Shown here: in pieces, positions 1 to 64,000 of the stretch
Position numbering within the stretch: the stretch's first letter is position 1
Layout: each line of letters opens with the position of its first letter
From: Candidatus Woesearchaeota archaeon
GTDB taxonomy: Archaea; Nanobdellota; Nanobdellia; Woesearchaeales; UBA9989
Direction: 5' to 3'
Assembly (NCBI GenBank): GCA_013329045.1
Contig: DUKZ01000020.1
Coordinates: forward strand, 33,489-97,488
DNA: 64,000 bases
Program-made: the position numbers and the translations under genes
Notes under the pieces: model-generated
Database searches by the model: none
The model's input: the letters and a program-made list of their open reading frames with translations, nothing else
Told to the model about the DNA's origin: nothing

Positions 1-875
1 TCCTTGGCGCCCTTCTCATCGAGATTATGAGACGATACCGCATCCTGACTATCGAAGATACCCTCGAGCTTCCAACCAGCGCACTTCGGAAGATGGGGTA
101 TAATATCCAGGCGATGAAAGTGGCTTCCGCTTTGAGGGCTTCTTCTTCAGAGGTTCCAGCTGATGAGGGCATCAGGACAACATTGAGGCTTGGCGATTCC
201 TGCCTGATAGTAGGCGAAGTGCGATCAACTGAGGCATCAGCCCTGTATGAGGCAATGAGGGTTGGCGCCCTCGCAAATGTTGTTGCAGGAACAATCCACG
301 GCGATTCACCCTATGGGGTCTTTGATAGGGTAGTGAATGATTTAAAGGTTCCAAGGACGAGCTTTAAGGCAACAGATGTGATCATTGTGGCAAATCCCAT
401 TCGTTCAGCAGATGGCTTGCATTCATGGAGGAGAGTCTTTTCAATAACTGAGATAAGGAAGCAATGGGAAGATGATCCCTTGCTCGAGAACGGATTTGTT
501 GACCTCATGAAGTACAATTCAACAACTGACCAACTAGAGCCCAGCGATGACCTCATCAACGGTGATTCTGACATCCTCAAGTCCATTGCTGGAAAAGTAA
601 AAGACTGGGTGGGGAATTGGGATGCAGTCTGGGAGAATATCCAGCTTCGTGCCGACTGCAAGCAGCTCATTGTTGATACAGCTGCAAAGCTCAAGAATGA
701 TGATCTTCTCGAAGCGCCCTTTGTGATTCAGGCAAATGACGAGTTCCACAAGGCAACTGACCGGGTCAAAGAGGAATTTGGATCATTGGATACAAAAAGG
801 ATTTTTGCTGAATACACTGATTGGGTAAAGAAAGCATCAGTGGAGTGGGGAAAAAAGCAGCAGCCAAAGAGATGA
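1..875 (+). CDS. Type IV pilus/archaellum assembly ATPase (FlaI/PilB/GspE-like), C-terminal part; 5' end lies outside the window
   Basis: The reading frame is open from the window edge. ILTIEDTLEL and LIVGEVRSTEA match the Asp-box/His-box region of secretion-superfamily ATPases. Ends with a roughly 110-aa acidic C-terminal extension. Confidence 0.6.
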   Translation, partial: LGALLIEIMRRYRILTIEDTLELPTSALRKMGYNIQAMKVASALRASSSEVPADEGIRTTLRLGDSCLIVGEVRSTEASALYEAMRVGALANVVAGTIHGDSPYGVFDRVVNDLKVPRTSFKATDVIIVANPIRSADGLHSWRRVFSITEIRKQWEDDPLLENGFVDLMKYNSTTDQLEPSDDLINGDSDILKSIAGKVKDWVGNWDAVWENIQLRADCKQLIVDTAAKLKNDDLLEAPFVIQANDEFHKATDRVKEEFGSLDTKRIFAEYTDWVKKASVEWGKKQQPKR

Positions 876-905
876 TCTGAGAAGAAGATGATGTGAGAAG
901 AGCAG

Positions 906-1253
906 ATGCCAATGAAGAGAAAAAAAATGTCGGCAGAAAATGTTGTCATCGCGGACAATTTTTTATCAAGAGCAAGGGGATTGATGTTTTCTTTCCCAAA
1001 GAAGGTGATGATCCTTTCATTTCCAAAGCCAGGAAAGTATGCGATTCATATGTGGTTTGTTTTTTATCCCATAACCATTCTGTGGCTTGACGAAAAGAAG
1101 CGCATCGTCCAGATGAACGAAAACGTCAAACCATTCACGTGCTGCGTGAAGCCAAAACATCCAATAGCATATATTGTTGAGATCCCGCAAAGCCTTGTGA
1201 GAAGAAGGTATAAAGAAAAAGGCACATTTGTGTTCTATAATAACAGCCGTTAG
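906..1253 (+). CDS. DUF192 family protein
   Basis: ADNFLSRARGLMF and the downstream hydrophobic core resemble the DUF192/COG1430 consensus. Confidence 0.5.
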   Translation: MPMKRKKMSAENVVIADNFLSRARGLMFSFPKKVMILSFPKPGKYAIHMWFVFYPITILWLDEKKRIVQMNENVKPFTCCVKPKHPIAYIVEIPQSLVRRRYKEKGTFVFYNNSR

Positions 1254-1406
1254 TTTTTAATAATAATCTGCAGGTATTATATTCAGAGGCCATAACCACT
1301 TTTTATTAAATAGGTATGGCCGATGGTATAATAGTCTAATATAACAGATAGAAATATCCTTTTTTATCCGGCATATGCTTTTAAATGGGCAAGCGTTCTT
1401 CTCTCT

Positions 1407-2975
1407 ATGAGTCAAATGTTCGAACGGGGGGCAGGCGTATTAGTGCATTATACATCATTGCCAGGTCCAGAAGGCATTGGCACATTCCGGGAGGGAGTAT
1501 CATTCGTCGAGACGCTTGCTTGCCAGGGTGCATTCAGGTATTATCAAGTTTTGCCAGGACATCCAACGGCCGGCAGTGACTCTCCTTTCGGCAGTTCTTC
1601 TGCATTCGCGCTCAATCCAAACCTCATCAGCCTTCAGTCACTTTGTGATAGCGGGGATTTGACAGAAGAGCAGCTTAGTGCATTTCTCCATGAATGGGAA
1701 GCATATAAGAGAGGCCATAGTGGAAGAAGTGATCAGTACATGGAGTCAGGATTTTTATGGGCGAGGAAGCTCGGGTTTGACTCCAGAGATCCATCTCACA
1801 ATTCAGCAAGTCTTCGCCTCGCATATGATAATTTTCAAAGGACTCCAGAAAGTGACCGCCAGCATCAATTTGAACAATTCTGCGCTGCTGCAGGATGGTT
1901 GGATGATTACGCAGTGTTCATGGCAGCAAAGGAAACATTCGGTTTTGAGAACATGTGGTGTGAGTGGCCGGACCGATTAAGGTTCAGAGAGGATGGATAT
2001 CAAGAGGATATTCCTGAGGAGAGGATTAAATTCTATAGGTATGTGCAATTTGTCGCTGATGAGCAGCAGCAGGCTGTAAAATCCATCGCAGAAAGATGCG
2101 GAATTGCTCTTATAGGGGATTTACCGATGTATCCTGCATATGACAGCGCTGATGTGTGGAGTAATCCCCATCTCTTCCAGCTGGATGAAAGGAGGAAGAT
2201 GCAATATGTCGCAGGCGTTCCTCCTGATGATTTCAATGATGATGGCCAGCGGTGGGGAAATCCATTATACAAATGGGGCATCTTTGGGTCAGGGCATGAT
2301 CACGAATTGCTTTATCAATGGTGGCAGCAACGTTTCGATCGTGAAGCGCAGCTAGCAGATATCATCAGGATCGACCATTTTAGAGGATTTACTGCATATG
2401 GACAAGTGCCGGCAGATGAGCCAACAGCAAAGAATGCTAAATGGATTCGCGGCCCTGGCAATGAAGTATTTGAGAGAGTGGACCTTAATGGGGTAAGGAT
2501 CATTGCAGAGAATCTTGGGGTGATAACACCTCCAGTTGAAAGAAATTTAAGACGCTCAGGATTTCCTGGTATGGGAGTATTGCAGTTCGCCACCTTTAGC
2601 GATCCAGATAATAATTATCTTCCCAAAAACGCTCCAGTAAATAGCGTGTATTATACCGGCACCCATGATAATGACACATTTATGGGATGGCTCGGGGAAT
2701 TATCAGGGAAAAAAGAAGCGCAGCTCCACAATTTCTTATCACAATCACCCTTTTTTGGCCCGAATATGCAAGCAATAGACCTGTCCTTGAGCTCTCCTGC
2801 AGTGTTGGCTATTGTTCCCATCCAAGATATCCTTGGGAGGGGCACCGATGCAAGGATGAATTATCCTGGCATACCGGGAGGATGGTGGCGCTGGAGGATG
2901 ACACCAGCAGAGATGGCTGCTTTCATAGATGATAAGACGTTGGAGCAAATAGCCCGTGCACATCGAAGGGCATAA
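1407..2975 (+). CDS. malQ: 4-alpha-glucanotransferase (amylomaltase, GH77)
   Basis: The N-terminal RGAGVLVHYTSLPGPEGIGTF is the typical GH77 start. 522 aa, with conserved catalytic-region blocks. Confidence 0.85.
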   Translation: MSQMFERGAGVLVHYTSLPGPEGIGTFREGVSFVETLACQGAFRYYQVLPGHPTAGSDSPFGSSSAFALNPNLISLQSLCDSGDLTEEQLSAFLHEWEAYKRGHSGRSDQYMESGFLWARKLGFDSRDPSHNSASLRLAYDNFQRTPESDRQHQFEQFCAAAGWLDDYAVFMAAKETFGFENMWCEWPDRLRFREDGYQEDIPEERIKFYRYVQFVADEQQQAVKSIAERCGIALIGDLPMYPAYDSADVWSNPHLFQLDERRKMQYVAGVPPDDFNDDGQRWGNPLYKWGIFGSGHDHELLYQWWQQRFDREAQLADIIRIDHFRGFTAYGQVPADEPTAKNAKWIRGPGNEVFERVDLNGVRIIAENLGVITPPVERNLRRSGFPGMGVLQFATFSDPDNNYLPKNAPVNSVYYTGTHDNDTFMGWLGELSGKKEAQLHNFLSQSPFFGPNMQAIDLSLSSPAVLAIVPIQDILGRGTDARMNYPGIPGGWWRWRMTPAEMAAFIDDKTLEQIARAHRRA

Positions 2976-2983
2976 AGAGCAGG

Positions 2984-2995
2984 TTTTATAAATAA
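2984..2995 (+). promoter_or_regulatory. TATA-box-like element (TTTTATAAATA) about 30 nt upstream of the tRNA-Trp 5' end
   Basis: AT-rich octamer at archaeal promoter spacing relative to the tRNA start at 3020. Confidence 0.4.
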
Positions 2996-3019
2996 CTTCT
3001 TCCCTCCCTTCTCGTTAAA

Positions 3020-3137
3020 GGGGACATAGTATAACCCGGCTAGTATAGCCGGCTCCAGCTATGGAGCGTTGAGCTGAAAAGCGATGATAAACCCTAGGTG
3101 ATACCGGCCGATCTGGGTTCAAATCCCAGTGTCCCCA
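3020..3137 (+). tRNA. tRNA-Trp (anticodon CCA) with a 44-nt intron at the canonical 37/38 position
   Basis: Acceptor GGGGACA pairs with TGTCCCC; discriminator A. T-arm is CTGGG-TTCAAAT-CCCAG. Anticodon stem GCCGG/CCGGC. Anticodon loop is CT-CCA-G, then the intron, then A. The D-stem is weak, with G-U pairs. No encoded CCA. A T-run follows. Confidence 0.75.
3059..3102 (+). other. tRNA-Trp intron, BHB-type with a relaxed central helix
   Basis: The anticodon region pairs with the intron 3' end: C34-G81, C36-G79, C37-G78. Three-nucleotide bulges hold both splice sites. A CTGA followed 5 nt later by GATGATA resembles box D'/C' motifs. Confidence 0.6.
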
Positions 3138-3257
3138 TTTATTTGCCAAAGGGATTTGAACAAAGTTCCCACAAGCAAAGCAAAGTGGGTACTAAGAACT
3201 GAAAGATTCACAAGAAAAGTTTTAGTATTGTCACCAAATGCATAAAGAAGGCTGCAG

Positions 3258-3908
3258 ATGAAAACAAAAAAAGAGCTCACCGAAAAAGAGAACAATCTTA
3301 TCCCGGCTTTTTTCACACTTGCTGGTCTTGTCCTTATCATTGCAATCATTTTCCAACAACCGATGTCAATTCAGCCAGGTAACAAAACTCCGTTTGAGCA
3401 AGGATTCGATAAGGTTCTCAGTTTAGACAAAAAATATGGTGGGGATTACCGCAATGAGCGCCTCAATCATACCATGGTCAATATCAGCGTTATTCCCATG
3501 ATGATCAATGACTTAGAGACAATGAAGCAAGACCTTGCTGGAAAGGATGATAATGGTTCCATTGCCCTTTCACGGTTTATTGATGTTAGGATTGGCATGC
3601 TCAACACGCAGCGCTTATACCAGCAGGCAGCACTCATAGGGCCTATTGGCACTGCTTTTGACGGGTTTAGATGCTCAGAAGCGCCTTATCTGATTAAAGT
3701 GATTGATCTGTATAATGAAACAAGGCAGCAATTTTTGGACACCATGCTCGGGGACCTGGATGCTTTGTTCTACGATTATCCCGAGTACCGTTCTGTTATC
3801 GGCTTTGAGGGCAATAAGACAAAGTTTTATGGTTCAAACATCAGGGCTCTAAACCAGATTGCCGAAGAGAACGATTTTGTTTTGAAGAGATACTGCCAGG
3901 TTGGATGA
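3258..3908 (+). CDS. Hypothetical protein with an N-terminal TM anchor
   Basis: 216-aa ORF. A GAAGG sits before the ATG. A single N-terminal hydrophobic helix is followed by a soluble domain of unknown function. Confidence 0.5.
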   Translation: MKTKKELTEKENNLIPAFFTLAGLVLIIAIIFQQPMSIQPGNKTPFEQGFDKVLSLDKKYGGDYRNERLNHTMVNISVIPMMINDLETMKQDLAGKDDNGSIALSRFIDVRIGMLNTQRLYQQAALIGPIGTAFDGFRCSEAPYLIKVIDLYNETRQQFLDTMLGDLDALFYDYPEYRSVIGFEGNKTKFYGSNIRALNQIAEENDFVLKRYCQVG

Positions 3909-3960
3909 TTGCTCTATCTGATAATTACTCTATCTTTTACTCTATCTATTTCTGATTATT

Positions 3961-6900
3961 CTATTTCTGATTATCTTCCTTTCCTTCTTCTTCTAAAAAG
4001 AACTCGACGATCCCTTTTCGATAGCGAAAGAAGATGAGGAGGAGGACAATGATCACAACGCCAACAACAATATATGCATAGTAGTCAGCAAGCCTCTTCC
4101 CAAGGAAATCAAGGAACCCGGTTATCCCTTCAGGGCCAAGGACAGGGAGATCTTCTCCTCCTCTGACCTCAAGCATGACCGTTTCAGAGGAGATGATTCC
4201 TCCCCTGCCATCATCCGCATTAAAGACGATATAGTCTGTTCCTTCCCAATTCTTTTCTGGTTGAAGGGTCACAATGCCTCCGGAGACATCGACACTGATG
4301 TGTTTTGGCTTTGAATGCGTAAATGATAAAGGGTCATAGTCAGCATCAAAAAAGTGGGTAGTGAGGTCTATTGTGTGAGGGGTGTTTTTCTCCCATACCT
4401 GCGCCGTAAAGTTTTGGATGATTACAGGATAGTTATCGTTTGCAGGAACCTTTGGGACAAGGTAATAGCCAATTGTCCCGATGAGCAAGAGCACAAGGAC
4501 GATAAGGGGTATGACCCACCATCGCTTCTTCTCTTCCCTTTCCTCTTCCTTTTCCTTTTCTCCAGCGCCTACTGCATATTCTCCTGGGGGAACAAGTGGG
4601 CTTTCATAATACACAAGAGTATCATCGCTTCCGATGCGAAGGAGGTCATTGGATTTCCACTCCTGCACCCCATTCGTAAAGAACATCATATCATCATCAG
4701 CTAGTCCGTGCTTGTCTAGCCATCGTTTTTCTACCCGTACCCTGATCTTTGCCTCTTTGAGCTTGTTTCTCGAGAGATTTTCGAGTGAGACTGAGAAATA
4801 ATCATAGACATGTTCTGCGGGTGGCAGGAGTGATGGATTGTTTATTTGGCCAACTTCTGCAGAGACGCCAAAGGCTTTCTCTTTTGGGATGATGATAAGC
4901 TCAGCAGCACAGCCCTTCTCGAGCAGCAAAACGCCAGGCTTGCGGCTGGTGATCTCTTCCCACGTGATCGAGGAGGAATACTTCCGTCCCCGGATCCATC
5001 TGACGATCAGTACAAGGATGAGCAGCAGCGCAAATCCTGTAACAATGTAAGCGATGACATATAATGCATAGGTAATGAGGAAATAGATAAGACTCGTGAA
5101 GAAGAGGAACAATAACAGCACCCCAACCATTCCGAGGATGAACGATCGTTTTGTTTCATACTCTTCTTGGGCGGTCTCATCTTTTTTCTTATCCTTATCT
5201 TTCAAGGCGTCTTTTGCCTCTTGAACAATCTCTTCATCACCCATACTCTTCCTTTTGGCGATCCAAAGGATAGTTATGAAGAGGGCAAGGAGCACAACCC
5301 CAATGATGATAGAGAGGAGGTAGGGAAAAATATTGTTGATATACCAGGTGTTCTCGATGGAGTCCCAATAATGGTAGGGATACTGCGAGACAATAAGTGC
5401 GAAAACAACAATCCACATCAGGAGGAGTACCCAGGGAAATTGTCTCTTTCCTGCCTGCTTCTCTTCTTTTTTCCTTTGCGCTGATTCACCATCCTGTTTT
5501 CTCTTCCTGATGAAGTAGGCAAGGAGGAGGATGACTATGATTAGTACCGCAAGGATAACATACTGGTAAGCAGGTATCCCTTCTCCCTCTTCAGCTGTTC
5601 CTTGTGTCTGATCGACAATCATAAAGATGACCCATCCAAGCAGGATAACAACAAACAGGATAAAGAGTATCTTTCTGAAGTCCTTAAACCGCTCAAGGGC
5701 TGCAAGCTTCTTCTCTTTAAAGAGAGAGATAAGAGGAACAGGTTGTTTCTCTTCTTTTTCCTTGCCCATTAATTTTCTCTTCGACCGGATAAAAAGGAAG
5801 ATAATGATGAGGACCAATAAGAGGATGAGCGATCCGATCATGATCATAAGAGTGCTGAAATACTCGCTGAGGAACACGATCACTCCAGAACTGCTCTCAG
5901 CACCAAGGAGTTTGATGAGGTAGAGGCCGAGGGCAACAATGACAAGGACAAGGATCAGCACAATGGGAATGACCCAAAAAGGCCTGCCGGCTTTGTCTTT
6001 CCCTGCTGCTTTCTCAGCACGTTTGAACTCTCGTTCCTTCTCTTTTTCAGCCTTCTTTCGTTCTCGTTCTGCCCGTGCTTTTTCCTTCGCAGCTTCTTTT
6101 TCTTTTCTCTTGGCTTCCAGTTCATCCTCCTTGTCAGGAAGAGGCATTGTGGCAAGATAATAGAGGAAAGCGACAAAGAGCAAGAAGAGGAGCAGCATCC
6201 ACCACCAGTTTGCTGACAAGAAATCAGCCACGAGGTAGCGGCTTCCCTGCGATTTTCTGAGTTTGATGGTTGCTTGGATTGATTGTGATACTGATTGGTC
6301 ATCGCTCAGCGCACTGACGACAAAATTATAGTTCCCTTCAGCGGTCTGGCCGGTTGGAGAGAAGACGACCGTGACTGATTGCTGTGTTCCAGGGTCAAGA
6401 GTGACTTGTGAGGGAGCAAAGCTCACCCATGGAAGGTTCGTGAGCAAGGAAACATTTCTTGATTGCCTTCCTTTATTGCCAAGGGTCAATGCCAGGCTTC
6501 GCGGTTGATAATCGATCTTGATATCTTTTTGGTTGATTGCAAGGCTCAGTTCTTCACAAGTGATTGCCTTGATGGTGACGGGCGACTCGAGTAGGACATC
6601 ATCCCTCAAACTTTTGGCACTGATTTTTCCGGTGAACACCCCTGGCTTTGGTGCCCTGACAGAGATATCTACCAATCCATTTGAGGATGGGCCAATCTGC
6701 ACCGTTCGGGCAGGAAGCACAACCCATGGATCAAATGTTGATGTCAGAGTGTACACATTTGTGTACGATGCGATATTGTTTAAGAGGAATGGGATGGTGA
6801 AAGGAGCGCCTGCACAGACCGTATATGCCCCAGATGAAGAAGCAAATACTTGTTTCCCATCTTCAATGACATAACTGCCGGGGGTAAAGAGTGTCGATGG

Positions 6901-7581
6901 GCAAAGGCCCGAGGCCAACTGGAGGGCAAGCTTGTTGTGGGTCTGGGTCTTGATTGCGAATGCATCTAGGGTAAAATGATATCTCCCAGGCTTTGCACAG
7001 GGCGGCCGTATGTTGATGTAAACAGCCCGTTCCTCGCCAGCTTGGAGAGGTAATGCCTGCTCTGAAAAGACAGCAGAGTCTTCAAAGGTATCAAGTGAGA
7101 GGGAATACGTCTCTTCATATGTTCCGGTATTTTTCAGGACAATTTCGTATTGGACAGGACCGCAATCGCATGATGCTGTTGCATCCTGCTTTCCAGACAT
7201 TGTGAGGGTGGAACAAGAAGAGACACTAATGCCCTGCCCAAGGGCTTGTGGCTCACCGAATGTTGAAGTGACCTTTGTTTCAAGAATATAATCCCCTTCA
7301 GCATCGCATGGGACAGTGAGGAATGTGTATACATGTTCTATCTCATCAGGATCCAATTTGAGGACTGCTGGGGCATAGACAGCCCAAGGTGATGCTGTCC
7401 CATCAACTTGCACAAGCGCAGTGTCCTGGGGGCCTATATTCACTGCCTGAATCTTATTTTCGACAGATGAACACGCACAGACATCAAGATGCTCTGGACC
7501 TGAAAGGATGACACTTGCGGAGGCGAGGGGCAAGAGGAAAACTAGGAAGAGAACCAATACAATCTGTCGATTATTCCCCAT
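3961..7581 (-). CDS. Large envelope protein: signal peptide, Cys-containing extracellular beta-domain repeats, then at least 5 modules of paired TM helices separated by K/E-rich charged linkers
   Basis: The ORF is open to 7665. The likely start is the ATG at 7581 (MGNNRQIVLVLF...), which has GGGGGTATCC 4 nt upstream. About 1206 aa. Extracellular cadherin/Ig-like segments occur between the TM blocks. Confidence 0.65.
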   Translation of the reverse strand: MGNNRQIVLVLFLVFLLPLASASVILSGPEHLDVCACSSVENKIQAVNIGPQDTALVQVDGTASPWAVYAPAVLKLDPDEIEHVYTFLTVPCDAEGDYILETKVTSTFGEPQALGQGISVSSCSTLTMSGKQDATASCDCGPVQYEIVLKNTGTYEETYSLSLDTFEDSAVFSEQALPLQAGEERAVYINIRPPCAKPGRYHFTLDAFAIKTQTHNKLALQLASGLCPSTLFTPGSYVIEDGKQVFASSSGAYTVCAGAPFTIPFLLNNIASYTNVYTLTSTFDPWVVLPARTVQIGPSSNGLVDISVRAPKPGVFTGKISAKSLRDDVLLESPVTIKAITCEELSLAINQKDIKIDYQPRSLALTLGNKGRQSRNVSLLTNLPWVSFAPSQVTLDPGTQQSVTVVFSPTGQTAEGNYNFVVSALSDDQSVSQSIQATIKLRKSQGSRYLVADFLSANWWWMLLLFLLFVAFLYYLATMPLPDKEDELEAKRKEKEAAKEKARAERERKKAEKEKEREFKRAEKAAGKDKAGRPFWVIPIVLILVLVIVALGLYLIKLLGAESSSGVIVFLSEYFSTLMIMIGSLILLLVLIIIFLFIRSKRKLMGKEKEEKQPVPLISLFKEKKLAALERFKDFRKILFILFVVILLGWVIFMIVDQTQGTAEEGEGIPAYQYVILAVLIIVILLLAYFIRKRKQDGESAQRKKEEKQAGKRQFPWVLLLMWIVVFALIVSQYPYHYWDSIENTWYINNIFPYLLSIIIGVVLLALFITILWIAKRKSMGDEEIVQEAKDALKDKDKKKDETAQEEYETKRSFILGMVGVLLLFLFFTSLIYFLITYALYVIAYIVTGFALLLILVLIVRWIRGRKYSSSITWEEITSRKPGVLLLEKGCAAELIIIPKEKAFGVSAEVGQINNPSLLPPAEHVYDYFSVSLENLSRNKLKEAKIRVRVEKRWLDKHGLADDDMMFFTNGVQEWKSNDLLRIGSDDTLVYYESPLVPPGEYAVGAGEKEKEEEREEKKRWWVIPLIVLVLLLIGTIGYYLVPKVPANDNYPVIIQNFTAQVWEKNTPHTIDLTTHFFDADYDPLSFTHSKPKHISVDVSGGIVTLQPEKNWEGTDYIVFNADDGRGGIISSETVMLEVRGGEDLPVLGPEGITGFLDFLGKRLADYYAYIVVGVVIIVLLLIFFRYRKGIVEFFLEEEGKEDNQK

Positions 7582-7724
7582 AAGGATACCCCCACTATTT
7601 TGATACCATTCAAGAATGGATACTTTATATACTTTTATATCTCTCAATGGATAGGATAAAAACAACTAAACGTGAACGTAATTCAGGACCAAAAGATAAA
7701 AAAAAGGAGAAAAAAATGAAAAAA

Positions 7725-9125
7725 TTAATAGTAGGTTTGTGATCCTTCCCCTTCATCCTCATCTTCACCCTTCAGCTTGTTAAAGCCGATGATGAGAGCA
7801 AGGATGACAAGGAGAACCACAAGCACTACAAAGCCGATTTCAAGCCCCTTCTTGAGGCTGCCCCATTGAGCAGTTGTTGTAGTAGACTGTGCAGGCCCAA
7901 CAACATTCCCTTTGAGGATGACCTGTTTGAGGGTCTCGCCATCTGACATGATACTGACCAAGAGTGCCTGTTCGCCGGCAGCAGCTGTATCTTTTGGGGT
8001 GACAAAGATAAACAATGCCTTCGATTCGCCAGCTTGAGCAACGACAGTGCTAGAGGGGCTCACTTTTGTATCTGCCCAGCCGCCAACTGCTTCTGTGGTG
8101 ATAGTATAAGTCTTTGCAGACCTTCCCTGGTTCATGAGGGTCACTGGATACACTGCGCCTTTGTCCCTGGCAACATCCTGTGCTTCAGGGCCAATGGAGA
8201 TGATTGTTTTTGCTGCGCCAGAAGGAGAAGAGCCGCTGTCAGATGATGATCCGCTGTCCGTTTCTGATGCACTAGTATCAGCAGCAGGGGTGACAAAGAT
8301 GCTTGTCTCCTCGATAACAGTCTCATCACCATCATCATAGGTAGCTTCAATGATAACCCTGTATTCGCCTTTTCTTGCATCTTCAGGGATCCTCATATAG
8401 AGTTCTTCAGAGGTAGTTGACTCATCTTCAGAAAGCTCATCAATATAATCAGAAGCGCTAATACCTAGTTCTGGTATGCTCACGCGTACCTTTATGCCGT
8501 TGTTCTCATCTTTGTTGCCAACATTCTGAACGCGTACAGTTGCAAGGAATGCTCGGCCAGCCATGACTGTTCGTTCGGGGGAAAAGACTGCATCCTTGAT
8601 GATGACAGAATGGCTTTGAGCTTCAACCTCTATATTGTATGTTTCAGTTAGGGTAAACTGTCTTCCGCTGACTCGAACCTGCAATGAATACCTGTCCTGG
8701 ACAAGCCTATAAGGCAATTGCAGTTTAAGATCCTCGACATAAGAGACTCCTTCTTGGGCATTGAATGCATCAGAGACATCTTGGATGAAATCATTGCCGT
8801 CATATCCCCTGATAACTGCCTCAACCTGGAGATCCTCTAGTTCCCGGATCAGGTCAGGGTTGTCATTTCCCCTGATATTAAGGTGGGAATCAGAGTAAGC
8901 AGAAAGATTTTGTGAAACCTCAACTTCTACGAGCACACTAATCTCATCGCCGCGATCAACGCTTCTGATAAGTGCGGTTCCTCCTGTCTTTACTTCCCTG
9001 TCATTGACTTCGACAGAGGTTATGCACACAGGACCGCTGGTGCAAGCAGCACTAACAGCTCCAGCGAGAGCTAGTGCCAGAAGTGCAAAGATGAATGCAC
9101 TCATGAACATCTTTGTGGTTTTCAT
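7725..9125 (-). CDS. Secreted/anchored surface protein (signal peptide, Ser-rich linker, C-terminal TM anchor)
   Basis: N-terminal signal MKTTKMFMSAFIFALLALALAGAVSAAC. SASETDSGSSSDSGSSPSG linker. C-terminal hydrophobic helix plus an acidic tail. GGGGGTATATAAC lies 4 nt upstream of the ATG. Confidence 0.6.
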   Translation of the reverse strand: MKTTKMFMSAFIFALLALALAGAVSAACTSGPVCITSVEVNDREVKTGGTALIRSVDRGDEISVLVEVEVSQNLSAYSDSHLNIRGNDNPDLIRELEDLQVEAVIRGYDGNDFIQDVSDAFNAQEGVSYVEDLKLQLPYRLVQDRYSLQVRVSGRQFTLTETYNIEVEAQSHSVIIKDAVFSPERTVMAGRAFLATVRVQNVGNKDENNGIKVRVSIPELGISASDYIDELSEDESTTSEELYMRIPEDARKGEYRVIIEATYDDGDETVIEETSIFVTPAADTSASETDSGSSSDSGSSPSGAAKTIISIGPEAQDVARDKGAVYPVTLMNQGRSAKTYTITTEAVGGWADTKVSPSSTVVAQAGESKALFIFVTPKDTAAAGEQALLVSIMSDGETLKQVILKGNVVGPAQSTTTTAQWGSLKKGLEIGFVVLVVLLVILALIIGFNKLKGEDEDEGEGSQTYY

Positions 9126-9270
9126 AGTTATATACCCCCCAAACTCTTGTTTATCTTTAAATTTGGTACACTGTTATTATTTTCATATTGTAACAGCGTA
9201 TTGTATTTAAACTTTTCGGTGTTTTAGTATACCTCAGTAGTTAAATTATTTAACTACTCGATAGTGTTAT

Positions 9271-12200
9271 CTAAGACACTATCAATTCGCGATGTTTTAC
9301 ACGCCGAATGAAGTCATCGCTGATGACAAAGCGCACATCATACACGCCAGGTGGTGCGTATTCTGGAACATTGAGGGAAAGCGTCCTTGTCACGACTTTT
9401 CCAGAGCTCACGTCAAAAGGTCCAATCTTCCTATAGACGCCAAGTTCTGGTATGACCATCGTGACATGCACATCATTCATCTTGATGTATCCCTCATTGC
9501 CAAAAGAGATGGCAACGGGCACGCTCTCACCTGCATCGACAGTGTCCCCCTCGATGAAGACGATGCTTCCGACCTCAACTTTTCGTTGAGAATAGGTATC
9601 ATCAAAGGAATATCTGGTCCTGATGGCATATTCCTGGTCGGTGACCATGTTTTCACTCATCGCCCGTATAGTCACAGGGTTCTGGCCGATCTGTGATTCT
9701 GTTGGGACCCAAAGGACTATGCCAGAGTCGCTGTCGATGGTCATGCCAAGCGGTGCAGCAACCAGTGAATAGGTGATGTGGCCACCATCTGGATCGATAG
9801 CGTTTGCATCATACATGTACACTTCGCCGACAAATGCAACACCGATGGGCGTTGAGATGAATCGTGCGCCATCCGCAATAGATTGGATGGTGATTGTTGC
9901 ATCATCATAATCCGACAAGCCATCAGGATCTGTTGCAATGAATCGGAATGCTTCTGCTCCATTAAAATCCTGTGCTCCTCGGATATGCGCAATGTTTTGT
10001 GAGTCTATAGTGATAGAGATTTCACCAGTGCCAGACAGGCGTTGGGTTGTCCAGGCGATCTCATCATCGCTGTTGTCTTCATCAGTGACATAGCTATTAA
10101 GGTCTAGGGATACCTCTTGATCTTCGTCAAGGAACTGGTCTGGGATATCACTGACAACTGGTGCATCTGCAACGGGTGTGATAGTGACAACAAAGGATGC
10201 CTCACTGAACAAGCCCGTGGAATCTGTTGCTCGCACGGTCGCTTCGCAGACACCATTGAAGTTAGAAACAGGAGTAATATCAATGTTCTTTGAGGGATCA
10301 AGGATAATGCCGCAAAGATTGTTATGAGTAACAGAGACCAGGTTAAATGTTAAGGAGGCATCTGGATCATCAGCATCTGTCACATAGTTGAGCAATGAAA
10401 ATGCGTCATTCCGGACAGTATCTTCAGTGAGTGTCTGGTCTGGAAGAGTACTCCAGACAGGCCCATCATTCACTGGCGTGATGGTCAAGGAAAATTGTGC
10501 TGATATGTTGTTACAGGATAATTGTACGTTTTCAGTTCCAGTAAAGTCATGTTCGAGTGAATTGATGACCAGATCATTCCCGGTAAAGTTGAGTGAATAA
10601 TGGGTGTGCGCGGAGACAACATTCACAGCTTCAGTATCATCTGGATCGGTGCAAAGAAGCTTTAATCCCCCATACACAAGGGTCCCGCTGGGACTATCTT
10701 CAGGAACGCTCTTGTCAGTGAGTGTCTGCCACACGGCAGGTTCATCCTCATCATCATCTCCAGGGGTAGTGCAGCCTGGATCATTCCTGTCAATGAGCCC
10801 ATCGCCATCATTATCAAGGCCGTCAGTGCATTGTGTTGGGCCATTGTTTGTTTCATCATTGTCAATCCTGCTCGTGCATCCCCAATCTGCTGGATAATCA
10901 ATCCAGCCATCACCATCATTATCAATGCCATCCTGGCACTGCGTCGTGCCATCTGATTCATCATCATCCATCGGAGAAGAACAGCCAGGGTCTTGCATGT
11001 CGATGACCCCATCATTATCATTATCAAGGGTGTCTGAACACTGGGTCCTGCCTGGATTGAATGGGCCTTCATCATTATCCTGCAAAGAAAAACAGCCGGG
11101 ATCATCAGGAGAATCAACAAACAAGTCGCCATCATTATCGATACTGTCCTGGCACTGCGCTCGTGGCAACAACTCATCGTCGTCATTCACGTGTGAACAG
11201 CTAAAATCAGCAGGGTAATCTGTTGCCCCGTCAGCATCATTGTCAACATGATCATTGCACTGGCCATATTCAGAATCATCTCCAGGGTCTGTGCAGAGTG
11301 GATCATTCCTGTCAATGAGCCCATCGCCATCATTATCAAGGCCGTCAGTGCATTGTGTTGGGCCATTGTTCGTCTCATCATCATCAGTAGGAGAAGTGCA
11401 TCCCCAATCAGCAGGATAATCAATCCAGCCATCACCATCATTATCGATGCCATCACTGCAGGCAAAGGTTGTTTGAGTGACCGTCAAGGTAACAGAATTG
11501 CTCTGGGCACTTCCCCCCCGCCCATCATTCGCGGTAAAGACGACATGCTCAACACCATGGAAGGATGCTGGTTGATTGAAGGAAACAACATTCCCTGAGC
11601 CAATAACAACAGTAATGTTAGGATTATCAGCAGCAGAAGCAGTATAAGTCAAAACATCTCCATCTACATCGCTGAAATAATTATCAAGATCAAAAGCATT
11701 ATTCCGAGAAGTGCCCTGATTCCATGTTTGGGCAGGGATGGGATTAGCATTTGGATCAAAATTAGGATTATCATTGACAGGAACAACACTCACCCTGAAT
11801 ATGTCGCTTCCAGTAAGACCTTGGCTATCATGGACGATCACAGTAGCATCACACACACCATGGAAATTTGCAGCAGGTGTGATATCAATATTATCCAGTG
11901 CATCAATGCTAACACCGCAAAAGTTGCTGTTGGAAACAGAGATGGTGTATATCAATGTGCTGTCAGGATCCTCATGATCTGATGCAAAATCATTCAGGTT
12001 GAATGTATTTAGGAGTTGTGTGTCCTCATTTAGTATCCGGTCAGGAAGATTGGTTATGATAGGAGCCTCATTTTCATCATCATCTCCAGGGGTAGTGCAT
12101 CCTGGATCATTCCTGTCAATGAGCCCATCGCCATCATTATCAAGGCCGTCAGTGCATTGTGTTGGGCCATTGTTCGTTTCATCATCATCAGTAGGAGAAG

Positions 12201-15200
12201 TGCATCCCCAATCAGCAGGATAATCAATCCAGCCATCACCATCATTATCGATGTTATCACTACACTGCGCTGCAGTCTGGGTTAGGTGAACTGCCATGCT
12301 GTCCTGGCCGGTGGCGCCATGAGGATCCCTCACCTGCACAGTAACACCGCAGGTGATTGACTGGCCTTGAGGGATTGTTGCTGTAAAGAGCAGCTCTTCT
12401 TGCGCATTTATCTCAAAATGGCACTCTGGGATGCCGCTGCTGGTGATAGCAAAACTAAGTTCCGTATCATCCGGATCGAATGACTCGGCATTAAGATCAT
12501 GGAGAACTACTAATCCTTGGATGTCCTGCAAGGTCACATCTGCAAGAGAGATGGTAGGAGGACCGTTTTCATCATTATCATTACGGTCATCGCACTGTGG
12601 ATCATCCTGGTCAATGGCAATATCAGCATCGTTGTCAATGCCATCAGAACATTGTGTATTCCCGTTGTTTGTCTCATCATCATCCCGGGGGCTGGTGCAA
12701 CCAAAATCTGCTGGATAATCTATCGCGCCATCATTATCATTATCTAGCCCATCAGAACATTGAGGGATCGCTGCCACCTGGAACTGGAAGGTAAACAGAT
12801 TGTTTGCTTCATTCGTCTCATGATAGACATTGTTTGGATCAACCTGGATGGCAAAAAAATGCGTTCCAGCACTCAAATGGCCAAGGTTCACTGAGGTCAT
12901 AAAAGAAGCTGAAGGAAATGGCAGTGTTGGAATGGAGGTAATAACATTCGAATCAAGCGTTACTCTCACCGGTAGGTTTGTTGGAATGCCGGCATTTGCG
13001 GGGATCTTATGAGTGTTAAACTGGACTATGGCATTCTGATTTATAGTAATAGGACTATTTTGGAGAAACCCATTATCAATCAAGAGATCAAAGGTATTGG
13101 ACTCATCATCATCTGCAGTGCTGGTGCATCCAGGATCAGCAGGGTAGTCTATGAGCGTATCGCCATCATTGTCTAGCCCATCAGAGCACTGGGTCCTGCC
13201 TGGATTGAACGGTCCTTCATCATTGTCCTGTAAAGAAAAACAGCCAGGATCATCGGGATAATCAACAAACAAGTCGCCATCATTATCTATGCTGTCCTGG
13301 CACTGCGCTCGTGGCAACAGCTCATCGTCGTCGAAATAAGATGAACAGCTAAAATCATTTGGGAAATCGACTGCGCCGTCTTGATCATTGTCTTGGCTGT
13401 CTGAACATTGCGTATAATCACATCCCTGGACAGGTGAACAGATAAACGAGCATTGGTCGATGGTAGTGCTCACAACATTTTCACAGAAGCTAGAGTCTGT
13501 TCCTCCATTTCGGCATGTTGGGGTAGTGGTAGTGGTCACAAACCCGTTATTCACATTACAGGAGTTAGAGCTAGAGATACTGCCGCAATCATTATTCACA
13601 TAGCAGATGATAGGTCCATCAGACTCATCATCATCTATTGGAGAGGAACATCCAGGATCGGCAGGATAATCAATTCTAGTATCACCATCATTATCGATGC
13701 CATCATTGCATTGGAATACTTGGCGAACAACAGTCAACACGACAGAATTACTCTGAGCAGAACCGCCAAGACCATCACGAGCAGTAAAAACAACACGCTC
13801 AACACCAAAAAAAGAAGCGGCCTGAGTAAAAGAAACAACATTCCCTGAGCCAATAACAACAGTAATGTTAGGATTATCAGCAGCAGAAGCAGTATAAGTC
13901 AAAACATCACCATCAACATCAACAAAAAAGTTATCAAGATCAAAAGCATTATTCCGAGAAGTACCCTGAGTCCACGTCTGATCAGGAATAGGATTAGCAA
14001 GAGGATCAAAATTAGGATTATCATTAACAGGAACAACAATCACACGAAAAACATCACTGCTGGAAAGACCAGAAGGATCACGAACAGTAACAGTAACATC
14101 ACAAAAACCATTAAAATTATTTTGAGGCGTGAGATCAACATTCTTACCTGAATCAACAACAACACCACACTGATTACTAGTAGTAACAGCAAGAACATAA
14201 TTCAATTGTGAATCAACATTATCAGGATCAGAAGAAAAATCATTAAGATTAAAAGCATTATCCCTCGAAGTATCCTCATTCAATGTTTGATCAGGAAGAC
14301 CAGCAATAACAGGAGGCTGATTCGGAACGGGTATGACAAAGACCTGTGCACTCCCAACACCATTCGTTGGTATGTCCCTTGCCTGAACAACGCAATTTCC
14401 TGCTGCAATGCCTGTCAGCAGCCCATTTTGGTTTACTGTGCAGAATGCAGTTCCCTGGCTAATGCTCCATGCATAGCTCGTCCCGCCAGTTGCAGTGAAT
14501 TGCTGTGTCTGTCCAACAGTGATTGTCGCAGGGTTTGGTAAAACAACAACAGATGCAGGGTCTGGAAACTCTGATGGATCATCTGGCCCTGTACAGTCCG
14601 GATCATCCTGGTCGATAAATCCATCACCGTCATTGTCTATGCCATCAGAACATTGTGTTGGGCCATTGTTTGTTTCATTGTTATCTTCTGGGCTGGTACA
14701 GCCAAAATCTGCCGGATAGTCTATTTCCCCATCGCCATCATTATCAATGAAATCTGAGCATTGTGGTGTTGATGGGCCTTGAACGTGGATTGAGATTATC
14801 GAGGACATGGGCGTTATAGTCAGCCCATTGCATCGTGGATCAGTGGGAAATCCTTCAACAGTAACAAAATGATCACCAGGTACTGTTGGTATATAAGTGA
14901 ATGATGCAGGTCTTGGTGTAACAGCGTCAGGATTTGCTGCTAAGGTCTCTTGTTGAGAGAATACCTGTGTTCCGGTCACAATCCCAGTTTCAGTTACTCG
15001 TGTTTGTACAGGGAACAGATTGTGATTGTTGTCAGCATAGTTGCTGATTCTATTATAAGAGAACGTCACTGTTTGCCCAACCTGAGGCTGAGCATTTGAC
15101 GCGACAAGATTGTTGATTATAGTGTAGCACTCGTTTGTTGGCCTGGCTTCCAGGACAACAAGATTTTCGTAGGCGTTATCTGCTACTTTATTATTTTGAT

Positions 15201-15948
15201 TGCATTGTGAATCTGTAACATCAGTGTCTATATGGATTTGGTAATTTCCCGGTGTGGCAGGCGTCCAGACAAACCGGACTGTTTCTGTGCTGTCCATGAA
15301 GATGTTAACATCACGAGAATCTGTATAGATAACCTGCCCTGTTCCAAGCTGCTCTACTTGAAGGGTAATCCTGGTCATCGCTGAATAGTACTCATCCTTC
15401 AATGCCAGCAGTGCAGGATCATCTGGAGGAAGCCAGTTTGGAAAGCCATTATTGAGCCTATAGAAAGGAGAGTTTGCATCCGCAGCGATGTTTGCGGGTA
15501 CATCAATGACCAATGGTTCATTTGCATAGACAGAGTTTTCTGTCACGAGATTGCCGATCTCTGCCCTGCAGAAATCGCCTTTGAAGAATTCTACTTTTTG
15601 GGAAAAATCTCCAGTGGTAGGCGTTGTTGTGTACGTTTGCTTGAGCGGCATGTATCCTTGCTTATGATAATAGAGCCCATACCACCACGAACCGGAATCC
15701 GGCCGGGCTATGTTGAAGACTGATACTGCATCACCTGAATTTCCTTGAAGATAACCATAGATAGAATTGCAGGGTTGGTCTTGGCATTGCGCCAGCAGAA
15801 CATCAACACCCGTCACAAGATTCTGGGTTACCTTATCAGCAAACGTTACTGTATATCGCGACGTTCCCGCCGCTGAAACTGGAATGATTGATGTCACCAA
15901 AAAGATGGTAACAAACAAGGTTAGGAATTGTTTAGAGTTCATGATCAT
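9271..15948 (-). CDS. Giant (2225 aa) secreted adhesin-like protein with Asp-rich Cys-bounded DNDGDG repeats (thrombospondin-type-3-like Ca-binding), cadherin-like modules and He_PIG-type Ig-like modules
   Basis: Signal peptide MIMNSKQFLTLFVTIFLVTSIIPVSAAG. About 20 repeats of C-[ST]-D-G-[IL]-D-N-D-G-D-G-x-I-D-Y-P-A-D-x-G-C. VVPVNDNPNF cadherin-type motifs. A C-terminal HITYSLVAAPLGMTIDSDSGIVLWVPT motif. GGGGGAAC lies 3 nt upstream of the ATG. Confidence 0.75.
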   Translation of the reverse strand: MIMNSKQFLTLFVTIFLVTSIIPVSAAGTSRYTVTFADKVTQNLVTGVDVLLAQCQDQPCNSIYGYLQGNSGDAVSVFNIARPDSGSWWYGLYYHKQGYMPLKQTYTTTPTTGDFSQKVEFFKGDFCRAEIGNLVTENSVYANEPLVIDVPANIAADANSPFYRLNNGFPNWLPPDDPALLALKDEYYSAMTRITLQVEQLGTGQVIYTDSRDVNIFMDSTETVRFVWTPATPGNYQIHIDTDVTDSQCNQNNKVADNAYENLVVLEARPTNECYTIINNLVASNAQPQVGQTVTFSYNRISNYADNNHNLFPVQTRVTETGIVTGTQVFSQQETLAANPDAVTPRPASFTYIPTVPGDHFVTVEGFPTDPRCNGLTITPMSSIISIHVQGPSTPQCSDFIDNDGDGEIDYPADFGCTSPEDNNETNNGPTQCSDGIDNDGDGFIDQDDPDCTGPDDPSEFPDPASVVVLPNPATITVGQTQQFTATGGTSYAWSISQGTAFCTVNQNGLLTGIAAGNCVVQARDIPTNGVGSAQVFVIPVPNQPPVIAGLPDQTLNEDTSRDNAFNLNDFSSDPDNVDSQLNYVLAVTTSNQCGVVVDSGKNVDLTPQNNFNGFCDVTVTVRDPSGLSSSDVFRVIVVPVNDNPNFDPLANPIPDQTWTQGTSRNNAFDLDNFFVDVDGDVLTYTASAADNPNITVVIGSGNVVSFTQAASFFGVERVVFTARDGLGGSAQSNSVVLTVVRQVFQCNDGIDNDGDTRIDYPADPGCSSPIDDDESDGPIICYVNNDCGSISSSNSCNVNNGFVTTTTTPTCRNGGTDSSFCENVVSTTIDQCSFICSPVQGCDYTQCSDSQDNDQDGAVDFPNDFSCSSYFDDDELLPRAQCQDSIDNDGDLFVDYPDDPGCFSLQDNDEGPFNPGRTQCSDGLDNDGDTLIDYPADPGCTSTADDDESNTFDLLIDNGFLQNSPITINQNAIVQFNTHKIPANAGIPTNLPVRVTLDSNVITSIPTLPFPSASFMTSVNLGHLSAGTHFFAIQVDPNNVYHETNEANNLFTFQFQVAAIPQCSDGLDNDNDGAIDYPADFGCTSPRDDDETNNGNTQCSDGIDNDADIAIDQDDPQCDDRNDNDENGPPTISLADVTLQDIQGLVVLHDLNAESFDPDDTELSFAITSSGIPECHFEINAQEELLFTATIPQGQSITCGVTVQVRDPHGATGQDSMAVHLTQTAAQCSDNIDNDGDGWIDYPADWGCTSPTDDDETNNGPTQCTDGLDNDGDGLIDRNDPGCTTPGDDDENEAPIITNLPDRILNEDTQLLNTFNLNDFASDHEDPDSTLIYTISVSNSNFCGVSIDALDNIDITPAANFHGVCDATVIVHDSQGLTGSDIFRVSVVPVNDNPNFDPNANPIPAQTWNQGTSRNNAFDLDNYFSDVDGDVLTYTASAADNPNITVVIGSGNVVSFNQPASFHGVEHVVFTANDGRGGSAQSNSVTLTVTQTTFACSDGIDNDGDGWIDYPADWGCTSPTDDDETNNGPTQCTDGLDNDGDGLIDRNDPLCTDPGDDSEYGQCNDHVDNDADGATDYPADFSCSHVNDDDELLPRAQCQDSIDNDGDLFVDSPDDPGCFSLQDNDEGPFNPGRTQCSDTLDNDNDGVIDMQDPGCSSPMDDDESDGTTQCQDGIDNDGDGWIDYPADWGCTSRIDNDETNNGPTQCTDGLDNDGDGLIDRNDPGCTTPGDDDEDEPAVWQTLTDKSVPEDSPSGTLVYGGLKLLCTDPDDTEAVNVVSAHTHYSLNFTGNDLVINSLEHDFTGTENVQLSCNNISAQFSLTITPVNDGPVWSTLPDQTLTEDTVRNDAFSLLNYVTDADDPDASLTFNLVSVTHNNLCGIILDPSKNIDITPVSNFNGVCEATVRATDSTGLFSEASFVVTITPVADAPVVSDIPDQFLDEDQEVSLDLNSYVTDEDNSDDEIAWTTQRLSGTGEISITIDSQNIAHIRGAQDFNGAEAFRFIATDPDGLSDYDDATITIQSIADGARFISTPIGVAFVGEVYMYDANAIDPDGGHITYSLVAAPLGMTIDSDSGIVLWVPTESQIGQNPVTIRAMSENMVTDQEYAIRTRYSFDDTYSQRKVEVGSIVFIEGDTVDAGESVPVAISFGNEGYIKMNDVHVTMVIPELGVYRKIGPFDVSSGKVVTRTLSLNVPEYAPPGVYDVRFVISDDFIRRVKHRELIVS
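11538..12093. repeat. Intragenic long repeat copy 1 (cadherin-like module duplication within the giant adhesin gene)
   Basis: A 77-nt block is identical at 11581-11657 and 13839-13915, with flanking high similarity. The encoded peptides are about 190 aa and nearly identical. Confidence 0.8.
13728..14298. repeat. Intragenic long repeat copy 2
   Basis: Partner of 11538..12093. Several shorter DNDGDG-unit nucleotide repeats recur at about 10790, 11305 and 12110. Confidence 0.8.
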
Positions 15949-15960
15949 GTTCCCCCGATT

Positions 15961-18570
15961 TTATTCGATCGTTGAGCCTCCAATGCCGCCGCTTCCTCCT
16001 CCAGATCCACCGCCGCCAATGCCTCCAGTGCCAACTGATGGGATGATGGGTCCTGGTCCGCCATTGCCGCCAATTCCTGGCGGCCCCTGTGGTCCAGCGG
16101 GTCCTTGTGGTCCAGAACCTCCATTAGCGCCAGGTGGGCCTTGTTGTCCCTGAGGGCCTCTCTCTGGTCCATCAAAAAGATCGATGAGCTGTGTCACTGT
16201 TGAGATGAATGAAGCGATACCATACAACCCATCCAGGAAGACACCAAATGAGGCAGGTCCAACAACCCTGCTTCTCCTGAGAGGAGAAAATCCTCTAGCT
16301 TCAAAATTAAGGTCTGCTGCCCCATCAAAGCCAAGATTATGCCATTCTCCACCAGAAAGACGTTCTTGGCCAGTTAAGATAAGATCGCCATAATGTCCTT
16401 CTCCAACTCCATACGATGTTTGAACAGGATCCTTGAATACAATGAGACCAAGAAGAGGTATACCAGAAAAAGGCCGAGACTCATGGAGGTGGTTCATTGC
16501 AGGCATGACAGGACCCCACATTTGGTCATCGAGACCAACATAGGGGAATAGTCCATGTGTATTTTGAAATCGAACAGCACCAATACGATAATGTTCAGGT
16601 TCATTGATGGTTGATAGGAGTTGTTGTCTTGTCGCTTCTGGCAGTGCATCACCAGCAGCAAAATCAATGTTGCCTATGCCATTCCATGCATCTCGCACCC
16701 AATTTATTTGATCTCTGCTGCTCACTCTATCAGGTCGCTGACGGATTCTTTGTGCCCTAAACCGATGGAAATTAGCATTCACCTGATAATCGCTTCCTTT
16801 AAGTGCTAAGCGTTTATCAACAAGTGCTAATACTAATGTATCATACGGTTTGTTCAGGACTAACGTATCCAGGTCGACCGGTGGATTATTCACCCAATCA
16901 GCCCTTCTGTTCTCTTCTGTCGTGATGGGTTGAACATAGGTAGTGAGGAATTTATCTTCCTCACCTGGTAAGATGATTGGTACCATCCCGGTATACGGGT
17001 CAGTACTCATAGGAATACGAGCTTGTTCGCCATGTCGGACAGCAACAGCAAGAAGCAACGGGCTAACCCTATCACGTAAAAGATATCCTGTGGGCCGCTG
17101 TTCTAGCAGGGTTATTCGCAACTCATGATCCGCAATAGTCTCGCCATGTTCACTCACAGCGCTTTCAAGACTGCTCACCCTCCTTTCTAGTCTTGTGTAT
17201 AAGCTGCCAAGCTGCTCTATTTGCCCCGCTACCCAACCCCTGAAAGTTGGATATCCCTCAAGGATCGTATGCCATTCATTCCACCATACCCTGATGGACC
17301 CGCAAAGGTCATCTAAGACTGGTGGTTCAATATGAGAGGTTTCTCTTTGTTCTTCAAGGCCTCTCCCGACAGCATATAGGGTTTCCAGCATTGTCCTAAT
17401 CTCGGTTGTCCTGACAACAAAGTAAGGGGTGTTAGTATCCGGATTAGTGGTAGTGCGGCCCCATTCATACACAGCAGCGAGGGCTTCAAGGCTCCTGCCT
17501 GTCAGTCGGACAAGTCCTGGCCTTCGTTCTGTTGTCTCATCGAGGTATATCTCTGCCGGGAAGATGATATCTCCTGATTGCCCGTGACCAAACGCGTATG
17601 ATCCATGGCCTCTGGCTCTTCCGTTCGCAAAGACATAATAGGTTCCATCATCATTAACCCTGAACGTGACAGTTTGGTTTCTTGTGACATAATCTACAAG
17701 ACCTGCCTGGTCATTGTCAAACATATGGGTTAATTCCCTAACGACAGAATCACCCGCTCCATGGGTAGTAACATAATCTGCAATTGCATCGCTCCAGGCT
17801 TGCCCTGGTTCTGATCGTAAAGTCAGGCTTCTTCCTTGTCCAATGCTTTGGAAGCCTTCAAACTCGTTTGTAGTGACGGTGGATCGTGGATCCCTAGCTT
17901 CTGTTCGAACAACGCTCGCATGACTATACCCCATTTGGCCGAATTCAAAATAACGGAGCATAGAGGCAACTAATGTCTGTTGAACATCATCGACAGTGGT
18001 CATATCATTTGGAACGCCGGTGATATGGAGCGATGCGCGGGTGCTGGCAGTGTTCAGCCATACTTCCATCTCTCTGACCATTCCAGGCAGGTCGATTCTT
18101 TCTTCTTGGTAGTCATACCATATCTGCGCTCTTTTTGAGTCATCTCGGATATCAAAGAACACATAGCGCTCTCCTGCATCGGTAAGATGCATATTCCGGG
18201 GGACTGTTCCAGCCCATAATTGAAGATCAGGGGTCTCCATTCCATAGTGTGAGAGGAGGGATGGAAGGGCAATTTGCTGTCCTTGGCCTCCGTCAGCTGC
18301 AGGTGCGTCTGCTGCCGGTGCTGTTGTTGCAGCAGAGACTGGTGCTGCCATGCCGGTAAAGAGAGTGAGTGCGCCAAGGGCAAGAATTGCTGAATTGGGG
18401 ATAGTTCTTCCATGATAAACTTCAGGATTTCCTTCATGTCCTCCAAGGCGAAGGCTCAGCCCTTCTAACGTTTCTAAACCGCCTGTTTTTTGCAGAGCTC
18501 GAGAAGCATAATCTGAAAGGTGGTCAAGCCCATAGTGTTTCCCACCAAGTCCCCGTGATTGATCTGTCAT
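15961..18570 (-). CDS. Secreted protein with a C-terminal collagen-like G-X-Y repeat tail
   Basis: The ORF is open to 18624. The probable start is the ATG at 18570 (MTDQSRG...), with AAGGGGGTACC upstream. A hydrophobic signal-like segment AILALGALTLFTGMAAPVSA. The C-terminus is GPQGQQGPPGANGGSGPQGPAGPQGPPGIGGNGGPGP, then Gly-rich. Only 12 nt separate it from the downstream giant gene. Confidence 0.6.
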   Translation of the reverse strand: MTDQSRGLGGKHYGLDHLSDYASRALQKTGGLETLEGLSLRLGGHEGNPEVYHGRTIPNSAILALGALTLFTGMAAPVSAATTAPAADAPAADGGQGQQIALPSLLSHYGMETPDLQLWAGTVPRNMHLTDAGERYVFFDIRDDSKRAQIWYDYQEERIDLPGMVREMEVWLNTASTRASLHITGVPNDMTTVDDVQQTLVASMLRYFEFGQMGYSHASVVRTEARDPRSTVTTNEFEGFQSIGQGRSLTLRSEPGQAWSDAIADYVTTHGAGDSVVRELTHMFDNDQAGLVDYVTRNQTVTFRVNDDGTYYVFANGRARGHGSYAFGHGQSGDIIFPAEIYLDETTERRPGLVRLTGRSLEALAAVYEWGRTTTNPDTNTPYFVVRTTEIRTMLETLYAVGRGLEEQRETSHIEPPVLDDLCGSIRVWWNEWHTILEGYPTFRGWVAGQIEQLGSLYTRLERRVSSLESAVSEHGETIADHELRITLLEQRPTGYLLRDRVSPLLLAVAVRHGEQARIPMSTDPYTGMVPIILPGEEDKFLTTYVQPITTEENRRADWVNNPPVDLDTLVLNKPYDTLVLALVDKRLALKGSDYQVNANFHRFRAQRIRQRPDRVSSRDQINWVRDAWNGIGNIDFAAGDALPEATRQQLLSTINEPEHYRIGAVRFQNTHGLFPYVGLDDQMWGPVMPAMNHLHESRPFSGIPLLGLIVFKDPVQTSYGVGEGHYGDLILTGQERLSGGEWHNLGFDGAADLNFEARGFSPLRRSRVVGPASFGVFLDGLYGIASFISTVTQLIDLFDGPERGPQGQQGPPGANGGSGPQGPAGPQGPPGIGGNGGPGPIIPSVGTGGIGGGGSGGGSGGIGGSTIE

Positions 18571-18776
18571 TCTAAGGTACCCCCTTATCGATCTCTCACC
18601 CCATTTTAGAATGCCCCCAGGCAAACTTAATAGGCAAAAAACATACTCATTATTTAAAGCTTGTGGTTTATTACTATTATAAAATAGTAAATATATAATA
18701 GAATAATATGGTAACGACCATCAAGTGACAAGAATCAAAGGTAATGTTTTAATAAAGGAATAATTAGCCTTCTCCC

Positions 18777-19859
18777 ATGATAGCGATAATTGGTGCTGGG
18801 CCAGTCGGGAATTATGTGGCATATCTTTTGGCATCAAATAATATCGCTGTTGAGGTGTTCGAAGAACACGGTGAAGTGGGGATCCCCTGGCAGTGCACAG
18901 GGATCACGACGGCCAGCTTCGAAAAAATTGTCGAGCTTCCACCAAAGCTGATTATCAATCGGCTAAGAAAGCTCAAGATTGTTTCAAGACGTCATTCTGT
19001 GCGAATGCCAATCGAAGAGATCGTTCTAGACCGCGTCGGGCTGGATAAGCATTGGTATGAAGAAGCAAAAAAGAGTGGGGCAAAGTACCATCTCAATTGC
19101 CGTTTCGAAAGGAAAGAAGGAAAGAGCGTCATAGTGCTAGACAAGAAGGCAGGAAAAGAAATGATGATACAGCCGGACCTGCTCATAGGTGCTGATGGGC
19201 CAAGCTCAAAAGTATCTGCGCTGATCAATCCAAAGCCGGCAAGGACATTCTTTGGGTATCAGGTGAGGATCAAGGGGGAATATGATGCGGAATGTTTTGA
19301 GACTCATTTCATTGATGATCATTTGTTTTACTGGGTTGTCCCAGAATCAGCAACAGTTGCCAGGATCGGCACTTTTTGCACCAGTTTTGACAGCAGAGCA
19401 TGGGAAGCATTTTTGCAGAGGAGATGTGGAAAAAAGGCAAAAGGGCTAATCATCAACGCTCAGCCAGGAAAGATCCCTTGGTATTCGGGAGAAAAGATTA
19501 TAGAGAAGGATGGCATCAGGATTGTTGGGGATGCTGCTGGGCAGGTGAAAGCAACTACAGGAGGAGGCCTAGTCCCAGGGTTTTTGGCAGCAAAGGCGCT
19601 GGCACGATCAATCATAAAAAATACTTCTTATGCAAAGGAAGTGGGGGAAGTGCACCGGCAGCTTTCAGTGAGTTTATATCTCCGGAATATCCTTTCTCGC
19701 TGTTCAGTTGAGGATTATGATGCGCTGGTGAGATATCTTGACCAGGGAAGGATCAAGAGGCTGCTCTACAAGATTGATAGGGATCATCCAATCCAGCTCG
19801 CCTGGAGGGCAGCAGTGCTCGAGCCAAGGCTTCTTCGTTTCTTGCCCAAACTTTTATAA
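18777..19859 (+). CDS. FAD-dependent oxidoreductase, geranylgeranyl reductase family
   Basis: N-terminal IAIIGAGPVGNYVAYLL Rossmann motif. About 360 aa, matching the GGR-family length and pattern. Confidence 0.55.
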   Translation: MIAIIGAGPVGNYVAYLLASNNIAVEVFEEHGEVGIPWQCTGITTASFEKIVELPPKLIINRLRKLKIVSRRHSVRMPIEEIVLDRVGLDKHWYEEAKKSGAKYHLNCRFERKEGKSVIVLDKKAGKEMMIQPDLLIGADGPSSKVSALINPKPARTFFGYQVRIKGEYDAECFETHFIDDHLFYWVVPESATVARIGTFCTSFDSRAWEAFLQRRCGKKAKGLIINAQPGKIPWYSGEKIIEKDGIRIVGDAAGQVKATTGGGLVPGFLAAKALARSIIKNTSYAKEVGEVHRQLSVSLYLRNILSRCSVEDYDALVRYLDQGRIKRLLYKIDRDHPIQLAWRAAVLEPRLLRFLPKLL

Positions 19860-19874
19860 AGGCTATCCTGTTCC

Positions 19875-22800
19875 TTGGGCGTGGGTTGTTTCATGGGAGA
19901 AGATGATATTGAGATTGATTTTGGCAAGATCACGAAGTTCTTTAAGAGAGACAAGAAAAAGGCAGAGCAAAAAGAAGCGGCTGATGATCAGGTGCAGGGG
20001 AGTTCTGCTGAGGAAACACCAAAGAGTGGGTCTCCTGAAATAAAAGAGGGAATAAAAGAGGGCGCAAATAAGAGTGCAAAGGGCGATCATGACGATGGAA
20101 AGAATGAAGCAGGCAGCGCTCAGCAATCAGGAGAAGATGCTCAGAAGGATAAAGAGTCTGCAGTAAAAAAGAAACAAAATGGTGCGCACGAGACCAAAGA
20201 TGATAAGGAAGAACAAGATGGTGATGAGAAAGGACAAAGTGATGACGAGATTGCAATTGACTTTTCAAAGATAACAGGCATATTCAGAAAGAAAGAAGCA
20301 AGAGAGAAGGAAAAATCAGAGGCGCAGAAAAAGCAGAGGGTGAGCGAGGAACGAAAAAAGAAACCCGAGTCTGCTGATCTTGAAAAGAAACAAAATGAAA
20401 AGGAACAGGACAGCGAGGATGCTGAGGAAGAGATTTCATTTGACTTTTCAAAGGTAAAAGGGTTGTTCAAGGCAAAAGGCAGAAAGGAAGACGCTGAAGA
20501 AAAAGTTGATGTTCAACCAGTTGTTCATTTTGTCAAGAAGAACAGCAAAGTGCTGATTATGCTCATATTGCTCCTCATCCCGCTATATATAGGGATGGAA
20601 GTGAGGACTTATCCAAACCACCTGCCAATAGCAGACGATATGGCAAAGGAGGTTGTCCAAAGATCGATCCAGGCGCAGATCATAGATCAGGTCAACAACC
20701 AGTATCCAAACCTTCCAGCTGCGCAAAGGCAAAAGATTCTCGAGAAGGAATACCAAAGGGTCGTGAAAGAGAACCAGGCAGGAATTGATCAGCAGGTTCA
20801 GCTGTATGGTAATTATATTCGTGCCCAGATGAAAGTGGGAGAGGAAGATTCACAGACATATCTTCTCGCCATTGATCCGTATCATTGGGCGCGGTATGCG
20901 CGGAACATTGCTGATCATGGATATCCTGGCGATGATCTGCGCGAGGGGCAGAGTTATGATACCTTGATGCACGCACCCTTGGGGAGGTATGTTTCTGGTG
21001 ACAGGTTCCACGCATATTTCGAGGCATACCTGTATAAGTTTGTCCGTCTCTTCGATAAGGATGCTGATTTTCAGGGAGTCATCTTCACCACCCCTATTAT
21101 TATTATAGTGCTCGGGATCATCCCGACCTTCTTCTTGGCAAGGATGATTGCAGGGGACATTGCAGGGTTTGTTGCAGCTCTTATCATTGCAGTCCATCCT
21201 GCGGTAATGTCAAGAACGGTTGGAGGGTTTGCGGATACGGATCCATACCAGATCCTTTTTCCGTTGCTCATCTCATTATTATTCATGTGGGCATATGAGC
21301 TCAAGAAGGTGCAGGGAAAGATCCTGCTCGTGACATTCGCCGGTCTGCTTGTCGGATTATATGCCTCTGCATGGAGGGGCTATTGGCACATCCTTGATTT
21401 TTTAATGGTCGTTGCCATCACACAGCTCTCATTTTATCTCCTTGTACACTGGTCGGAGGTAAAGAAAGGTCTCTTTTCAAAGGAGGCAGTAACCCATGGA
21501 GCGATCATCCTCATCACGTTCATCTTGGCATCTGGCATGTTTATAGGTGTTTTTAGTGAGCATGCTCCGCTCGATATCTTCAGGGAGGCAACAGGTCAGC
21601 CGGTAAAGTTCTCAACAGCAAAGGATGTTGGGATCACCTCAATCTGGCCAAACGTCCTAACAACCGTCGCAGAGCAGAATGAAGCAAGCAGGTCAGAGAT
21701 CATTAGTACGGTCGGTTTTGGCGGGAAGAGCGCCGGAAAATTCCTTTTCTTTTTATGCTTTTTTGGCATTGCTGTTGCGGTCACGGAGAGGTCATGGAAA
21801 AGGAAAAAGGATATGGTTTTCCTTGGTGCAAGTGCCATCTATTATCTGGTGATAATCAGCATGAATGATCGCATCGAAAACACACTCACGCTGTTTTTCC
21901 TCCTTGCAGTTCCATTGATCATCAAGGCATATTTGGCCATTGACGAGAAGGATGAGCATATCAGGATGAGATATGCAGCGCTTATCTTTGTCTGGATTAT
22001 TGCTACTATGTATGCCAGCCAAAAAGGCATCAGGTTTACTTTGATGATGGTTCCAGCTCTCGCAATTGGGCTTGGTGTTGCTGTTGCATTCCTCTTTGAA
22101 CTCATTGACCGGTATGCATCAAGGGAGATGAAGGTTGAAAAGTATCTGATTACCGGGTTCTTGTTCTTGCTTCTTTTCCTCGCATTGTATAAAGGGCCAG
22201 TTGCTGCAGGAAAGGAAGTGGCAAAGAACCAGATTCCAGGGATGAATGATGCGTGGTGGTCTGCACTAGAAAGGATTGATGGTGCAGCCAGCCAGGATGC
22301 GATCATCACCTCCTGGTGGGATTATGGCCATTGGTTTAAGTTTGTTGCAAAGCGTGGAGTGACCTTTGATGGGGCATCACAGAACCTCGAGCCCGCCCAT
22401 TGGGTCGGATTGGTGCTGCTTACAGAAAATGAGACAGAAGCGAAGGATATCTTGAGGTTCTTGACATGCGGCAACTTTTACACGCATGAGTTTCTGCTCA
22501 GGTCAAACTGGTCCAGTGACCCCTATGACCAGGTGATGCTGCTCAAGGAGATCATCCCCCAGAGCCGGGAGGAAGCACGCCAAACCTTGATTAAAAAAGG
22601 GTTCCCGGAGGGCAGCATCACTCAGCTTCTTGATTACACCCATTGTGATCCTCCAGAGGACTATTTTATCGCATCAGATGATATGGTGTCAAAATCTGGG
22701 GTGTGGGCTCATTTTGGCATCTGGGATTTCAAAAGGGCATATATCTATAATACCTTGATAAAGCAGGAATATGCAAGCAAGGAGAAGGCAATAGCATGGC

Positions 22801-23492
22801 TCGGGGAGCGTTTTGATATGCCACCAGCTGATGCTGAGAAGATGTATAATGATGTGCGCACGCTTGCAAAGGCTGACGCAAACTCCTGGATTTCCCCCTG
22901 GCCAAGCTATGTGCAGGGAGTGCAACAATGTAATCAGGGAGGGGATATTCTCCAGTGCCCGCAGGGGATCATGTTCAATCTCACCTCAGAGGAGGCATAC
23001 ATTATTAATCCTGACAAGAGTGTTACTCATCCAAAAGCTGTTGCTTTCGCGGCAACGAATGATACCATAGTCAAGAAATATTCTGAGAACATCCATTCAC
23101 CAGAGTTTGGTATTGCGATCATACCTGCTGACGGAAAATATTATGCTGTGCTAATGGACCCCCGATTGACAGGATCATTGTTCACCAGGATGTTTTTCTT
23201 TCAGGGACACGGCCTTCGCTACTTTGATGCTTTTAGCGTTGAGCGAAATCAGGTTCTTGGCACCCAGGTGTATACATACAAGGTTGATTGGAACGGGACA
23301 GATCCAAACATTGCCCCACTGTTCCCAGAGGATAGCTCAATAGAAGAGAACTCGCGTATTGATGCATCAAAAGCAAGCAATGAAACGGCTGGATTGGGTA
23401 ATGACACTAGGATAATAGACAGTGATAAAGGGAATGAATCTAAAGGAAGCAGAAATAGTTCAGCCCGCTCAAAGAACATTTCCAGTAAATAG
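19875..23492 (+). CDS. aglB: Oligosaccharyltransferase AglB/STT3 family with an unusual roughly 230-aa charged repeat-containing N-terminal extension
   Basis: WWDYGHWFKF (WWDYG motif). About 13 TM helices followed by a large C-terminal soluble domain. The N-terminus holds three copies of I-[EAS]-[IF]-DF-[GS]-K-[IV]-[TK]-x-[FIL]-F-[KR], spaced by KE-rich low-complexity sequence. Confidence 0.85.
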   Translation: MGVGCFMGEDDIEIDFGKITKFFKRDKKKAEQKEAADDQVQGSSAEETPKSGSPEIKEGIKEGANKSAKGDHDDGKNEAGSAQQSGEDAQKDKESAVKKKQNGAHETKDDKEEQDGDEKGQSDDEIAIDFSKITGIFRKKEAREKEKSEAQKKQRVSEERKKKPESADLEKKQNEKEQDSEDAEEEISFDFSKVKGLFKAKGRKEDAEEKVDVQPVVHFVKKNSKVLIMLILLLIPLYIGMEVRTYPNHLPIADDMAKEVVQRSIQAQIIDQVNNQYPNLPAAQRQKILEKEYQRVVKENQAGIDQQVQLYGNYIRAQMKVGEEDSQTYLLAIDPYHWARYARNIADHGYPGDDLREGQSYDTLMHAPLGRYVSGDRFHAYFEAYLYKFVRLFDKDADFQGVIFTTPIIIIVLGIIPTFFLARMIAGDIAGFVAALIIAVHPAVMSRTVGGFADTDPYQILFPLLISLLFMWAYELKKVQGKILLVTFAGLLVGLYASAWRGYWHILDFLMVVAITQLSFYLLVHWSEVKKGLFSKEAVTHGAIILITFILASGMFIGVFSEHAPLDIFREATGQPVKFSTAKDVGITSIWPNVLTTVAEQNEASRSEIISTVGFGGKSAGKFLFFLCFFGIAVAVTERSWKRKKDMVFLGASAIYYLVIISMNDRIENTLTLFFLLAVPLIIKAYLAIDEKDEHIRMRYAALIFVWIIATMYASQKGIRFTLMMVPALAIGLGVAVAFLFELIDRYASREMKVEKYLITGFLFLLLFLALYKGPVAAGKEVAKNQIPGMNDAWWSALERIDGAASQDAIITSWWDYGHWFKFVAKRGVTFDGASQNLEPAHWVGLVLLTENETEAKDILRFLTCGNFYTHEFLLRSNWSSDPYDQVMLLKEIIPQSREEARQTLIKKGFPEGSITQLLDYTHCDPPEDYFIASDDMVSKSGVWAHFGIWDFKRAYIYNTLIKQEYASKEKAIAWLGERFDMPPADAEKMYNDVRTLAKADANSWISPWPSYVQGVQQCNQGGDILQCPQGIMFNLTSEEAYIINPDKSVTHPKAVAFAATNDTIVKKYSENIHSPEFGIAIIPADGKYYAVLMDPRLTGSLFTRMFFFQGHGLRYFDAFSVERNQVLGTQVYTYKVDWNGTDPNIAPLFPEDSSIEENSRIDASKASNETAGLGNDTRIIDSDKGNESKGSRNSSARSKNISSK

Positions 23493-23546
23493 AAGGGAGC
23501 ATTCATTTCCGCTGCCTTTAAATAATGCTCATTTCTACCATGCACC

Positions 23547-24212
23547 ATGAAGAAAAAGATAATTGCGGTCATTCCTGCATACAATGAGGCTCAAAGGATC
23601 GAGCCGGTCATCCAAGAGACAAAAAGGTATGTTGATGAGGTTATTGTCGTTGATGATGGAAGCCAGGATGACACAGCTCAAATCGCAGCTAAGGCTGGGG
23701 CCCATGTCCTCCAGCACCTTATTAACCTCGGCAAGGGTGCAGGGCTCAAGACCGGGTGTGAATGCGCAGTGCTTCATCACGCTGATATTATCATCATGCT
23801 TGATGCAGATGGCCAGCATGAGCCAGTGGATATCAAGCGTTTTATTGAGAAGGTAAAGGAAGGGTATGATATTGTCTTTGGGGTGAGGGAATTACAGAAG
23901 GGAAGCCCCTTCATTCTCCGCCTGGGCAATGAGATCATCTCCACCATGATCTTCCTCCTCTTCCACATCCACATCAAAGATTCTCAATGTGGGTTTCGCG
24001 CATTTACTGCAAAGGCATATGAAAGCATCAAATGGCGCTCCACTGATTATGCTTTAGAGTCTGAAATGATTGTGAATGCAAAACAGCACAAACTCTCCTG
24101 TACCCAACTAAAGATTAAGAACATTTACAATGACAGGTTTAAGGGAACAGGGGTCATTGATGGAATGAAGATTGTGGCAAACCTTTTGTGGTGGCGTATC
24201 AGGGGGGTTTGA
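23547..24212 (+). CDS. GT2 glycosyltransferase, polyprenyl-phosphate sugar synthase type (DPM1/GtrB/AglJ-like)
   Basis: IIAVIPAYNEA...VVDDGSQDDT...DADGQHEP motifs. It is followed by a DUF2304 partner. Confidence 0.8.
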   Translation: MKKKIIAVIPAYNEAQRIEPVIQETKRYVDEVIVVDDGSQDDTAQIAAKAGAHVLQHLINLGKGAGLKTGCECAVLHHADIIIMLDADGQHEPVDIKRFIEKVKEGYDIVFGVRELQKGSPFILRLGNEIISTMIFLLFHIHIKDSQCGFRAFTAKAYESIKWRSTDYALESEMIVNAKQHKLSCTQLKIKNIYNDRFKGTGVIDGMKIVANLLWWRIRGV

Positions 24213-24323
24213 AAAAGCAGTGAATGATCATTGGAGGGGCATTGACAAGGTAGGGGAGAAGATTGTGGGAGGCAAGGACGGGAAAGAATATATTTAAAAA
24301 TCCCATTCTGTTCTCCTCCCGAT

Positions 24324-24656
24324 ATGGTACTTGGCATTCAGGTTGCAGGCGTCTGTTTCGCCTTGTTCATGCTCTACATCACGTACACGAGCTCAAAGAA
24401 AAAGCAGTTTACCGCAAAGGAATGGGTGTTTTGGAGCCTGATTTGGGTCATGATCGGTCTCATCTCCCTATTCCCAGAACTGCTCGACAGTGTTGTAAAG
24501 CGCTTTCATTTTGCGCGGGCGCTCGATGTCATCATCATTGGAGGATTCATTTTTCTTCTGGGTATCATGTTCTACCAGTATACGGTTATTAGAAAGTGCC
24601 AGAGGAGCATTGAGGAATTGGTGAGGAAGGTTGCGCTGGAAAAGGAGCAGCGATGA
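24324..24656 (+). CDS. DUF2304 small membrane protein (typical partner of GtrB-like GT2)
   Basis: 110 aa with three hydrophobic helices. ATGA overlap with the next gene. Confidence 0.55.
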   Translation: MVLGIQVAGVCFALFMLYITYTSSKKKQFTAKEWVFWSLIWVMIGLISLFPELLDSVVKRFHFARALDVIIIGGFIFLLGIMFYQYTVIRKCQRSIEELVRKVALEKEQR

Positions 24657-25780
24657 CAAGAGTTGGGACGATTAAGGCCATAGACAAGGTTCTTGGCACG
24701 CTCGGTGTTGTTCTTTTGGGATTGAAAAAAAAGAGTCCGCTGCCAAAGTCATTTTCTTCTATCTTATGCATCCAGTTGTGGGGGATGGGAGAGTCGATCT
24801 TGACGTTGCCTGCAATAATCGCAGTGAAGAAAGCAAATCCAAAGGCGACTATTTCAGTGCTGGCAACTGCAAGGAACAAGGATGTGTTTTTTGGTCAAAA
24901 GGATATTGACAACGTCATTGAGCTTGGCATGTCTCCAGGGATGATTCTTTCATTTATGAGGAAAAACAAGGATATGTTTGACCTTGTCATCGACTTTGAG
25001 GAGTACCTCAATATTTCGGCAATCATCGCGGCGAGGGTTGGAAAGCATACAATCGGGTTTTCAGGGCAGCCAAGATCCAGGGTATACGATGAGTCCATCC
25101 CATACAATGATGCACAGCATGTGGTGGTGACATGCATGGACCTGGCAAGGCTCGCTGGTGCAAAGGGGGTGCCAACAGAATTGCCAACGCTTGGTGCTGA
25201 TCTGTCTGATAAGAAGAGGGTTGATATATTCCTTAGAGAGAGTGGTGTTGGGAAACAGCCTTTTGTCGGCTTTGGAACAAGTGTTGCTGAATCATCAAAA
25301 TCTAGGATGTGGCCAAAAGAGAACTTTGCAAGACTTGCAGATTGGATGATAGGGAAAGAAAATGTCCATGTAGTCTTTGTTGGAACAAGAGGGGAGGTGG
25401 ACGCTATCCAGGAGATCATTGAGCTGATGCATCATAAAGATAAGGCAGTAAATGGGGCAGGAAGGCTGTCAATGAGGCAGCTGTTTGATTTTGTCGGTAG
25501 ATGCAGGATGTTTATTGGAAATGACTCTGGGCCAATGCATGTCGCAGCAGCAATGAGAGTTCCTACGATCGGTTTGTTTGGATGCAATCTCCCGGAAAGG
25601 TTTGGGCCATATGGAAAGAATGCTATGGGCATCAGAAAAGTCAAAGAAAGAAAGCCCTGCATCAACGTCCATCAGGGCGAGGTGAGGGAATGCCAGTTCG
25701 AGCAGACATGCGTCTCATTTATCTGGGTAGAAGATGTGCAGGAAGTGTGTGAGAGATTTTTTCGGAGGGAAAGAAAATAA
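24653..25780 (+). CDS. GT9 family glycosyltransferase (ADP-heptose:acceptor heptosyltransferase-like)
   Basis: GNDSGPMHVAAAMRVPTIGLFG C-terminal signature. N-terminal LWGMGESILTLPAI motif. Confidence 0.75.
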   Translation: MTRVGTIKAIDKVLGTLGVVLLGLKKKSPLPKSFSSILCIQLWGMGESILTLPAIIAVKKANPKATISVLATARNKDVFFGQKDIDNVIELGMSPGMILSFMRKNKDMFDLVIDFEEYLNISAIIAARVGKHTIGFSGQPRSRVYDESIPYNDAQHVVVTCMDLARLAGAKGVPTELPTLGADLSDKKRVDIFLRESGVGKQPFVGFGTSVAESSKSRMWPKENFARLADWMIGKENVHVVFVGTRGEVDAIQEIIELMHHKDKAVNGAGRLSMRQLFDFVGRCRMFIGNDSGPMHVAAAMRVPTIGLFGCNLPERFGPYGKNAMGIRKVKERKPCINVHQGEVRECQFEQTCVSFIWVEDVQEVCERFFRRERK

Positions 25781-26787
25781 TGGGAACAAGAAGAGAATTC
25801 CTCAGGGCTGCTGGAGGGATTGCTGCTCTCGCCCTCACGCATGGGTGCTCTGATCCAGTGTATAAGGGAAGGATTGCCTACCTGCTCCGCCAGCAAGGTC
25901 AGAATCTTGAATTATCTCTTGAGGTCGTTGATCTCGCAGCAGCAGGGACAAGATCATTAAGATCATTATATACAAGCCATATTGGTGATCTGGCTGTTAA
26001 TGGCAATGATCTGTACATAGCAGCATTCCCGGAGGAAATTCTCAAGAGGGTGAGCGTTGGCACAGGAGGGGTAGTTGATCTTCAAAGGGATCAACGATTC
26101 GCATATCGCTTCCCTTCCCCTTTAGGTGATGGCTTCTGTGCAGCATCTCTTCGTGAGAGCGGGAATGGTGGCGCTCATTTTCATATTGGTATTGTTGATG
26201 ACCAGCAAACAAGAGTGATCGTGGAGGATATTGCTCAGACGCAATACGCCGCAACCAGAAGAGGGCCAGATGTTGCTGTCGCTTACGCTAAACAAAGAGA
26301 GTCAATGTTGGAGATATGGAAAGGGATATGGACTCCTGAAAATGGCCAATTGAGAAACGATCAGCAGGTAGGTGATATTCCCATGGCGCCGCCAGATCCA
26401 TTCAAGCCCCAGCAATTGTTTCTTCGATTTGTGGGGGATGCATTAACAGTCTCTGATTCATCGATTGGATGTTTGTATTATGAGAAGGATGGATATCTCA
26501 GCCAGGCAGTCCTTGCCCAAGATGCCAGGATGATCAAACCCGGATCATACCTCTATGTCGATCAGGATGATCGCCGGGCAAGCCTTGTTTTGGATGATGG
26601 CTCGCCAAGAGAGATTTGGAGAACTGGTGGGATGATAAGGATTAGTGATATTCAGGACAGCGTAGCCCTTCTCACAAGAAGAGACGTGTATGGGACAGCG
26701 ATGATCATTGTGGATGTGTATTCTCAGGAGCGAATGATTGTTCCGCAAAAGAAGGGAATGCCGTTCATGCCATTGTTCCTGGATTAA
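25780..26787 (+). CDS. Secreted protein with a twin-arginine (Tat) signal and a Cys shortly after the h-region
   Basis: MGTRREFLRAAGGIAALALTHGCSDP. Unknown function; Gly/Asp-rich. Confidence 0.55.
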   Translation: MGTRREFLRAAGGIAALALTHGCSDPVYKGRIAYLLRQQGQNLELSLEVVDLAAAGTRSLRSLYTSHIGDLAVNGNDLYIAAFPEEILKRVSVGTGGVVDLQRDQRFAYRFPSPLGDGFCAASLRESGNGGAHFHIGIVDDQQTRVIVEDIAQTQYAATRRGPDVAVAYAKQRESMLEIWKGIWTPENGQLRNDQQVGDIPMAPPDPFKPQQLFLRFVGDALTVSDSSIGCLYYEKDGYLSQAVLAQDARMIKPGSYLYVDQDDRRASLVLDDGSPREIWRTGGMIRISDIQDSVALLTRRDVYGTAMIIVDVYSQERMIVPQKKGMPFMPLFLD

Positions 26788-27539
26788 GCGGCATGCACAT
26801 ATTCTCCGTGGGTAAAGAAGCCGACGAGCTGTTTGATCTTCGCAATCTTTGGAAAGAGGTGGTTTTCTAGGCTGGTTGTGTGTTCATCGAAGAGTGCAAA
26901 TACTTCTGGCTTGAGGAGATAGATGCCAGCATTCCCGACATGGGATGATATATGTTTTGGTTTTTCCTGGAAGTCGATGATAAGGTCTCCGTCAAGGATA
27001 GCATTGCCGAACCGTGAAGGTTCATTGATGCTCATGAGTCCCATCGTAGCCAGCTTGTCCTGCTGCATATGCTTTTTTTCCATCTGGTGGAGGTCAAAGT
27101 GGTTATAGACATCCCCGCTCATCACGATAAAATCCTGGTTGGACAGCTTGTCCTTGACAGCGAGCAATGCTTGTGCATTCCCTTTGACTGGCGCTTCGAT
27201 GATTTCTGCTGGAAGAATGCTTTGCTGGACTTCCGAATAGAGTTTCACGCTCTCTTTAGTATGCTGGGTCACGATGTATGCCTGCTTTATGCCATGAGAG
27301 TAAAAGAAATGCAATTGCTCAAGAATGAGGGATCGCTTGTGGAGTGATGAGAGGGAAGTGTGCTGGTGTTCACCTTTGAGCAGGAGCACAACTGTCTTGA
27401 TGGACTGCTCCTGGAGCCCTTTTTGGAGAAAGTATTCTATTGCCTGGCTTCTGCTCCTGATGATGGAGCCATCAACATGAGAATCTATCTGTCGGAGGAG
27501 TGGTTCATCGAGAGAGATGGCAATTTTAGCTTTGGTCAT
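26784..27539 (-). CDS. Ribbon-helix-helix (CopG/NikR-like) domain fused to a degenerate sugar-phosphate nucleotidyltransferase-like domain; putative regulator
   Basis: The ATG at 27539 gives MTKAKIAISLDEPLLRQIDSHV (RHH beta-strand plus helix pattern). The C-terminal GDVY...FGNAILDGDLIIDFQEKPK...NAGIYLLKPEVF matches the NTP_transferase core. The N-terminal GxGTRL nucleotide loop is replaced by KGEHQHTSLSS. Confidence 0.55.
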   Translation of the reverse strand: MTKAKIAISLDEPLLRQIDSHVDGSIIRSRSQAIEYFLQKGLQEQSIKTVVLLLKGEHQHTSLSSLHKRSLILEQLHFFYSHGIKQAYIVTQHTKESVKLYSEVQQSILPAEIIEAPVKGNAQALLAVKDKLSNQDFIVMSGDVYNHFDLHQMEKKHMQQDKLATMGLMSINEPSRFGNAILDGDLIIDFQEKPKHISSHVGNAGIYLLKPEVFALFDEHTTSLENHLFPKIAKIKQLVGFFTHGEYVHAA

Positions 27540-27544
27540 ACTAA

Positions 27545-27561
27545 GTATGAAATAGTATGAA
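27545..27561. promoter_or_regulatory. Direct repeat GTATGAA-ATA-GTATGAA adjacent to the regulator start
   Basis: Seen directly. It shares the half-site with the palindrome at 27649. Confidence 0.35.
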
Positions 27562-27648
27562 CTATTTAAACATTGCGTAATTATCCTCATGAAAGAGAAA
27601 GACTTTTGAGATGATAGGGAAAACCTTATAAAGAAGCGGTAAATAAAA

Positions 27649-27678
27649 GTATGAAATATTCATACCTACAGGTGTAGG
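27649..27678. promoter_or_regulatory. Two perfect palindromes (GTATGAA-ATA-TTCATAC and CCTACA-GG-TGTAGG) 11-40 nt upstream of the gmhA ATG; candidate operator
   Basis: Seen directly. They lie between the divergent RHH gene and the heptose operon. A GGAGGGG SD follows. Confidence 0.4.
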
Positions 27679-27688
27679 AGGGGTTCAC

Positions 27689-28303
27689 ATGGAAAACGTG
27701 ATTACGGAAAAAGAGATAGATGAGAAGATCCATCACTGGTTCTTGGAGAGCGCGCGGGTAAAAGAAGAGCTCGCAAGGACGCAGAGGAAGAACATGGCAA
27801 AGATTGCAGCTATCGTTATTGATGCGATCAGGAACGGCAATACCATCTTTGCCTGCGGCAATGGCGGATCGATGTGTGATGCACTGCATTTGACCGAGGA
27901 GCTCACCGGAAGATACAAGAAGAACAGAAAACCTCTCCCGGGACTCTGCCTTGGTGCAAATCAGGGGAGTGTCAGCTGCATCGGGAATGATTTTGGGTAT
28001 GATGATATCTTTTGCCGTGAGGTGCAGGCATTTGGAAAGAAAGGGGATGTTCTCATAGGGTTTAGTACATCAGGAAATTCGCTGAATGTGATAAAAGCGA
28101 TGGGATGTGCAAAAGCGCAGGGGTTAAAAACAATCGCATTGCTGGGAAAAGATGGGGGCAAGATGAAAGGCATGTGCGATGTTGAGATTATCGTTCCCAG
28201 TAATGAATCATCCAGGATCCAGGAGAGCCATATGCTTATCTATCATTCACTAATAGAGCTCGTTGATGATACATTATTTCCGGAGGGTGGAAAACATGAG
28301 TAA
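27689..28303 (+). CDS. gmhA: Sedoheptulose-7-phosphate isomerase (SIS domain)
   Basis: IFACGNGGSMCDALHLTEELTGRY...IGNDFGYDDIF...GDVLIGFSTSGNS...LLGKDGGKM is near-identical in pattern to bacterial GmhA. Confidence 0.85.
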   Translation: MENVITEKEIDEKIHHWFLESARVKEELARTQRKNMAKIAAIVIDAIRNGNTIFACGNGGSMCDALHLTEELTGRYKKNRKPLPGLCLGANQGSVSCIGNDFGYDDIFCREVQAFGKKGDVLIGFSTSGNSLNVIKAMGCAKAQGLKTIALLGKDGGKMKGMCDVEIIVPSNESSRIQESHMLIYHSLIELVDDTLFPEGGKHE

Positions 28304-29768
28304 GCAGTTGCAGGATGCATTAAAGAATGTCGTTGGAAAAAGGATTCTCGTCATTGGCGATGTGATGCTTGATAGGTATGTGTGGGGAAGCGTGGAAAGG
28401 ATTTCCCCTGAAGCGCCAATTCCCATCTGCCTGGTAAAGAGAGAAACAAATGTCCCGGGGGGCGCTGGGAACACAGCTGCAAACATTACAGCAATGAAGG
28501 GAAAATGCACTCTCCTGAGCGTTGTTGGTGATGATGAGGCAAGGAGGATGCTAAACAGCGAACTGGAATCTCGCGGGATTGATGTATCCGCAATGGTCGC
28601 TGAGCAGGAAAGGCCAACGACAAGAAAAACAAGGGTGATGGGCGGCCAGCAGCAGCTGCTCCGGCTGGACTTTGAGGACTCTTCACCGATTAAGGAAGAA
28701 AGCAGGCAAAAGATTATTGGGTATATCAAGAAGAATGTTTCCCTGTTTGACTGCGTGGTCATTTCTGATTATGCGAAGGGGGTCATTGATAGGGAGTTGG
28801 CAGAGGCAGTCGTCCAGGAAGCAGCAAGGGCAAGAAAGCCTTTGCTTGTCGATCCAAAGCCAAAGCATGCAAAATATTTCAAGGGTGCAACATTGATCAC
28901 CCCAAACCATAAGGAGGCTTCTGAGATCGCAGGTATCAGGGAGGAAAAGGAAGCAGACCATATCATCATAGGTAATCATCTCGTGAAGCTGATGGGTTCA
29001 GATATCCTGATCACAAGAGGGGAGAAGGGTATGACCTTGTTTCAGTTGAAGGAGAACGCAATTTCTGTTAATGAGTTCATGACGACGGCAAGGGAAGTGT
29101 ATGATGTGAGCGGTGCTGGGGATACGGTAGTAGCAGCACTTGCCTTATCGATGGCAGCTGGAAATCCCTTAGAGCTGGGGATCATGCTGGCAAATATTGC
29201 TGCAGGGATTAAGGTAGGAAAACTCGGAACTGCTGCTGTCACCTACCATGAGGTAGAGGATAAGATCATGAACATTGACGAGAAGATCAAGTCAAGAGAA
29301 CAAATCACCCTCGTAGCAAAGCAGGTAAGAGCAGAAGGCAAAAAGATAGTCACGACGAATGGCAGCTTTGACCTTCTGCACGCAGGCCACCTGAAATATC
29401 TTAATGAGGCAAAGGCGCAAGGCGACGTTTTGATCGTCGGGCTGAATAGTGATGACTCGGTCAGGCGCTGGAAGAAGACAGTTGGGTATGAGGATTGGAA
29501 AAACAGGCCGATCATTCCAGAGCAGTACCGCGCACGGATGCTTGCTGCATTGAAGAGTGTTGATTATGTGACTATCTTCGATGAGACAGAACCATTTGAG
29601 TTTCTAAACTCAGTCCATCCGGATGTCCATGTCAACGGCTCAGAATACGGGGAAAAGTGTATCGAAGCGGATCTCATCAAGTCGATGGGTGGCAGGATCC
29701 ACATTGTTGAGAAGGAAGCTGGCCTTTCCACATCAGAAGTGATCAAGAAGATCAAGGAGTCAAAGTGA
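28296..29768 (+). CDS. hldE: Bifunctional D-beta-D-heptose 7-phosphate kinase / D-beta-D-heptose 1-phosphate adenylyltransferase
   Basis: The ATG at 28296 follows GGAGGGTGG. The N-terminal PfkB kinase domain has VIGDVMLDRYVWG and DVSGAGDTVVAALA. The C-terminal cytidylyltransferase-fold domain has TNGSFDLLHAGHLKYL. Confidence 0.9.
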   Translation: MSKQLQDALKNVVGKRILVIGDVMLDRYVWGSVERISPEAPIPICLVKRETNVPGGAGNTAANITAMKGKCTLLSVVGDDEARRMLNSELESRGIDVSAMVAEQERPTTRKTRVMGGQQQLLRLDFEDSSPIKEESRQKIIGYIKKNVSLFDCVVISDYAKGVIDRELAEAVVQEAARARKPLLVDPKPKHAKYFKGATLITPNHKEASEIAGIREEKEADHIIIGNHLVKLMGSDILITRGEKGMTLFQLKENAISVNEFMTTAREVYDVSGAGDTVVAALALSMAAGNPLELGIMLANIAAGIKVGKLGTAAVTYHEVEDKIMNIDEKIKSREQITLVAKQVRAEGKKIVTTNGSFDLLHAGHLKYLNEAKAQGDVLIVGLNSDDSVRRWKKTVGYEDWKNRPIIPEQYRARMLAALKSVDYVTIFDETEPFEFLNSVHPDVHVNGSEYGEKCIEADLIKSMGGRIHIVEKEAGLSTSEVIKKIKESK

Positions 29769-30373
29769 TGATAAGCTCTGATGCAGGCAGTAGTAGAAGA
29801 GATGAATTCATCAAGAAGCACATAGAGGAAGTGCAAAAAAGCCTCAGTCGCCTTGATCAGGGAGAGATCAACAGATGCGTGTCCATCTTTTTCGATGCAT
29901 GGAAGCAGAAAAAGACCATCTTTTTCATGGGCAATGGCGGCTCGGGAAGCACGGCCAGCCATTTTGTTGCCGACATGAGCAAGTGGACAATCATTGAGGG
30001 CAGGCCGCGAGTAAGGGCAATTGCCCTAACAGACAATATGCCAAACATTCTTGCCTGGGGAAATGATGATGGATATGAGGCTATCTTTGTGGAGCAGCTA
30101 AAGAACCTGATGGGAAAAGGTGATGTTGTTGTGGGAATTAGCGGCTCTGGAAATTCAAGGAATGTCATTGAGGCGCTAAGATATGCGAATGATAATAATG
30201 CAGCAACCATTGCTTTCCTTGGTTTTGACGGCGGGAAGATGAAAGCAATTGCATCCCATAGCGTCCATGTGAAGAATGATCATATGGGGCAAGTTGAGGG
30301 GATCCATGCAGTGCTCCAGCACATAATTGTTGATGCGTTAAAGAAAGAGATAAAGGACGCAAACGTTCCATAG
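29765..30373 (+). CDS. Second SIS-domain GmhA-family isomerase paralog
   Basis: IFFMGNGGSGSTASHF...GDVVVGISGSGNSRNVIEAL...FLGFDGGKM. ATGA overlap with hldE. Confidence 0.7.
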   Translation: MMISSDAGSSRRDEFIKKHIEEVQKSLSRLDQGEINRCVSIFFDAWKQKKTIFFMGNGGSGSTASHFVADMSKWTIIEGRPRVRAIALTDNMPNILAWGNDDGYEAIFVEQLKNLMGKGDVVVGISGSGNSRNVIEALRYANDNNAATIAFLGFDGGKMKAIASHSVHVKNDHMGQVEGIHAVLQHIIVDALKKEIKDANVP

Positions 30374-30412
30374 GCATCCAGGAGAACATTTATTCGGCGA
30401 GAAAAGGAGGGA

Positions 30413-31276
30413 ATGATGAAAAAGATTGAGAGTATCGAGGAATTGGAAGGGAAGGCAAGAGAATTGCGCATCACTACACTAAAGATGATTCATGCAGCTG
30501 GCTCTGGCCATCCCGGGGGATCATTATCAGCAGCTGATCTGCTCACAGCGATCTATTATCGGTTTATGAGGTTTAAGGCAGACCAGCCAAATTGGCCAGA
30601 GCGAGACAGGCTTATACTTTCAAAGGGCCATTGTTGCCCCATCTTATATGCAATCCTTGCGGATCAGGGATATTTTGAGAAGGAAAAACTCATGACTCTC
30701 AGAAAGATGGGAAGCATCCTCCAGGGCCATCCTGACAGGAATAAAACACCAGGAATAGAAGTTTCATCCGGTAGCCTTGGCCAGGGCCTCAGTGTTGCTG
30801 CGGGTATGGCATTAGCAGGGAAAATAGACAAAAAGCCCTACAAGACATACTGCATCCTTGGCGATGGAGAATTCCAGGAAGGAAGCAACTACGAGGCTTT
30901 GATGGCAGCAGCTCATTTCCGCATTCCAAACCTTGTGGCGATTCTTGATTATAACCAGATCCAACAGTGCGGGATGGTAAAGGATATCATGCATATTGAT
31001 CCAGTCGGTGAGAAAGTGAAAGCTTTTGGATGGAAGGTGTATGAGATTGATGGTCATGATATGGGAGAGATCGTAATGACACTCGAGAAGGCGCAAAAGG
31101 ACACTCAGCCAGTATTTATTGTTGCTCACACGGTGAAAGGGAAAGGTGTCTCGTTCATGGAGCTCAATAAGGATTTCCATGGAAGGGCGCCATCCGACGC
31201 AGAGTTGCATGCTGCGTTGCAGGAACTAGGCACGGTGACCAGCACCCAGCATCCGGCCCAAGGGGGGGTGGCATGA
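30413..31276 (+). CDS. Transketolase, N-terminal (TPP-binding) subunit
   Basis: GSGHPGGSLSAADLLTAIYY and LGDGEFQEG motifs. Split-type tkt. Confidence 0.85.
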   Translation: MMKKIESIEELEGKARELRITTLKMIHAAGSGHPGGSLSAADLLTAIYYRFMRFKADQPNWPERDRLILSKGHCCPILYAILADQGYFEKEKLMTLRKMGSILQGHPDRNKTPGIEVSSGSLGQGLSVAAGMALAGKIDKKPYKTYCILGDGEFQEGSNYEALMAAAHFRIPNLVAILDYNQIQQCGMVKDIMHIDPVGEKVKAFGWKVYEIDGHDMGEIVMTLEKAQKDTQPVFIVAHTVKGKGVSFMELNKDFHGRAPSDAELHAALQELGTVTSTQHPAQGGVA

Positions 31277-32253
31277 TGGCAGAATCGGTCAAGCTTAATC
31301 TTTCTTTCGACACAAGCAAACCAGAGGCGACAAGGGATGGTTTTGGAAAAGGCCTTGTCATCGAAGGTAAAAAGAACAAGGACATTATTGCCCTTGATGG
31401 TGATCTTGCAAACTCTACAAGGTCGGAATGGTTCGGGCAGGAATTTCCTGACCGGTTCTTCAATGTGGGGATTGCTGAGCAAAACCTTGTTGGCATGGCA
31501 GCTGGCCTAGCCCTTGCAGGAAAGATTCCTTTTGCGTGCTCGTTTGCAGGATTCCTTGTCAATAGGGGCCATGACATCATCAGGATTAGTGTTGCCTATT
31601 CAAATGCAAATGTCAAGCTCATTGGCACCCATGGAGGCATCCAGATCGGAGAGGATGGCCCGTCCAACCAGTCGATGAGTGATATTGCCTCTCTCAGGGC
31701 GCTTCCAAGGATGGTTATTGTTAATCCCTGTGACGCTCTCGAAGCGGCAAAGGCTGTTGAGGCATTCGTGAAGACAAAAGGACCGATGTATATGAGGCTC
31801 ACACGCAATAAGCTGCCATATTTTCATAAGGAAGACTACAAGTTCCAGCTCGGAAAGGCAGATATTATAAAGGAAGGCAAGGACGCAACAATCCTGGCAA
31901 CAGGCGCGCTTGTTGCTGAAGCGATGAAGGCAGCAAAAGAATTAGAGAACGAGGGCATTTCGACAAGGGTGATCAACATCCACACGATAAAACCGCTCGA
32001 CGCTGAGGCTGTCCTTCAGGCTGCAAGATCAACGAAGGTGATGATCACTGCTGAGGACCACAATGTCATCGGCGGCCTTGGGGGCGGGGTAGCAGAAGTC
32101 ATCGCTCAGCAGCAGATAAGCATCCCCTTCAGGATCATTGGTGTGAAGGACTCATTCGCAGAGTCTGCAACGCCAGATCAGCTCTTTGAGAAATACGGGC
32201 TGTCCTATCCCCATCTGGTAACCGCAGTAAAGGATCTGATGAAGAGGAAGTAA
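31273..32253 (+). CDS. Transketolase, C-terminal (pyrimidine-binding) subunit
   Basis: Overlaps the N-terminal subunit by ATGA. GIAEQNLVGMAAGLA motif. Confidence 0.85.
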   Translation: MMAESVKLNLSFDTSKPEATRDGFGKGLVIEGKKNKDIIALDGDLANSTRSEWFGQEFPDRFFNVGIAEQNLVGMAAGLALAGKIPFACSFAGFLVNRGHDIIRISVAYSNANVKLIGTHGGIQIGEDGPSNQSMSDIASLRALPRMVIVNPCDALEAAKAVEAFVKTKGPMYMRLTRNKLPYFHKEDYKFQLGKADIIKEGKDATILATGALVAEAMKAAKELENEGISTRVINIHTIKPLDAEAVLQAARSTKVMITAEDHNVIGGLGGGVAEVIAQQQISIPFRIIGVKDSFAESATPDQLFEKYGLSYPHLVTAVKDLMKRK

Positions 32254-32255
32254 GC

Positions 32256-32756
32256 ATGAAAAAAACGATTTATCTTGGTTTTGACCACGGCGCCTTTCAA
32301 GTAAGGGGGTTTGTGAGAAGATACCTTGGGGAAAAACAGGTAGCATACAAAGATTTTTCAAAAGAGAAGCTGGATCCATCAGATGATTATCCGGATGCGG
32401 TAGTGCCAGCAGCAAAGGCCGCTGCAAAAGATGGCTCCTTTGCGATTGTTGGGTGCTCAAGTGGCACGGGAAGCTCGATTGCTGCAAACAAGGTCAAAGG
32501 GATCAGGGCAGCCCCGCTGCATGATGAGACCCTTGTGTATCTGGCAAGGCTTCACAATGACCTGAATTGTCTTGCTCTTCGGGGGATGATTTTTTCCTCA
32601 GATATCCAGATGCAAACAGCAGGTTCATACATTAATTTATTGTCGATCAAGCACACCTCAGTGACAGAACAGGAAGTGAGAAAATTGGTGAAGGTATTCC
32701 TTGAAACCGAGTTTGAAGGCGGCCGTCATCAGAAAAGGATTGAGAAGATCGAATGA
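32256..32756 (+). CDS. rpiB: Ribose-5-phosphate isomerase B
   Basis: LGFDHGAF...GCSSGTGSSIAANKVKGIRAA...EGGRHQKRIEKI matches RpiB/LacAB. Confidence 0.8.
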   Translation: MKKTIYLGFDHGAFQVRGFVRRYLGEKQVAYKDFSKEKLDPSDDYPDAVVPAAKAAAKDGSFAIVGCSSGTGSSIAANKVKGIRAAPLHDETLVYLARLHNDLNCLALRGMIFSSDIQMQTAGSYINLLSIKHTSVTEQEVRKLVKVFLETEFEGGRHQKRIEKIE

Positions 32757-32780
32757 AAGAAGAAGTGAGTTGAAAGAAGG

Positions 32781-33416
32781 ATGAACAAAAAAAAGTCTAT
32801 CATTTCCGTATCATTCCTCTCAGCAGACCAAGGAATGCTCAAAGAGGAGCTCGAATCAGTTGGTACTGCTGATTATTTCCACGTTGATGTGATGGACGGT
32901 AGGTTTGTTCCAAGAAAGACGTACTGCCCGGAAGATATCATCAGCCTCGAACTCACTGTTCCGCTCGATGTGCACCTGATGGTTGATAAGCCGGAAAATA
33001 TGATTGATGATTGGCTAAGAACAGGACCATCTATTGTGGTATTCCATTATGAAGCAACAACAAAGCACAAAGAGATTATTGCAATGCTCCACAAGCAGGA
33101 GGTCAAAGCCGGCATCTCGGTAAAACCGGGAACGCCGGCAAAAGTCCTCTTCCCATTCCTCGCGACAATCGACCTTGTTTTGGTCATGACTGTTGAGCCT
33201 GGCGCTGCGGGCCAATCATTTATGCCAGAAATGCTGGAAAAAGTAAGAGGTTTAAGGAAAGCTGGCTTCAAGGGAATCATCGAGGTCGATGGCGGGATCA
33301 CGCTGGAGAACCAGAAGAAGGCAAAGCTTGCAGGAGCGGACATGTTTGTTTCCGCATCATTCATATTCAAACACAAGGACAGGAAAGCCATTATTCGGCA
33401 GATGCAGGAGGTATGA
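32781..33416 (+). CDS. rpe: Ribulose-phosphate 3-epimerase
   Basis: HVDVMDGRFVP, DVHLMV and EVDGGI motifs. Confidence 0.8.
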   Translation: MNKKKSIISVSFLSADQGMLKEELESVGTADYFHVDVMDGRFVPRKTYCPEDIISLELTVPLDVHLMVDKPENMIDDWLRTGPSIVVFHYEATTKHKEIIAMLHKQEVKAGISVKPGTPAKVLFPFLATIDLVLVMTVEPGAAGQSFMPEMLEKVRGLRKAGFKGIIEVDGGITLENQKKAKLAGADMFVSASFIFKHKDRKAIIRQMQEV

Positions 33417-34075
33417 AGATGGAAATTTGGGCAGATACAGCAAATACAGCGGAGATCGAGAAGATCAATGCGCTTGGAATCCTAGATGGTGTGACAACTA
33501 ATCCAAGCTTGATTGCAAAAGAGGCTGGCGATCCAATCGCGATTTTAAAGAGGATAACATCAGTTGTTAAAGGGCCTGTTTCTGCAGAGGTGATTAGCGT
33601 TGAAGCTGATGGGATGATAAAGGAAGGAACTAAGCTGGCAGGCATTGCTCCAAACATTGTTGTAAAGATCCCAATGGGCATAGAAGGGTTAAAAGCAATT
33701 AAAGTGCTGCATCAGAAAGGTATTCGCACGAACTGCACGTTGACTTTTTCTGCTAACCAGGCACTTCTTGCAGCAAAGGCTGGCGCATCGTATGTCAACG
33801 CTTTTGTTGGAAGAATTGATGATGAGGGTGATGATGGCTTTCGCCTCGTCCAGGATATCCTGGTGATGCTGGAGAACTATAAGCTCCAGTCAGAGCTCAT
33901 CGTCGCATCAATCAGGCATCCCTGGCATGTCCATCTCTCAGCCCAAGCAGGAGCGCATGTTGCAACGATTCCAACAGCAGTCATCGAGAAGATGGCCAGC
34001 CACATAAGGACAACTGAGGGGATCAATAAGTTTCTTGCAGATTGGAACAAGGCAGGAAAGGAATACAAGATTTGA
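33413..34075 (+). CDS. tal: Transaldolase, short Fsa/TalC subfamily
   Basis: WADTANTAEIEK...GVTTNPSL...VVKIPMG...TNCTLTFS...FVGRIDD resembles MJ0960-type transaldolase. Confidence 0.85.
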   Translation: MKMEIWADTANTAEIEKINALGILDGVTTNPSLIAKEAGDPIAILKRITSVVKGPVSAEVISVEADGMIKEGTKLAGIAPNIVVKIPMGIEGLKAIKVLHQKGIRTNCTLTFSANQALLAAKAGASYVNAFVGRIDDEGDDGFRLVQDILVMLENYKLQSELIVASIRHPWHVHLSAQAGAHVATIPTAVIEKMASHIRTTEGINKFLADWNKAGKEYKI

Positions 34076-34110
34076 TAGTGTAAAGTGGAGTTGCGCTGGA
34101 AAAGGTTTGA

Positions 34111-34192
34111 AGCAACAACAATGGCACAAATCGCGTAGGCTCTACGCGAAGGTTTTCAAAGAAAACCGGTTTGTCGCCAGTATTGTTGTTGC
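34111..34192. repeat. Double-hairpin palindromic element, copy B
   Basis: Outer 11-bp perfect stem GCAACAACAAT/ATTGTTGTTGC, extended imperfectly. Inner hairpins CGCGTAG-gct-CTACGCG and GGTTTT-caaag-AAAACC. Confidence 0.6.
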
Positions 34193-34235
34193 CCAATGAA
34201 ATGAAAGGTAGAGTGAGTCAATAATTAAAGAGGGC

Positions 34236-35219
34236 ATGATGTACAAAAATCTGGCATTGGAATTTGTCCGGGCAACCGAAGCAGCAGCGCTAGCCAGCGC
34301 TAAGTGGATGGGCAAGGGCAATGAGAAGATGGCTGATCACGCAGCAGTTGAGGCAATGAGGAAGCATTTCAACTTCATGGATATTGATGGAACGGTGGTT
34401 ATTGGTGAGGGTGAGCGTGATGAAGCTCCCATGCTCTACATTGGAGAGAAGCTTGGCAACGGAAAAGGGCCAAAAGTTGATATCGCTGTTGATCCATTGG
34501 AAGGAACAACAATTACGGCAAGGGGGGATCCAAACGCAATAACCGTTCTGGCTTCCGCACCAAAGGGCCATTTGCTCCATTCACCGGACACCTATATGGA
34601 CAAGATCGCTGTGGGGAAAGATGCTGTTGGTGTCATTGATCTTGATGCATCAGTAAAAGATAACATTCTCGCTGTCGCAGATAAGCTTGGGAAGGATTGT
34701 GATGAGATAACCGTGATTATTCTTGATCGTGACCGCCATATTGAACTCATCAAGCAGGTGAGGGAGTGTGGCTGCAGGATCAGGCTTATTCGTGATGGTG
34801 ATGTTGCAGGCGCTCTCGCCCCAGCTCTTCCAGACTCTGGTATTGACATTTTGATGGGTATTGGCGGTGCCCCGGAAGGTGTTCTTGGCGCTGCTGGCTT
34901 GAAATGTCTTGGTGGTGAGATTCAAGGAAGGCTCAAGTTCAGGAACCCCTCAGAGAAAGAGCGGGCGATTGGTATGGGGTTGAGCGATCCAGAAAAGATT
35001 TTCACCATGAAGGAGATGGTGGGAGGGGAAGATGTGATGTTTGCAGCAACGGGCGTGACTGACGGCACCATCCTGAAGGGGGTGAGATTTATTCATAACG
35101 GCGCATCGACCCATTCATTGGTGATGCGGTCAGCTTCTGGCACAGTAAGATTCATTGAGGCAAATCATAAGTTTGGAGATGAAAGAGGTGATATCCATGA
35201 AAAAAATGAAAGAAAGTGA
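34236..35219 (+). CDS. glpX: Fructose-1,6-bisphosphatase class II / sedoheptulose-1,7-bisphosphatase (GlpX family)
   Basis: ALEFVRATEAAALASAKWMGKG...DGTVVIGEGERDEAPMLYIGEKLG...DIAVDPLEGTT aligns closely with E. coli GlpX. Confidence 0.85.
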   Translation: MMYKNLALEFVRATEAAALASAKWMGKGNEKMADHAAVEAMRKHFNFMDIDGTVVIGEGERDEAPMLYIGEKLGNGKGPKVDIAVDPLEGTTITARGDPNAITVLASAPKGHLLHSPDTYMDKIAVGKDAVGVIDLDASVKDNILAVADKLGKDCDEITVIILDRDRHIELIKQVRECGCRIRLIRDGDVAGALAPALPDSGIDILMGIGGAPEGVLGAAGLKCLGGEIQGRLKFRNPSEKERAIGMGLSDPEKIFTMKEMVGGEDVMFAATGVTDGTILKGVRFIHNGASTHSLVMRSASGTVRFIEANHKFGDERGDIHEKNERK

Positions 35220-36138
35220 CGTAGGAGTTCCAGGGGATGTTCCAGCAGGTGCAAAGAAAACATACATCAAAAATTTCCTGAAGGTGACCCATAACACTAG
35301 GAGAGTTATGCTGTTTGCGGGCGACCAAAAGATTGAGCATCTCAATGATGATTTTTATGGCACTGTTAAGATGGAAGGAAAAGAAGTGTCGATCTCAAAA
35401 GATGATGCCGATCCAGAGCACCTTTTTAGGATTGCATCAAAGGCAAATATTGGTGTCTTTGCAGGCCAGCTAGGCCTCATCGCCCGGTATGGAAAGTCAT
35501 ACAAGAACATTCCTTACCTGATTAAGCTTAATTCAAAATCCCACTTGGTAAAGACAGAACTCCAGGATCCGTTGAGCAAGGCTTTGTGGGATATTGAGCG
35601 TATTGTAAAATTCAGGAAAGACTCAGGCTTGAATGTTGTTGGTGTTGGCTATACTGTTTATGTTGGCAGCATGTATGAGCCAAAAATGCTCAAGGAGGCA
35701 GCAAGGATCGCTTTTGATGCGCATCAAGCTGGCCTTTTGGCAATTTTCTGGATGTATCCGAGGGGAAAAGCAATTCTTGATGAGAAAGATCCTCATTTGA
35801 TTGCCGGGGCAGCCGGCACAGGTGCCTGTCTTGGTGCTGACTTTGTGAAGGTAAATTATCCAAAGCCAAAGGAAGGAAAAGCCGCAGAATCATTCAAGGA
35901 AGCAGTGCTCGCTGCCGGAAGGACTGGGGTGATTACTGCTGGCGGCTCTTCTAAGCCTCCAAGGGAGTTTTTACAGGAAACTTGGGATCAGATCCACATC
36001 GCTGGCTGTCGGGGAAATGCTACCGGAAGAAATATCCATCAGCGGTCTCTCAGTGAAGCAGTAAAGCTGGCTAATGCCATTGCCTCAATCACGTATGAGG
36101 ACAAGAGTGTTGATGAAGCGATGAAGATGATGGGGTGA
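35197..36138 (+). CDS. fbaB: Class I fructose-bisphosphate aldolase, DhnA/FbaB archaeal type
   Basis: The ATG at 35197 follows GAGGTGAT. YLIKLNSKSHL, VGYTVYVGS, LAIFWMYPRG, GADFVKVNYPK and GRNIHQ blocks. Confidence 0.75.
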   Translation: MKKMKESDVGVPGDVPAGAKKTYIKNFLKVTHNTRRVMLFAGDQKIEHLNDDFYGTVKMEGKEVSISKDDADPEHLFRIASKANIGVFAGQLGLIARYGKSYKNIPYLIKLNSKSHLVKTELQDPLSKALWDIERIVKFRKDSGLNVVGVGYTVYVGSMYEPKMLKEAARIAFDAHQAGLLAIFWMYPRGKAILDEKDPHLIAGAAGTGACLGADFVKVNYPKPKEGKAAESFKEAVLAAGRTGVITAGGSSKPPREFLQETWDQIHIAGCRGNATGRNIHQRSLSEAVKLANAIASITYEDKSVDEAMKMMG

Positions 36139-36169
36139 GATATGTTTTTTCTTTATTTATTATCTTCAG

Positions 36170-36720
36170 CAATGAATGGCCCAATCGGGGCAGAGCCCCG
36201 GGGTATCTCCTCAAAAACTTATGAGCTTTAACTGATTGGGGTCACCGCCTTGCTTCCTAATATATTCTTTCATCTGCTCTTCTCCATAGCCATCGCCAAC
36301 AGTATCAATGTGTCCTCCCTCTGTCCAGAAGTGACCTCCCCACAATTCCTCACGGAGCTTAGGAAACCTCTTGAACGTTTCTTTTGCAGTAATGCTTTTA
36401 CAAATCATCATCACTTGCGATGGAGAGTATCGAGGCGCTGCCTCGACAAGAATATGTAAATGATCCTCATCAGTCCCCATCGCATGAAACTGCAAATAAT
36501 ACCGCTTACCAATGCCAAGTAAGATTTCTTTCAAATATTTGCTCACCTCATCGGTGAGTAAATCCTTACGATACTTGACAACAAATACCACATGATATCG
36601 GATGCGATAACTACAATAAGAAGCATAACGCACTTCCATAAAAAGAAAAAAAGCGTCATGTATTCATAAAATGAGAGGCACTACGGGGCAGAGCCCCGGG
36701 GTATTTACCCAAATAGGAAT
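36170..36720. mobile_element. IS200/IS605-family element (tnpA only), with the same hairpin motif at both ends
   Basis: CGGGGCAGAGCCCCGGGGTAT at 36186-36206 and 36684-36704, in direct orientation. They flank a Y1-transposase gene. Confidence 0.65.
36211..36639 (-). CDS. tnpA: IS200-like HUH/Y1 transposase
   Basis: YHVVFVVKYRK...HLHILVEAAPRYSPSQV is the classical IS200 TnpA pattern. 142 aa. Confidence 0.85.
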   Translation of the reverse strand: MEVRYASYCSYRIRYHVVFVVKYRKDLLTDEVSKYLKEILLGIGKRYYLQFHAMGTDEDHLHILVEAAPRYSPSQVMMICKSITAKETFKRFPKLREELWGGHFWTEGGHIDTVGDGYGEEQMKEYIRKQGGDPNQLKLISF

Positions 36721-36758
36721 AAACAACCTTTTTAAACCCCACCGCTCTTCATCCTTGT

Positions 36759-37439
36759 ATGAAACTTTCCATCATCATCCCCGCCTACAACGAGGAGAAA
36801 TTCATCAAGAAAGTTGTGGGCATCGTAAAAAAAGTTGATTTGGGAAAAATCGAGAAGGAAATCATCATCGTCAATGACGCTTCAAAGGATAACACAGGTA
36901 ATATTATCCAAAAAATCAAAGGGGTAAAGATTCTGAACCACAAGGTAAATCAAGGCAAGGGCGCGGCCATCAGGACTGGCCTCCAGCATGCGACAGGCGA
37001 CATCGTCCTCATCCAGGACGCTGATCTCGAATACGACCCGAACGAATACCCAAAATTAATTCAGCCAATTATCCAGGGTCATGCTGATATTGTCTATGGC
37101 TCAAGGTTCACAGCATCGCACAATCCCAAATACAGATTGTATTATCTTGGTAATAAGTTTCTCACTCTTCTCACCAATATCCTCTACGGCGCAAGAATTA
37201 CTGACATGGAAACCTGTTATAAAGTGATGAAAAAGGATGTCATCAAGGGGATGAAGTTGAGGGCAAATAGGTTTGATTTCGAGCCGGAAATTACCGCAAA
37301 ACTCCTCAAACAAAAAAAGAAGATTATAGAAGTCCCAATCACCTATCACTGCCGTGATTTTGCTGAAGGAAAAAAGATCACGTGGAAAGACGGCATGCTC
37401 GCTGTTTGGTATTTGATAAAATATAGGTTTGTTGATTAG
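36759..37439 (+). CDS. GT2 glycosyltransferase (DPM1-like)
   Basis: LSIIIPAYNEE...IVNDASKDNT...DADLEYDP motifs. Confidence 0.8.
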   Translation: MKLSIIIPAYNEEKFIKKVVGIVKKVDLGKIEKEIIIVNDASKDNTGNIIQKIKGVKILNHKVNQGKGAAIRTGLQHATGDIVLIQDADLEYDPNEYPKLIQPIIQGHADIVYGSRFTASHNPKYRLYYLGNKFLTLLTNILYGARITDMETCYKVMKKDVIKGMKLRANRFDFEPEITAKLLKQKKKIIEVPITYHCRDFAEGKKITWKDGMLAVWYLIKYRFVD

Positions 37440-37442
37440 AAT

Positions 37443-37560
37443 CAGAAATCCGCTGCTCAACACTAACCCCGACCTGAAGGTAGGGGTATGACGTGCCTCG
37501 CTTCTACACGCGGATTTCTGGTGTAGAATTGGGCACTCGCCCTAAAGGGCGGGGTATGAC
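37443..37560. repeat. Cluster of hairpins: 11-bp inverted repeat CAGAAATCCGC/GCGGATTTCTG enclosing hairpin CCCCGACC..GGTAGGGG, plus hairpin CGCCC-TAAA-GGGCG. Each inner hairpin is followed by GGGGTATGAC
   Basis: Seen directly. The GGGGTAT tail is shared with the IS200 end motif. An alternative pairing is TTCTACAC/GTGTAGAA (37503-37528). It lies in the convergent gap between GT2 and the methyltransferase. Confidence 0.5.
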
Positions 37561-37590
37561 ACCCAATTCAACAATCAAAAAGTTATGTTT

Positions 37591-38250
37591 TCACTTCTTC
37601 GCCACAACCACAAAGTCCCCCCATAAGTTCCGTGCGGGAAAACTGACCTTTACAGAATGGAAATGCTCTCCGACAATGCTCCTTAGTTTTCCCTTCGTCC
37701 AGGGGCGGGTGATCTCGCCGGGGTATGCATCAAACTTTTTCCCGATGATTCGCACAAGCAAGCCAAATCCCCGCAGTATCGTGCCATTGAGGCTGAACAT
37801 TGGCGGCCAGAACGTATAGAAACCCCCGCCTTTCTTGAGCACGCGTGCGCACTCGCTCATGAGCTGGTGGATTTCTTCTTCAGTAAAATGCTCATACAAT
37901 CCATGGTTCCATATCCCGTCAAGTGATTCATCCTTAAAGGGCAGCCGGAAAGCATCCCCTTTCACGCGCACATCAAATTGCTTGATTGCATGGGACTGCT
38001 TGAGGGCATCAAAAGAAATGTCAAGGGCAATAAGAGTCCGGTTCTTTTTTCGAATAAGAGTAGATGCCTGTGCCGTGCCGCAGCCAACTTCACAATAGAT
38101 TCCATCAGGTTTGGGAAATGCTTTCTCAAACACCCGCCGGTGCGTTGGGGCAATCACATGTTTTCTGTAATATTGGACAGCGCTTTCATAGAATGTTCCT
38201 TTCATCCCAACATAATGGCTTTCCCAGTCCTGCTCCACTTCTTTTGGCAT
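37591..38250 (-). CDS. Class I SAM-dependent methyltransferase
   Basis: YCEVGCGTAQ motif I. ALDIS and LKKGG motifs. The ORF is open to 38376, but the upstream part overlaps the structured element. The ATG at 38250 (MPKEVEQ) is preferred, weakly. Confidence 0.65.
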   Translation of the reverse strand: MPKEVEQDWESHYVGMKGTFYESAVQYYRKHVIAPTHRRVFEKAFPKPDGIYCEVGCGTAQASTLIRKKNRTLIALDISFDALKQSHAIKQFDVRVKGDAFRLPFKDESLDGIWNHGLYEHFTEEEIHQLMSECARVLKKGGGFYTFWPPMFSLNGTILRGFGLLVRIIGKKFDAYPGEITRPWTKGKLRSIVGEHFHSVKVSFPARNLWGDFVVVAKK

Positions 38251-38366
38251 AAGAGAAGAAAAAAGAACGGTGTTTTTAAGGGTTTTGTTCAAAGAGGGCG
38301 AAAAGAAAAAGGCAATGGGCAAATGGTACTGGAAGATGCAGCACCATAACTGGCAGGCAGAACAAG

Positions 38367-38452
38367 TTGGCAACAATACTGCGCAAACGGCCTAGTTTCT
38401 AGGCTGAGCCTTGCGGAGCAAGGCGGTTTGCTGCCATTGGTATTGTTGCCAA
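38367..38452. repeat. Double-hairpin palindromic element, copy A (inverted relative to copy B)
   Basis: Outer 13-bp perfect stem TTGGCAACAATAC/GTATTGTTGCCAA with imperfect extension. Inner hairpins CCTAG-ttt-CTAGG and GCCTTGC-gga-GCAAGGC. Confidence 0.6.
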
Positions 38453-38547
38453 ACACAAATTCACAGAATACTTCCCTTTAATGTGCGAGTAACCTTATAA
38501 TAAGAACTTTTTTAAAGAAAAACAATATCGACGTCAGTGGGGGAAAG

Positions 38548-40878
38548 ATGTGTCTCAAAAGGATTAAGGGTGTATGGAAAGAGCATTGGATTCCAATTAG
38601 TATCTTAGCTTTGCTCATCATCATCTTTTGTTATCCTTATTTTAGCTCTGATACCATGCCTGTGCGTGCCGGTCCAGGGCTAGGGCTTCCAGCTGGCGAT
38701 GCCCATTACAACGCGGCAAATGCCATGATTGCCCAAAATGCTGCAAGGGAATTTGATCTTCCTCTCTGGAGCCCCTACACGATGTCGGGCACCCCCTTCT
38801 ACGCAAAGCCCCAAGTCCCTTTCTTCTATATCACATATCCGTTATATTTCCTGGCTCCAACCCCCTGGGCATTCCTGAAGTGGAGCCTCATTATCCATCT
38901 TCTGATTGCAGGCATTGCAATGTACTCATTATTCTGGTACATGAGAAAAGACAAGTACGCATCATTCATTGCAGCTCTTTGTTATATGTTCTCAGGCTAC
39001 ATAACGGCTGACTTATTCGGTGGCCATCCAAATATCGTATTCAATTATGCCTGGGTTCCCCTCATAGTCTTATTTTCCATAAAGGCAATGAAAGAGGATC
39101 ACATTAAAAATGCCATTTGGACAGGAATCTTTCTTTCATTGCAGGTGATGGGCGGCGGTCCGGAAATGTTCCTCTACACCCTGCTGTTTGTCGGGATTAT
39201 CTTCCTTTTTTACCTCATCACTTCAGACCCATCAAAGATGCTAAAAAAAGTTCTCATTGCAGGCATCATCATTATTCTTGTCTTCGCCGGCCTCACTGCC
39301 CATAAGTTTCTCCCATTAAAAGAGCTCATGAAAATATCTGTCAGGAACCAGGGTTACAGCATGGAGAACAGCTTGGGTGATCCAACAGAATTCCGTGAGT
39401 TCTGGCATGACCTCGTGAGGCCTGGACCGAGAAATATTGGTTTTATCCCTTTCCTGCTCCTCCTCTTTGCCCTTCCGTTGTGGAAGAAGAAAGACGTCTC
39501 CTTGTTCATGATCATGGCAATTTTTGCTCTCCTCATGCTTTCCGGGTCGTTTGTGTATTTCCTTGTCTGGAAATTTATCCCGTATTATAATAAGATGGAT
39601 GATATCTTTAAGGGAATTTTCCTCTTCATTCTCCCAGCTTGCTATCTTGCAGGTGTTGGAATACAGCAAATCCTCCATCATACAGACAAAAAACTTAAGA
39701 TAAAAAAAGGAGTCATCGTTGGCGTCCTTGCCTTCCTCATCATTCTTGACCTGCTCGTTTTTGTTCCCGATTGGATGGGTTCTGCCGACAGGAAAACCAT
39801 GCAGGAAAACGGCATCATCTACCCAGCAAGATTCGCCCAGAGGACAAGCCCCCCCTATGTCTCTATGCAAGAAACGCTGGAAAGAAATACAATTTTGCAA
39901 AGGATTAGTGAAGACAAGTCATTATATAGGATCCATGTCCAGGAAACAAACGGCATTGATTGGGGAACAGACACAAGCACGATCCCATTGGGGCTCCAGG
40001 ATGTGTATGGGACAGAGAATATTTGGCTCGTGGATTATATGCCAATGTTCCTCAGCGTTGCAAACAGTGATCCGGCTAAATTGTTTGGCATCCTCAACAC
40101 AAAGTATATCACAAGCACCACGCCATTGAATATCTCAGGGTATCGCTTTATTGGAAAAGCCTCTGAATGCGGCCCTCTCTGCCAGCCGATAAAAATTGGC
40201 GGGCCATACTTATACCAAAACGATCTCTGGCTTCCACGATATTACCATGCCCCTAATGCAGTTCTTGTTATCGGGTCAAGGGATAACAAGCTCCAGGCGA
40301 TGTATTTTCTCCTCACCAATCCAAACCTGAATCCTGCAAAGACAATCATCATCTACGGAAAAGATTCTATCAATGAGTACACTCCAGATGACCTGGGCAG
40401 GTTCTCTATGATCCTATTGACCCCGGGGTCAATTGATGAGAAAAGCGGGTTTATCCTGGAGCAATATGCAAAATCAGGGGGGATGCTCATGCCAGACATT
40501 CTCTCTGGAGAACAGCAGATATTTGTAGCAGGGATGGGAGAGGCCCTCCAAAATCTCAGTAGGGAGGGTGGTTTTGAGGAATTGTCTTATTCATTCTCTT
40601 CTGGTTTTGATACCCTCACCCTCGATGTCCATAAGAGTAATGGCTGGGTGTTCCTCTCAGAACAATACAGCATGTATCAAGGATGGGAAGCGAGGGTTGA
40701 TGGAAAGGAAACAGCCATCGAAAGAGCTGATGGTGTTCTTTCAGCAGTATATGTGCCAAAAGGAGCATCATCTCTTGTCATGACATACCATCCAAGATAC
40801 CTGACAGAAGGGATCATCATCTCTCTCATCTCAATAAGTATCATCAGTGGAGCATTATTCTATGGAAAAAAAGAATAG
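38548..40878 (+). CDS. Large polytopic membrane protein with a C-terminal extracytoplasmic domain; YfhO-like / GT-C-fold glycosyltransferase candidate
   Basis: 776 aa. About 12 TM helices in the N-terminal 450 aa, then a soluble domain and a terminal TM. The architecture resembles YfhO. Confidence 0.45.
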   Translation: MCLKRIKGVWKEHWIPISILALLIIIFCYPYFSSDTMPVRAGPGLGLPAGDAHYNAANAMIAQNAAREFDLPLWSPYTMSGTPFYAKPQVPFFYITYPLYFLAPTPWAFLKWSLIIHLLIAGIAMYSLFWYMRKDKYASFIAALCYMFSGYITADLFGGHPNIVFNYAWVPLIVLFSIKAMKEDHIKNAIWTGIFLSLQVMGGGPEMFLYTLLFVGIIFLFYLITSDPSKMLKKVLIAGIIIILVFAGLTAHKFLPLKELMKISVRNQGYSMENSLGDPTEFREFWHDLVRPGPRNIGFIPFLLLLFALPLWKKKDVSLFMIMAIFALLMLSGSFVYFLVWKFIPYYNKMDDIFKGIFLFILPACYLAGVGIQQILHHTDKKLKIKKGVIVGVLAFLIILDLLVFVPDWMGSADRKTMQENGIIYPARFAQRTSPPYVSMQETLERNTILQRISEDKSLYRIHVQETNGIDWGTDTSTIPLGLQDVYGTENIWLVDYMPMFLSVANSDPAKLFGILNTKYITSTTPLNISGYRFIGKASECGPLCQPIKIGGPYLYQNDLWLPRYYHAPNAVLVIGSRDNKLQAMYFLLTNPNLNPAKTIIIYGKDSINEYTPDDLGRFSMILLTPGSIDEKSGFILEQYAKSGGMLMPDILSGEQQIFVAGMGEALQNLSREGGFEELSYSFSSGFDTLTLDVHKSNGWVFLSEQYSMYQGWEARVDGKETAIERADGVLSAVYVPKGASSLVMTYHPRYLTEGIIISLISISIISGALFYGKKE

Positions 40879-42511
40879 CATGGACATTGCCGCAATAATT
40901 CTTATTGCAGCAATCGTGCTCTATCATCTCTCTCCTTTGTTTGATCATCAGCTAAAGCATGATTTTCCCTACGGGATGATGGCCTCGGACACATTCCAGC
41001 ATCAGACAAGGGCTGAATCAATTAAGCTCATGGACAATTACAAATGGGAAGCTCCCTGGATCGTCGCTGGCTTTACCGACAATCCTGGCTTTTACCAACC
41101 GATTATGTATCATCTTGGTGTGCTCCTCTCCCACTTAGCCGGCCTTGAGACATATGACACCGCCTATTACGTGATAATCTTTCTGTTGATGCTTGGGATG
41201 ATTGGTATGTATGTCTTGATAAGAAAGTTCCATCCGCTCGTTGCATTCCTTTCTATTCCTTTGATGTCACTTGTGTTCATGCAGCAGCCAACTATCGGCC
41301 TTACCTGGGGGCATTGGCCAAGCATTGCTGCCCAAGGCTTCTTGATAGGATTCTTATTCAGCATCATGTTCCATAAGGAGAAAGGGTGGTGGGTTATAGA
41401 GGGTATACTGCTGGTTGGCATTTTTCTGGCTCATAGTTCAGAAGCGATCTTTGCAGTGATTGTACTGGTAATAGCAGCAGTGATCCTTCTTGTAAAAGGG
41501 GAGTGGAACAAAGATGATATCGCAAGTCTAGCGAAGGCGGCTCTGCTTGCAGGGGTCATCTCGTTTTGGTATGGTATTATTTTCTGGAACACCTGGCGGT
41601 TAATGGAGCCCTTACGTTTTATTCCTCTTCCTGCTTGGAACAACCCAATATCGCTGTATCTGAAGGATTTTGGCATCATTTTGATAGTGCTTGTCATTGG
41701 CATGGCTCTTGCTGCCATAACTGCAAAGAAAAAGCTCCATGTCCCCCTCCTGTTCTCCTATATCTTCATCGTGCTGGGGTACACAAATTATATTGGATTT
41801 GGTAAGCGGTCATTCCAGTTCCGCATGCTCTGGCCAGTCTACCTCTCATTGTTCTTTGGGATCGCATTGTACTCGCTGATTCAGGCGCTTGACAAGAAGG
41901 CAAGGCCAATTGCAGCAATAGGCATATCACTTCTGTTTATCTTCCTCTTCATAGGGCCGGTTCATGCAAAGGCTCTGCCCCATACAGTCATCTTCAACGG
42001 CCCAGGCCTGATGGATCAGCAGCACTGGGACGCTTTCGAGTTCATCCAGGAAAATACCCCAAAGGATGCATCAATCTATTTCCTGTATGGGGACATGTAT
42101 AGCCAGAATGCGGTCCTAAGAAATGCAGAAAGGACGCATTATCAAATTGACAATGATGACTACATTGCATCAATCCAGAATGCCACCTTGAGAGGTGATT
42201 TTCTGGGTATTATCAGGGGGGATTCCCATGGTGTTTCTTACACATACAGAAAAGGCCTCTTAGAGTTTGGCCATTATAAGACAGAGCTTGGGGATGATTA
42301 TTTTTATAAGAATTATGATATCTGCACAATGGATTATGTTGTATTGGACACAGCAAGCCGCCAGCCAGTCATTGCCCAGTATAACACACTGATCGCAAAT
42401 GAGATGGTGCAGCATGGAACACATCAGATTGTCTTTAACAATGGCATAGTAGCGATCCTAAAGAACATCAAAAAGGGGGAAACGTGCATTGAACCAAAAA
42501 AGCTTGCTTGA
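40847..42511 (+). CDS. Polytopic membrane protein, GT-C-like (ArnT/PMT-like) candidate with a C-terminal soluble domain
   Basis: The start is probably at ATG 40862 or 40880, just after the upstream stop. The C-terminal domain shares the motif pattern IYFL.GD...DYVVLD...I..FNNGI with 53936..55492 and 58968..60512. Confidence 0.45.
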   Translation: MEHYSMEKKNSMDIAAIILIAAIVLYHLSPLFDHQLKHDFPYGMMASDTFQHQTRAESIKLMDNYKWEAPWIVAGFTDNPGFYQPIMYHLGVLLSHLAGLETYDTAYYVIIFLLMLGMIGMYVLIRKFHPLVAFLSIPLMSLVFMQQPTIGLTWGHWPSIAAQGFLIGFLFSIMFHKEKGWWVIEGILLVGIFLAHSSEAIFAVIVLVIAAVILLVKGEWNKDDIASLAKAALLAGVISFWYGIIFWNTWRLMEPLRFIPLPAWNNPISLYLKDFGIILIVLVIGMALAAITAKKKLHVPLLFSYIFIVLGYTNYIGFGKRSFQFRMLWPVYLSLFFGIALYSLIQALDKKARPIAAIGISLLFIFLFIGPVHAKALPHTVIFNGPGLMDQQHWDAFEFIQENTPKDASIYFLYGDMYSQNAVLRNAERTHYQIDNDDYIASIQNATLRGDFLGIIRGDSHGVSYTYRKGLLEFGHYKTELGDDYFYKNYDICTMDYVVLDTASRQPVIAQYNTLIANEMVQHGTHQIVFNNGIVAILKNIKKGETCIEPKKLA

Positions 42512-42869
42512 GGACATAAAGAATCTGGGAGGGCTAGTAACCATAGCAGTAGTCATTGTTCAAGTGTTCTTTAGCAAGACAAACATCTTGATAACCGCAA
42601 GGCTTGTTATTTCTCTCGTATGGATTTCCCTCATTCCAGGGTATGGTCTTTTGCTGACATGGCGAGAGAGGCTGACCTTCTTGGAGTATAGTGTTCTTGC
42701 AGCATTTGTTGGTGCCTCAGTAACAGGAATCCTCAGTTATCACCTGGGCCTCATTGGAGTTAATTTGTCATCACAACCAATCCTTCTTCCGTTAATCTTA
42801 TTAATGATTGGCATTGCCATCGAGTGGAAGGTGAAAAAACATGAAACCGCAAACCCATCTCACCGTTAG
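42489..42869 (+). CDS. Small hypothetical membrane protein
   Basis: 126 aa with 3-4 TM helices. Overlaps its neighbours. Confidence 0.4.
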   Translation: MNQKSLLEDIKNLGGLVTIAVVIVQVFFSKTNILITARLVISLVWISLIPGYGLLLTWRERLTFLEYSVLAAFVGASVTGILSYHLGLIGVNLSSQPILLPLILLMIGIAIEWKVKKHETANPSHR

Positions 42870-43263
42870 CACGCTCCTCGCAGCCCTTTTCTACCCATTG
42901 ATCGGCTGGAATGCCCTATGGGTATTCATGACAGGATTTCTGGTGGATCTGGACCATTTTATCTATTATTATGCAATAAAGAGAGATCTTAGCATTAAAG
43001 GTTTTTTTGAGTTTTTTGGGCCAGAAAACCAGGAGTTCCACCAGGGGTGCATGTGTATCTTCCACAGTTTTGAGATTCTCGTCATTTTTATCGTCGCAAG
43101 TTTCTTTTCGATGGTCATCTTTGCAGCAACAGCCTCCCTTGCCATCCATTACTTGATGGATTATATTTATGAAAAGGGTATTTCTGGAGAGGGGTATGTA
43201 AAATCCATGTCCCATATTGCGTATGCAAAAAGAAAGCGCATGAAGCAAAATCAAAAGAAATAG
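42841..43263 (+). CDS. Hypothetical membrane protein
   Basis: 140 aa with 3 TM helices and an LVDLDHF motif. Its last 7 codons are part of the 108-nt repeat. Confidence 0.45.
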   Translation: MKPQTHLTVSTLLAALFYPLIGWNALWVFMTGFLVDLDHFIYYYAIKRDLSIKGFFEFFGPENQEFHQGCMCIFHSFEILVIFIVASFFSMVIFAATASLAIHYLMDYIYEKGISGEGYVKSMSHIAYAKRKRMKQNQKK

Positions 43264-43346
43264 CTTTTCGCATCATTTTTTTCCAAGGAGGAAATAATTG
43301 GCGATGTGGTCTGGACCGCTATTCCCTTTGATAGAGATGATTTTTG
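43239..43346. repeat. Direct repeat copy 1 (about 108 nt, about 95 percent identical to 51849..51957)
   Basis: atgaagcaaaatcaaaagaaata ... tttttttccaaggaggaaataattggcgatgtggtctggaccgctattccctttgatagagatgatttttg. Confidence 0.85.
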
Positions 43347-43459
43347 ATGCAATGACTTTTCTCATCCTTCGCCACCGTATCATCTTGAACTTCGAGGCAG
43401 AGCGTCAGGGAATGAAGGAAGATGATGTGATTCAGAAGTTAATAGATAAGATAAAATAA
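43304..43459 (+). CDS. Small ORF (51 aa) with a strong AAGGAGG SD inside repeat copy 1
   Basis: MWSGPLFPLIEMIFDAMTFLILRHRIILNFEAERQGMKEDDVIQKLIDKIK. The first 14 codons are duplicated at 51915. Confidence 0.3.
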   Translation: MWSGPLFPLIEMIFDAMTFLILRHRIILNFEAERQGMKEDDVIQKLIDKIK

Positions 43460-43622
43460 GAAAGGACAAGACGAGAAAGAGAGCAATCTCTCTTCTAGTG
43501 CGGTATTCGAATGAATATATAGTATTAATAGGTTATATTACAAAGATTATTATGAGGAGAATAGACACGCTTATATAGTTTGAAGTTTCAAATAAAGTTT
43601 CAAGGGTTATTTATTAAAAGAG

Positions 43623-46600
43623 GTGGGAATAATAAGCAATCATCCACAGCTTAACTTGATAATTGGATTATTTTTGCTTATAGGCGTGGTTATAGTAGTT
43701 GCTTCTGATGAAATATCAGGGAAAGGGGGCCTTGAGGTAAATCATTCTGACAGGGTATCAGGACATTTAGAAGATATGATAACAGGTATTGATGATGAGA
43801 AAGTTGAGAGACTGATCATTAAGTTTAAAAGTTCCGATGATCACAACTTATCTGCGTTTGATACCATAAAAGAGATTCCAGGTAGGAATCTTGTCACAGT
43901 TAAAGGTAGTATCAAGCATATTTCGCAATTGTTGGATGACCCTAATGTTGAGTTTATTGAGATTGACCAGAATGCCTCTTTGCTGGGTGATTCGTTGGGT
44001 TATGGTGTTGTGTTAACAAAGGCTCCTTTTGTGTGGAACCAATCGATGGGCTTGGGTGTCAAGGTGGCAGTGTTGGATTCTGGCATTGGAGTACATGATG
44101 ATTTAAGCATTTCTGGGGGGTATTCTGCTGTGAGTGATGATTATTTTGATTCTTATGGCCATGGTACGATGGTTGCTGGTGTTGTTGGTTCTTTGTTTGA
44201 TGACGAGGGCATTGTTGGCGTTTCCCCTTCTGTTGAATTATATGCTGTGAAGATTACTAATTCTTCCAAGGGGTTTATCTCAGATGCTATCCAGGGCTTG
44301 GAATGGGCTATTGATAATCATATGGATGTTGTGGTCATGAGTTTTGGCTTTCCTGAATATTCTCAGTTATTTAAGGAGGCTGTCCAGGATGCGTATGCTG
44401 AAGGTATTGTGTTGGTCGCAGCTGCCGGGAATGATGATAATGCTGAGATTCTTTATCCTGCTAAGTATACTGATGTAATCAGTGTTGGAGCAGTTGATGA
44501 GTATTTCCAACGATGGCCACAAAGCAATCATGGTGTTGATTTGGAGTTGGTCGCTGCTGGCGTTGACGTTAACACTACGGTTTTGGGTGATGGATATGCA
44601 TTGGGCACTGGCACCTCGCTTGCTGCCCCTCATGTTGCAGGCATTGCTGCCTTGCTAAAATCATACAACAATTCATTGTCAAATGAGGAGATTCGGGCAA
44701 AGCTGCGCAGTGATACGCGTGATTTAGGCGAACCTGGCAGGGATGATTATTTTGGTTATGGACTAGCTCAGGTGAACTTGAGCTTTGGATCAATGATTAT
44801 CAATGATTCTTATTTTTATGAAGTGTTTAATGTCACCGGTTATGGTACCGAAGAACAGGGAGAAATCTTTTGGCTGAATGGCACGGGAACAATTGATGAT
44901 GTTGAGTTTGCACCGGGCGTGTTTAAAGTTGTAAAATATCTCGATCCGATTGAAGAAAAAATAATTGTGGTTGAAGAAGGAGGGGAATTTCAGTTACTGG
45001 TTTCTGCAAATCTCGAAGATGATTTTAATAAAGAGGGGTCTACATTTTTTGACAACATAGTCTGGTACAATGGAAGTATGAAGATGTACCTGAGTGGAGA
45101 CATTGAATATGTTGATGCAATTTGTGTCAATATATACAAGTTAGATAACCAGTATGACTATTGTATTTATAAGACTGGAAAGAAAACTAGCTGTGACACT
45201 TATTCATCAGGAAGCTCTAATTATGATAGAATTTCCTTCCATGATGTGTGCGCGAATTATCCTCAAAATTGCACAGAAGGTGATGTTTTACAATTCCTCA
45301 ATATGAGGACAAATAAAACCGGAAGAATCTCAGATGAAGTGACTGCTTTCCTGAATTGTGAGAGCTCACCTAATTATGATAATGAACCAATTGATTTCGA
45401 TGTTATCAATACAAAAAAGGCACGATGTACATCAAGCACAACATATGATACTGAAGGATACAAAAACGCCCCAAGTTGGCTGATTATTTCAAGCTATTCA
45501 TGCACCCAAGGTCGTCTATGTAGCTCTTCTTTAGATGAGATCAACATCACAGACCCGAATAGTCCTGTAGCAAACCCCTGTGGTTGCAACGGCACTATTG
45601 AAGTGAACACTGTTGATAATAATGAGGATCCCATAGGGGATCTATCTGTTTACTTAAATGGTATTTTCCAAGATAGCGTAGATGAGATTGGACAAGTACG
45701 TATAGATTTTGGTTCTGTCCAATGCAATTCAAATCAAGAAGTCACGGTGAAATGTGCAAACCAGTCAAAAACTTGTGGTACGAAGTCCACACAGATAGAC
45801 ATGAATAATGACTATGATTCATTGAATTTTGACTGTACACTATGCAAAGAAGATGCACCTGACATCTGGATAGACAATACACATATTTACCTGGACATGG
45901 AAAGTAATACGGTAAAAGTGGGGGTGTTTTCCACAAGCATATCAGGCAGTACATCGGTAAGATTGCAACGAGTTGATGATGATGGGATTTTGCAGCCAGA
46001 ATTGAATGAGGAGGTGACCTTAGTTCCTGGTGGAGTAATGAATGTAACATTTTCTTTGCTTTCCATAGAGAAAGGGGATTATCTCCATATCTCTCTTGAT
46101 CCTGATAATGATATCGAACAGGAGGACAACACGAATAATTATTTGTTCCGTCCTGCCTTAAAGCCAATCAACGTCTATATAACGATGGATATTGACAGTT
46201 CATTTTCCGCAGCGCAACCGGTTATAGAAGAGTTCATAGGATCATTCGTTAACATGGTAGATACTGAAGGAGAGGCTGATGTGATTGTTGAGATTCGCGA
46301 ATCCTTTTCATTGACTGATGGGGCTCACACCATCTTTTCTGATGGCAAGGTAGTTGTCAATCCGTATGGAGCTGAAGTTTTCAAAACAAGTTCAGGATCA
46401 AAACCATTAGTGACTGTAACTGGAAACCGGATCGAAGGCATTATTGCAGGAGTAAAACGCATGATTAATGCCAGGAACATATTCTTGAACAAGGACATGT
46501 ATTTTTCTGATTCAATCATTGATGATTATGACCGGCTGGGCATCAGTGTCTTCGATGTGATGCACAACGAAGAACACCAACCAGTATTCTCTGCAAACAA

Positions 46601-47723
46601 CACACAATTCGCAGAAGTCGTCAGGAAAGTGTTGTTTGACAACAATTTTGAGGTCAGCATCAAACCAGTGAAAACGTTAAACACCACATCCTACAACAAA
46701 TCAACAATATTACGAGTCAAGCACGTCAACTCAGATTTCTCACAAGATTACAAAGACGCAATAGGAATAAACGACACGCCAGTGGTGATGGCAGGCGGCC
46801 TTTTTTCAGACCTTTTTACTTTCAATTCATTCGGCAAGGAACTTGCCGCAAAAGGGTATGATGTGTGGCTTATTGAGCTCACTGGGGGCCCCTATACTGA
46901 CCTTGAGACTAATGATGGTTGTGGAAGCCAGTGTCCAAACTATACGTATGATGATCTTGTGGATTTTTACTGGCCTGCATTGGTCGCAGGAGTGATAGAG
47001 TATTCAGACAAACAAAAAATTAACTATCTTGGTCATAGCAATGGAGGGCGAGTAGCGTTATCTTCGCTAAACAGTTACTCCCAGTCTGGAAAGAACAATG
47101 CAGGATATTATTTCGATTATGGAACCGGTAATTATGTTTATTCAGATTTGCCGGCATATCCAGTAGATAAGTTTTTCGGGATTGGGGTTCCGGCATCTCT
47201 AAATGATGAGACCCCCTTTACAGAGGCGGTAAGATACGAAGTGAATTATTCGTATCCACCAGGTCAGAAGACTGGTAACATTGCGATATCGAGAATTGAT
47301 AGTAACGGGTTGTCCCATATCAGAAAATATGACTACGCAAAAACATTAGCCACCTATGCTCCCATCGATCTATATAACCTTTTTAACCTAGCTTTCTCTT
47401 TAAGAGATCGGGGGATGATTTCAAGAAATTTAATGTATGATTATAATCAATTAGCACTAAACGAATCAAATGAGATTGACCTATCGACATTTGATGTTAG
47501 TAAGATTATACTCATAAACACAAAGCCTGATGATGTTATTCTTGGAATTCAGGATCAGGAAAGAGTTTTCAACAAGACAATTTTAATTGCAGACACAAAT
47601 AAAATCTCTTTAAATTTTACTAGAAATGTTTATCTTGGTGTATTCGGAGCAATTAATTCACATCATGGAGCTATAGCATCTAATAGTCATACAATCGAGT
47701 TCGTGATAGAGGAGTTATCATGA
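43623..47723 (+). CDS. Subtilisin-like serine protease (peptidase S8) with a very large Cys/Asn-rich C-terminal extension (1366 aa)
   Basis: VAVLDSGIGVHDDL (Asp), HGTMVAGVVG (His) and GTSLAAPHVAGIAALL (Ser) catalytic motifs. An N-terminal signal anchor. The start codon is uncertain (GTG at 43623). Confidence 0.8.
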   Translation: MGIISNHPQLNLIIGLFLLIGVVIVVASDEISGKGGLEVNHSDRVSGHLEDMITGIDDEKVERLIIKFKSSDDHNLSAFDTIKEIPGRNLVTVKGSIKHISQLLDDPNVEFIEIDQNASLLGDSLGYGVVLTKAPFVWNQSMGLGVKVAVLDSGIGVHDDLSISGGYSAVSDDYFDSYGHGTMVAGVVGSLFDDEGIVGVSPSVELYAVKITNSSKGFISDAIQGLEWAIDNHMDVVVMSFGFPEYSQLFKEAVQDAYAEGIVLVAAAGNDDNAEILYPAKYTDVISVGAVDEYFQRWPQSNHGVDLELVAAGVDVNTTVLGDGYALGTGTSLAAPHVAGIAALLKSYNNSLSNEEIRAKLRSDTRDLGEPGRDDYFGYGLAQVNLSFGSMIINDSYFYEVFNVTGYGTEEQGEIFWLNGTGTIDDVEFAPGVFKVVKYLDPIEEKIIVVEEGGEFQLLVSANLEDDFNKEGSTFFDNIVWYNGSMKMYLSGDIEYVDAICVNIYKLDNQYDYCIYKTGKKTSCDTYSSGSSNYDRISFHDVCANYPQNCTEGDVLQFLNMRTNKTGRISDEVTAFLNCESSPNYDNEPIDFDVINTKKARCTSSTTYDTEGYKNAPSWLIISSYSCTQGRLCSSSLDEINITDPNSPVANPCGCNGTIEVNTVDNNEDPIGDLSVYLNGIFQDSVDEIGQVRIDFGSVQCNSNQEVTVKCANQSKTCGTKSTQIDMNNDYDSLNFDCTLCKEDAPDIWIDNTHIYLDMESNTVKVGVFSTSISGSTSVRLQRVDDDGILQPELNEEVTLVPGGVMNVTFSLLSIEKGDYLHISLDPDNDIEQEDNTNNYLFRPALKPINVYITMDIDSSFSAAQPVIEEFIGSFVNMVDTEGEADVIVEIRESFSLTDGAHTIFSDGKVVVNPYGAEVFKTSSGSKPLVTVTGNRIEGIIAGVKRMINARNIFLNKDMYFSDSIIDDYDRLGISVFDVMHNEEHQPVFSANNTQFAEVVRKVLFDNNFEVSIKPVKTLNTTSYNKSTILRVKHVNSDFSQDYKDAIGINDTPVVMAGGLFSDLFTFNSFGKELAAKGYDVWLIELTGGPYTDLETNDGCGSQCPNYTYDDLVDFYWPALVAGVIEYSDKQKINYLGHSNGGRVALSSLNSYSQSGKNNAGYYFDYGTGNYVYSDLPAYPVDKFFGIGVPASLNDETPFTEAVRYEVNYSYPPGQKTGNIAISRIDSNGLSHIRKYDYAKTLATYAPIDLYNLFNLAFSLRDRGMISRNLMYDYNQLALNESNEIDLSTFDVSKIILINTKPDDVILGIQDQERVFNKTILIADTNKISLNFTRNVYLGVFGAINSHHGAIASNSHTIEFVIEELS

Positions 47724-48274
47724 AACAAGAGACTATTGGTAGCTCAGATATCATATTTTATATTGCTTTCGTTATTTATGGTCAATTTTTAGCATCATAC
47801 CAAACAATAACGACACCATTGTCTAATGATCAGGTGGTATTAAATTTAATAATGAGTCTACTTGTTAGCGTTTTAATACTTTATTTTACCCGACTAAATC
47901 CCATTAGAAAATATTTTAAAGGTATCAGATCACGACAAGTATTGTTTATCTCAATCATCTTGATTATAACATGTATTTTTCTGTTTTCATCGGTCTTCTC
48001 TTCAAAGAGAGTGTTAGATAACACTGTCGTTCAGATTCAAGAAAAAATTTATAGAGAACAGAGTTTCACGAATAAGATAACAGTTAGTCTTATGATAAGC
48101 TCCTTCTTATATTCAATTATATTTGCTTTTCAGCTATCAAAGAAATTTGATGAAAGAATCGACATTAATCTAACATATATCTATTGGTTTACCTTATTTT
48201 TTGTTCAATTTTTAATGATGCACACAATCGCATTGATAATAAGTGGACTTAGAAACATGGGGTTTGGATTATGA
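47720..48274 (+). CDS. Hypothetical polytopic membrane protein (AT-rich)
   Basis: 184 aa with 5-6 hydrophobic helices. ATGA overlap with the subtilase gene. Confidence 0.4.
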   Translation: MKQETIGSSDIIFYIAFVIYGQFLASYQTITTPLSNDQVVLNLIMSLLVSVLILYFTRLNPIRKYFKGIRSRQVLFISIILIITCIFLFSSVFSSKRVLDNTVVQIQEKIYREQSFTNKITVSLMISSFLYSIIFAFQLSKKFDERIDINLTYIYWFTLFFVQFLMMHTIALIISGLRNMGFGL

Positions 48275-48318
48275 TAGACGGCCATATAATAGAATGTTGG
48301 GATGTTTGGGAGATTGAA

Positions 48319-48439
48319 ATGAATGAAGGGTCTTATACTGACCTTGAGACTAATGATGGTTGTGGTTCTTCTTGCTGTGATTATACTTATCAAAGCCAGG
48401 TCGATTATTATTGGTCAATTTTAGCGAGGGGTACTAAAT
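48319..48439 (+). CDS. Small ORF (40 aa) that is a diverged duplicate of a subtilase C-terminal segment
   Basis: tatactgaccttgagactaatgatggttgtgg is identical at 46893-46924 and 48338-48369. MNEGSYTDLETNDGCGSSCCDYTYQSQVDYYW parallels YTDLETNDGCGSQCPNYTYDDLVDFYW. ATGA overlap with the next gene. Confidence 0.3.
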
Positions 48440-51400
48440 GAAAACCAAGAATCTACTGATTGTCTGTATCCTCCTCATCCCTTTTGTCTCTGCTTCGCTT
48501 GATCCGCTTATTGCTTCGTATAATTTTGATTTTTCTTCTGGTGTTTTGGATGTGACAAGCACCTCTCAATTCTTAACTGACTCGGACAATAATGGCGTCA
48601 ATGATACATTGACCTTTAATATCACGACTGCTGCCGGACCATCACAGGAGTATACTTTTCTTATTTCCCTGTTTGAGGGAACTGATCTTGTGCAGAATTA
48701 TTCTGTTATGAATGTTTCAACAATTTACCCTTCTGCACAGGTCTCTTTCCCAACCATACAACTTGTACGGGCCAAGTATAATTATTCTCTCATGGTTTAT
48801 GATGGGAACTCTCTTGTGTATATGGATTATGCTTCAGAAACAATACCTTTTGGAGATGTTGAACGGGGCAACAGTATAGACTTCCTGTCTGATGCTCCCC
48901 TAGGTGATACCGGCATACAGCTCAATGTGACATTTAATGTATCAGTCAATCAGACAGAGAATATTACAGCATTCTTGTCTTTGGGAAATTATTCTACAGA
49001 AGTGATATCTTCCGGTAATTTGCTAACACCCCAGTCTACCATCTCATTGACCATTGATAATTTAACCATAACAGCATCCCACTATAGCGGTGTTATCATA
49101 ATTGATGCAATTAAAGTCGGTGAGAAAGTGTATTTTACAAATTATTCCACGGTGGCCTATAATTATGAGGACTTTGCCCAATACTCTTACATCCAGTCGG
49201 TTACCACCTCTCAGGTTGACATAAATGACAACAATCTATCTGAAGTAGTACAACTCAATCTTACAGTACAAGCAGACTCAGGAGGTATATACACCCTCAG
49301 CTCATCATTATTCGATCCTGAAAAAGAACTGCTCATCTACGCTGAAATCAACGTTACGCTGACCACTGGCCAAAACCAGGTCTTCCTCAATTTTAGCGGT
49401 GAAAAAGTGTATTCATCATACCAATACGGTGATTTCACAATCCCCCTCATTGAACTCTCAAAAAATGGACAATCAATAGATTCATACCCATTTGGTATAA
49501 CACTAACAGACCTGATATATACGGAGTTTGAACCCCCGGACCTGCCGGATTTGCAGGTAAATCTTTCAACACACCTCGATCTTAGCTCAAATATCACTTT
49601 TATCAATATTACCGTAAGTAATAATGGCTCTGCCCCTGCATTTAATATTTTCCTAGATGTTTTTGATGATAGTAATTTTAGTTATACCTTAGTACAAGAC
49701 TCTCTGAATAGTTCCGAACAGAAACTGTTTAATTTAACTAAGCCCTTCTATTACACCAACAATAACATTATGGTGATTGTTGACATGGAAAATATCGTTG
49801 ATGAATCATACGAAGAGAATAATATCATCGATAATTTTGTGGGAAATCACCAACCTATAGCTTTACCTAGCCAACATCCTTCATATTTCTCTTGCACCGT
49901 TTACACCCCATGTGTATTTTATTGTGATTACAGCGATGAAGACAATGATACCAGGGATACTACAATAATAAAATGGTTTATTAATGATGAATTAGCGCTT
50001 ACTAATTATTCAGTAAATGGAATTTATGAGTTATATCTAGATCCTTTTTATTATAAGAAAGGAGATACCTTAAAATTCGAATGCCAACATTGGGATCAAC
50101 ATTTACTTGCTAGCCAAAAAGAAAATTTCAGCGTATATATCAATAATTCTCTCCCTTTTATCACCACAAACATATCTATTATGCAATTGTACGTCGATCA
50201 AAATTTCACGTTTGATTTTAATGCAAGCGATCCAGATGTGGAGGATGGAATTGACATATTGGTATGGAGCCAAAATTTGTCATTTATGTCACTCAACAGC
50301 TCTACAGGCCTCCTCTCAGGTATACCAAATGAGAGCAATATTGGCAATTACTCCATCCAAGTTAGTGTTTCTGATGGTGATGACATAGATTACAAGAATA
50401 TCAGCGTATGGGTAAGCTATCCCCCAAACATCACAATGAACATCAAGTCCTTACAGGATGATTTCTCCATTGGTGATGTAGTTGGTATCACAGATCCGCC
50501 ATCCATTAGCTCTAAAACAAACGAGGTTGCAACGTGTGTGGGTCATAAATGCTCACTCAGCATATTTAATGCTGGTTTACAAATGAAAGATACAAAGAAT
50601 AAATTAGTTGATTACGCTCAGGGAACTCGTGTGTATCCCGATGCAGATGATATTGTGATTGAATGGTCAGGCAACACTGTCGTACTGCAACCTTTTATAA
50701 TAAAATCCAAGAAGAAATTGCCTGTTTCTGACACTGGGTTCAGCACAAATATTACCTATGAACGTGGGACATATAAAACCGTGCATTATATTGAGGATTA
50801 CAAAGATATAAAGGTGTTTGGGTATGATATTATCTCGTCAGTTGACTGTACAAATAATGATCTTGAGTTACTCTGTGGTAACCAGGTAATTGGTTTTGAT
50901 ATTCTTGAAGAGTCTGGTTTTTCCCTTGATGTTTCACCTACGCGTGTCCTGATTTACGGAAGGAATTTTTCTATAATTGACCCGACAATGCAATTGAATT
51001 ATACAAGTGACATCCATGATGCGATGGTCAAGTATAACAACCCTGACACCAATTATGATGCTGCTAATCTTGAGTCTTCAGATAGGGTCGATAATCAAAG
51101 AGAGAGTATTTTGCGATGGAACTTATCTTCAATACCGCCTGGGTCGACGATCACCAATGCTTCGTTATATATGATGGTTAGACTTTCTTCCTCTTCTGAT
51201 ACAACATATGGGGTACGAGGAGTGGGTAATGATTCATGGATAGAAAGTTCTATCACGTGGAATACTAAGCCGAGCTATGAAACTACACCATATGATACTG
51301 TTGATACTACCCCTTTTGATAATGGGGATTGGATGAGATGGAATATAACATCTCTTGCTCAGGAAAGTGCGGACTCTGATAAGTCACTGTCTCTTGCGAT

Positions 51401-51824
51401 AATAGATGAGGTGAGTGGTGGTACTGCAGCCTGGGGGTGGTATGATTCTGAAACTACAACTGCCTCAAGAAGGCCATACCTTACTATTGATTATGAAGTA
51501 ACACCTGAGGAGAATCAATCCCGTATCAAGAATGAAGGCAATAGCCCTCTTTCAATATACCTTCTTATGAAAATGCAGTTTTTTAATGAGTCAGCGCAGC
51601 AGTGGGTGGATGTAATGACTACGTACTCTTCAAATAGTACAATATCATTAGAACCAGGAGAGATTATAAAATTAGATGAAAACTGGACACTTTGGAATAC
51701 ATCTACCATAAACTATGGATCGGGGACGTATCGTGCTTTTGTAGACGCTCATGATTCCTATGACAGTATTATTTATAACAACGAGGGCAATCCATATGAC
51801 TCATATAACTTCTCATTGTCCTAA
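48438..51824 (+). CDS. Very large secreted Asn/Ser/Thr-rich protein, dense in N-x-S/T sequons, with He_PIG-type Ig-like and a DNRLRE-like region
   Basis: Signal peptide MKTKNLLIVCILLIPFVSAS. Dozens of NxS/NxT sites. SSTGLLSGIPNESNIGNYSIQVSVSDG (He_PIG). VDNQRESILRWNLSSIPPGSTITNASLYM resembles the DNRLRE-domain motif. Confidence 0.7.
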   Translation: MKTKNLLIVCILLIPFVSASLDPLIASYNFDFSSGVLDVTSTSQFLTDSDNNGVNDTLTFNITTAAGPSQEYTFLISLFEGTDLVQNYSVMNVSTIYPSAQVSFPTIQLVRAKYNYSLMVYDGNSLVYMDYASETIPFGDVERGNSIDFLSDAPLGDTGIQLNVTFNVSVNQTENITAFLSLGNYSTEVISSGNLLTPQSTISLTIDNLTITASHYSGVIIIDAIKVGEKVYFTNYSTVAYNYEDFAQYSYIQSVTTSQVDINDNNLSEVVQLNLTVQADSGGIYTLSSSLFDPEKELLIYAEINVTLTTGQNQVFLNFSGEKVYSSYQYGDFTIPLIELSKNGQSIDSYPFGITLTDLIYTEFEPPDLPDLQVNLSTHLDLSSNITFINITVSNNGSAPAFNIFLDVFDDSNFSYTLVQDSLNSSEQKLFNLTKPFYYTNNNIMVIVDMENIVDESYEENNIIDNFVGNHQPIALPSQHPSYFSCTVYTPCVFYCDYSDEDNDTRDTTIIKWFINDELALTNYSVNGIYELYLDPFYYKKGDTLKFECQHWDQHLLASQKENFSVYINNSLPFITTNISIMQLYVDQNFTFDFNASDPDVEDGIDILVWSQNLSFMSLNSSTGLLSGIPNESNIGNYSIQVSVSDGDDIDYKNISVWVSYPPNITMNIKSLQDDFSIGDVVGITDPPSISSKTNEVATCVGHKCSLSIFNAGLQMKDTKNKLVDYAQGTRVYPDADDIVIEWSGNTVVLQPFIIKSKKKLPVSDTGFSTNITYERGTYKTVHYIEDYKDIKVFGYDIISSVDCTNNDLELLCGNQVIGFDILEESGFSLDVSPTRVLIYGRNFSIIDPTMQLNYTSDIHDAMVKYNNPDTNYDAANLESSDRVDNQRESILRWNLSSIPPGSTITNASLYMMVRLSSSSDTTYGVRGVGNDSWIESSITWNTKPSYETTPYDTVDTTPFDNGDWMRWNITSLAQESADSDKSLSLAIIDEVSGGTAAWGWYDSETTTASRRPYLTIDYEVTPEENQSRIKNEGNSPLSIYLLMKMQFFNESAQQWVDVMTTYSSNSTISLEPGEIIKLDENWTLWNTSTINYGSGTYRAFVDAHDSYDSIIYNNEGNPYDSYNFSLS

Positions 51825-51848
51825 AATAGTGAAGAGTTAAGGGAAGCC

Positions 51849-51957
51849 GATGAAGCAAAATCAAAAGAAATAATTTTTGGCGTCACTTTTTTTCCAAGGA
51901 GGAAATAATTGGCGATGTGGTCTGGACCGCTATTCCCTTTGATAGAGATGATTTTTG
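51849..51957. repeat. Direct repeat copy 2
   Basis: It contains the remnant ATG AAG CAA AAT CAA AAG AAA TAA and the same SD plus ATGTGGTCTGGACCGCTATTCCCTTTGATAGAGATGATTTTTG. Confidence 0.85.
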
Positions 51958-52189
51958 GTGAGAGGATGGTAAAGTGTGGCAAAAAAAGAGCTTGCAGTTC
52001 CTCTTGTGTCGCATAATAGAAGGTTGTTCCTGTAGGGCTTTGCCTAATTTGGTGTTTGCCTCCCCCATACTCACTGCTATCGATATGAAAGGAAACAGAG
52101 AGGTACTTTCCCTTAGGTAAAAGGAGTTTTGAGTCCCGTTTGATGTGCTCATCCCACCTCTCCCAGGGGTATACAAAATAGAGTGTCCC

Positions 52190-52330
52190 AGCCAGGAAGC
52201 TTGCCTATTCCGACAAGGCGGCCATTATTATTGTTGAGGTTGTTGTTGCTGTTGGCATTGGAATTATTGCTGCCGACAGAGCCAAGCCACACGAGCCGCC
52301 CAGAGTAGCCATTCCACCTTTTTGTATGTC
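52190..52330 (-). pseudogene. Gene fragment paralogous to the C-terminal region of 52578..53342
   Basis: About 70 percent nucleotide identity over about 120 nt. Translated ...GRLVWLGSVGSNNSN...GRLVGIG versus MRLVWLGSVDNYSSD...GRLVGVV. No intact ORF. Confidence 0.5.
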
Positions 52331-52577
52331 ACCACCACTTCATTGCTATTGTGGTTGTATGCGAAAAAATCGAAGATTTTTTGCACACAAGAAATTTTCA
52401 ATTTCTTCGCGTTTTATAACGATATTTCATCATGGTGAAATGACGTGTAGTTCCAAGCTTACTATTGTAAGCTGGGACAATATGTAAGAGATATAATAAT
52501 TTAAAATATTATGGTTTAAGTTGCACTCCTGATGTTGGAACATAAACCTGACCATCATACTCAAATGGTCTTCCAAC

Positions 52578-53342
52578 TTAGAGTGCATCAATTACAGAAT
52601 TATCAAGATCAGATTTCGCTGCCGCAACGCCTCCGGCGCTGATTGCGACTCCGTCGCTAACTACCCCGACAAGGCGGCCAAAATAATAGCTGAGGCCAAG
52701 GTCGCTGCTGGCATCGGAACTATAGTTGTCGACAGAGCCAAGCCACACGAGCCGCATCCCTTCAGAGGTAGAAGGAAATACCCCCATACAGTCTTTTACT
52801 GATCCTCCTCTTGCTTCTTGAACAAGAGCAAGGGTTTCATCAAACAGATCGTCAGCATTATCCTCCCCTCGAAAGGCGAATTCCTTCCAAAATGCCTCAC
52901 GCCTCTCTGGAAGAGCATATCTGGTATTCCTTAATGCTGCAACTTCATCTTGGGTGAATATATACACACCATCCGATTCCCGGAAAGTTTCATAAACATC
53001 AGCATCAACGGGGAGTGACCAATTGACTAATTGATCAGTTGAACGAAGAGAATGTACTAAATCACGTCCCTGCTTATTTTCGTATGGAACAGCGAGCATG
53101 CTTCCGTCACTTCCAACAATAAACATGTCTGCAGTGGTGAAGTAATTATCACGGAATCGCTGTCTGTCAAAATGAACAGCTGCAGCATCGGATTCATCAA
53201 CATCACGAACACGCGCAATGAGAAAATCATAGAGAGTCATTGGTGTTCTGTTTTCACCTAACAGCACAGATATCTGTTCGACCGGTTCGCCTGGGAAAAG
53301 TTTATACAATGAAAGACTTTCTGTAAGTTTTTGTTGAAACAT
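52578..53342 (-). CDS. Hypothetical cytoplasmic protein
   Basis: ATG at 53342 with AGGTG 9 nt upstream. 254 aa. No recognised motif. Confidence 0.5.
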   Translation of the reverse strand: MFQQKLTESLSLYKLFPGEPVEQISVLLGENRTPMTLYDFLIARVRDVDESDAAAVHFDRQRFRDNYFTTADMFIVGSDGSMLAVPYENKQGRDLVHSLRSTDQLVNWSLPVDADVYETFRESDGVYIFTQDEVAALRNTRYALPERREAFWKEFAFRGEDNADDLFDETLALVQEARGGSVKDCMGVFPSTSEGMRLVWLGSVDNYSSDASSDLGLSYYFGRLVGVVSDGVAISAGGVAAAKSDLDNSVIDAL

Positions 53343-53439
53343 AGTGAGCACCTGCTTATTGGAGACAAGTAATAATTACCCATATATAAACCTTTCGCAT
53401 TAATTACTACTCTTAAGTAAGAATAAATTTGATCTTTAA

Positions 53440-53617
53440 TGTTTATAAAAACATGACAACCGCCACCTTTCCAGCATGCTCGCCCCCCCCGAAAATCGAA
53501 AAGATCTGTACGAGACCCTCTGTTCTTATACCGCTCTTCTGCTTCTTTTGGAGGGAACCCTCTTGTCCATACTGCGCCTGGCTTTTCATAGATGGATTCA
53601 AAGAGTTCTTTGCTCAT
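53440..53617 (-). CDS. Small ORF (about 45-58 aa) translationally coupled (ATGA) to the upstream gene; contains a G8 homopolymer near its 3' end
   Basis: MSKELFESIYEKPGAVWTRGFPPKEAEERYKNRGSRTDLFDF... All three frames terminate within about 20 codons after the poly-G. The annotated 119-aa continuation reads through the next promoter region and is unlikely to be real. Confidence 0.3.
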
Positions 53618-53991
53618 GATGTTTTCTCTTTCTTATGAGAAGATTGGTAAGAGATGTGCACAAAATAAGCTGCTATGGCAAGAATCACAAAGCAAACCAC
53701 AAGTGCCTGCCACAATCCGATGTAGGCTCCAGCATAAAATGCGAAGGTGGGAATTACTCCAAGCCCAAGGAAAACGGAAATAATGATCCGTTCTATCTTC
53801 TCGAGCATCGGGAGCATGTAATAGAAGGGAACGATATAGAAAATACTAAATCCAAGGACTGTCCGAAGCCCTGTAAGGTGGAACTTCAAGAGGAAGAAAA
53901 GACCAATGATGCCGATCAATGCCCATGATAATTTTTTATCTTTCAAGTTTGTACACCCGTATATTCTCTTGATTATAGAGCAGCGTGTCAT
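53614..53991 (-). CDS. Small membrane protein
   Basis: Hydrophobic 125-aa ORF. Its 5' part overlaps the end of 53936..55492, so the real start may be internal (MLPMLEK...). Confidence 0.35.
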   Translation of the reverse strand: MTRCSIIKRIYGCTNLKDKKLSWALIGIIGLFFLLKFHLTGLRTVLGFSIFYIVPFYYMLPMLEKIERIIISVFLGLGVIPTFAFYAGAYIGLWQALVVCFVILAIAAYFVHISYQSSHKKEKTS

Positions 53992-55492
53992 TCTGGAGGG
54001 TTTGTTGTTCCCACCCTATCAGCTGCTGGGCTACATCCTGCCGTCCAAGCATGACAAGCTGGGAATAGTCCACAACAACATACGAGCTCAAATTCGCGAA
54101 TTCATGCTCTGTTCCGATAAGGTTGCTGTCATATGCAGCGCTTCGCTGTGCCAGGATATACATCCATTTCTTCACGGGATACACAGCAGTTCCGGCAGAC
54201 AAGTAAACAGCATCCTCTGGAATGTTCATTTGAAGATAGTTCATGGCATCATATTCCGCTGGATTTACCCGGGATAAGGGATCATTTGCAGATTGCAGTC
54301 TGGCGAGTGCCGGTTGTGCATTCCATACCCAGAACATCCCGGCAAAGAGGAGTATGATAATACCAGTTACCACTCTCCTTTCTGCTGACACGAGTGATGA
54401 GATAAAGGTGATCAAAAACATGATTCCCAGCACGATCAGGGGATAGAACAGGTGGGACTCGGCTGCAAGCATCCGATGGGTTCGATAATCAAGGATGCCA
54501 AACAGTTTGAGGTGGAACAGGATATACAAGGACAGCATCCAGGAGAGCATGAGGAGGTGCTTTGTGTCCCGTTTCATGAAAAGAAACACAACCCCAAGAA
54601 GGATAAAAGGAATCAGCCAATACCCATACATATCCTTGAAAGAAAAGTAGGTTTCTGGGGTTCCATGGAAATTATCCTGTGGGATGAACCAAGAGAAGAA
54701 TCCTCCAACGTTTGAGAGTCCAAGCTTGATGCCTGCTTGTTGTTCGGAGAGTTCCCCTGTATACTTGAGCGTCGGGAGGAAGAGGACAAGAAAGATTACC
54801 CCTGCAACCGCAATATGTATCCAGTCAAATGGCATCTTGCGCTCTTTGATGATCATTACAAGACTAAATATTCCAAGTGCAGCGGCGCTGTGCAATAATC
54901 CTTGGGGGTGCTGGAAATACTGGAAGACGCAAAGGAGAGCTGTCAGATAGAGATACACAAGTTTTGGCTTTCCTTCAAAAGCACTGGTAAGATATCGGTA
55001 AGCGGTATAAAGGATTACCGGAAGATAAAAGTAGCTGATCTGTTGTGGCCACTGGCTCCATAAGTACACGTTGATGTCCCGCATCGAAAAAAGGGAAAGG
55101 ATACCGGCAAGAAAGCCAGCCCACATGCCAAATAAATGCCTAATCAGGAGAAAAACAGCAGTCCCGATGAGCATCCCTTCAAATGCTATCAGGAGGTATG
55201 GCCCAATGATCCGCTCCCCGCTGATGATCTGCAGCAAAGCAATGTTATGGTGGTATTGCGGCGGGTACCAGATTTTGTGATTATTCACATGCCCTTTTGC
55301 CCGGTCAAGGTAGGGGGGAAGCGTCTCGACAGGCATATTCGTCGTTCCTGCATAGTCCCCAATGCCAAAATGCGTGGCAGCATCCACATCTCCAAAGGGC
55401 ATGTCATTGACGGGGATAAGGTACATGCTCATACCGATAAGAAGAAGGGCAAAGAGCAAGAGCAGTTCAATGTGGTGTTTTGCCAGCTTCAT
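53936..55492 (-). CDS. GT-C-like polytopic membrane protein (ArnT/PMT/GT39-GT83-like candidate) with a C-terminal soluble domain
   Basis: 518 aa, about 11 TM helices. The C-terminus is AVYLSAG...YVVVDYSQL...IRVYKL, paralogous in pattern to 40847 and 58968. 4-nt overlap with the GT9 gene. Confidence 0.5.
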   Translation of the reverse strand: MKLAKHHIELLLLFALLLIGMSMYLIPVNDMPFGDVDAATHFGIGDYAGTTNMPVETLPPYLDRAKGHVNNHKIWYPPQYHHNIALLQIISGERIIGPYLLIAFEGMLIGTAVFLLIRHLFGMWAGFLAGILSLFSMRDINVYLWSQWPQQISYFYLPVILYTAYRYLTSAFEGKPKLVYLYLTALLCVFQYFQHPQGLLHSAAALGIFSLVMIIKERKMPFDWIHIAVAGVIFLVLFLPTLKYTGELSEQQAGIKLGLSNVGGFFSWFIPQDNFHGTPETYFSFKDMYGYWLIPFILLGVVFLFMKRDTKHLLMLSWMLSLYILFHLKLFGILDYRTHRMLAAESHLFYPLIVLGIMFLITFISSLVSAERRVVTGIIILLFAGMFWVWNAQPALARLQSANDPLSRVNPAEYDAMNYLQMNIPEDAVYLSAGTAVYPVKKWMYILAQRSAAYDSNLIGTEHEFANLSSYVVVDYSQLVMLGRQDVAQQLIGWEQQTLQNDTLLYNQENIRVYKLER

Positions 55493-56748
55493 TGTCTTTT
55501 TGTTCCTTGTTTCTGATGATGGGAAGCCTGATGATGGATATTCTCGAGCTGTTCCTCAACGATCTTATACACGTATTCAACAGATATTGATTTCAAGCAT
55601 TCATTAGACCCGCAGAGTGTCTTTCGGTGATTAAATGCTGAGACGCAAGGAGAGCACGCAAATTGGGAATCAATAATCACTGCAGTATCACTGATTGGCC
55701 CATACAGTTTTGGCGTTTCTGGCCCAAAAAAAGCTATGATGTTTATTGGGGTGAGCGGGGCAAAATGAACCGGCCCTGAATCATTAGTAATGAGCAGATG
55801 ACAGCTGTTATAGATATCTATCAATTCCCGAAAGCTTGTTTTGTTGACAAGGTTGATGCAATGCTCCTCGCCAACAGTCTCAATGATCACTTCAGCATCA
55901 TGTGCTGCATCCTTCACCCCGGTAATGACAAAGAGCACGTCTTTATGGTGGGTAAGGATTTTTTTGCAGAGCGCTGCATACGATTCAAGCGGCCATGCCC
56001 GTATCGGCAATAACCCTGCATTGGAATTAATGATGATGAGGATGTGTTTTTTTGTGAGTGCTGGATTGCAGGACAGCATTTTTTCCCAGATTGCATCAAG
56101 CTTTTCTTTGCTAGAGGAGATCCGGGGGATATGGAGTTCTTTTTCGCTGATATGCCTTTTTGTAAGAGGCCATTCCCCATCAGGGGATTTGAGCGCATAC
56201 ACGAGGGATAAGAAATTCACTCCAACGTGGCGATGGGGGTTATAGCTAACCTTGTGGGTTTGCATATTTCCCCGGTATAATCCTTCCATTGTGTGCTGAT
56301 AAAACCCAACCCTGTTGGAGGCTCCAGAAAGATAAGAGATGATTGCTGTCACCCGGGAGAATAATTCAAGATCAATGATTGTATCAATGCCTTCTTTCTT
56401 CATCCGGATGAGGGCTTTGAAGACGGTAATCTTGAAGCGAAAGAGGGAGGAATTATCAATGAGGATGAGGTTTTTTTCAGGAATAATTTCGAGCAGTTTA
56501 ACGCTTTCCTGGTTCTGCTTAAAGATCATGAAATACAGTTCAGATGAAGGCCAAAGTTCTTTTGTCTTGCTCATCGCTGCATATGCAAGGACAGTGCTTC
56601 CCATCTCAGAAAGTTCCAGAAAAAGTACCTTTTTTGGCTCCTTTTTTTTTCTTGGAAACACCCGCCCAAGGATATGCAGGCAACTCAGTGAAAAGCAAAG
56701 AGGATTACCAATCCAATAATCCATTTTCCTCATGAAATCTACTTTCAT
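55489..56748 (-). CDS. GT9 family glycosyltransferase (heptosyltransferase-like)
   Basis: ITNDSGPVHFAPLTPINIIAFFGPETP and N-terminal KKVLFLELSEMGSTVL motifs. Confidence 0.75.
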   Translation of the reverse strand: MKVDFMRKMDYWIGNPLCFSLSCLHILGRVFPRKKKEPKKVLFLELSEMGSTVLAYAAMSKTKELWPSSELYFMIFKQNQESVKLLEIIPEKNLILIDNSSLFRFKITVFKALIRMKKEGIDTIIDLELFSRVTAIISYLSGASNRVGFYQHTMEGLYRGNMQTHKVSYNPHRHVGVNFLSLVYALKSPDGEWPLTKRHISEKELHIPRISSSKEKLDAIWEKMLSCNPALTKKHILIIINSNAGLLPIRAWPLESYAALCKKILTHHKDVLFVITGVKDAAHDAEVIIETVGEEHCINLVNKTSFRELIDIYNSCHLLITNDSGPVHFAPLTPINIIAFFGPETPKLYGPISDTAVIIDSQFACSPCVSAFNHRKTLCGSNECLKSISVEYVYKIVEEQLENIHHQASHHQKQGTKRQ

Positions 56749-56836
56749 TGTTTCCCCCTAGGAGGATAGACTTGTTTTCTGTTTATATGTCTTTCGACAA
56801 AAATGTTCTCGTGAAAAACAAAGAGGAAATGAGCAA

Positions 56837-56916
56837 CATCACCACTGGCGCAGATGGCCAAGTCTCTTGGCCAAGGTTTCTGTAAGAAACCGGTCTGCCT
56901 GCCAGTTGTGGTGATG
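56837..56916. repeat. Double-hairpin palindromic element, copy C
   Basis: Outer arms CATCACCACTGGCGCAGAT / GGTCTGCCTGCCAGTTGTGGTGATG. Inner hairpins GGCCAAG-tct-CTTGGCC and GGTTTC-tgtaa-GAAACC. It lies in the divergent promoter region between the GT9 and methyltransferase genes. Confidence 0.55.
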
Positions 56917-57003
56917 TTGCTGACCTTGAATCACACAATTTACTCAGCTCCATAAAGGAGGCATGACCAAACCTTTTTATATGGGCCACCTCCCCCTTCT
57001 CCC

Positions 57004-57855
57004 ATGAAAAAGATTGCTGTCAGGTGCGGCATTTGCGGGGCAAATGACTATAAGGAAAAGCTCAGGAAGAATGGGTATAAGGTGGTAACGTGCAATAAGT
57101 GCGGCCATATCTATGTCAATCCACGGCTCGATTTTTCCACCCTAAATGAGCTCTATAACGAGAACAAGATCTCGCCCATGCCCTATTATGTTGAGAATTT
57201 AGCCCAAGACAAGAAGACATTTGAGCAGCGCCTCAAATTGGTAGAAAAATACAAGAAAAAAGGCAAGCTCCTGGATGTTGGCTGTGCCATTGGCACCTTC
57301 ATGAATGTGGCAAAAGAGAGGGGTTGGGAAGTCAAGGGCATAGATTTGAATAGGTCATCTGTCCAGAAATGCAAGGAAGCCGGCCTGGATGTCATGTGTT
57401 CAGCGTTCGAGAAGCATTCTTTCGAGAAAGGATCGTTCGATGCGATCATCATGAACGATTTTTTAGAGCACGTTCCAGACCCAAAAGAAGTCCTGAAGAC
57501 TGCAAATGGCCTGCTGAAGAAAGGGGGCGTCATCCTGATTGTCACTCCAAAGATCGATTCATTCATGGGAAAGATTTCAGGGAAGAAATGGCTTCACCTA
57601 AAGCCTGATGAGCATATCCATTTCTATAATAAGAAAAACCTGGGAAGAATACTCAAAGATGCAGGTTTTTCCCCGATTGTTATGAAGGATATGGGAAGGG
57701 TGCGAAGCTTGAAAATAATAGTAGAAAAAGCATCAACGTATGGGAAGGCAATCACCAGGATATTGAAGGTGTTCCTTCCAGACTCGATATCAAAGAAGGT
57801 GTGGATCAATCTGAATCTGCATGATGAGTTTGGTGTGGTGGCAAGGAAGGAATAA
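57004..57855 (+). CDS. Class I SAM-dependent methyltransferase with an N-terminal CxxC...CxxC zinc ribbon
   Basis: CGICGANDY...CNKCGH; LDVGCAIGTF motif I; LKKGGVILI. TTTTATAT is about 30 nt upstream. Confidence 0.75.
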   Translation: MKKIAVRCGICGANDYKEKLRKNGYKVVTCNKCGHIYVNPRLDFSTLNELYNENKISPMPYYVENLAQDKKTFEQRLKLVEKYKKKGKLLDVGCAIGTFMNVAKERGWEVKGIDLNRSSVQKCKEAGLDVMCSAFEKHSFEKGSFDAIIMNDFLEHVPDPKEVLKTANGLLKKGGVILIVTPKIDSFMGKISGKKWLHLKPDEHIHFYNKKNLGRILKDAGFSPIVMKDMGRVRSLKIIVEKASTYGKAITRILKVFLPDSISKKVWINLNLHDEFGVVARKE

Positions 57856-57856
57856 G

Positions 57857-58930
57857 ATGTTGCGTTTGTTCTTGTCTGGAAAAAAGTGCCCTCTTCCCAA
57901 AAGCCCAGGCACTGTATTGATCAGCCGTTCTGGAGGCCTCGGGGATATTATCATGACAACCCCTCTTGTTCGGGCTATCCGCAACCATTACCCAAAGGCT
58001 CATATTGTGTATCTTGTTGGCCTGGAAGCAGCTCCTGCATTGAAGAATAATAAGGATATAAACAAGATCATCGCGTTTGATGAGAAGATCATTTTTGGCA
58101 AGAAGATCGGAAAAATTCTGGAGCTAAAACAAAAGATCATGGCTCTTGATGCTGATATGTGTTTTATCCTTGATAAGTCAAAGTGGTGGAATGTGCTCAT
58201 GAAGCTTTCAGGGATTCCTGTTAGGGTTGGATTTGACAGGAAAGGGGAGGGCTTTTCCAACACGCATAATATCGCGTTTGATGGGGAAAAAAGCGAGCTG
58301 GAATATTATCTCGAAATGGCAGACCTCATTGGTGCAAGGATCCCGTCAAAAGCAACCGTCTTCAATCTCAAAGAGGATGATCATCGTTATGCGCGGTCTT
58401 TTCTTCATGAGCACTCGCTGGACAGGAAGAAGGTGCTCGCTATTTGCCCGGGAGGGGCAAAGAATTGCGGCCACGCATTCCCGCTGAAGCGCTGGCTTGT
58501 AGAGAGATACGCTGAACTCATCAACGAGCTCCCAACTGCAATTGAGGTGGTCATTATCGGCGGCCCGATGGATAAGGAGATTATTGATGAAATGAAAGGT
58601 ATGCTTAAGCGAAGGGCATATATCAGCTATGATGCATCGCTCAGCGAGAATGCAGCGCTCCTTGCTCACTGCCGTTTGGTCCTCACGCACGATTCTGGCT
58701 TGATGCACATCGCAGCAGCACTGAATGATAATGTCATTGCGCTCTTTGGCCCAACGCCAGCACTCAGGTTCGCTCCGTCAAATGTCAAAGTGATCGATAA
58801 GCATGAGGAGTACCCGCCTTGTTATGACATATTTGGCAACACCTCTGCATGCCAGGGATATGAGGGGATGAATGCGCTATCAGCAGGTGAAGTGCAAAAA
58901 GTTGTTCTCAAGAAGCTAGACACCCAATAA
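57857..58930 (+). CDS. GT9 family glycosyltransferase (heptosyltransferase-like)
   Basis: The ATG at 57857 is right after the upstream stop. GGLGDIIMTTPLVRAI and THDSGLMHIAAALNDNVIALFGPT motifs. Confidence 0.75.
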   Translation: MLRLFLSGKKCPLPKSPGTVLISRSGGLGDIIMTTPLVRAIRNHYPKAHIVYLVGLEAAPALKNNKDINKIIAFDEKIIFGKKIGKILELKQKIMALDADMCFILDKSKWWNVLMKLSGIPVRVGFDRKGEGFSNTHNIAFDGEKSELEYYLEMADLIGARIPSKATVFNLKEDDHRYARSFLHEHSLDRKKVLAICPGGAKNCGHAFPLKRWLVERYAELINELPTAIEVVIIGGPMDKEIIDEMKGMLKRRAYISYDASLSENAALLAHCRLVLTHDSGLMHIAAALNDNVIALFGPTPALRFAPSNVKVIDKHEEYPPCYDIFGNTSACQGYEGMNALSAGEVQKVVLKKLDTQ

Positions 58931-58967
58931 TTGGTGCACAACAATCTTTTTATACACTTCCTCCATT

Positions 58968-60512
58968 ATGAGGCATATGAAGAAGGAGGGGTCATTTCAG
59001 GAAAAAGCGCTCATTGTCCTCGCCATTGCTCTAGTCCTCAGGCTCATCATCGCGGGCCTCTCCCATGTCAGTGGAGATGCATGCTGGCATATCAGCGTTG
59101 GAAAGTTCATAGCAAGAACAGGCCATATTCCTCTTTACGAGCCTCTTGGCAGGCCTGTCTTTTGGTCTCCTCCATTGTTTAACTGGTTTATTGCCTTCTT
59201 TTTCAAGGTCGGATCCTGGTTTTCCCCGCTCTTTGCGAGCGGCGGTATCATGCTCATATCAGTCCTGTTTGGCCTTGGAACCCTCATTTACACATACAAG
59301 CTTGCAAAGGAAGTGGCAAATGAAAAGGCTGCCTTCCTCGCAGTAGTGTTCCTCAGCTTCCTGCCGATTCATATCTATCTCTCAGCAATACCGTATAATG
59401 ATACGATGATCTCTTTTTTTGCGATCGCTGCTGTCTATCATGCGATAAGAAGGCAATACATCATCGCCAGCATCTTGACAGGCCTTGGCCTTTTGACAAA
59501 GTACACAGGCTTTTTCATCCTCCCGGTGATCATCCTGATCGCTCTCATCAATGAATCAAAGAAGATCAGGGCAATCGAGCGCTCGGTCATGATGACAGTC
59601 ATTAGCCTGGCAATTGGCCTTCCTTGGTACCTGCGAAACCAGATCCTTCTTGGCAATCCGTTATGGCCAAAGCTCACGAGGATTTTTGGTGATAAGACCG
59701 GTTTTGTCGAGACAGTCTTCCCATCAACAAGGTTATCATTTGAAAACTTATTTCATGGGAAACACCTTGTGAGAACATATCTTGAGCTCTTTGGCGTTCC
59801 AGCAGGCCATGTGAGGAATCTGTACTTTCTCAAGATTCCATTCATTGACGTTCTAATTGCCCTTTGGCTTCTTGGTACTTTCATATACCTGTTTCCGGCA
59901 ATCATTGGCCTGTTCAAGACAAAATGGTATAAGAAGAAGAATCTTTACTTGGTGATGGTTCTCTTGTCTTTTTCCGTTTTTTTCTTCGTGAGTATCCTCT
60001 TCAATGACCTGACCTTGACAAGGTATCTGCTCCCAGCTCTTCCTGTGCTGGCCATTGTCTGGGCGAGTGGCTTTGAATCCATGCCAAAGCCATGGAAAGT
60101 ATGGTACGTGGGTCTCTTTGTCATTCTCATCATCGGGTTTTCAGGAATAGAGATTGTCAAGGCAAAGATCGTCGAGCATGCCTGGGGCCAGTATGACAAT
60201 GACTTTGCATGGATCGGGGAGAACACACCCCAGAATGCCATTTTCCTTTCACAGGGGGATAACTGTTACGCATATAATTTTGACCGCTTGACTGAACAGT
60301 ATAATGGCGTCTATGATATTGATACCATATTCCGGGCGCGGGCAAGAAATATCACGTATGTCTATGTCAACCAGAAGTGGACCCTGACAGGTGATTATGA
60401 TGGCAATCCATTGCTCTACGATAAGGATTTCTTAGAAGAGCTAGATCACTATGCGACAAAGGTGTATGATAATCAAGAGACTGGGTCGATGGTGTATCAG
60501 CTTAAAAAATAA
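58968..60512 (+). CDS. GT-C-like polytopic membrane glycosyltransferase candidate (GT39/GT83/ArnT-like)
   Basis: 514 aa with 11-13 TM helices. The periplasmic-loop acidic/His residues are near the N-terminus. The C-terminal soluble domain is NAIFLSQGD...TYVYVN...MVYQLK. Confidence 0.5.
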   Translation: MRHMKKEGSFQEKALIVLAIALVLRLIIAGLSHVSGDACWHISVGKFIARTGHIPLYEPLGRPVFWSPPLFNWFIAFFFKVGSWFSPLFASGGIMLISVLFGLGTLIYTYKLAKEVANEKAAFLAVVFLSFLPIHIYLSAIPYNDTMISFFAIAAVYHAIRRQYIIASILTGLGLLTKYTGFFILPVIILIALINESKKIRAIERSVMMTVISLAIGLPWYLRNQILLGNPLWPKLTRIFGDKTGFVETVFPSTRLSFENLFHGKHLVRTYLELFGVPAGHVRNLYFLKIPFIDVLIALWLLGTFIYLFPAIIGLFKTKWYKKKNLYLVMVLLSFSVFFFVSILFNDLTLTRYLLPALPVLAIVWASGFESMPKPWKVWYVGLFVILIIGFSGIEIVKAKIVEHAWGQYDNDFAWIGENTPQNAIFLSQGDNCYAYNFDRLTEQYNGVYDIDTIFRARARNITYVYVNQKWTLTGDYDGNPLLYDKDFLEELDHYATKVYDNQETGSMVYQLKK

Positions 60513-60583
60513 CGAAAGTGTGGGGCTATGTCCAGCGCAATTTCTTTTGGTCAAGAAGCAGTTTCAAAGAAAAAAGAGAAATA

Positions 60584-60591
60584 TTTATATA
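60584..60591 (+). promoter_or_regulatory. TATA-box-like TTTATATA about 30 nt upstream of the 60618 ATG
   Basis: AT-rich spacer. Spacing is consistent with a leaderless archaeal transcript. Confidence 0.35.
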
Positions 60592-60617
60592 GGTGTTATT
60601 ATATATAGTTATATAAG

Positions 60618-60884
60618 ATGATAAAATCAACAATTTTGCATAGCCCAACACTGGAATCAGTTATCATGGTAGAAAAAACAATCCAAAAGTATAGCCAGGA
60701 ATGCGGCAAATACCAGCTTTGGAAAAAATTACCTAAAAAGATGATGTATCAGACTTTTCAAGTAATCCTAGATTATCTAGAGCAATCTGGAAAGATTATG
60801 ATTGATACGGAGGGCTGCATTATTTGGACATATGATCCAGAAGGCATAAAGAAAATATTAACAAAGGGTGTAAGATTGCGTTGA
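60618..60884 (+). CDS. Putative antitoxin partner (unknown family)
   Basis: 88-aa ORF. Its stop overlaps the ATG of the RelE-like gene (ATGA). Confidence 0.35.
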   Translation: MIKSTILHSPTLESVIMVEKTIQKYSQECGKYQLWKKLPKKMMYQTFQVILDYLEQSGKIMIDTEGCIIWTYDPEGIKKILTKGVRLR

Positions 60885-61222
60885 ACGGCAGAAAACCAGT
60901 CTACGTAACATTTGGAGAAAAGAAGATAGAGCAAGAATTTGAACTTCTTAAAGAAGGCAAGTTTCAGGACAAGCAACTTTATGCATTTGTTGAGAGAGCT
61001 ATAAAGGACATGAAAAATAACCCTACTTGCGGCATAAAGGTCCCTAAAAGATTATGGCCTAAACTGTATATCGATAAATTTGGCGTGACAAACTTATGGA
61101 AGTATGATTTGCCAAACGGCTGGCGATTAATTTACACAATCAAGGAAGATGAAGTGACGATATTAAATGTCATCTTGGAATGGTTTGACCATAGAAAGTA
61201 TGAGAGAAGGTTTAAGTATTAA
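60881..61222 (+). CDS. RelE/ParE-superfamily toxin-like protein
   Basis: The C-terminus NLWKYDLPNGWRLIYTIKEDEVTILNVILEWFDHRKYERRF parallels the RelE GYRLVY..D..V.V..VG.R...Y pattern. Confidence 0.5.
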   Translation: MNGRKPVYVTFGEKKIEQEFELLKEGKFQDKQLYAFVERAIKDMKNNPTCGIKVPKRLWPKLYIDKFGVTNLWKYDLPNGWRLIYTIKEDEVTILNVILEWFDHRKYERRFKY

Positions 61223-61293
61223 CAGGATCACTTCGTTACGAAACTAGCCAAGAGTTAATAAACCGCTAGCTTTTTAAACAAGAAATCCTAAGA

Positions 61294-61902
61294 ATGATGA
61301 AAATGGCCTTTGGGCTAAAAAAGAGGGATGCAGAGATTTCTTTAGAGCATATTGAATCTATCAATGTTGTCCAGATTAACAAGGAAGAAGTCAGCATTGA
61401 AGATCTCCACAACGACCTCGAGAAGAAGCTTCAGGAGCAAGGCTTCATTTTTGACAAGAAAAAATTCATCACCCAGGATGAGCACTGGACGATCGGGCAG
61501 AGGATTGCTGATCGTGTCGCAAATTTTGGTGGTTCCTGGCCGTTTATCATACTGTTTGTGGTCTTTTTTATCGTGTGGATCGCCCTTAACATCATCATCC
61601 TGAAAAAAGAGCCTTTCGACCCATTCCCCTTTATCCTCTTGAACCTCCTGCTCTCTTGCTTGGCATCATTGCAGGCACCAATCATCATGATGAGCCAGAA
61701 TCGCCAGGCAGAAAAGGACAGGAAGCAGGCAGAGATCAATCTGGAAAAGGATATTGTTGATTTCAAGCAGGACCGTCTGGATCTTATTCTCGACCAGAAA
61801 CAGTGGGATATTCTTCTTGATATGGACAAGCGCATAAAAAGTATTGAAGATGCCCTAAGGGTAAACAACAAAGTGAAAGGAAAGCAAAAAAAGAAACGCT
61901 AA
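61294..61902 (+). CDS. DUF1003 family membrane protein
   Basis: GSWPFIILFVV...PFDPFPFILLNLLLSCLASLQAPIIMMSQNRQAEKDRKQAE matches the DUF1003 consensus, including SQNRQ. Confidence 0.75.
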   Translation: MMKMAFGLKKRDAEISLEHIESINVVQINKEEVSIEDLHNDLEKKLQEQGFIFDKKKFITQDEHWTIGQRIADRVANFGGSWPFIILFVVFFIVWIALNIIILKKEPFDPFPFILLNLLLSCLASLQAPIIMMSQNRQAEKDRKQAEINLEKDIVDFKQDRLDLILDQKQWDILLDMDKRIKSIEDALRVNNKVKGKQKKKR

Positions 61903-61933
61903 GTTTTTAAATTAGTCCAAGGCCCAATAGCCA

Positions 61934-62155
61934 ATGGCAAAAGTTATTGTTGAGCACCACCCAGAGGACTGTATCGGATGTGCTGCTTGCACAGCAGCGG
62001 CTCCGGACCTGTTTGAGATGGAGGGAGATAAGGCAAAGCTCAAGGATGGAAAATCAAAAGGTTCTATCATGAGAAAAATGACAGAACATGATCAGCAGGC
62101 AAAAGACGCTGCCGATTGCTGCCCTGTCGAAGCGATAAAAGTAAAGGACAATTAG
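61934..62155 (+). CDS. Ferredoxin, single [4Fe-4S]/[3Fe-4S] cluster type
   Basis: CIGCAACTAAAP ... CCPVEAI. 73 aa. Confidence 0.75.
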   Translation: MAKVIVEHHPEDCIGCAACTAAAPDLFEMEGDKAKLKDGKSKGSIMRKMTEHDQQAKDAADCCPVEAIKVKDN

Positions 62156-62215
62156 GTGCAAAAGAGAGATAAGAGGTCAGGATAGGGGAAAAATAGTCAG
62201 GAATGAAGATAAGTC

Positions 62216-63157
62216 CTACCTCATCAACGCTTCAAATTCTTTTGTGCTAATCTTCAAATGTTTTTGGATATTTTTTCTCTTCTTGATCAGTTGCGGGAGT
62301 GCTCTCAGCGTTTCCCATTTTGACTTGATGATGGGAAGAGGTTTTCCTTTGAAGGCCCATTTAAGGAGGGTCGCAGCCTGCATCAGGATAAAGGAAGGCA
62401 ATTTCTTGATAAGCACGGGCATTGGATAATTCTTTATGATGGTAAAATTCCTGTTGCGATCACCAAGGTATACCTGTTTGTCAGAATAGTGGTTCATGGT
62501 TGCTCCATGGAGGTGGTGCAGCTCTGCCCCATCAGCATACAAGCATTCCCATCCGGCAATTCTTGCTCGAAGACCAAGGTCAAAGTCCTCAGCGTAGATG
62601 AAATAGTCGCTGTCAAAATAATCCTGTTGCCCGTCAGGTCTGGAAAAAGAGATGTCATCGAGCATTTTTTTTCGGTAGAAAGCGTCCCCTCCGCAGGGGG
62701 CAAGGGGAACCTCATGTGGCAGCAATTCCTTGATGTCTGTCGTGTATCCCTGCTTCTTGAAGCGAAGTCCAAGGGTGTCTATGCCTTCCTCCCAAAAGTA
62801 CATCTTAGGACACCCCATTCCCACGTTTTTCTTCCCTTCGACCGCTTTTGCCAATGCTTCGATGCATCGGGGCTTTAGCTTTGTATCATTATTGAGCACA
62901 AATATCCACTCCCCGGCCGCAGCTCGGATGCCGGCATTATTGCCTTCAGCAAACCCTGCATTTTGTGGAAGGGTAATCAGCCGGGTTTTGGGGTATGTTT
63001 TCTGGACAAACGCGCTGGTGCCATCATGGGAGCCATTGTCAACAACGATGATTTCTAATTGTTTATAGGTTTGGGAAAAGCAGGAGTCAAGGCAGTTCTT
63101 GAGATATTGCTTCCCGTTCCACGTGAGCACGATGATGCTGACGAGCGGCTTTTTCAT
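62216..63157 (-). CDS. GT2 glycosyltransferase
   Basis: VSIIVLTWNG...VVDNGSHDGT...VLNND motifs. Confidence 0.8.
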   Translation of the reverse strand: MKKPLVSIIVLTWNGKQYLKNCLDSCFSQTYKQLEIIVVDNGSHDGTSAFVQKTYPKTRLITLPQNAGFAEGNNAGIRAAAGEWIFVLNNDTKLKPRCIEALAKAVEGKKNVGMGCPKMYFWEEGIDTLGLRFKKQGYTTDIKELLPHEVPLAPCGGDAFYRKKMLDDISFSRPDGQQDYFDSDYFIYAEDFDLGLRARIAGWECLYADGAELHHLHGATMNHYSDKQVYLGDRNRNFTIIKNYPMPVLIKKLPSFILMQAATLLKWAFKGKPLPIIKSKWETLRALPQLIKKRKNIQKHLKISTKEFEALMR

Positions 63158-63180
63158 TGGAAGAAAAAAAGGAAGTTGTT

Positions 63181-64000
63181 TTAAATAAGTTTCCTCTTCG
63201 AGAGTTCCAGCTGGGCTTTCTCAAAAGAATCAGTTGCCTCTTGATGTTCGCTCCAGGCGGCTAGCTCTTTCATCCCTTCCCTGAAGGTGATGTTTGCGCA
63301 AAATCCGAGTTTCTCTTTGATCAGGGAGACATCAGCAAAGCAGTGGCGAACATCGCCATTCCTGAATGTTCCAGTAATTTCAGGGGATATCTTCTTGCTA
63401 AGTGTTGCAGCGAGGATCTCAGCTACCTGCTTGATGGTTATTCGCTCGCCAGACCCAACATTCAGGGCAAGCCCATTTCCACCATCTTTCTCATACGCAA
63501 GGACAATGGCCCGAGCCACATCCTTGACATTGATAAAGTCCCTGCTCTGCTCTCCATCTTCGAAGATGACAGGGGCGTGGTCATTCTTGAGCCTGGACAT
63601 GAAAATGGCAGCAACCCCCGTGTACGGGTTGTTCAGGGACTGTCTTGGCCCATACACATTGAAGAATCGCAGGGCAACTGAGGGGATCTTATAGGCCATA
63701 CCGATGGTCAGCACAAGGTCTTCCTGGTCTTTTTTTGAGATGGCATAAACGGATGTGCAGTCCTGTTTTTTTGATTCTGATGTGGGGATTGGTGTTGCTT
63801 GCTTGTGGCAGGTTGGGCAGTGGAGCTCCCAGTCTCCTGCTGCCATCTGGGATTCTGTTCGAAGGGGCGGCATGACCTTCCCGCAATCATTGCAGCGGTA
63901 GGATCCTTCGCCATAAGTTGACATCGAGCTTGCAACGACGATCTTCTTGATCATGTCTTTTTTTGTGATAATATGGTCAAGAAGTTTTGCCGTGCCAAGA
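63181..64000 (-). CDS. NAD-dependent epimerase/dehydratase (SDR) with a Cys4 insertion; N-terminus lies beyond the window
   Basis: The frame is open to the window edge: ...LGTAKLLDHIITKKDMIKKIVVASSMSTYG. Catalytic YAISK. A 50-aa insert with CNDCG...CPTC lies between the Ser and YxxxK. The C-terminal RHCFADVSLIKEKLGF is typical of the family. Confidence 0.7.
   Translation of the reverse strand, partial: LGTAKLLDHIITKKDMIKKIVVASSMSTYGEGSYRCNDCGKVMPPLRTESQMAAGDWELHCPTCHKQATPIPTSESKKQDCTSVYAISKKDQEDLVLTIGMAYKIPSVALRFFNVYGPRQSLNNPYTGVAAIFMSRLKNDHAPVIFEDGEQSRDFINVKDVARAIVLAYEKDGGNGLALNVGSGERITIKQVAEILAATLSKKISPEITGTFRNGDVRHCFADVSLIKEKLGFCANITFREGMKELAAWSEHQEATDSFEKAQLELSKRKLI

What the first reader, a model, noticed from the sequence alone, without database searches (positions are those of the whole stretch)
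27689..30373. Bacterial-type ADP-heptose biosynthesis cassette (gmhA-hldE-gmhA') inside an archaeal-looking N-glycosylation island that carries three GT9 heptosyltransferase-like genes
GmhA and the bifunctional HldE (PfkB kinase plus adenylyltransferase) are the dedicated enzymes that turn sedoheptulose-7-P into ADP-glycero-manno-heptose. The blocks seen here are very close to the E. coli proteins. Three GT9 genes (24653..25780, 55489..56748, 57857..58930) sit in the same island, next to an STT3/AglB gene. GT9 is the family of ADP-heptose-dependent LPS heptosyltransferases. Together with the intron-containing tRNA-Trp and other archaeal hallmarks, this suggests an archaeon that builds a heptose-containing N-glycan or glycolipid using a horizontally acquired bacterial pathway. 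No GmhB phosphatase and no obvious HldD epimerase are visible in the window, apart from possibly the SDR at 63181.
Basis: partly seen in the sequence, partly recalled or inferred. Interest (0 to 1): 0.8.

Follow-up and report, generated by a model that had tools for sequence, protein, structure and literature searches.

The report
Heptose-making gene cluster in DPANN archaeon
A tiny uncultured archaeon (Woesearchaeota) carries intact-looking genes for making the seven-carbon sugar ADP-heptose right next to its protein-glycosylation machinery, in an order shared by dozens of relatives, which suggests what archaea use this 'bacterial' sugar for.

Summary
27689-30373 encodes GmhA, a fused HldE and a second GmhA-like SIS protein. 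Three GT9 genes, an STT3/AglB with WWDYG and an intron-containing tRNA-Trp are also present. The contig is Candidatus Woesearchaeota (DPANN) and was assembled near-identically in six datasets.

- Identity to E. coli is moderate (HldE 38%, GmhA 49%, GmhA' 31%).
- GmhA' is not a duplicate. It belongs to a separate subfamily (H-D-E-H site) that elsewhere travels with HddA/HddC-type heptose clusters.
- The SDR at 63181 is not a convincing HldD.
- No recent bacterial donor is visible.

New findings:
- In 80 metagenome loci the order GGR-AglB-GT2-DUF2304-GT9-regulator-[GmhA]-[HldD]-HldA-GmhB-HldC-GT2 is conserved.
- The window is a rearranged variant. It has a fused HldE, and a block (GmhA', pentose-phosphate genes, GlpX, aldolase, IS200) inserted where relatives carry GmhB.
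- The conserved "NTP-transferase" is an RHH fusion with a degenerate catalytic loop. It pairs with a palindromic operator (GTATGAA-N3-TTCATAC) found once per locus.

Archaeal heptose enzymes are already published (Tang 2024), but their purpose is not. The AglB/GT9 linkage and the regulator appear undescribed. Verdict: a new variant of a known kind, of moderate-to-good interest.

The parts
18777..19859 (+). Geranylgeranyl-reductase-family flavoprotein; candidate dolichol/polyprenol reductase
   Evidence: TIGR02032 128 bits, below its 158.8 cutoff. Present upstream of STT3 in 24 of 27 related loci.
19875..23492 (+). AglB/STT3 oligosaccharyltransferase with a charged N-terminal extension of about 320 aa
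   Evidence: PF02516 126 bits. SWWDYGHW at residue 814 and 9 TM-like segments. 37% identical to the L071 STT3.
23547..24212 (+). GT2, polyprenyl/dolichyl-phosphate glycosyl synthase-like (PpgS/AglJ-like)
   Evidence: PF00535. NF058614 PpgS 123 bits and TIGR04182 AglJ 106 bits, both below cutoffs. Conserved in 25 of 27 loci.
24324..24656 (+). DUF2304 small membrane protein, partner of the GT2
   Evidence: PF10066 78 bits. Conserved in 25 of 27 loci. PpgS is also encoded beside a small integral membrane protein, Rv3632, in PMC3485146; equating Rv3632 with DUF2304 is from my own knowledge.
24653..25780 (+). GT9 heptosyltransferase-like enzyme no. 1; anchor of the conserved cluster
   Evidence: PF01075 120 bits. 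Model pLDDT 86.8 with best folds GT9 3tov, WaaF 1psw and WaaC. NDSGPMHVAAA donor motif. All named homologues are Woesearchaeota/Nanoarchaeota.
25780..26787 (+). Unknown 335-aa protein with a signal/lipobox-like N-terminus; lineage-specific insertion
   Evidence: No Pfam or NCBIfam hit. No counterpart in the 80 related loci.
26784..27539 (-). RHH + nucleotidyltransferase-like protein; proposed ligand-sensing repressor of the heptose operon
   Evidence: RHH_1 21.5 bits (cutoff 20.5) and NTP_transferase 75.7 bits starting at profile position 25. The catalytic loop reads VLLLKGEHQ in the orthologues shown. Model pLDDT 94.9 with best folds GDP-mannose pyrophosphorylases. 59% identical to L071, the most conserved of the genes compared with L071.
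27545..27561 (.). Two GTATGAA half-sites 10 nt apart, next to the regulator's start codon (candidate autoregulatory site)
   Evidence: Most relatives have GGTATGAA-N14-TTCATAC at this place.
27649..27665 (.). Palindromic operator GTATGAA-ATA-TTCATAC, between a TATA-like box (27626-27632) and the gmhA start
   Evidence: The only exact match in the window. GTATGA-N5-TCATAC occurs once per locus in 47 loci, against 0.09 expected in 810 kb. Consensus and spacing.
27689..28303 (+). GmhA, sedoheptulose-7-phosphate isomerase (canonical type)
   Evidence: TIGR00441 211.1 bits against a 209.45 cutoff. PDB GmhA E=1e-53. H61/E65/R69/Q172/H180 equivalents kept.
28296..29768 (+). HldE, fused heptose-7-P kinase and heptose-1-P adenylyltransferase
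   Evidence: TIGR02198 362 bits (>345) and TIGR02199 159 bits. PDB HldA 4e84 E=1e-60 and HldC 5x9q E=3.5e-26. DVSGAGD and HAGH motifs visible. 100% identical to P0001.
29768..30373 (+). GmhA' (GmhA2), a second S7P-isomerase-like SIS protein of a distinct subfamily; first gene of the inserted block
   Evidence: TIGR00441 108.9 bits, below cutoff. Subfamily signature D65/T69/G120/E172 in 90-119 of 119 homologues. Homologues sit beside GHMP kinase, HddC-GmhB fusion or HldE-like genes.
30413..34075 (+). Non-oxidative pentose phosphate genes: split transketolase N and C, RpiB, Rpe, transaldolase/FSA (supply sedoheptulose-7-P)
   Evidence: NCBIfam hits. Gaps of 39, -4, 2, 24 and -4 nt from gmhA' to tal.
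34236..36138 (+). GlpX-type fructose-1,6-bisphosphatase and DeoC/LacD-family (class I) aldolase
   Evidence: PF03320 472 bits and PF01791 158 bits.
36211..36639 (-). IS200-type Y1 transposase at the right edge of the inserted block
   Evidence: PF01797 115 bits. Present in the assemblies that reach it (L065-L068).
36759..37439 (+). GT2 orthologous to the GT2 that directly follows HldC/GmhB in canonical clusters (marks the resumption of ancestral synteny)
   Evidence: 57-63% identity to the post-HldC GT2 of related loci. YfhO and the 554-aa protein follow it in L119/L123 as they do here.
38548..42511 (+). YfhO-like and a 554-aa (DUF6044-like) polytopic membrane protein; candidate GT-C type glycan-processing enzymes
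   Evidence: PF09586 hit. Weak DUF6044 hit. Syntenic in L119/L123/L108.
53936..56748 (-). DUF6541 membrane protein and GT9 no. 2
   Evidence: L071 has a GT9b orthologue (49%) and a DUF6541 relative.
57004..60512 (+). SAM methyltransferase, GT9 no. 3 (57857-58930) and a PMT_2 (GT-C) membrane glycosyltransferase
   Evidence: Same gene order in L159/L160.

Best explanation
The window comes from a Woesearchaeota (DPANN) archaeon. It holds a rearranged copy of a gene cluster that is conserved across this lineage.

Proposed pathway:
1. GmhA, and probably GmhA', isomerise sedoheptulose-7-phosphate.
2. [quoted passage not shown]
3. A phosphatase removes the 7-phosphate. Relatives encode GmhB in the cluster; here it lies outside the window or is a generic enzyme.
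4. The HldE C-domain makes ADP-heptose. The product is probably the D,D form here, because no HldD is linked.
5. GT9 enzymes then add heptose on the cytoplasmic face to a dolichol-phosphate-linked glycan. That glycan is started by the AglJ/PpgS-like GT2 with DUF2304, on a lipid trimmed by the GGR-family reductase.
6. AglB transfers the glycan to Asn of surface proteins.

In this population, a block carrying a second isomerase, the non-oxidative pentose phosphate enzymes, GlpX, an aldolase and an IS200 transposase has been inserted after hldE. As a result, substrate supply and heptose activation now form one tightly packed unit.

The divergently transcribed RHH plus pseudo-nucleotidyltransferase protein is proposed to repress the operon. 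It would bind the palindrome that overlaps the predicted transcription start, in response to a manno-configured sugar phosphate or nucleotide.

Shown: gene identities, motifs, folds, synteny statistics, operator conservation and the insertion.
Inferred: enzyme activities, the D,D product, the dolichol acceptor, the N-glycan destination, and repression with its ligand.
For: Identity of the enzymes:
- Curated profile scores and PDB matches.
- Catalytic residues kept in GmhA.
- DVSGAGD and HAGH motifs in HldE.

Host:
- P0001 is 100% identical and named Candidatus Woesearchaeota.
- Six assemblies are 99.98-100% identical over 18-21 kb.
- WWDYG in STT3 and an intron-bearing tRNA.

Linkage, from 80 loci anchored on the Woesearchaeota GT9 clade:
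- STT3, GT2 and DUF2304 in 25 of 27 loci and GGR in 24 of 27 upstream.
- Regulator and heptose kinase in 27 of 30, and GmhB in 23 of 30, downstream.
- HldC as a separate gene in 23 loci.
- The in-cluster SDR is HldD-type: TIGR02197 about 255 bits against about 115 for GalE.
- The L071 HAD passes the GmhB cutoffs.

GT9:
- Full-length GT-B fold closest to GT9 3tov, WaaF and WaaC.
- Donor motif NDSGPMH.

Insertion:
- The GT2 at 36759 is 57-63% identical to the GT2 that follows HldC in relatives, and YfhO and the 554-aa protein follow it.
- Gaps of -8, -1, 39, -4, 2, 24 and -4 nt from gmhA to tal.

GmhA' is a real heptose-pathway isomerase type: coherent signature and heptose-cluster contexts.

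Regulator.
Against: - No GmhB in the window or in about 9 kb to its right, and no HldD. The pathway as encoded here is therefore incomplete, and I could not search the rest of the genome.
- The TIGR02199 and NF008454 scores for HldE, and the equivalog models for all three GT9s, are below curated cutoffs.
- No experiment links any archaeal GT9 to a dolichol acceptor or to AglB. Adjacency could reflect a general glycosylation island.
- GT2 plus DUF2304 may make a Dol-P-sugar donor for the outside-facing GT-C enzymes rather than the GT9 acceptor.
- The large adhesin-like proteins next to the cluster are sequon-poor.
- The regulator's DNA binding and ligand are untested, and distant family members keep a catalytic-looking loop.
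Confidence: 0.6

Rival explanations
1. The heptose is real but goes elsewhere. GT9 enzymes would build a heptose-containing glycolipid, lipoglycan, O-glycan or exopolymer, and AglB sits nearby only because archaeal glycosylation genes cluster in islands.
For: - GT9 enzymes in bacteria act on a glycolipid (Kdo2-lipid A; established knowledge).
- The window holds several GT-C type membrane proteins (YfhO, PMT_2, DUF6541) that could use Dol-P-sugars for other polymers.
- The neighbouring giant surface proteins have few sequons.
- TibC-type protein heptosyltransferases also appear among the fold matches.
Against: The order GGR-STT3-GT2-DUF2304-GT9 is kept in about 25 of 27 loci whose proteins are only about 45% identical. 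That is tighter than loose island clustering. The GT9 start overlaps the DUF2304 stop (24653 vs 24656).
Confidence: 0.25
2. Two separate nucleotide-heptose pathways are encoded. GmhA plus HldE would make ADP-heptose. GmhA' plus the NTP-transferase-like protein would make a GDP- or other NDP-alpha-heptose, as in HddA/HddC systems.
For: - Homologues of GmhA' sit beside GHMP kinases and HddC-GmhB fusions.
- The NTP-transferase-like protein has weak HddC hits: NF049965 at 31 bits and PDB 5xhw/6jq8.
Against: - No GHMP kinase or HddC-GmhB relative in the window: tblastn found nothing at E<=1e-2.
- The NTP-transferase-like protein lacks the GxGTRL loop in the orthologues shown and carries an RHH domain.
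- It is conserved in loci that have no GmhA'.
Confidence: 0.08
3. The cassette is a decaying remnant. After the insertion removed GmhB and HldD, the pathway no longer works, and the PPP genes are simply central metabolism that landed there.
For: GmhB and HldD are absent from the cluster while most relatives have them. An IS200 transposase flanks the block.
Against: - All reading frames are intact with catalytic motifs.
- The sequence is essentially invariant across six assemblies.
- Genes overlap as in a translationally coupled operon.
- The operator and regulator are retained.
- Other relatives also keep pathway genes outside the cluster: 13 loci listed lack an in-cluster GmhA, and L152 lacks GmhB.
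- From my own knowledge, E. coli gmhB mutants are only partly defective.
Confidence: 0.06
4. The contig is bacterial or a chimeric mis-assembly, so heptose genes would be ordinary LPS genes.
For: The best genome-collection hits to HldE are bacterial, at 38-48% identity.
Against: - The same 18-21 kb was assembled independently in JGI, NCBI, ENA and Logan data at 99.98-100% identity.
- Archaeal features flank the cassette on both sides.
- The GT9 clade has only archaeal named members.
- No Kdo or lipid A genes were seen.
Confidence: 0.01

Closest known systems
Gram-negative ADP-L-glycero-beta-D-manno-heptose pathway (GmhA, HldE or HldA/HldC, GmhB, HldD) with LPS-core GT9 heptosyltransferases WaaC/WaaF/WaaQ
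   Same: The same enzyme families and domain fusion, the same catalytic motifs, and GT9 proteins with the same GT-B fold and donor motif.
   Different: - The host is an archaeon with no LPS genes in view.
- Only 38-49% identical to the E. coli enzymes.
- No GmhB or HldD in this cluster.
- The N-terminal (acceptor) half of the GT9 barely matches bacterial ones at sequence level.
- The cluster is linked to AglB, a dolichol-type GT2 and a GGR-family reductase.
NDP-heptose biosynthetic enzymes reported across kingdoms, including archaea (Tang et al., Science 2024; summaries PMC11461863 and PMC11573728)
   Same: Archaeal GmhA, kinase and nucleotidyltransferase sets able to make ADP-heptose. That work also notes that the phosphatase is missing in some (viral and eukaryotic) sets.
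   Different: - Those papers state that the reason archaea make heptose is unknown. Here the genes are embedded in a conserved AglB/GT9 cluster.
- The window's HldE lacks the STTR5 arginine. It reads KEAGLSTS against the motif (F/L)XXGRSTT, so broad NTP use is not predicted.
GDP-D-glycero-alpha-D-manno-heptose pathway (GmhA, HddA, GmhB, HddC) used for S-layer glycan and capsule heptoses in bacteria
   Same: It feeds heptose into surface glycoconjugates. The GmhA' subfamily is found next to HddA-like GHMP kinases and HddC-GmhB fusions.
   Different: The window has no HddA or catalytic HddC. The kinase here is PfkB-type (beta-anomer route).
Archaeal Dol-P-based N-glycosylation (Haloferax Agl pathway: AglJ, AglB, dolichol reductase); Thermoplasma acidophilum heptose-containing N-glycan
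   Same: An AglB with WWDYG, an AglJ-like GT2 and a GGR-family reductase. A heptose in an archaeal N-glycan has precedent.
   Different: The one review read here (PMC11407970) does not connect GT9 or an ADP-heptose pathway with an Agl cluster, and no paper in the searchable library held both 'heptosyltransferase' and 'AglB'. The DPANN host is uncultured.
GMPPA, the catalytically inactive paralogue of GDP-mannose pyrophosphorylase that senses GDP-mannose; enzyme-derived repressors such as BirA and NadR
   Same: A sugar-nucleotidyltransferase fold that has lost its catalytic loop and may act as a ligand sensor. The GMPPA/GMPPB complex is among the top fold matches.
   Different: - Here the fold is fused to an RHH DNA-binding domain and paired with a conserved operator.
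- No solved structure among the top 50 matches has this fusion.
- GMPPA's sensor role, and the BirA/NadR comparison, are from my own knowledge.

Membership tests
GmhA (sedoheptulose-7-phosphate isomerase, TIGR00441), gene 27689-28303 | Score at or above the curated equivalog cutoff | tested here: met
   211.1 bits against 209.45.
GmhA (sedoheptulose-7-phosphate isomerase, TIGR00441), gene 27689-28303 | Catalytic/metal residues H61, E65, Q172, H180 and R69 (E. coli numbering, from my own knowledge of the GmhA structures) | tested here: met
   All are identical in the alignment.
GmhA (canonical), gene 29768-30373 (GmhA') | Score at or above the curated cutoff, and the canonical active-site residues | tested here: not met
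   108.9 bits against 209.45. E65D, R69T, T120G and Q172E. It is a member of a distinct GmhA-like subfamily, not of the canonical equivalog.
GmhA-like subfamily associated with heptose clusters (GmhA') | Shared signature H61/D65/T69/E172/H180 and placement in nucleotide-heptose gene clusters | tested here: met
   D65 in 117 of 119 homologues, E172 in 119 of 119, H61 and H180 in 119 of 119. Heptose-cluster contexts in L076, L077, L161 and L163. Enzyme activity was not tested.
HldE (bifunctional heptose-7-P kinase / heptose-1-P adenylyltransferase) | Kinase domain reaching the TIGR02198 cutoff, with the PfkB DxxGAGD motif | tested here: met
   362.1 bits against 345. DVSGAGD in the translation. 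PDB HldA E=1e-60.
HldE (bifunctional heptose-7-P kinase / heptose-1-P adenylyltransferase) | Adenylyltransferase domain reaching the TIGR02199 cutoff, and the full-length NF008454 cutoff | tested here: not met
   159.3 bits against 181.5, and 445.5 against 521. These are still the best hits, the HAGH motif is present, and PDB HldC gives E=3.5e-26. The protein is divergent rather than absent.
Complete ADP-L,D-heptose pathway | GmhB phosphatase present | tested here: not met
   No tblastn hit in the window with the L071 GmhB. No HAD domain among the window ORFs scanned or in the called genes to the right. The rest of the genome was not searchable.
Complete ADP-L,D-heptose pathway | HldD 6-epimerase present | tested here: not met
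   The window-edge SDR, full length from L159, scores GalE 146, dTDP-glucose 4,6-dehydratase 123 and heptose_epim 110 bits. The in-cluster SDR of relatives scores heptose_epim about 255 bits.
Glycosyltransferase family 9 (ADP-heptose-dependent heptosyltransferases) | PF01075 above the gathering score, for all three genes | tested here: met
   120, 73 and 99.7 bits against a cutoff of 22.
Glycosyltransferase family 9 (ADP-heptose-dependent heptosyltransferases) | GT-B fold matching solved heptosyltransferases over the full length, with the donor-site motif | tested here: met
   For gene 24653-25780: TM 0.78/0.84 to 3tov, 0.72/0.81 to WaaF 1psw, and matches to WaaC. NDSGPMHVAAA motif. At the position of the Asp of the N-terminal 'GD' motif in the aligned GT9 structure 3tov, this protein has Glu, and G46/E47 are invariant in the clade. 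That this carboxylate is the catalytic base, equivalent to WaaC D13, is from my own knowledge and was not aligned here.
Glycosyltransferase family 9 (ADP-heptose-dependent heptosyltransferases) | Equivalog-level identity with WaaC, WaaF or WaaQ; use of ADP-heptose as donor | tested here: not met
   All equivalog scores are below cutoffs, the best being TIGR02195 at 93, 87 and 116 bits against 134.6. Donor use cannot be tested with these tools. It is supported only by co-occurrence with the heptose kinase in 27 of 30 loci.
AglB/STT3 oligosaccharyltransferase | STT3 domain plus the WWDYG catalytic motif | tested here: met
   PF02516 126 bits. SWWDYGHW at residue 814.
RHH (CopG-type) transcription regulators | Ribbon-helix-helix domain, with a cognate repeated or palindromic operator near the regulated promoter | tested here: inconclusive
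   RHH_1 21.5 bits against 20.5. The model shows two N-terminal helices. The conserved palindrome occurs once per locus. DNA binding was not tested.

The most novel reading that the evidence does not exclude
Woesearchaeota as a lineage put heptose on their surface proteins through a conserved AglB-linked ADP-heptose/GT9 regulon. This would be the missing physiological role for archaeal heptose synthesis. The regulon would be switched by a previously undescribed kind of repressor: an RHH domain fused to a catalytically dead sugar-nucleotidyltransferase that senses a heptose or mannose nucleotide and binds GTATGAA-N3-TTCATAC over the transcription start. In this population, an inserted pentose-phosphate module with a second isomerase ties sedoheptulose-7-phosphate supply directly to heptose activation.
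Probability: 0.35. Interest if true: 0.75.

Novelty: new variant of a known kind. Interest (0 to 1): 0.58.

Why it matters
The authors of the 2024 work on heptose enzymes across kingdoms say that why archaea make manno-heptose is unknown, and they suggest looking at neighbouring genes (PMC11573728). This locus and about 80 relatives give a concrete, testable answer. The heptose genes are wired to AglB, a dolichol-type GT2 and a lineage-specific GT9. That points to heptosylated N-glycans, or at least dolichol-linked glycans, on the surface of DPANN archaea, organisms that live attached to hosts and depend on their surface.

The work also yields three practical things:
- a candidate sugar-nucleotide-sensing archaeal repressor with a defined operator that can be tested in vitro;
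- a natural example of central-carbon genes being spliced into a glycan cluster;
- a reminder that ADP-heptose, an innate-immune agonist, has archaeal sources.

Tried and rejected
- ARAGORN found no tRNA. Rfam did.
- An exact look-up of the 501-aa HldE ORF failed because the real start is 11 codons later.
- SDR at 63181 as HldD: rejected. The full-length protein scores best as GalE/dehydratase and is only 26% identical to the L071 cluster SDR.
- A second, GDP-heptose pathway built on GmhA' and the NTP-transferase: rejected. There is no HddA/HddC relative in the window and the catalytic loop is degenerate.
- Regulator gene disrupted in some population variants, suggested by odd gene calls in L068 and L070: rejected. 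The DNA and translations are identical.
- Finding a bacterial donor by phylogeny: my neighbour-joining trees are poorly resolved (bootstraps 35-58 for the relevant nodes). They only show that there is no close donor and that the kinase tends to group with Woesearchaeota HldA.
- Bacterial promoter and terminator scans over the operon are at chance level, as expected for an archaeon.
- STTR5 promiscuity motif: absent.
- Searching the rest of the genome for gmhB and hldD was not possible.
- Literature searches for heptosyltransferase with AglB, Woesearchaeota with heptosyltransferase, and an RHH-nucleotidyltransferase sugar repressor found nothing relevant in the searchable library. That is not proof of absence.

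Full report
**1. The observation**

- Gene 1 (27689-28303) reaches the curated GmhA equivalog score: TIGR00441 211.1 bits against 209.45.
- Gene 2 is a PfkB kinase fused to a cytidylyltransferase-like domain. It passes the HldE kinase-domain model (TIGR02198, 362 against 345). TIGR02199 is its best C-domain hit at 159 bits, below the 181.5 cutoff.
- Gene 3 is a SIS protein whose best model is also GmhA, but at only 108.9 bits.
- Three PF01075 (GT9) genes, an STT3 with SWWDYGHW, and a 118-nt tRNA with anticodon CCA and an intron are all present.
- The true HldE start is most likely 28296 (490 aa), overlapping the gmhA stop. Gene 3 most likely starts at 29768.
- 'Very close to E. coli' is too strong. 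tblastn identities are 37.6% (HldE), 49.4% (GmhA) and 31.4% (gene 3).

**2. Whose DNA it is**

- The 490-aa HldE is 100% identical to a database protein named Candidatus Woesearchaeota archaeon. NCBI places that phylum in Nanobdellati, i.e. DPANN.
- The same 18-21 kb was assembled from JGI, NCBI (GCA_013331745.1), ENA and Logan data at 99.98-100% identity. A chimera is excluded.
- GC content across the cassette (0.47) matches its surroundings.

**3. The cassette is part of a conserved lineage-wide cluster**

The next-best HldE homologues are only 46-50% identical. The closest, L071, shows the same neighbourhood: STT3, GT2, DUF2304, GT9, an NTP-transferase-like gene on the opposite strand, GmhA and HldE. 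After HldE, however, it has a HAD gene and an SDR. That HAD passes the curated GmhB cutoffs.

All named close homologues of the GT9 at 24653 are Woesearchaeota or Nanoarchaeota. I used an alignment of that clade to fetch 80 metagenome loci and scored them with the window's proteins.
- Upstream, among 27 loci with at least 5.5 kb: STT3, GT2 and DUF2304 in 25, and the GGR-family flavoprotein in 24.
- Downstream, among 30 loci with at least 4.5 kb: the NTP-transferase-like gene and the heptose kinase in 27, and GmhB in 23.
- In most loci the kinase (HldA, about 310 aa), GmhB and the adenylyltransferase (HldC, 23 loci) are separate genes in that order.
- They are often preceded by an SDR that is clearly HldD-like: TIGR02197 about 255 bits against about 115 for GalE.
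- Only 22 loci have GmhA inside the cluster, so pathway genes can sit elsewhere in these genomes.

The annotations of the upstream genes fit dolichol-linked glycosylation.
- The GT2 resembles PpgS, AglJ and Dol-P-hexose transferases.
- In mycobacteria PpgS is likewise encoded beside a small integral membrane protein, Rv3632 (PMC3485146). Equating Rv3632 with DUF2304 is from my own knowledge.
- A predicted GGR reduces dolichol phosphate in Haloferax (reference 32 of PMC11407970).

**4. How the window differs from the canonical cluster**

- HldA and HldC are fused here, as in L071 and L073.
- There is no GmhB and no HldD. tblastn with the L071 GmhB finds nothing in 64 kb.
- Extending 9 kb to the right finds no HAD gene. 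It shows the edge SDR to be a 369-aa GalE/dehydratase-like protein with an insertion.
- The GT2 at 36759-37439 is 57-63% identical to the GT2 that directly follows HldC in relatives. YfhO and the 554-aa protein follow it in L119, L123 and L108 as they do here.
- It follows that 29768-36639 is an insertion into the ancestral cluster, at the slot where relatives carry GmhB. The inserted block holds gene 3, split transketolase, RpiB, Rpe, transaldolase/FSA, GlpX, a class I aldolase and an IS200-type transposase.
- The 335-aa unknown at 25780 is a second lineage-specific insertion: none of the 80 loci has a counterpart.
- The junctions are tight. Gaps from gmhA to tal are -8, -1, 39, -4, 2, 24 and -4 nt. 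Eight genes therefore probably form one transcript. This is an inference.

**5. What gene 3 is**

Its 119 nearest homologues (47-59% identity) carry names such as Hodarchaeales, Odinarchaeota and candidate division WS2. They share a signature that differs from canonical GmhA at the metal/catalytic site. His61 and His180 are kept, but E65 becomes D (117 of 119), Q172 becomes E (119 of 119), R69 becomes T and T120 becomes G.

Their contexts are heptose clusters:
- GHMP kinase, SIS, SDR and an NTP-transferase-HAD fusion (L076).
- GHMP kinase and SDR with sugar-modifying enzymes (L077).
- An HldE-like protein, an NTP-transferase, SIS and Wzy (L161).
- Rpe, GHMP kinase and SIS (L163).

Gene 3 is therefore best read as a second, independently derived sedoheptulose-7-phosphate isomerase, not a duplicate of gene 1. 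No GHMP kinase or HddC-type partner is present in the window.

**6. The GT9 enzymes**

- The three copies are only 24-25% identical to each other.
- An AlphaFold model of the cluster copy (pLDDT 86.8) matches GT9 3tov (TM 0.78/0.84), E. coli WaaF and WaaC over the full length. It also matches the protein heptosyltransferase TibC.
- The donor-site motif NDSGPMHVAAA is kept.
- At the position of the Asp of the N-terminal 'GD' motif in the aligned GT9 structure 3tov, this protein has Glu, and G46/E47 are invariant in the clade. That this carboxylate is the catalytic base, as D13 is in WaaC, is from my own knowledge and was not aligned here.
- Equivalog-level scores are below cutoffs. The N-terminal acceptor half is very divergent at sequence level, as expected for a new acceptor.

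**7. A regulator and its operator, found on the way**

The 'NTP-transferase' (26784-27539, minus strand) is the most conserved of the genes compared with L071 (59% identity).
- Its first 45 residues match RHH_1 (21.5 bits, cutoff 20.5).
- The nucleotidyltransferase match begins only at profile position 25.
- Where enzymes have LAGGxGTRL, the orthologues shown read VLLLKGEHQ or similar.
- A phmmer search of 1.84 billion representatives finds 367 relatives at E<=1e-10. Nearly all the best 150 are full-length RHH fusions. Distant ones keep an ILAGGxGTR-like loop, while the heptose-cluster subfamily has lost it.
- The model is confident (pLDDT 94.9). Its nearest folds are GDP-mannose pyrophosphorylases, including chains of the GMPPA/GMPPB complex, and the matches cover only the transferase domain.

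In the 149-nt divergent intergenic region there is a perfect palindrome, GTATGAA-ATA-TTCATAC (27649-27665). It starts 23 nt downstream of the start of a TATA-like TTATAAA and ends 24 nt upstream of the gmhA start. Two GTATGAA half-sites lie next to the regulator's own start.
- GTATGA-N5-TCATAC occurs once per locus in 47 related loci (47 hits in 810 kb, 0.09 expected) and once in the window.
- The 7-mer GTATGAA is in 43 of 45 distinct intergenic regions.
- The palindrome usually begins 14 to 26 nt after the start of the TATA-like box and ends 1-15 nt before the first start codon.
- Given the usual archaeal TATA-to-start distance (general knowledge), the site overlaps the transcription start, which is the position of a repressor.
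- Binding, ligand and direction of control are all inferred.

**8. Origin**

- My neighbour-joining trees are weak. The window groups with L071 and L073 at bootstrap 35-39. Its kinase domain falls in a clade with 25 Woesearchaeota split HldA sequences at bootstrap 58.
- Genome-collection hits are bacterial at 38-48% identity.
- The data fit an old acquisition followed by vertical descent and rearrangement in Woesearchaeota. They do not show a recent bacterial transfer.

**9. What is known and what is new**

- Functional NDP-heptose enzymes in archaea were reported in 2024. The same authors say the reason archaea make heptose is elusive and propose looking at neighbouring genes (PMC11461863, PMC11573728).
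- A heptose occurs in the Thermoplasma acidophilum N-glycan (PMC11407970).
- I found no paper in the searchable library that connects heptosyltransferases with AglB, or Woesearchaeota with heptosyltransferases, or that describes an RHH-nucleotidyltransferase sugar regulator.
- The HldE here lacks the STTR5 arginine (KEAGLSTS), so ADP-heptose is the simplest predicted product.

**10. Verdict**

The cassette is real, archaeal and very probably functional in nucleotide-heptose synthesis. Its most likely use is GT9-dependent heptosylation of a dolichol-linked glycan that AglB transfers to protein. That rests on strong synteny but on no experiment. The missing GmhB and HldD remain the main gap. It is a new variant of a known pathway in a new setting, with an apparently undescribed regulator-operator pair attached.

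Noticed in passing
window 26784-27539 (-), 27545-27561, 27649-27665; loci L079-L158, L071: The conserved 'NTP-transferase' is an RHH fusion with a degenerate catalytic loop. It is paired with a palindrome, GTATGAA-N3-TTCATAC, that occurs once per related locus (47 hits against 0.09 expected) just downstream of a TATA-like box. The wider RHH-nucleotidyltransferase fusion family has 367 representatives at E<=1e-10, and some keep a catalytic-looking loop.
   Followed up: yes
window 29768-36639: GmhA', the split transketolase, RpiB, Rpe, Tal, GlpX, a class I aldolase and an IS200 Y1 transposase form a block inserted into the ancestral heptose cluster, where relatives have GmhB. Ancestral synteny resumes at the GT2 at 36759. 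L152 also has transketolase genes about 3 kb after HldC.
   Followed up: partly
window 3020-3137 (+): tRNA-Trp (anticodon CCA) with an intron of about 44 nt after the anticodon loop. Rfam detects it but ARAGORN in bacterial mode does not. The intron holds AUGAUAA and CUGA strings that loosely resemble box C/D motifs, but it is short.
   Followed up: partly
window 19875-20840 (STT3 residues 1-320): AglB carries a lysine/glutamate/aspartate-rich N-terminal extension of about 320 aa, ahead of the first membrane segment. It contains three copies of a motif like (E/A)IDF(G/S)KIT. In L071 the AglB instead has a C-terminal PPIase (rotamase) domain.
   Followed up: no
window 42000-53000, with 43623-47723 and 48438-51824: A lower-GC stretch (0.37-0.40, against about 0.46) encodes a 1366-aa S8 subtilase fusion and a 1128-aa CBM96/CARDB protein. 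Both are very rich in N-x-S/T sequons (2.0 and 4.3 per 100 aa). The giant Big_9/cadherin-like proteins at 3961-18624 have only 0.1-0.24 per 100 aa.
   Followed up: partly
window 25660-25715 (GT9 residues 336-353): The Woesearchaeota GT9 clade has invariant C336, H340, C347 and C353 in a C-terminal loop that the model predicts with low confidence. This may be a metal-binding insertion. The iron-containing heptosyltransferase TibC is among the fold matches.
   Followed up: no
window 25780-26787 (+): A 335-aa protein with a twin-arginine-like, lipobox-like N-terminus (MGTRREFLRAAGGIAALALTHGC) has no family hit. It has no counterpart between GT9 and the regulator in any of the 80 related loci.
   Followed up: partly
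loci L081, L084, L085, L089, L096, L098, L099, L106, L108, L119, L123, L136, L139; L140: One sub-type of the cluster has no in-cluster GmhA (regulator, then HldD or an unassigned gap, then HldA, GmhB and HldC). L140 carries a GmhA'-type isomerase next to a second, divergent kinase (23% identity) and an HldC-like gene on the opposite strand, hinting at a second nucleotide-heptose route in some relatives.
   Followed up: no
window 1407-2975, 27-875: A GH77 4-alpha-glucanotransferase (429 bits) and a type II/IV secretion ATPase fragment lie at the left edge. They look like ordinary DPANN carbohydrate and pilus genes, unrelated to the finding.
   Followed up: no

Follow-up and report, generated by a model that had tools for sequence, protein, structure and literature searches.

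Seven genes with strong matches to Pfam and NCBIfam family profiles were confirmed on the + strand between positions 30413 and 36138 of the window, i.e., the whole 64-kb stretch of DNA that was analyzed (Table 1). In order from 30413 they code for a split transketolase, RpiB, Rpe, a transaldolase, a class II fructose-1,6-bisphosphatase (FBPase; GlpX) and a class I aldolase, in agreement with the first-pass annotation of this DNA. The DNA comes from an uncultivated archaeon of the Woesearchaeota (DPANN). As also stated there, the block directly follows heptose genes: it begins 39 nt past gmhA-hldE-gmhA', and the ten genes from gmhA to the aldolase gene form a same-strand array. An AglB/GT9 heptose glycosylation island surrounds the block, which has glycosyltransferases on both flanks and does not lie at the island's edge. 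The gene arrangement is identical on two JGI contigs (L001 and L002) and on an NCBI MAG contig of 132 kb; since these independent assemblies agree, the array is no assembly chimera. No HPS/PHI, PRK or RuBisCO gene was found in the 64-kb window.

Table 1 Features of the heptose and sugar-phosphate gene array and its borders (window positions)
Feature	Position	Strand	Support or remark
Palindromic TATA-box-like element CCTTATAAAG	27624..27634	.	PWM 10.8 bits at 27625
Candidate operator, perfect palindrome GTATGAA-ATA-TTCATAC	27649..27665	.	Between TATA box and gmhA
gmhA, sedoheptulose-7-phosphate isomerase	27689..28303	+	TIGR00441 211 bits (cutoff 209)
hldE, bifunctional heptose-7-P kinase/heptose-1-P adenylyltransferase	28296..29768	+	TIGR02198 362 bits (cutoff 345)
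gmhA', divergent second SIS-domain GmhA paralog	29765..30373	+	TIGR00441 109 bits (cutoff 209)
tktN, transketolase N-terminal (ThDP-binding) subunit	30413..31276	+	PF00456 191 bits
tktC, transketolase pyrimidine-binding and C-terminal subunit	31273..32253	+	PF02779 147 bits, PF02780 111 bits
rpiB, ribose-5-phosphate isomerase B family	32256..32756	+	PF02502 129 bits
rpe, ribulose-phosphate 3-epimerase	32781..33416	+	PF00834 188 bits; NF004076 196 bits (cutoff 165)
tal, short (subfamily 5) transaldolase	33413..34075	+	TIGR00875 286 bits (cutoff 246)
tal-glpX spacer, 160 nt, long nested hairpin (core about 34111-34191)	34076..34235	+	Folding
glpX, class II fructose-1,6-bisphosphatase	34236..35219	+	TIGR00330 391 bits (cutoff 259)
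Class I (Schiff-base) aldolase gene, PRK06852 family	35197..36138	+	NF005321 482 bits (cutoff 420)
T-rich stretch TTTTTTCTTTATTTATTATCTT, archaeal terminator-like	36142..36165	+	Directly after aldolase stop
IS200-type transposase gene (36211-36639) and flanking repeats	36186..36713	-	PF01797 115 bits

Short or overlapping junctions had been proposed for this array, and they occur nearly throughout. gmhA and hldE overlap by 8 nt, the hldE/gmhA' junction reads GTGATGA, and ATGA overlaps join tktN to tktC and rpe to tal. Gaps of 2 nt and 24 nt separate tktC from rpiB and rpiB from rpe, and the gmhA'-tktN gap, at 39 nt the upper limit for these junctions, contains an SD-like motif but lacks a TATA box. 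glpX and the aldolase gene overlap by 23 to 41 nt, depending on the aldolase start. The exception is the tal-glpX junction, whose genes lie 160 nt apart with a long hairpin between them.

The two transketolase subunits match the N-terminal and C-terminal halves of the same model, NF004559, with 337 and 336 bits, respectively. Their closest known relative is encoded on a Logan contig (SRR22216449, here L174) of a related uncultivated archaeon, with 62.5% identity for TktN and 58% for TktC, and in 21 of 30 neighbor-joining bootstraps the TktC of the window and that of L174 are sisters. RpiB scores 121.5 bits against TIGR00689 (cutoff 88) and falls below the cutoff of the rpiB equivalog TIGR01120 (89 versus 139 bits). 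The best PDB matches of Tal are the transaldolases of B. subtilis, T. maritima and T. acidophilum (209 to 228 bits). The possibility that it is an F6P aldolase was discarded, as E. coli FSA reaches only 120 bits compared with up to 228 for true transaldolases. Tkt and Tal both fall among Woesearchaeota homologs.

GlpX is 72 to 75% identical to many Woesearchaeota GlpX proteins. It matches FBPases and cyanobacterial F/SBPases of the PDB about equally well, so that these two classes are not separable by sequence; an SBPase activity of GlpX, and with it an SBP shunt, is possible by analogy. The aldolase open reading frame spans 35155-36138, with a likely start at ATG 35197 or 35179. The protein has a DeoC/LacD fold, matches PDB 4MOZ, a "fructose-bisphosphate aldolase" (E = 8e-101), and aligns with T. 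tenax FBPA at the Lys (GADFVKVNY) and WxYPRG motifs. It had been annotated as an FbaB aldolase. The class I assignment holds, but the protein belongs to the PRK06852 family (482 bits) and not to FbaB/DhnA proper, the PRK09250 models giving at most 100 bits against a cutoff of 277. Its best library representative is an FBPase-aldolase fusion, which together with the overlap of the two genes indicates that FBPase and aldolase are paired.

GmhA matches PDB phosphoheptose isomerases (E = 1e-53) and retains the HxxEE and QESH motifs. HldE, composed of PfkB and CTP_transf_like domains, is 100% identical to an NCBI Woesearchaeota protein. GmhA' shares 33% identity with GmhA and has Asp at the catalytic Glu position (HFVADMS versus HLTEELT in GmhA). 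Its gene holds the slot where relatives have gmhB. No GmhB/HAD homolog was found anywhere in the 64-kb window, whereas one is encoded within the operon in L174 and in two other related lineages (L083 and L176/L177). Sedoheptulose-7-phosphate (S7P) is the established GmhA substrate and a pentose-phosphate intermediate (PMC10671730).

Promoter-like sites were sought with a home-made PWM trained on the TATA boxes of the window itself. The only strong + strand site for the ten-gene array is the TATA-like element upstream of gmhA, which is common to gmhA and the divergent NTP-transferase gene. None of the nine genes after gmhA has a site of at least 7 bits at a distance of 20 to 70 nt upstream. SD-like motifs precede most internal genes of the array, whereas in promoter-led genes of the window the TATA box lies 21 to 33 nt upstream and an SD is lacking. 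The palindrome between the TATA box and gmhA occurs once in the window. TATA box and palindrome are common to the window, L083 and L176/L177, the palindrome at the same position upstream of gmhA; it is absent from L174. The T-rich stretch after the aldolase gene is the only intergenic T-run of at least 5 within the array. With one strong promoter, SD-like motifs and this terminal T-rich stretch, a single transcript of the ten genes is plausible. The tal-glpX spacer has an MFE of -46.5 kcal/mol (z = -3.1 versus shuffles), with no strong TATA box, oligo-T run or Rfam match, and no other copies were found in the window or the fetched loci except in the same-species contigs L001 and L002. The highest PWM score near it, 6.0 bits, belongs to a site inside the hairpin spacer that precedes glpX by 83 nt. 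Because this weak site precedes glpX, glpX and the aldolase gene could be a separate unit, as in relatives. The right border of the array is an IS200-type element, whose gene is flanked by two copies of the hairpin repeat CGGGGCAGAGCCCCGGGGTAT (direct repeat D10, 30 nt, 90% identity).

Comparison with relatives gave mixed evidence on the linkage of pentose-phosphate and heptose genes. In other Woesearchaeota, TrmB-tktN-tktC-(EamA)-tal is a separate housekeeping operon, near PheRS and ribosomal genes or beside shikimate genes, and glpX-fba(PF00274)-gap is another, near exosome/proteasome genes. These operons resemble the window in that glpX directly precedes an aldolase gene, tkt and tal are linked, Tkt and Tal are 50 to 55% identical to those of the window, and GlpX is 72 to 75% identical. 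They differ in lying at two loci, in informational or housekeeping neighborhoods, and in lacking rpiB, rpe and heptose genes. In the window the two sub-blocks are joined into one, which includes rpiB and rpe in addition but neither gap nor TrmB, and the PF00274 aldolase is replaced by the nonorthologous PRK06852-type enzyme. Occurrence in relatives that lack the heptose genes, named beforehand as evidence against a unit feeding glycan synthesis, is thus seen for the sub-blocks but not for the whole seven-gene block. The latter was found beside heptose genes in this species only, and in none of 160 other transketolase loci scanned. Conversely, the two lineages L083 and L176/L177 have gmhA-hldE-gmhB without any pentose-phosphate genes, indicating that linkage to the latter is not required for heptose synthesis. 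According to PMC11606122, the nonoxidative pentose-phosphate pathway is the core route of sugar metabolism in Woesearchaeota.

L174 shares with the window a syntenic island (geranylgeranyl reductase, STT3, GT2, DUF2304, GT9 and the NTP-transferase gene on the - strand) and a split transketolase in one operon with gmhA, a heptose kinase and an adenylyltransferase. Its operon follows the NTP-transferase gene and reads tktN-tktC-gmhA-kinase-(adenylyltransferase+HAD). The tkt pair thus comes first, upstream of gmhA, whereas it is downstream in the window. The L174 operon further differs in lacking rpiB, rpe, tal, glpX, the aldolase gene and the palindromic operator, and in that hldE is split, with the adenylyltransferase fused to a HAD phosphatase.

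GmhA and the bifunctional HldE, with family-level scores, the entry substrate S7P and nearby GT9 heptosyltransferases recall the Gram-negative ADP-L-glycero-beta-D-manno-heptose pathway (GmhA, HldE, GmhB, HldD). In contrast to known heptose pathways, the window genes lie in an archaeal AglB (STT3) island, gmhB is missing within 64 kb, a second, divergent GmhA paralog is encoded, and S7P-producing enzymes follow in the array. A full-text literature search combining heptose, transketolase, gene cluster and sedoheptulose returned nothing relevant, and we know of no described heptose cluster with S7P-producing enzymes arranged in this way. Archaeal NDP-heptose enzymes have been recognized recently (Tang et al. 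2024, as cited in PMC11461863). Sugar-phosphate genes tied to one specialized pathway are found in bacterial cbb operons (FBP/SBPase, tkt, fba, rpe) and, with a GlpX-type bisphosphatase and an aldolase, on B. methanolicus pBM19 (glpX, fba, tkt, pfk and rpe with mdh). The latter carries extra glpX, fba, tkt and rpe; its GlpX-P is a proven SBPase, and the FBAs function as SBP aldolases (PMC3905653). Both kinds of gene set are used for C1 or CO2 assimilation and consist of extra copies with different regulation, whereas the window genes are attached to a glycan precursor pathway and look like the only, housekeeping copies.

We consider it fairly probable that housekeeping sugar-phosphate genes have been recruited beside the heptose genes, are likely co-transcribed with them and supply S7P and pentoses. 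The block would represent the ordinary sugar-phosphate interconversion machinery of a Woesearchaeote, gathered in this lineage and set directly downstream of gmhA-hldE-gmhA' inside the glycosylation island. A single transcription unit of about 8.5 kb most likely comprises all ten genes. It would run from the heptose promoter upstream of gmhA, which is conserved and probably under the control of a repressor, to the T-rich stretch; the hairpin between tal and glpX may act in processing or stability. The aldolase and GlpX would turn triose phosphates into F6P, from which Tkt, Tal, Rpe and Rpi would yield S7P, to be converted to ADP-heptose by GmhA and HldE. The enzyme set had been noted to bear on S7P, and it exactly suffices for the route from triose phosphates to S7P. 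The same enzymes would still provide ribose-5-P and erythrose-4-P to the cell, and the coupling would therefore amount to a co-location of housekeeping supply genes with the pathway that consumes their product, not to a dedicated second pathway.

The neighborhood might instead be coincidental, with housekeeping units that keep their own unrecognized promoters and were placed there by rearrangement, perhaps through IS200, with no coupling. The independent sub-block operons of relatives, the L083 and L176/L177 heptose operons devoid of pentose-phosphate genes, the IS200 element at the right border, and the structured 160-nt spacer with its weak TATA-like site are in line with this. We nevertheless regard it as rather unlikely, given that just 39 nt, which include an SD-like motif but not a TATA box, separate gmhA' from tktN and that glycosylation genes lie on both sides. 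Moreover, the closest transketolase, that of L174, is again in a heptose operon, and an accidental association is unlikely to have arisen twice.

An extra pentose-phosphate/SBPase/aldolase set dedicated to making S7P for heptose, with housekeeping copies elsewhere, is less probable still. It would include an SBP shunt in which the aldolase forms SBP from E4P and DHAP and GlpX converts SBP to S7P. The operon-like array directly after the heptose genes and the PRK06852-type aldolase, different from the usual Woesearchaeota FBA (PF00274), would fit, but GlpX is as close to the housekeeping GlpX of many Woesearchaeota as noted above (72 to 75%), and Tkt and Tal group among Woesearchaeota homologs. 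Central enzymes are seldom duplicated in the small genomes of DPANN archaea, which also argues against an extra set. Precedents exist in the extra set of pBM19 and in an E. coli anabolic pentose-phosphate route through TktB, FbaA and GlpX on sedoheptulose-1,7-bisphosphate (bioRxiv 10.1101/2024.09.07.611820). In the latter, a transketolase, an aldolase and GlpX make S7P by the chemistry that the first-pass annotation had proposed; however, the route appears only with zwf and talAB deleted, and its genes are dispersed. As a transaldolase is present in the window, the shunt would be optional rather than needed, and sequence does not tell an FBPase from an F/SBPase. The absence of a GmhB/HAD homolog from the window, compared with its in-operon presence in the three related lineages, the Glu-to-Asp paralog GmhA' exactly at the gmhB position and the bisphosphatase in the same array could also point to a modified higher-sugar branch. 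GmhA', the transaldolase and GlpX would then act on nonstandard substrates; for example, the transaldolase could make an octulose phosphate, as in the synthesis of lincosamide GDP-octose, or GlpX could stand in for GmhB as the heptose-bisphosphate phosphatase. This appears very improbable: GlpX and Tal are near housekeeping orthologs, GmhB may simply be encoded elsewhere in the genome, an octose has no positive support, and viral and eukaryotic heptose enzyme sets without a heptose phosphatase (PMC11461863) provide a precedent for doing without a dedicated one.

Recruitment of housekeeping genes beside the heptose pathway thus remains our preferred explanation. The metabolically coupled unit suggested earlier is consistent with the tight array, the single TATA-like site, the SD-like motifs, the terminal T-rich stretch and the transketolase in the L174 heptose operon, and the supply genes are probably co-expressed with the heptose pathway. 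The accompanying claim that the unit feeds glycan synthesis rather than housekeeping metabolism is not supported, in view of the housekeeping sub-blocks of relatives, the conserved GlpX and the two lineages with heptose genes alone, and neither is a dedicated glycan-only gene set. If these genes are the only copies, it would be odd for essential genes to depend on a regulated heptose promoter alone. The layout makes metabolic sense and is unusual, but its components are housekeeping genes and it does not constitute a new pathway.

Every gene that the first-pass annotation had named in the block at 30413-36138 was recovered by ORF listing and profile searches, all on the + strand. The block continues the heptose genes into a ten-gene array, gmhA-hldE-gmhA'-tktN-tktC-rpiB-rpe-tal-glpX-aldolase, whose features and surroundings are collected in the table.

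Features of the ten-gene array, its promoter region and the flanking glycosylation island (positions are those of the window unless another locus is named; profile scores in bits)
Feature	Position	Strand	Description
Island, upstream side	18777-27590		geranylgeranyl-reductase-family gene, STT3/AglB, GT2, DUF2304, GT9 heptosyltransferase, Tat/lipobox protein, divergent NTP-transferase
Promoter and palindrome	27624-27665		upstream of gmhA
Promoter and palindrome, L083 (related lineage)	about 9310-9356		upstream of gmhA
Promoter and palindrome, L176 (related lineage)	about 2900-2940		upstream of gmhA
gmhA	27689-28303	+	directly upstream of the block; TIGR00441 211.1 (cutoff 209.45)
hldE	28296-29768	+	TIGR02198 362.1 (cutoff 345)
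gmhA'	29765-30373	+	second, divergent SIS-domain gene; 33% identical to GmhA; 109 against a gmhA cutoff of 209
tktN	30413-31276	+	split transketolase, N-terminal ThDP-binding domain; PF00456 191
tktC	31273-32253	+	pyrimidine-binding and C-terminal domains; PF02779 147, PF02780 111
rpiB	32256-32756	+	RpiB/LacAB family; PF02502 128.7 (cutoff 24.7), TIGR00689 121.5 (cutoff 88.3)
rpe	32781-33416	+	ribulose-phosphate 3-epimerase; NF004076 196 (cutoff 165), PF00834 187.6
tal	33413-34075	+	short transaldolase (TalC/MipB/FSA group); TIGR00875 285.8 (cutoff 245.95)
tal-glpX spacer	34076-34235		160 nt with three inverted repeats that form a long nested hairpin; -46.5 kcal/mol, z = -3.1
glpX	34236-35219	+	class II fructose-1,6-bisphosphatase; TIGR00330 391.5 (cutoff 259.3)
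Class I aldolase	ORF 35155-36138	+	PRK06852 type, DeoC/LacD fold; start ATG 35197 or 35179, overlapping the glpX end
IS200-type Y1 transposase gene	36186-36713 with flanks	-	directly after the putative aldolase terminator, right border of the block
Island, downstream side	36759-63954		GT2, methyltransferases, YfhO-like, DUF6044/DUF6541 membrane proteins, two GT9, PMT_2, GT2, HldD-like epimerase

The transketolase domains reside on two polypeptides encoded by adjacent, ATGA-overlapping genes, as expected of a split two-subunit enzyme, and its two halves reached 337 and 336 bits with the NF004559 'transketolase' model (full-length cutoff, 488). The context with rpiB, rpe and tal favors a probable pentose-phosphate-pathway (PPP) function over that of a glycan-modifying ThDP enzyme. 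By analogy with bacterial split transketolase genes within NDP-sugar cassettes, other roles are conceivable. Those cassettes are found in operons of Verrucomicrobiae, Pseudomonadota and Microcoleus (L071, 7430-13412; L078, 7460-10840; L061, 6774-14738) that encode a GmhA-like SIS protein, or an HldE-like kinase/nucleotidyltransferase and a HAD phosphatase, along with SDR epimerases/dehydratases, a split transketolase and an APH-type kinase. They represent a recurrent and apparently undescribed arrangement, in which the transketolase may supply sedoheptulose-7-phosphate (S7P) or modify the sugar.

RpiB did not reach the rpiB-specific equivalogs (TIGR01120, 89.3 bits for a cutoff of 138.65; NF004051, 124.6 for a cutoff of 135), so its substrate assignment rests on context; the protein aligned to the model in two stretches, indicating an insertion. 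Rpe scored slightly below the equivalog TIGR01163 (194.1 for a cutoff of 212.6). The transaldolase label was upheld by scores of 209-228 bits against the PDB transaldolases 3R8R, 1VPX and 3S0C, compared with ~120 bits against E. coli fructose-6-phosphate aldolase (FSA). A Pfam scan of most but not all window ORFs of at least 150 aa detected no RuBisCO/phosphoribulokinase or HPS/PHI domains, and a carbon-assimilation regeneration cluster of the cbb or RuMP type was therefore rejected as far as the scanned ORFs are concerned.

GlpX matched PF03320 over its full length (472 bits) and FBPases of the PDB with an E value of 3e-99. Its scores were equal, at 286 bits, against the monofunctional GlpX 1NI9 and the cyanobacterial F/SBPase 3ROJ, so that FBPase and F/SBPase are not separable by sequence. 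The aldolase had initially been labeled FbaB, an assignment that did not hold, as the best score in the PRK09250 series (FbaB/DhnA) was 100.5 bits for NF006704 (cutoff, 277). The protein belongs instead to the small PRK06852 family (NF005321, 481.8 bits for a cutoff of 420; PDB 4MOZ, E = 8e-101). Its GADFVKVNY and FWMYPRG motifs align with GADAMKIKY and VWSYPRG of T. tenax FBPA. Archaeal-type class IA aldolases have a Schiff-base lysine and a WxYPRG tyrosine, and the window protein keeps both. Its best-scoring relative, the library representative P0361 (61% identity), is a 628-aa protein in which a class I FBPase (PF00316 and PF18913) is fused to the aldolase domain; the fusion, known from one short Logan contig of 4 kb, may link this aldolase family to FBPase in the Rosetta-stone manner. 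The overlap of the two genes, the glpX-aldolase order kept in relatives with a non-orthologous aldolase, and the fusion representative together support the prediction that the aldolase works with an FBPase. In the glpX loci of other Woesearchaeota (L085, L087 and L089), glpX is followed by a PF00274 (eukaryote-type class I) aldolase gene and gap, whereas the window has a PRK06852/DeoC-fold aldolase and no gap at that place, which looks like a non-orthologous displacement.

Upstream of these genes, GmhA and the kinase domain of HldE both pass as members of their families in an ADP-heptose cassette. The adenylyltransferase and full-length equivalogs of HldE remained below cutoff (TIGR02199, 159.3 for 181.5; NF008454, 445.5 for 521); the adenylyltransferase domain is present but divergent (PF01467, 61 bits), and nucleotide specificity could therefore differ from ADP. 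GmhA' has an Asp at the position of the catalytic Glu of GmhA and reaches no more than 30 bits with the PHI model, versus 109 bits with gmhA. Its gene occupies the place where related lineages (L083, L176 and L177) have gmhB. A tblastn search with the L083 GmhB found no GmhB/HAD phosphatase in the 64-kb window (best E = 1.2), while gmhB is in the operon of L083, L176, L177 and L174, the last being the heptose operon of a related uncultivated archaeon; it may be that gmhB lies elsewhere, beyond the window. Archaeal NDP-heptose enzymes have been reported and only recently recognised, and what purpose they serve is still a question in the literature (PMC11461863).

The short or overlapping junctions described in the first-pass annotation were found for most of the array, with overlaps or gaps of at most 39 nt, but not between tal and glpX, where the 160-nt spacer intervenes. 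ATGA overlaps join tktN to tktC and rpe to tal, the hldE/gmhA' junction reads GTGATGA, and gmhA and hldE overlap by 8 nt; gaps of 2, 24 and 39 nt separate tktC from rpiB, rpiB from rpe, and gmhA' from tktN. As the host is an archaeon, sigma-70 and intrinsic-terminator scanning was set aside for a position weight matrix (PWM) trained on the window's own TATA boxes and run over the + strand of 27500-36300. Window genes that follow true intergenic gaps mostly have a (C/T)TTTT(A/T)A(A/T)A box 21-39 nt before the start codon and no Shine-Dalgarno sequence. Only one strong site came out of the scan, CTTATAAAGA, which scores 10.8 bits at 27625 and lies 64 nt upstream of gmhA; this palindromic box is shared with the divergent NTP-transferase gene. 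None of the nine genes after gmhA had a PWM site of at least 7 bits at 20-70 nt upstream. GGAGG-like motifs precede most internal genes of the array, and the sole intergenic T-rich stretch, TTTTTTCTTTATTTATTATCTT, is directly 3' of the aldolase stop. The lone strong TATA box, the Shine-Dalgarno-like motifs and the terminal T-rich stretch would fit one ten-gene transcript from gmhA to the aldolase gene with an internal structured element. The signals that run counter to a single operon are upstream of glpX: a weak TATA-like site, the best candidate in that region (6.0 bits, 83 nt upstream), and the hairpin in whose loop it lies.

This hairpin had no Rfam match and contained no tRNA. Neither did it behave as a repeat element, as no second copy was detected in the window or in the loci of other species, copies being limited to the same-species JGI contigs L001 and L002, on which the array itself is present. 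A processing site, an attenuator or a recombination scar are possible explanations. Upstream of gmhA, the window, L083, L176 and L177 share a TATA box, AAACCTT(T)ATA, followed 15-20 nt further on by the palindrome GTATGAA-N3/4-TTCATAC. The palindrome, which occurs once in the 64-kb window, is a candidate operator through which some regulator would control the heptose operon. A different conserved motif, the tandem GTATGATAAAGTATGATAAAT, is located upstream of glpX in L085 (about 9940-9975, with equivalents in L087 and L089), immediately 5' to a strong TATA box (AAAGTTTAAATATAAGG); the half-site of the tandem is similar to GTATGA in the palindrome at the heptose operon.

An assembly chimera was ruled out. 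Independent JGI contigs show the gene order again, as does a 132-kb MAG contig, and HldE, TktC and GlpX are identical or nearly so to NCBI proteins of 'Candidatus Woesearchaeota archaeon'. Thus, the arrangement is real and archaeal (DPANN). It is embedded in a glycosylation island with an STT3/AglB protein of 1205 aa (WWDYG at residue 814) and three GT9 heptosyltransferases overall, one upstream and two downstream of the block. The core order STT3-GT2-DUF2304-GT9-NTP-transferase(-)-gmhA is kept in L083 and L174, and the gene content suggests that Woesearchaeota may make heptose-containing N-glycans. At the right border, two copies of the hairpin-forming repeat CGGGGCAGAGCCCCGGGGTAT bracket the IS200-type transposase gene; the element may be a trace of the rearrangement from which the array arose. 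Elsewhere in the island, a 335-aa ORF between the GT9 and NTP-transferase genes (25780-26787) has a Tat-like signal and a lipobox (MGTRREFLRAAGGIAALALTHGC); it matched no family and lacks a counterpart in L083. The GC content drops to 0.37-0.40, versus about 0.46, at 42000-52000, a region that encodes proteins of 1366 and 1128 aa for which no Pfam annotation was obtained; further giant ORFs (2225, 1234 and 887 aa) are present at 3961-18624. The giant proteins may be surface proteins and targets of glycosylation.

On the heptose side, even the closest homologs of HldE share only about 50% identity with it. In L083, the order STT3-GT2-DUF2304-GT9-NTP-transferase(-) is followed by the divergently placed gmhA-hldE-gmhB and then by a GT2 and an epimerase gene, in synteny with the window, and there is no pentose-phosphate gene within 10 kb; L176 and L177 likewise have gmhA-hldE-gmhB. 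Hundreds of GlpX proteins of Woesearchaeota and Nanoarchaeota are 70-75% identical to that of the window. In three genomes with long contigs, glpX heads a glpX-fba(PF00274)-gap unit that adjoins exosome, proteasome and RNase P genes and is divergent from NTP-transferase and PGM/PMM genes; a fourth genome has glpX alone. An origin of the array by insertion into such an ancestral NTP-transferase(-)/glpX pair was rejected, because the NTP-transferase of the window is 58% identical to the one in the L083 heptose cluster and 31-32% to the glpX-adjacent one. Woesearchaeota transketolase homologs (50-55% identical) are encoded in the order TrmB-tktN-tktC-(EamA)-tal, in the vicinity of genes for PheRS and ribosomal proteins, or as tktN-tktC-tal-shikimate pathway. 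Woesearchaeota are described as mostly lacking pfk and as having the non-oxidative PPP for their main sugar route (PMC11606122).

The closest TktC anywhere, P0253 (58%), is encoded on L174, whose TktN is 62.5% identical to ours. There, geranylgeranyl-reductase-STT3-GT2-DUF2304-GT9 genes are followed, further on, by a minus-strand NTP-transferase gene and the divergent tktN-tktC-gmhA-PfkB kinase-(adenylyltransferase+HAD); transketolase is thus part of the heptose operon in that lineage. Neighbor joining of 122 TktC sequences placed the window protein and P0253 as sisters in 21 of 30 bootstraps; the clade around them also contains a Woesearchaeota sequence from NCBI. The full seven-gene block was absent from 160 further split-transketolase loci (TktN scan of genome contigs, TktC scan of metagenome contigs, tblastn of all window proteins), in which the best identities were 49-58%; these pattern-based scans missed real relatives, which were reached by a large protein search and context look-ups. 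The bacterial operons of L061, L071 and L078, in which a split transketolase and an APH-type kinase accompany GmhA-like, HldE-like or GmhB-like genes, came from these wider scans.

These contexts bear on the proposal that the block feeds glycan synthesis rather than housekeeping carbon metabolism. Its second half was not borne out: tkt-tal and glpX-aldolase are conserved housekeeping units in the group, and neither they nor the heptose operon needs the other. Sub-blocks were found in relatives without heptose genes, which weakens the idea of a coupled unit as far as the sub-blocks are concerned; the full seven-gene block was found in no relative. Because GlpX is so close in sequence to its housekeeping orthologs, the genes of the window are probably the cell's ordinary copies, not a dedicated duplicate set. 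The reading we hold to be fairly probable is that housekeeping supply genes were recruited to the consumer heptose pathway and are probably co-transcribed with it. The enzyme set is exactly that needed to go from triose phosphates to S7P: the aldolase and GlpX would yield fructose-6-phosphate, Tkt, Tal, Rpe and Rpi would convert it to S7P, and GmhA and HldE would activate the latter. A merely neutral neighborhood of unrelated units seems rather unlikely. The free-standing sub-blocks of relatives would suit it; pure accident is disfavored because both units, with rpiB and rpe, are joined to the 3' end of the heptose genes, because they show no strong promoter signal of their own, and because the most closely related transketolase is independently inside another heptose operon, that of L174.

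A dedicated module in which the aldolase and GlpX make S7P by a sedoheptulose-1,7-bisphosphate (SBP) shunt is improbable. Such chemistry is real elsewhere, being carried out by GlpX-P and FBAs of B. methanolicus (PMC3905653) and in the anabolic PPP of E. coli (bioRxiv 10.1101/2024.09.07.611820), but transaldolase is present here and the sequence cannot tell an FBPase from an F/SBPase. We regard as quite improbable a more elaborate scheme, in which the array would by itself take triose phosphate all the way to nucleotide-heptose, co-regulated under the conserved heptose promoter/operator, with GlpX as SBPase in an aldolase/SBP shunt and/or GmhB substitute and GmhA' making another heptose or higher-sugar isomer for the N-glycan; if true, it would make central carbon metabolism transcriptionally subordinate to surface-glycan synthesis in a reduced DPANN genome. 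An altered higher-sugar pathway, lastly, appears very unlikely.

All the enzyme families are already known and their chemistry is textbook. What is new is the architecture, with sugar-phosphate supply genes appended to a heptose operon within an archaeal N-glycosylation island, and a second lineage shows the transketolase part of it. Its significance is modest, the coupling between supply and consumption being deduced from layout. The locus sets archaeal heptose enzymes in an AglB/GT9 island, a hint that glycans of DPANN archaea contain heptose. At least two lineages have brought the S7P-producing transketolase into a heptose operon, and this one has brought in the entire sugar-phosphate rearrangement set. 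For a symbiont-like archaeon with a minimal genome, recruitment of the supply genes would mean that precursor supply and surface-glycan synthesis are expressed together, making the locus a simple, testable example of operon growth through recruited housekeeping genes.

What the first reader, a model, noticed from the sequence alone, without database searches (positions are those of the whole stretch)
34111..56916. Family of about 80-90-nt double-hairpin palindromic elements in intergenic spacers (copies at 34111..34192, 38367..38452 and 56837..56916; a weaker fourth at 9221..9300)
Each copy has a long imperfect outer stem whose arms are related between copies (GCAACAA(CAA)TACTGGCGACAAAC / CACCACAACTGGCAGGCAGAC). 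The outer stem encloses two short perfect hairpins: a 5-7-bp stem with a 3-nt loop, then a 6-7-bp stem with a 3-5-nt loop. The inner hairpin sequences differ completely between copies, but their geometry is preserved. This is compensatory variation expected for a structured RNA or a hairpin-recognised mobile element (MITE-like), not for random palindromes. Copies A and B are in opposite orientation and bracket the sugar-phosphate and IS region. Copy C sits in a divergent promoter region. The weaker fourth copy overlaps the stop codon of the giant adhesin gene.
Basis: seen in the sequence. Interest (0 to 1): 0.7.

Follow-up and report, generated by a model that had tools for sequence, protein, structure and literature searches.

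The report
T-shaped palindromic repeats in a Woesearchaeon
Three ~85-base intergenic repeats in this DPANN archaeal genome, plus one in a second Woesearchaeota genome, fold into the same T-shaped double hairpin kept by paired mutations; they match no described family and most likely act as folded-DNA protein-recognition sites, though their function is unproven.

Summary
The core observation holds. Three homologous ~85-nt elements (34111-34193, 38368-38451, 56832-56921) share one fold: an 8-14-bp outer stem starting GCAAC/GTTGC, a loop on the 3' arm only, a TGGC/GCCA helix, a 1-2-nt pyrimidine bulge on the 3' arm, a GCARA/TYTGC helix, then two perfect hairpins with 3-nt loops.

A fourth true copy lies in an unrelated Woesearchaeota MAG (L003). 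Across the four copies, 17 of 35 pairs carry compensatory double changes. Only one change is one-sided and only two pairs are G.U.

The "fourth copy" at 9221-9300 is not a member. All three copies are on the + strand; the inverted feature near B is a truncated 3'-arm relic at 38338-38366. The inner hairpins are related between copies, not completely different.

The host is a DPANN archaeon. The elements sit upstream of TATA-like boxes, have no T-run, no consistent target duplications and no Rfam match. They fail the tests for REP/RAYT, MITE, IS200 ends and canonical attC.

Best reading (about 0.4): DNA-level palindromes that fold as single strands or cruciforms and are recognised by an unidentified structure-specific protein. 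This resembles attC or REP sites but is not membership. An RNA role is less likely. Copy number appears low and function is unproven.

The parts
34111..34193 (+). Copy A. Outer stem GCAACAACAAT/ATTGTTGTTGC, 3'-arm loop AGT, GGC/GCC helix, C bulge, ACAAA/TTTGT helix. Hairpin 1 is TCGCGTAG-GCT-CTACGCGA, then a single A, then hairpin 2 GGTTTTC-AAA-GAAAACC, then GG. It lies 36 nt after the TAL/FSA stop codon (34075) and 44 nt before the glpX ORF start (34236). A TATA-like ATAATTAAAG sits between the element and glpX.
   Evidence: (93.8 bits on +). Identical in all sampled strains.
38368..38451 (+). Copy B. Outer stem (TT)GGCAACAATAC/GTATTGTTGCC(AA), 3'-arm loop ATTG, short GC/GC helix (the 5' arm lacks one G), T bulge, GCAAAC/GTTTGC helix. 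Hairpin 1 is GGCCTAG-TTT-CTAGGC, then TGA, then hairpin 2 GCCTTGC-GGA-GCAAGGC. It lies in the divergent spacer between a methyltransferase gene (-, start about 38250) and a YfhO-like gene (+, 38548). TATA-like CCTTATAATAAG is at about 38493.
   Evidence: (93.9 bits on +).
56832..56921 (+). Copy C. 14-bp outer stem AGCAACATCACCAC/GTGGTGATGTTGCT, loop GTT, TGGC/GCCA helix, CT bulge, GCAGA/TCTGC helix. Hairpin 1 is TGGCCAAG-TCT-CTTGGCCA, then A, then hairpin 2 GGTTTCT-GTA-AGAAACC, then GG. It lies between divergent GT9 (-, 55489-56748) and methyltransferase (+, 57004-57855) genes.
   Evidence: I6; 100.4 bits on +.
38338..38366 (-). Truncated relic consisting of a 3' arm only, in inverted orientation. 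Read on the - strand it is GTTCTGCCTGCCAGTTATGGTGCTGC, 19 of 20 identical to copy C's 3' arm over the BLAST match. Its inner end lies about 5 nt from the outer end of copy B. Similarity to the copy C region stops at the arm, so it is not a segmental duplication.
   Evidence: exact TCTGCCTGCCAGT at 38349-38361 on -; E 6.5e-4.

Best explanation
These are members of a small, previously undescribed family of DNA-level palindromic intergenic elements of Woesearchaeota (DPANN archaea). Their functional form is most likely folded DNA: a single strand exposed during replication or transfer, or an extruded cruciform. It adopts a T/Y-shaped three-way junction.

The conserved part is the long asymmetric stem. 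It has a terminal GCAAC/GTTGC box and an inner TGGC-GCARA / TYTGC-(Y1-2)-GCCA box, and every extra-helical base lies on one arm. This stem is inferred to be the recognition module for a structure- and strand-specific DNA enzyme, such as a tyrosine recombinase or an HUH/Y1-type nuclease or transposase. The one-sided bulges would tell that protein which strand and orientation it is on.

The two capping hairpins act as a geometry-constrained but sequence-free terminal structure. This is the same division of labour as the R/L boxes, extra-helical bases and variable terminal structure of integron attC sites, or the REP hairpins used by RAYTs.

The family has spread to non-homologous intergenic sites in at least two lineages and decays into 3'-arm relics.

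Shown: the fold, its covariation, the conserved asymmetry, the dispersal and the relics. Inferred: DNA rather than RNA as the active form, the existence of a protein partner, and any mobility or recombination activity.
For: 1. Structure under constraint. With only 4 distinct copies, 17 of 35 pairs show changes on both sides and 96.4% of cells are paired. 0 of 500 shuffles reach this, and slid-partner controls give 30-52% paired with 1-2 double changes.
2. DNA-type signature. There are 21 double (Watson-Crick to Watson-Crick) changes against 1 one-sided change, and only 2 G.U among about 133 pairs. Both strands fold equally well. All hairpin loops are triloops, and DNA-parameter z-scores reach -10.7.
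3. Conserved asymmetry. The loop and the pyrimidine bulge are always on the 3' arm. The + strand scores 94-100 bits and the - strand 29-32 bits. The L003 copy has the same layout.
4. Sequence conservation is confined to the arms. The only conserved unpaired positions are the junction A and GG.
5. Dispersal to unrelated sites: TAL-glpX, MTase-YfhO and GT9-MTase spacers in the window, and the rpsJ-DUF4346 spacer in a Zodletone Woesearchaeota MAG.
6. Truncated 3'-arm relics abut full copies in both genomes, indicating turnover.
7. TATA-like boxes lie between each element and the downstream start codon (read directly). B and C are in divergent spacers, so a shared position inside transcripts is unlikely.
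8. No Rfam family matches, even at E up to 10.
Against: - No partner enzyme was found. The only mobile-element gene in about 83 kb is an IS200 transposase with its own, unrelated end hairpins.
- No integrase was found.
- Copy number looks low: 3 in about 83 kb, all within 23 kb. Strict-pattern scans of GTDB genomes, JGI metagenomes and IMG/VR gave only one further true copy.
- Copies are about 75% identical, so there has been no recent burst.
- There is no consistent target duplication.
- There is no presence/absence or sequence polymorphism among more than 20 contigs of the population, which are all 99.9-100% identical.
- All copies have a same-strand gene 44-96 nt downstream, which would also fit a cis-regulatory role.
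- Template-switch 'palindrome correction' could keep the hairpins perfect without selection.
Confidence: 0.4

Rival explanations
1. Selfish or neutral palindromic repeat. An old MITE/REP-like element spread in the past and is now decaying, with no current host function. The perfect hairpins are kept by replication template-switching (quasi-palindrome correction) rather than by selection.
For: - Copies are dispersed in intergenic DNA of two lineages.
- Relics of arms lie next to full copies.
- Copies are diverged at about 75% identity.
- Paired changes are exclusively Watson-Crick, as template switching would give.
- There is no associated gene.
Against: - Template switching should also erase the bulges and the one-sided loop, yet these are conserved in position and strand in all four copies.
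- The central segment is 36 nt in all three window copies, which were found without any length filter.
- The arm boxes are conserved between two distant genomes.
- There is no consistent TSD and no high copy number.
Confidence: 0.25
2. Structured RNA element. It would be transcribed from the + strand as a cis-acting stabiliser, processing signal or regulator of the downstream gene, or as a small non-coding RNA.
For: - Covariation is strong and RNA folds are stable.
- Every copy has a same-strand gene starting 44-96 nt downstream.
- Copy A and the L003 copy lie between co-directional genes.
- The strand asymmetry is conserved.
Against: - G.U pairs and one-sided changes are almost absent: 2 of about 133 pairs and 1 against 21.
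- Loops are triloops, and no conserved single-stranded nucleotides are available for ligand or protein contacts.
- B and C are in divergent spacers, and TATA-like boxes lie downstream of all copies, so they would not be in the 5' UTR.
- No T-run follows the element.
- There is no Rfam match.
- There are no orthologous copies in relatives.
Confidence: 0.2
3. True cassette recombination sites. The elements would be a divergent archaeal attC-type site marking the 3' ends of gene blocks in a glycosylation/sugar-metabolism island, recombined by an integron-like integrase encoded elsewhere in the genome.
For: - The stem has two boxes, one-sided extra-helical bases and a variable terminal structure.
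- The terminal box contains the AAC/GTT triplet.
- All three copies are in direct orientation within 23 kb of variable surface-glycosylation genes.
- Integrons and attC clusters are reported in Nanoarchaeota (PMC9668308).
- Copy A sits where gene order differs from relatives. In relatives glpX is divergently adjacent to an NTP-transferase gene; here it follows TAL.
Against: - The canonical R''/R' consensus (RYYYAAC/GTTRRRY) is not met.
- The stem between the boxes is paired and longer than in attC.
- The 'cassettes' would be 4-18 kb, multi-gene, of mixed orientation, with their own promoters and core metabolic genes.
- There is no integrase in about 83 kb.
- The L003 copy is a singleton next to rpsJ.
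- There is no rearrangement polymorphism in the population.
- No similar sequence occurs in the archaeal attC supplementary data that are held as text.
- The NTP-transferase 'orthology' is weak at 32% identity.
Confidence: 0.1
4. Double-stranded operator or upstream activating site. The two arms would be inverted binding sites for a transcription factor controlling sugar-phosphate and glycosylation genes.
For: - All copies and both relics place a 3' arm 30-90 nt upstream of a TATA-like box or start codon.
- The relics keep exactly the promoter-proximal arm.
Against: - A duplex operator needs neither two perfectly paired internal hairpins nor compensatory changes within them.
- The arm spacing is unequal between the two halves.
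- The downstream genes are functionally unrelated: glpX, a YfhO-like gene, a methyltransferase and a DUF4346 gene.
Confidence: 0.05

Closest known systems
Integron attC sites (folded bottom-strand recombination sites recognised by IntI)
   Same: - Imperfect palindrome of similar size, believed to act as a folded single strand.
- Two conserved paired boxes separated by a spacer.
- Extra-helical bases on one strand only, which would give strand and orientation choice.
- A terminal structure free in sequence and sometimes branched.
- An AAC/GTT triplet in the terminal box.
- Copies in one orientation.
   Different: - The terminal box is RGCAAC/GTTGCY, not RYYYAAC/GTTRRRY.
- The inter-box segment is 6-9 bp paired plus a 3-5-nt one-sided loop, not a 5/6-nt unpaired spacer.
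- The terminal structure is a fixed-length (36 nt) pair of triloop hairpins.
- There are no short promoterless cassettes, no array and no integrase nearby.
REP / REPIN elements mobilised by RAYT (Y1 HUH) transposases
   Same: - Short intergenic imperfect palindromes with bulges.
- Recognised as hairpins by an HUH enzyme.
- Structure conserved by compensatory change.
- An IS200-superfamily Y1 gene lies in the neighbourhood.
   Different: - The Y1 gene here is a standard IS200 transposase (NF033573 124 bits; RAYT model 19 bits against a cut-off of 80).
- It is flanked by its own unrelated hairpins in direct orientation.
- There is no GTAG-type 5' tetranucleotide.
- Copy number is low.
- The shape is a three-way junction rather than a simple or doublet hairpin.
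- The host is an archaeon.
MITEs and other bacterial or archaeal palindromic repeats (ERIC, Correia, RUP, Sulfolobus SM elements)
   Same: Small, non-coding, intergenic, with terminal inverted repeats that can form a long hairpin, dispersed and decaying.
   Different: - No consistent target-site duplication.
- No parent IS with the same ends.
- Copies are old and divergent, yet each is internally perfectly paired.
- The asymmetry is conserved.
T-shaped inverted terminal repeats of dependoparvoviruses (AAV ITR), substrates of the HUH Rep protein
   Same: The geometry matches: a long stem capped by two short palindromes (7-9 bp) with 3-nt loops, separated by a single unpaired base. This comparison rests on my own knowledge and was not tested here.
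   Different: - Not at the end of a linear genome.
- No tetranucleotide Rep-binding repeats.
- No Rep gene.
- Chromosomal, in an archaeon. The resemblance is of shape only.

Membership tests
Integron attC site | R'' = RYYYAAC and R' = GTTRRRY core sites at the base of the stem | tested here: not met
   The ends read [A/T/G/G]RGCAAC and GTTGC[C/T]N in all four copies. Only the AAC/GTT triplet and one flanking position fit.
Integron attC site | Second paired box (L''/L') with extra-helical bases on one strand and a variable terminal structure | tested here: met
   TGGC-GCARA / TYTGC-(C, T or CT)-GCCA with the bulge always on the 3' arm. The terminal hairpins vary in sequence. This is an analogy of architecture; the spacing differs from attC.
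Integron attC site | Arrays of short, mostly promoterless single-gene cassettes, or an IntI gene nearby | tested here: not met
   Spacings are 4.2 and 18.4 kb with multi-gene, mixed-strand content. There is no tyrosine recombinase in the window or in +/-10 kb extensions. The L003 copy is a singleton.
REP/REPIN-RAYT system | Association with a REP-associated tyrosine transposase flanked by inverted REPs | tested here: not met
   The only Y1 gene scores 123.9 bits to IS200 (NF033573) and 19.4 bits to REP_Tyr_transpos, whose cut-off is 80. Its flanks carry an unrelated 21-nt hairpin motif in direct orientation.
REP/REPIN-RAYT system | Tens to hundreds of copies per genome | tested here: inconclusive
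   There are 3 copies in about 83 kb of this organism. Strict-pattern scans found no others, but these collections did not return the window's own copies either, so coverage of this genome is uncertain.
MITE | Terminal inverted repeats plus a target-site duplication of fixed length | tested here: not met
   The outer stem could serve as TIRs. Flanks show no consistent direct repeat: TGA/TGA at C only, an offset TGAA at A, and none at B or L003.
MITE | Near-identical copies and insertion polymorphism | tested here: not met
   Copies are about 75% identical. All population contigs are 99.9-100% identical with every copy present.
IS200/IS605 end-derived element (PATE) | Hairpins matching the left and right end hairpins of a resident IS200/IS605 element | tested here: not met
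   The resident IS end motif CGGGGCAGAGCCCCGGGGTAT occurs only at the IS ends and is unrelated to the element.
Intrinsic (Rho-independent-like) terminator | GC-rich hairpin followed by a T-run at the 3' end of a gene | tested here: not met
   No T-run follows the elements. Scan hits are internal fragments at background frequency: 6 found against 4.9 expected, and 1 against 0.7. B and C lie between divergent genes.
Any Rfam RNA family | Covariance-model match | tested here: not met
   The gathering threshold gives only a tRNA at 3020-3137. E-value mode around copies A and C gives nothing credible.
Parvovirus-type T-shaped terminal hairpin | Terminal position on a linear ssDNA genome, Rep-binding tetranucleotide repeats, and an HUH Rep gene | tested here: not met
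   The elements are chromosomal and intergenic. There are no GAGC-type repeats in the stem and no Rep gene in the window. Only the geometry is shared.

The most novel reading that the evidence does not exclude
The elements are the recognition sites of a so-far unknown archaeal system of structure-specific single-stranded-DNA recombination. This would be a DPANN counterpart of attC/IntI or of HUH-processed T-shaped hairpins. It would move or reshuffle multi-gene blocks in cell-surface glycosylation and sugar-metabolism islands, with the one-sided bulges setting strand choice.
Probability: 0.12. Interest if true: 0.85.

Novelty: new variant of a known kind. Interest (0 to 1): 0.5.

Why it matters
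DPANN archaea are uncultivated, have tiny genomes, and very little is known about their mobile or structured DNA. This element has unusually clean covariation, a conserved strand asymmetry and a T-shaped fold. It would give a concrete handle for finding a structure-specific recombinase, transposase or binding protein in these organisms. If it proved to be a recombination site, it would suggest how their variable surface-glycosylation gene clusters are assembled. If it is only a decaying selfish palindrome, it is still a new repeat family useful for annotation and for separating real RNAs from DNA palindromes.

Tried and rejected
- Fourth copy at 9221-9300: rejected. It has no enclosing stem and no model hit.
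- A and B as inverted ends of a 4-kb unit: rejected. Both are on the + strand.
- Link to the IS200 element between A and B: rejected. Its end hairpins are unrelated, it is single-copy and fixed, and it is not a RAYT.
- Strict-pattern scans:
  - GTDB genomes gave 1 true hit and 1 chance hit.
  - JGI metagenomes gave 7 chance hits with no structure.
  - IMG/VR gave 0.
- A looser 3'-arm pattern in IMG/VR gave 16 hits. These are two phage gene families without hairpins.
- BLAST of copy C against plasmids found nothing.
- The attempt to get other parts of the same genome through identical IS200 transposase copies failed. All 24 contigs read are the same locus.
- Extending the window by about 9-10 kb on each side found no new copy.
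- Empty-site or orthologous-site tests could not be done:
  - GlpX relatives at 71-75% identity have different neighbours.
  - EF-1alpha relatives of L003 at 83-84% identity also have different neighbours.
  - None of these relatives carries a copy.
- Population variation: none. All contigs are 99.9-100% identical, and the only 'mismatches' were scaffold Ns.
- Segmental duplication as the origin of the relic near B: rejected. The methyltransferases are 20% identical and DNA similarity stops at the arm.
- Insertion of the SIS-to-TAL block with copy A at its junction remains speculative. The NTP-transferases are only 32% identical and there is no element at the other junction.
- The supplementary files of the archaeal integron paper that are held as text contain no similar arm sequences.
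- A literature search found no description of such elements in DPANN.

Full report
**What is in the sequence**

Three of the four claimed loci are real and homologous. Each has five parts:
- an outer stem of 11-14 bp that begins GCAAC and ends GTTGC;
- a 3-5-nt loop present only on the 3' arm;
- a short TGGC/GCCA helix;
- a 1-2-nt pyrimidine bulge, again only on the 3' arm;
- a 5-6-bp GCARA/TYTGC helix that opens into a three-way junction.

The junction carries two perfect hairpins of 7-8 bp and 7 bp, both with 3-nt loops. They are separated by one A (TGA in copy B) and followed by G or GG.

The distance from GCRCARA to CGGTYTG is exactly 36 nt in all three window copies.

**Is it more than chance?**

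- Folds are far more stable than shuffles. RNA z-scores are -5.0 to -8.3. DNA z-scores are -7.0 to -10.7.
- A generic scan for tandem perfect hairpins finds only these three places in 64 kb, against 0.3 expected.
- The shared pattern has 3 matches against 0.00 expected.

- The locus at 9221-9300 is two AT-rich hairpins with no enclosing stem. Neither covariance model detects it.
- All three copies lie on the + strand, scoring 94-100 bits on + against 29-32 bits on -. They do not form an inverted pair around the sugar-phosphate/IS region.
- The inverted feature is a truncated 3'-arm relic at 38338-38366 (-). It is 19/20 identical to copy C's arm and lies about 5 nt from copy B. Similarity stops at the arm and the neighbouring methyltransferases are unrelated, so it is not a segmental duplication.
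- The inner hairpins are homologous between copies and differ by compensatory swaps, not completely.

**Host**

The window belongs to an uncultivated Woesearchaeota/Nanoarchaeota (DPANN) archaeon:
- GlpX's best named relatives are Candidatus Woesearchaeota.
- An AglB/STT3 oligosaccharyltransferase is present.
- The only tRNA hit spans 118 nt for a 71-position model, which implies an intron.

The same population occurs in many groundwater metagenomes and in two NCBI MAGs. All those contigs are 99.9-100% identical to the window, so they carry no variation.

**More copies elsewhere**

- A strict pattern scan of GTDB species genomes gave one further true member. It lies in a Zodletone Woesearchaeota MAG (L003 5056-4971, -). 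It has the same architecture, including features the pattern did not require: the outer 5' arm and two perfect triloop hairpins. It scores 57 bits with model R1 and 77 bits with R2.
- That copy lies between rpsJ (S10, downstream of EF-1alpha) and a DUF4346 gene. A 5'-truncated copy that keeps a full 3' arm follows it 23 nt downstream.
- The JGI metagenome and IMG/VR scans gave only chance matches.
- No copies occur in about 19 kb beyond the window ends.
- No copies occur in about 110 kb of fetched relatives' loci, much of it the same locus from different samples.
- Caveat: the genome and metagenome scans did not return the window's own copies. Those collections evidently lack or mask this region, and I do not know how much of the rest of the genome they contain.

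**Covariation**

On the four distinct copies:

| Measure | Observed | Controls |
|---|---|---|
| Cells forming a standard pair | 96.4% (35 pairs) | 30-52% with slid partners |
| Pairs with changes on both sides | 17 (21 cells) | 1-2 with slid partners |
| One-sided changes | 1 | - |
| G.U pairs | 2 | - |
| Shuffles reaching the observed values | 0 of 500 | - |

The alignment was fitted to the model, and four sequences are few. Even so, the signal is very strong.

The near absence of wobble pairs and one-sided changes is what a DNA palindrome shows, not a typical RNA. So are the triloops, the equal foldability of both strands, and the lack of conserved single-stranded nucleotides.

**Context**

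- Copy A lies between co-directional TAL/FSA and glpX.
- Copies B and C lie between divergent genes.
- In every case a TATA-like box lies between the element and the downstream start codon, read directly. The elements are therefore upstream of promoters rather than in leaders.
- No T-run follows them.
- Flanks show no consistent target duplication.
- The IS200 element between A and B has its own unrelated end hairpins, is a standard IS200 rather than a RAYT, and is single-copy.
- No integrase or Rep gene is present in the window or its extensions.
- There is no Rfam match and no plasmid match.

**Interpretation**

The best-supported reading (about 0.4) is a small family of DNA-level palindromic elements whose active form is folded DNA. 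The conserved asymmetric stem would be the recognition module of an unidentified structure-specific protein. The hairpin pair would be a geometry-constrained cap.

This works like integron attC sites or REP hairpins. It fails the defining tests for those families and for MITEs, IS200-end derivatives and terminators.

Rivals:

| Rival | Weight | Main weakness |
|---|---|---|
| Decaying selfish palindrome kept perfect by template switching | 0.25 | Does not explain the conserved bulges |
| Cis-acting or small RNA | 0.2 | Disfavoured by the substitution pattern and by position |
| Genuine cassette recombination sites of a divergent integron-like system | 0.1 | Attractive architecture, wrong consensus and context |
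| Duplex operator | 0.05 | Does not explain the hairpin covariation |

Gene order around glpX differs from that in relatives, and copy A sits at that junction. The supporting orthology is weak, so I treat this as a lead only.

**Novelty and score**

No description of such elements in DPANN was found. I rate it as a new variant of a known kind: structured palindromic intergenic DNA repeats. Interest is 0.5. The family is real, cleanly structured and unexplained. But it is low-copy and has no partner gene, no polymorphism and no expression data.

Noticed in passing
window 36170-36710: Compact IS200-type insertion sequence. It carries a 142-aa Y1 transposase gene (36211-36639, -) and the identical 21-nt hairpin motif CGGGGCAGAGCCCCGGGGTAT in direct orientation at 36186-36206 and 36684-36704. 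It lies between the DeoC-type aldolase and GT2 genes. All 24 contigs read (of 28 index blocks) place it at this same locus.
   Followed up: yes
window 9238-9288: Two AT-rich tandem hairpins: a 10-bp stem with a 3-nt loop, and an 8-bp stem with an 8-nt loop. They sit in the spacer after the 2225-aa Ig-repeat adhesin gene (stop at 9271-9273), and the second overlaps the stop codon. They are not related to the element family and may mark a 3'-end or termination region.
   Followed up: partly
window 3020-3137: Rfam tRNA hit spanning 118 nt for a 71-position model, which implies an intron. ARAGORN in bacterial mode finds no tRNA. This fits an archaeal genome.
   Followed up: partly
L003 1000-1179: Another tandem pair of perfect triloop hairpins (ATTGAGC-TTT-GCTCAAT, GCT, CAAACTCT-GTA-AGAGTTTG at 1108-1146) without the family's arms. 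It lies inside a 154-bp stretch flanked by a 13-bp direct repeat GAACGCCACGACC (1000-1012 and 1167-1179), beside an intron-containing tRNA (850-944, -). It could be an unannotated RNA gene or another element.
   Followed up: partly
L003 5060-5175 (- strand): Directly upstream of the L003 copy, a 12-bp A/T stem (AATTTTTTTCAT / ATGAAAAAAATT) encloses about 85 nt with short GC hairpins such as GGGGG-CAA-CCCCC. This is a second enclosing-palindrome structure after rpsJ.
   Followed up: no
window 52215-52252: Intergenic stretch GCCATTATTATTGTTGAGGTTGTTGTTGCTG that resembles the family's 3' arm (16 nt at 94% to the L003 arm, E 0.14). It could be a further degenerate relic or only a TTG-rich low-complexity run.
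   Followed up: partly
L025 1-1528 and L029 1-1064 (breakpoint at window 37581): In two strain contigs the sequence departs from the window at 37581, at the 3' ends of the GT2 and methyltransferase genes. It continues into ORFs of 163 aa (faint HTH_38) and 261 aa. This is probably an IS insertion polymorphism and is the only structural variation seen in the population.
   Followed up: no
window 26784-34236 versus L012, L016, L060, L061: In GlpX relatives (71-75% identity) glpX is divergently adjacent to an NTP-transferase gene and followed by class I aldolase and GAPDH genes. In this organism a SIS-HldE-SIS-transketolase-RpiB-Rpe-TAL block lies between an NTP-transferase gene (only 32% identical) and glpX, and a DeoC/LacD-type aldolase follows glpX. 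Copy A sits at the TAL/glpX junction.
   Followed up: partly
window 60618-61222: Small two-gene pair (88 aa and 113 aa) whose second product weakly matches ParE/YoeB toxins. It is a probable toxin-antitoxin module inside the glycosylation gene cluster.
   Followed up: no
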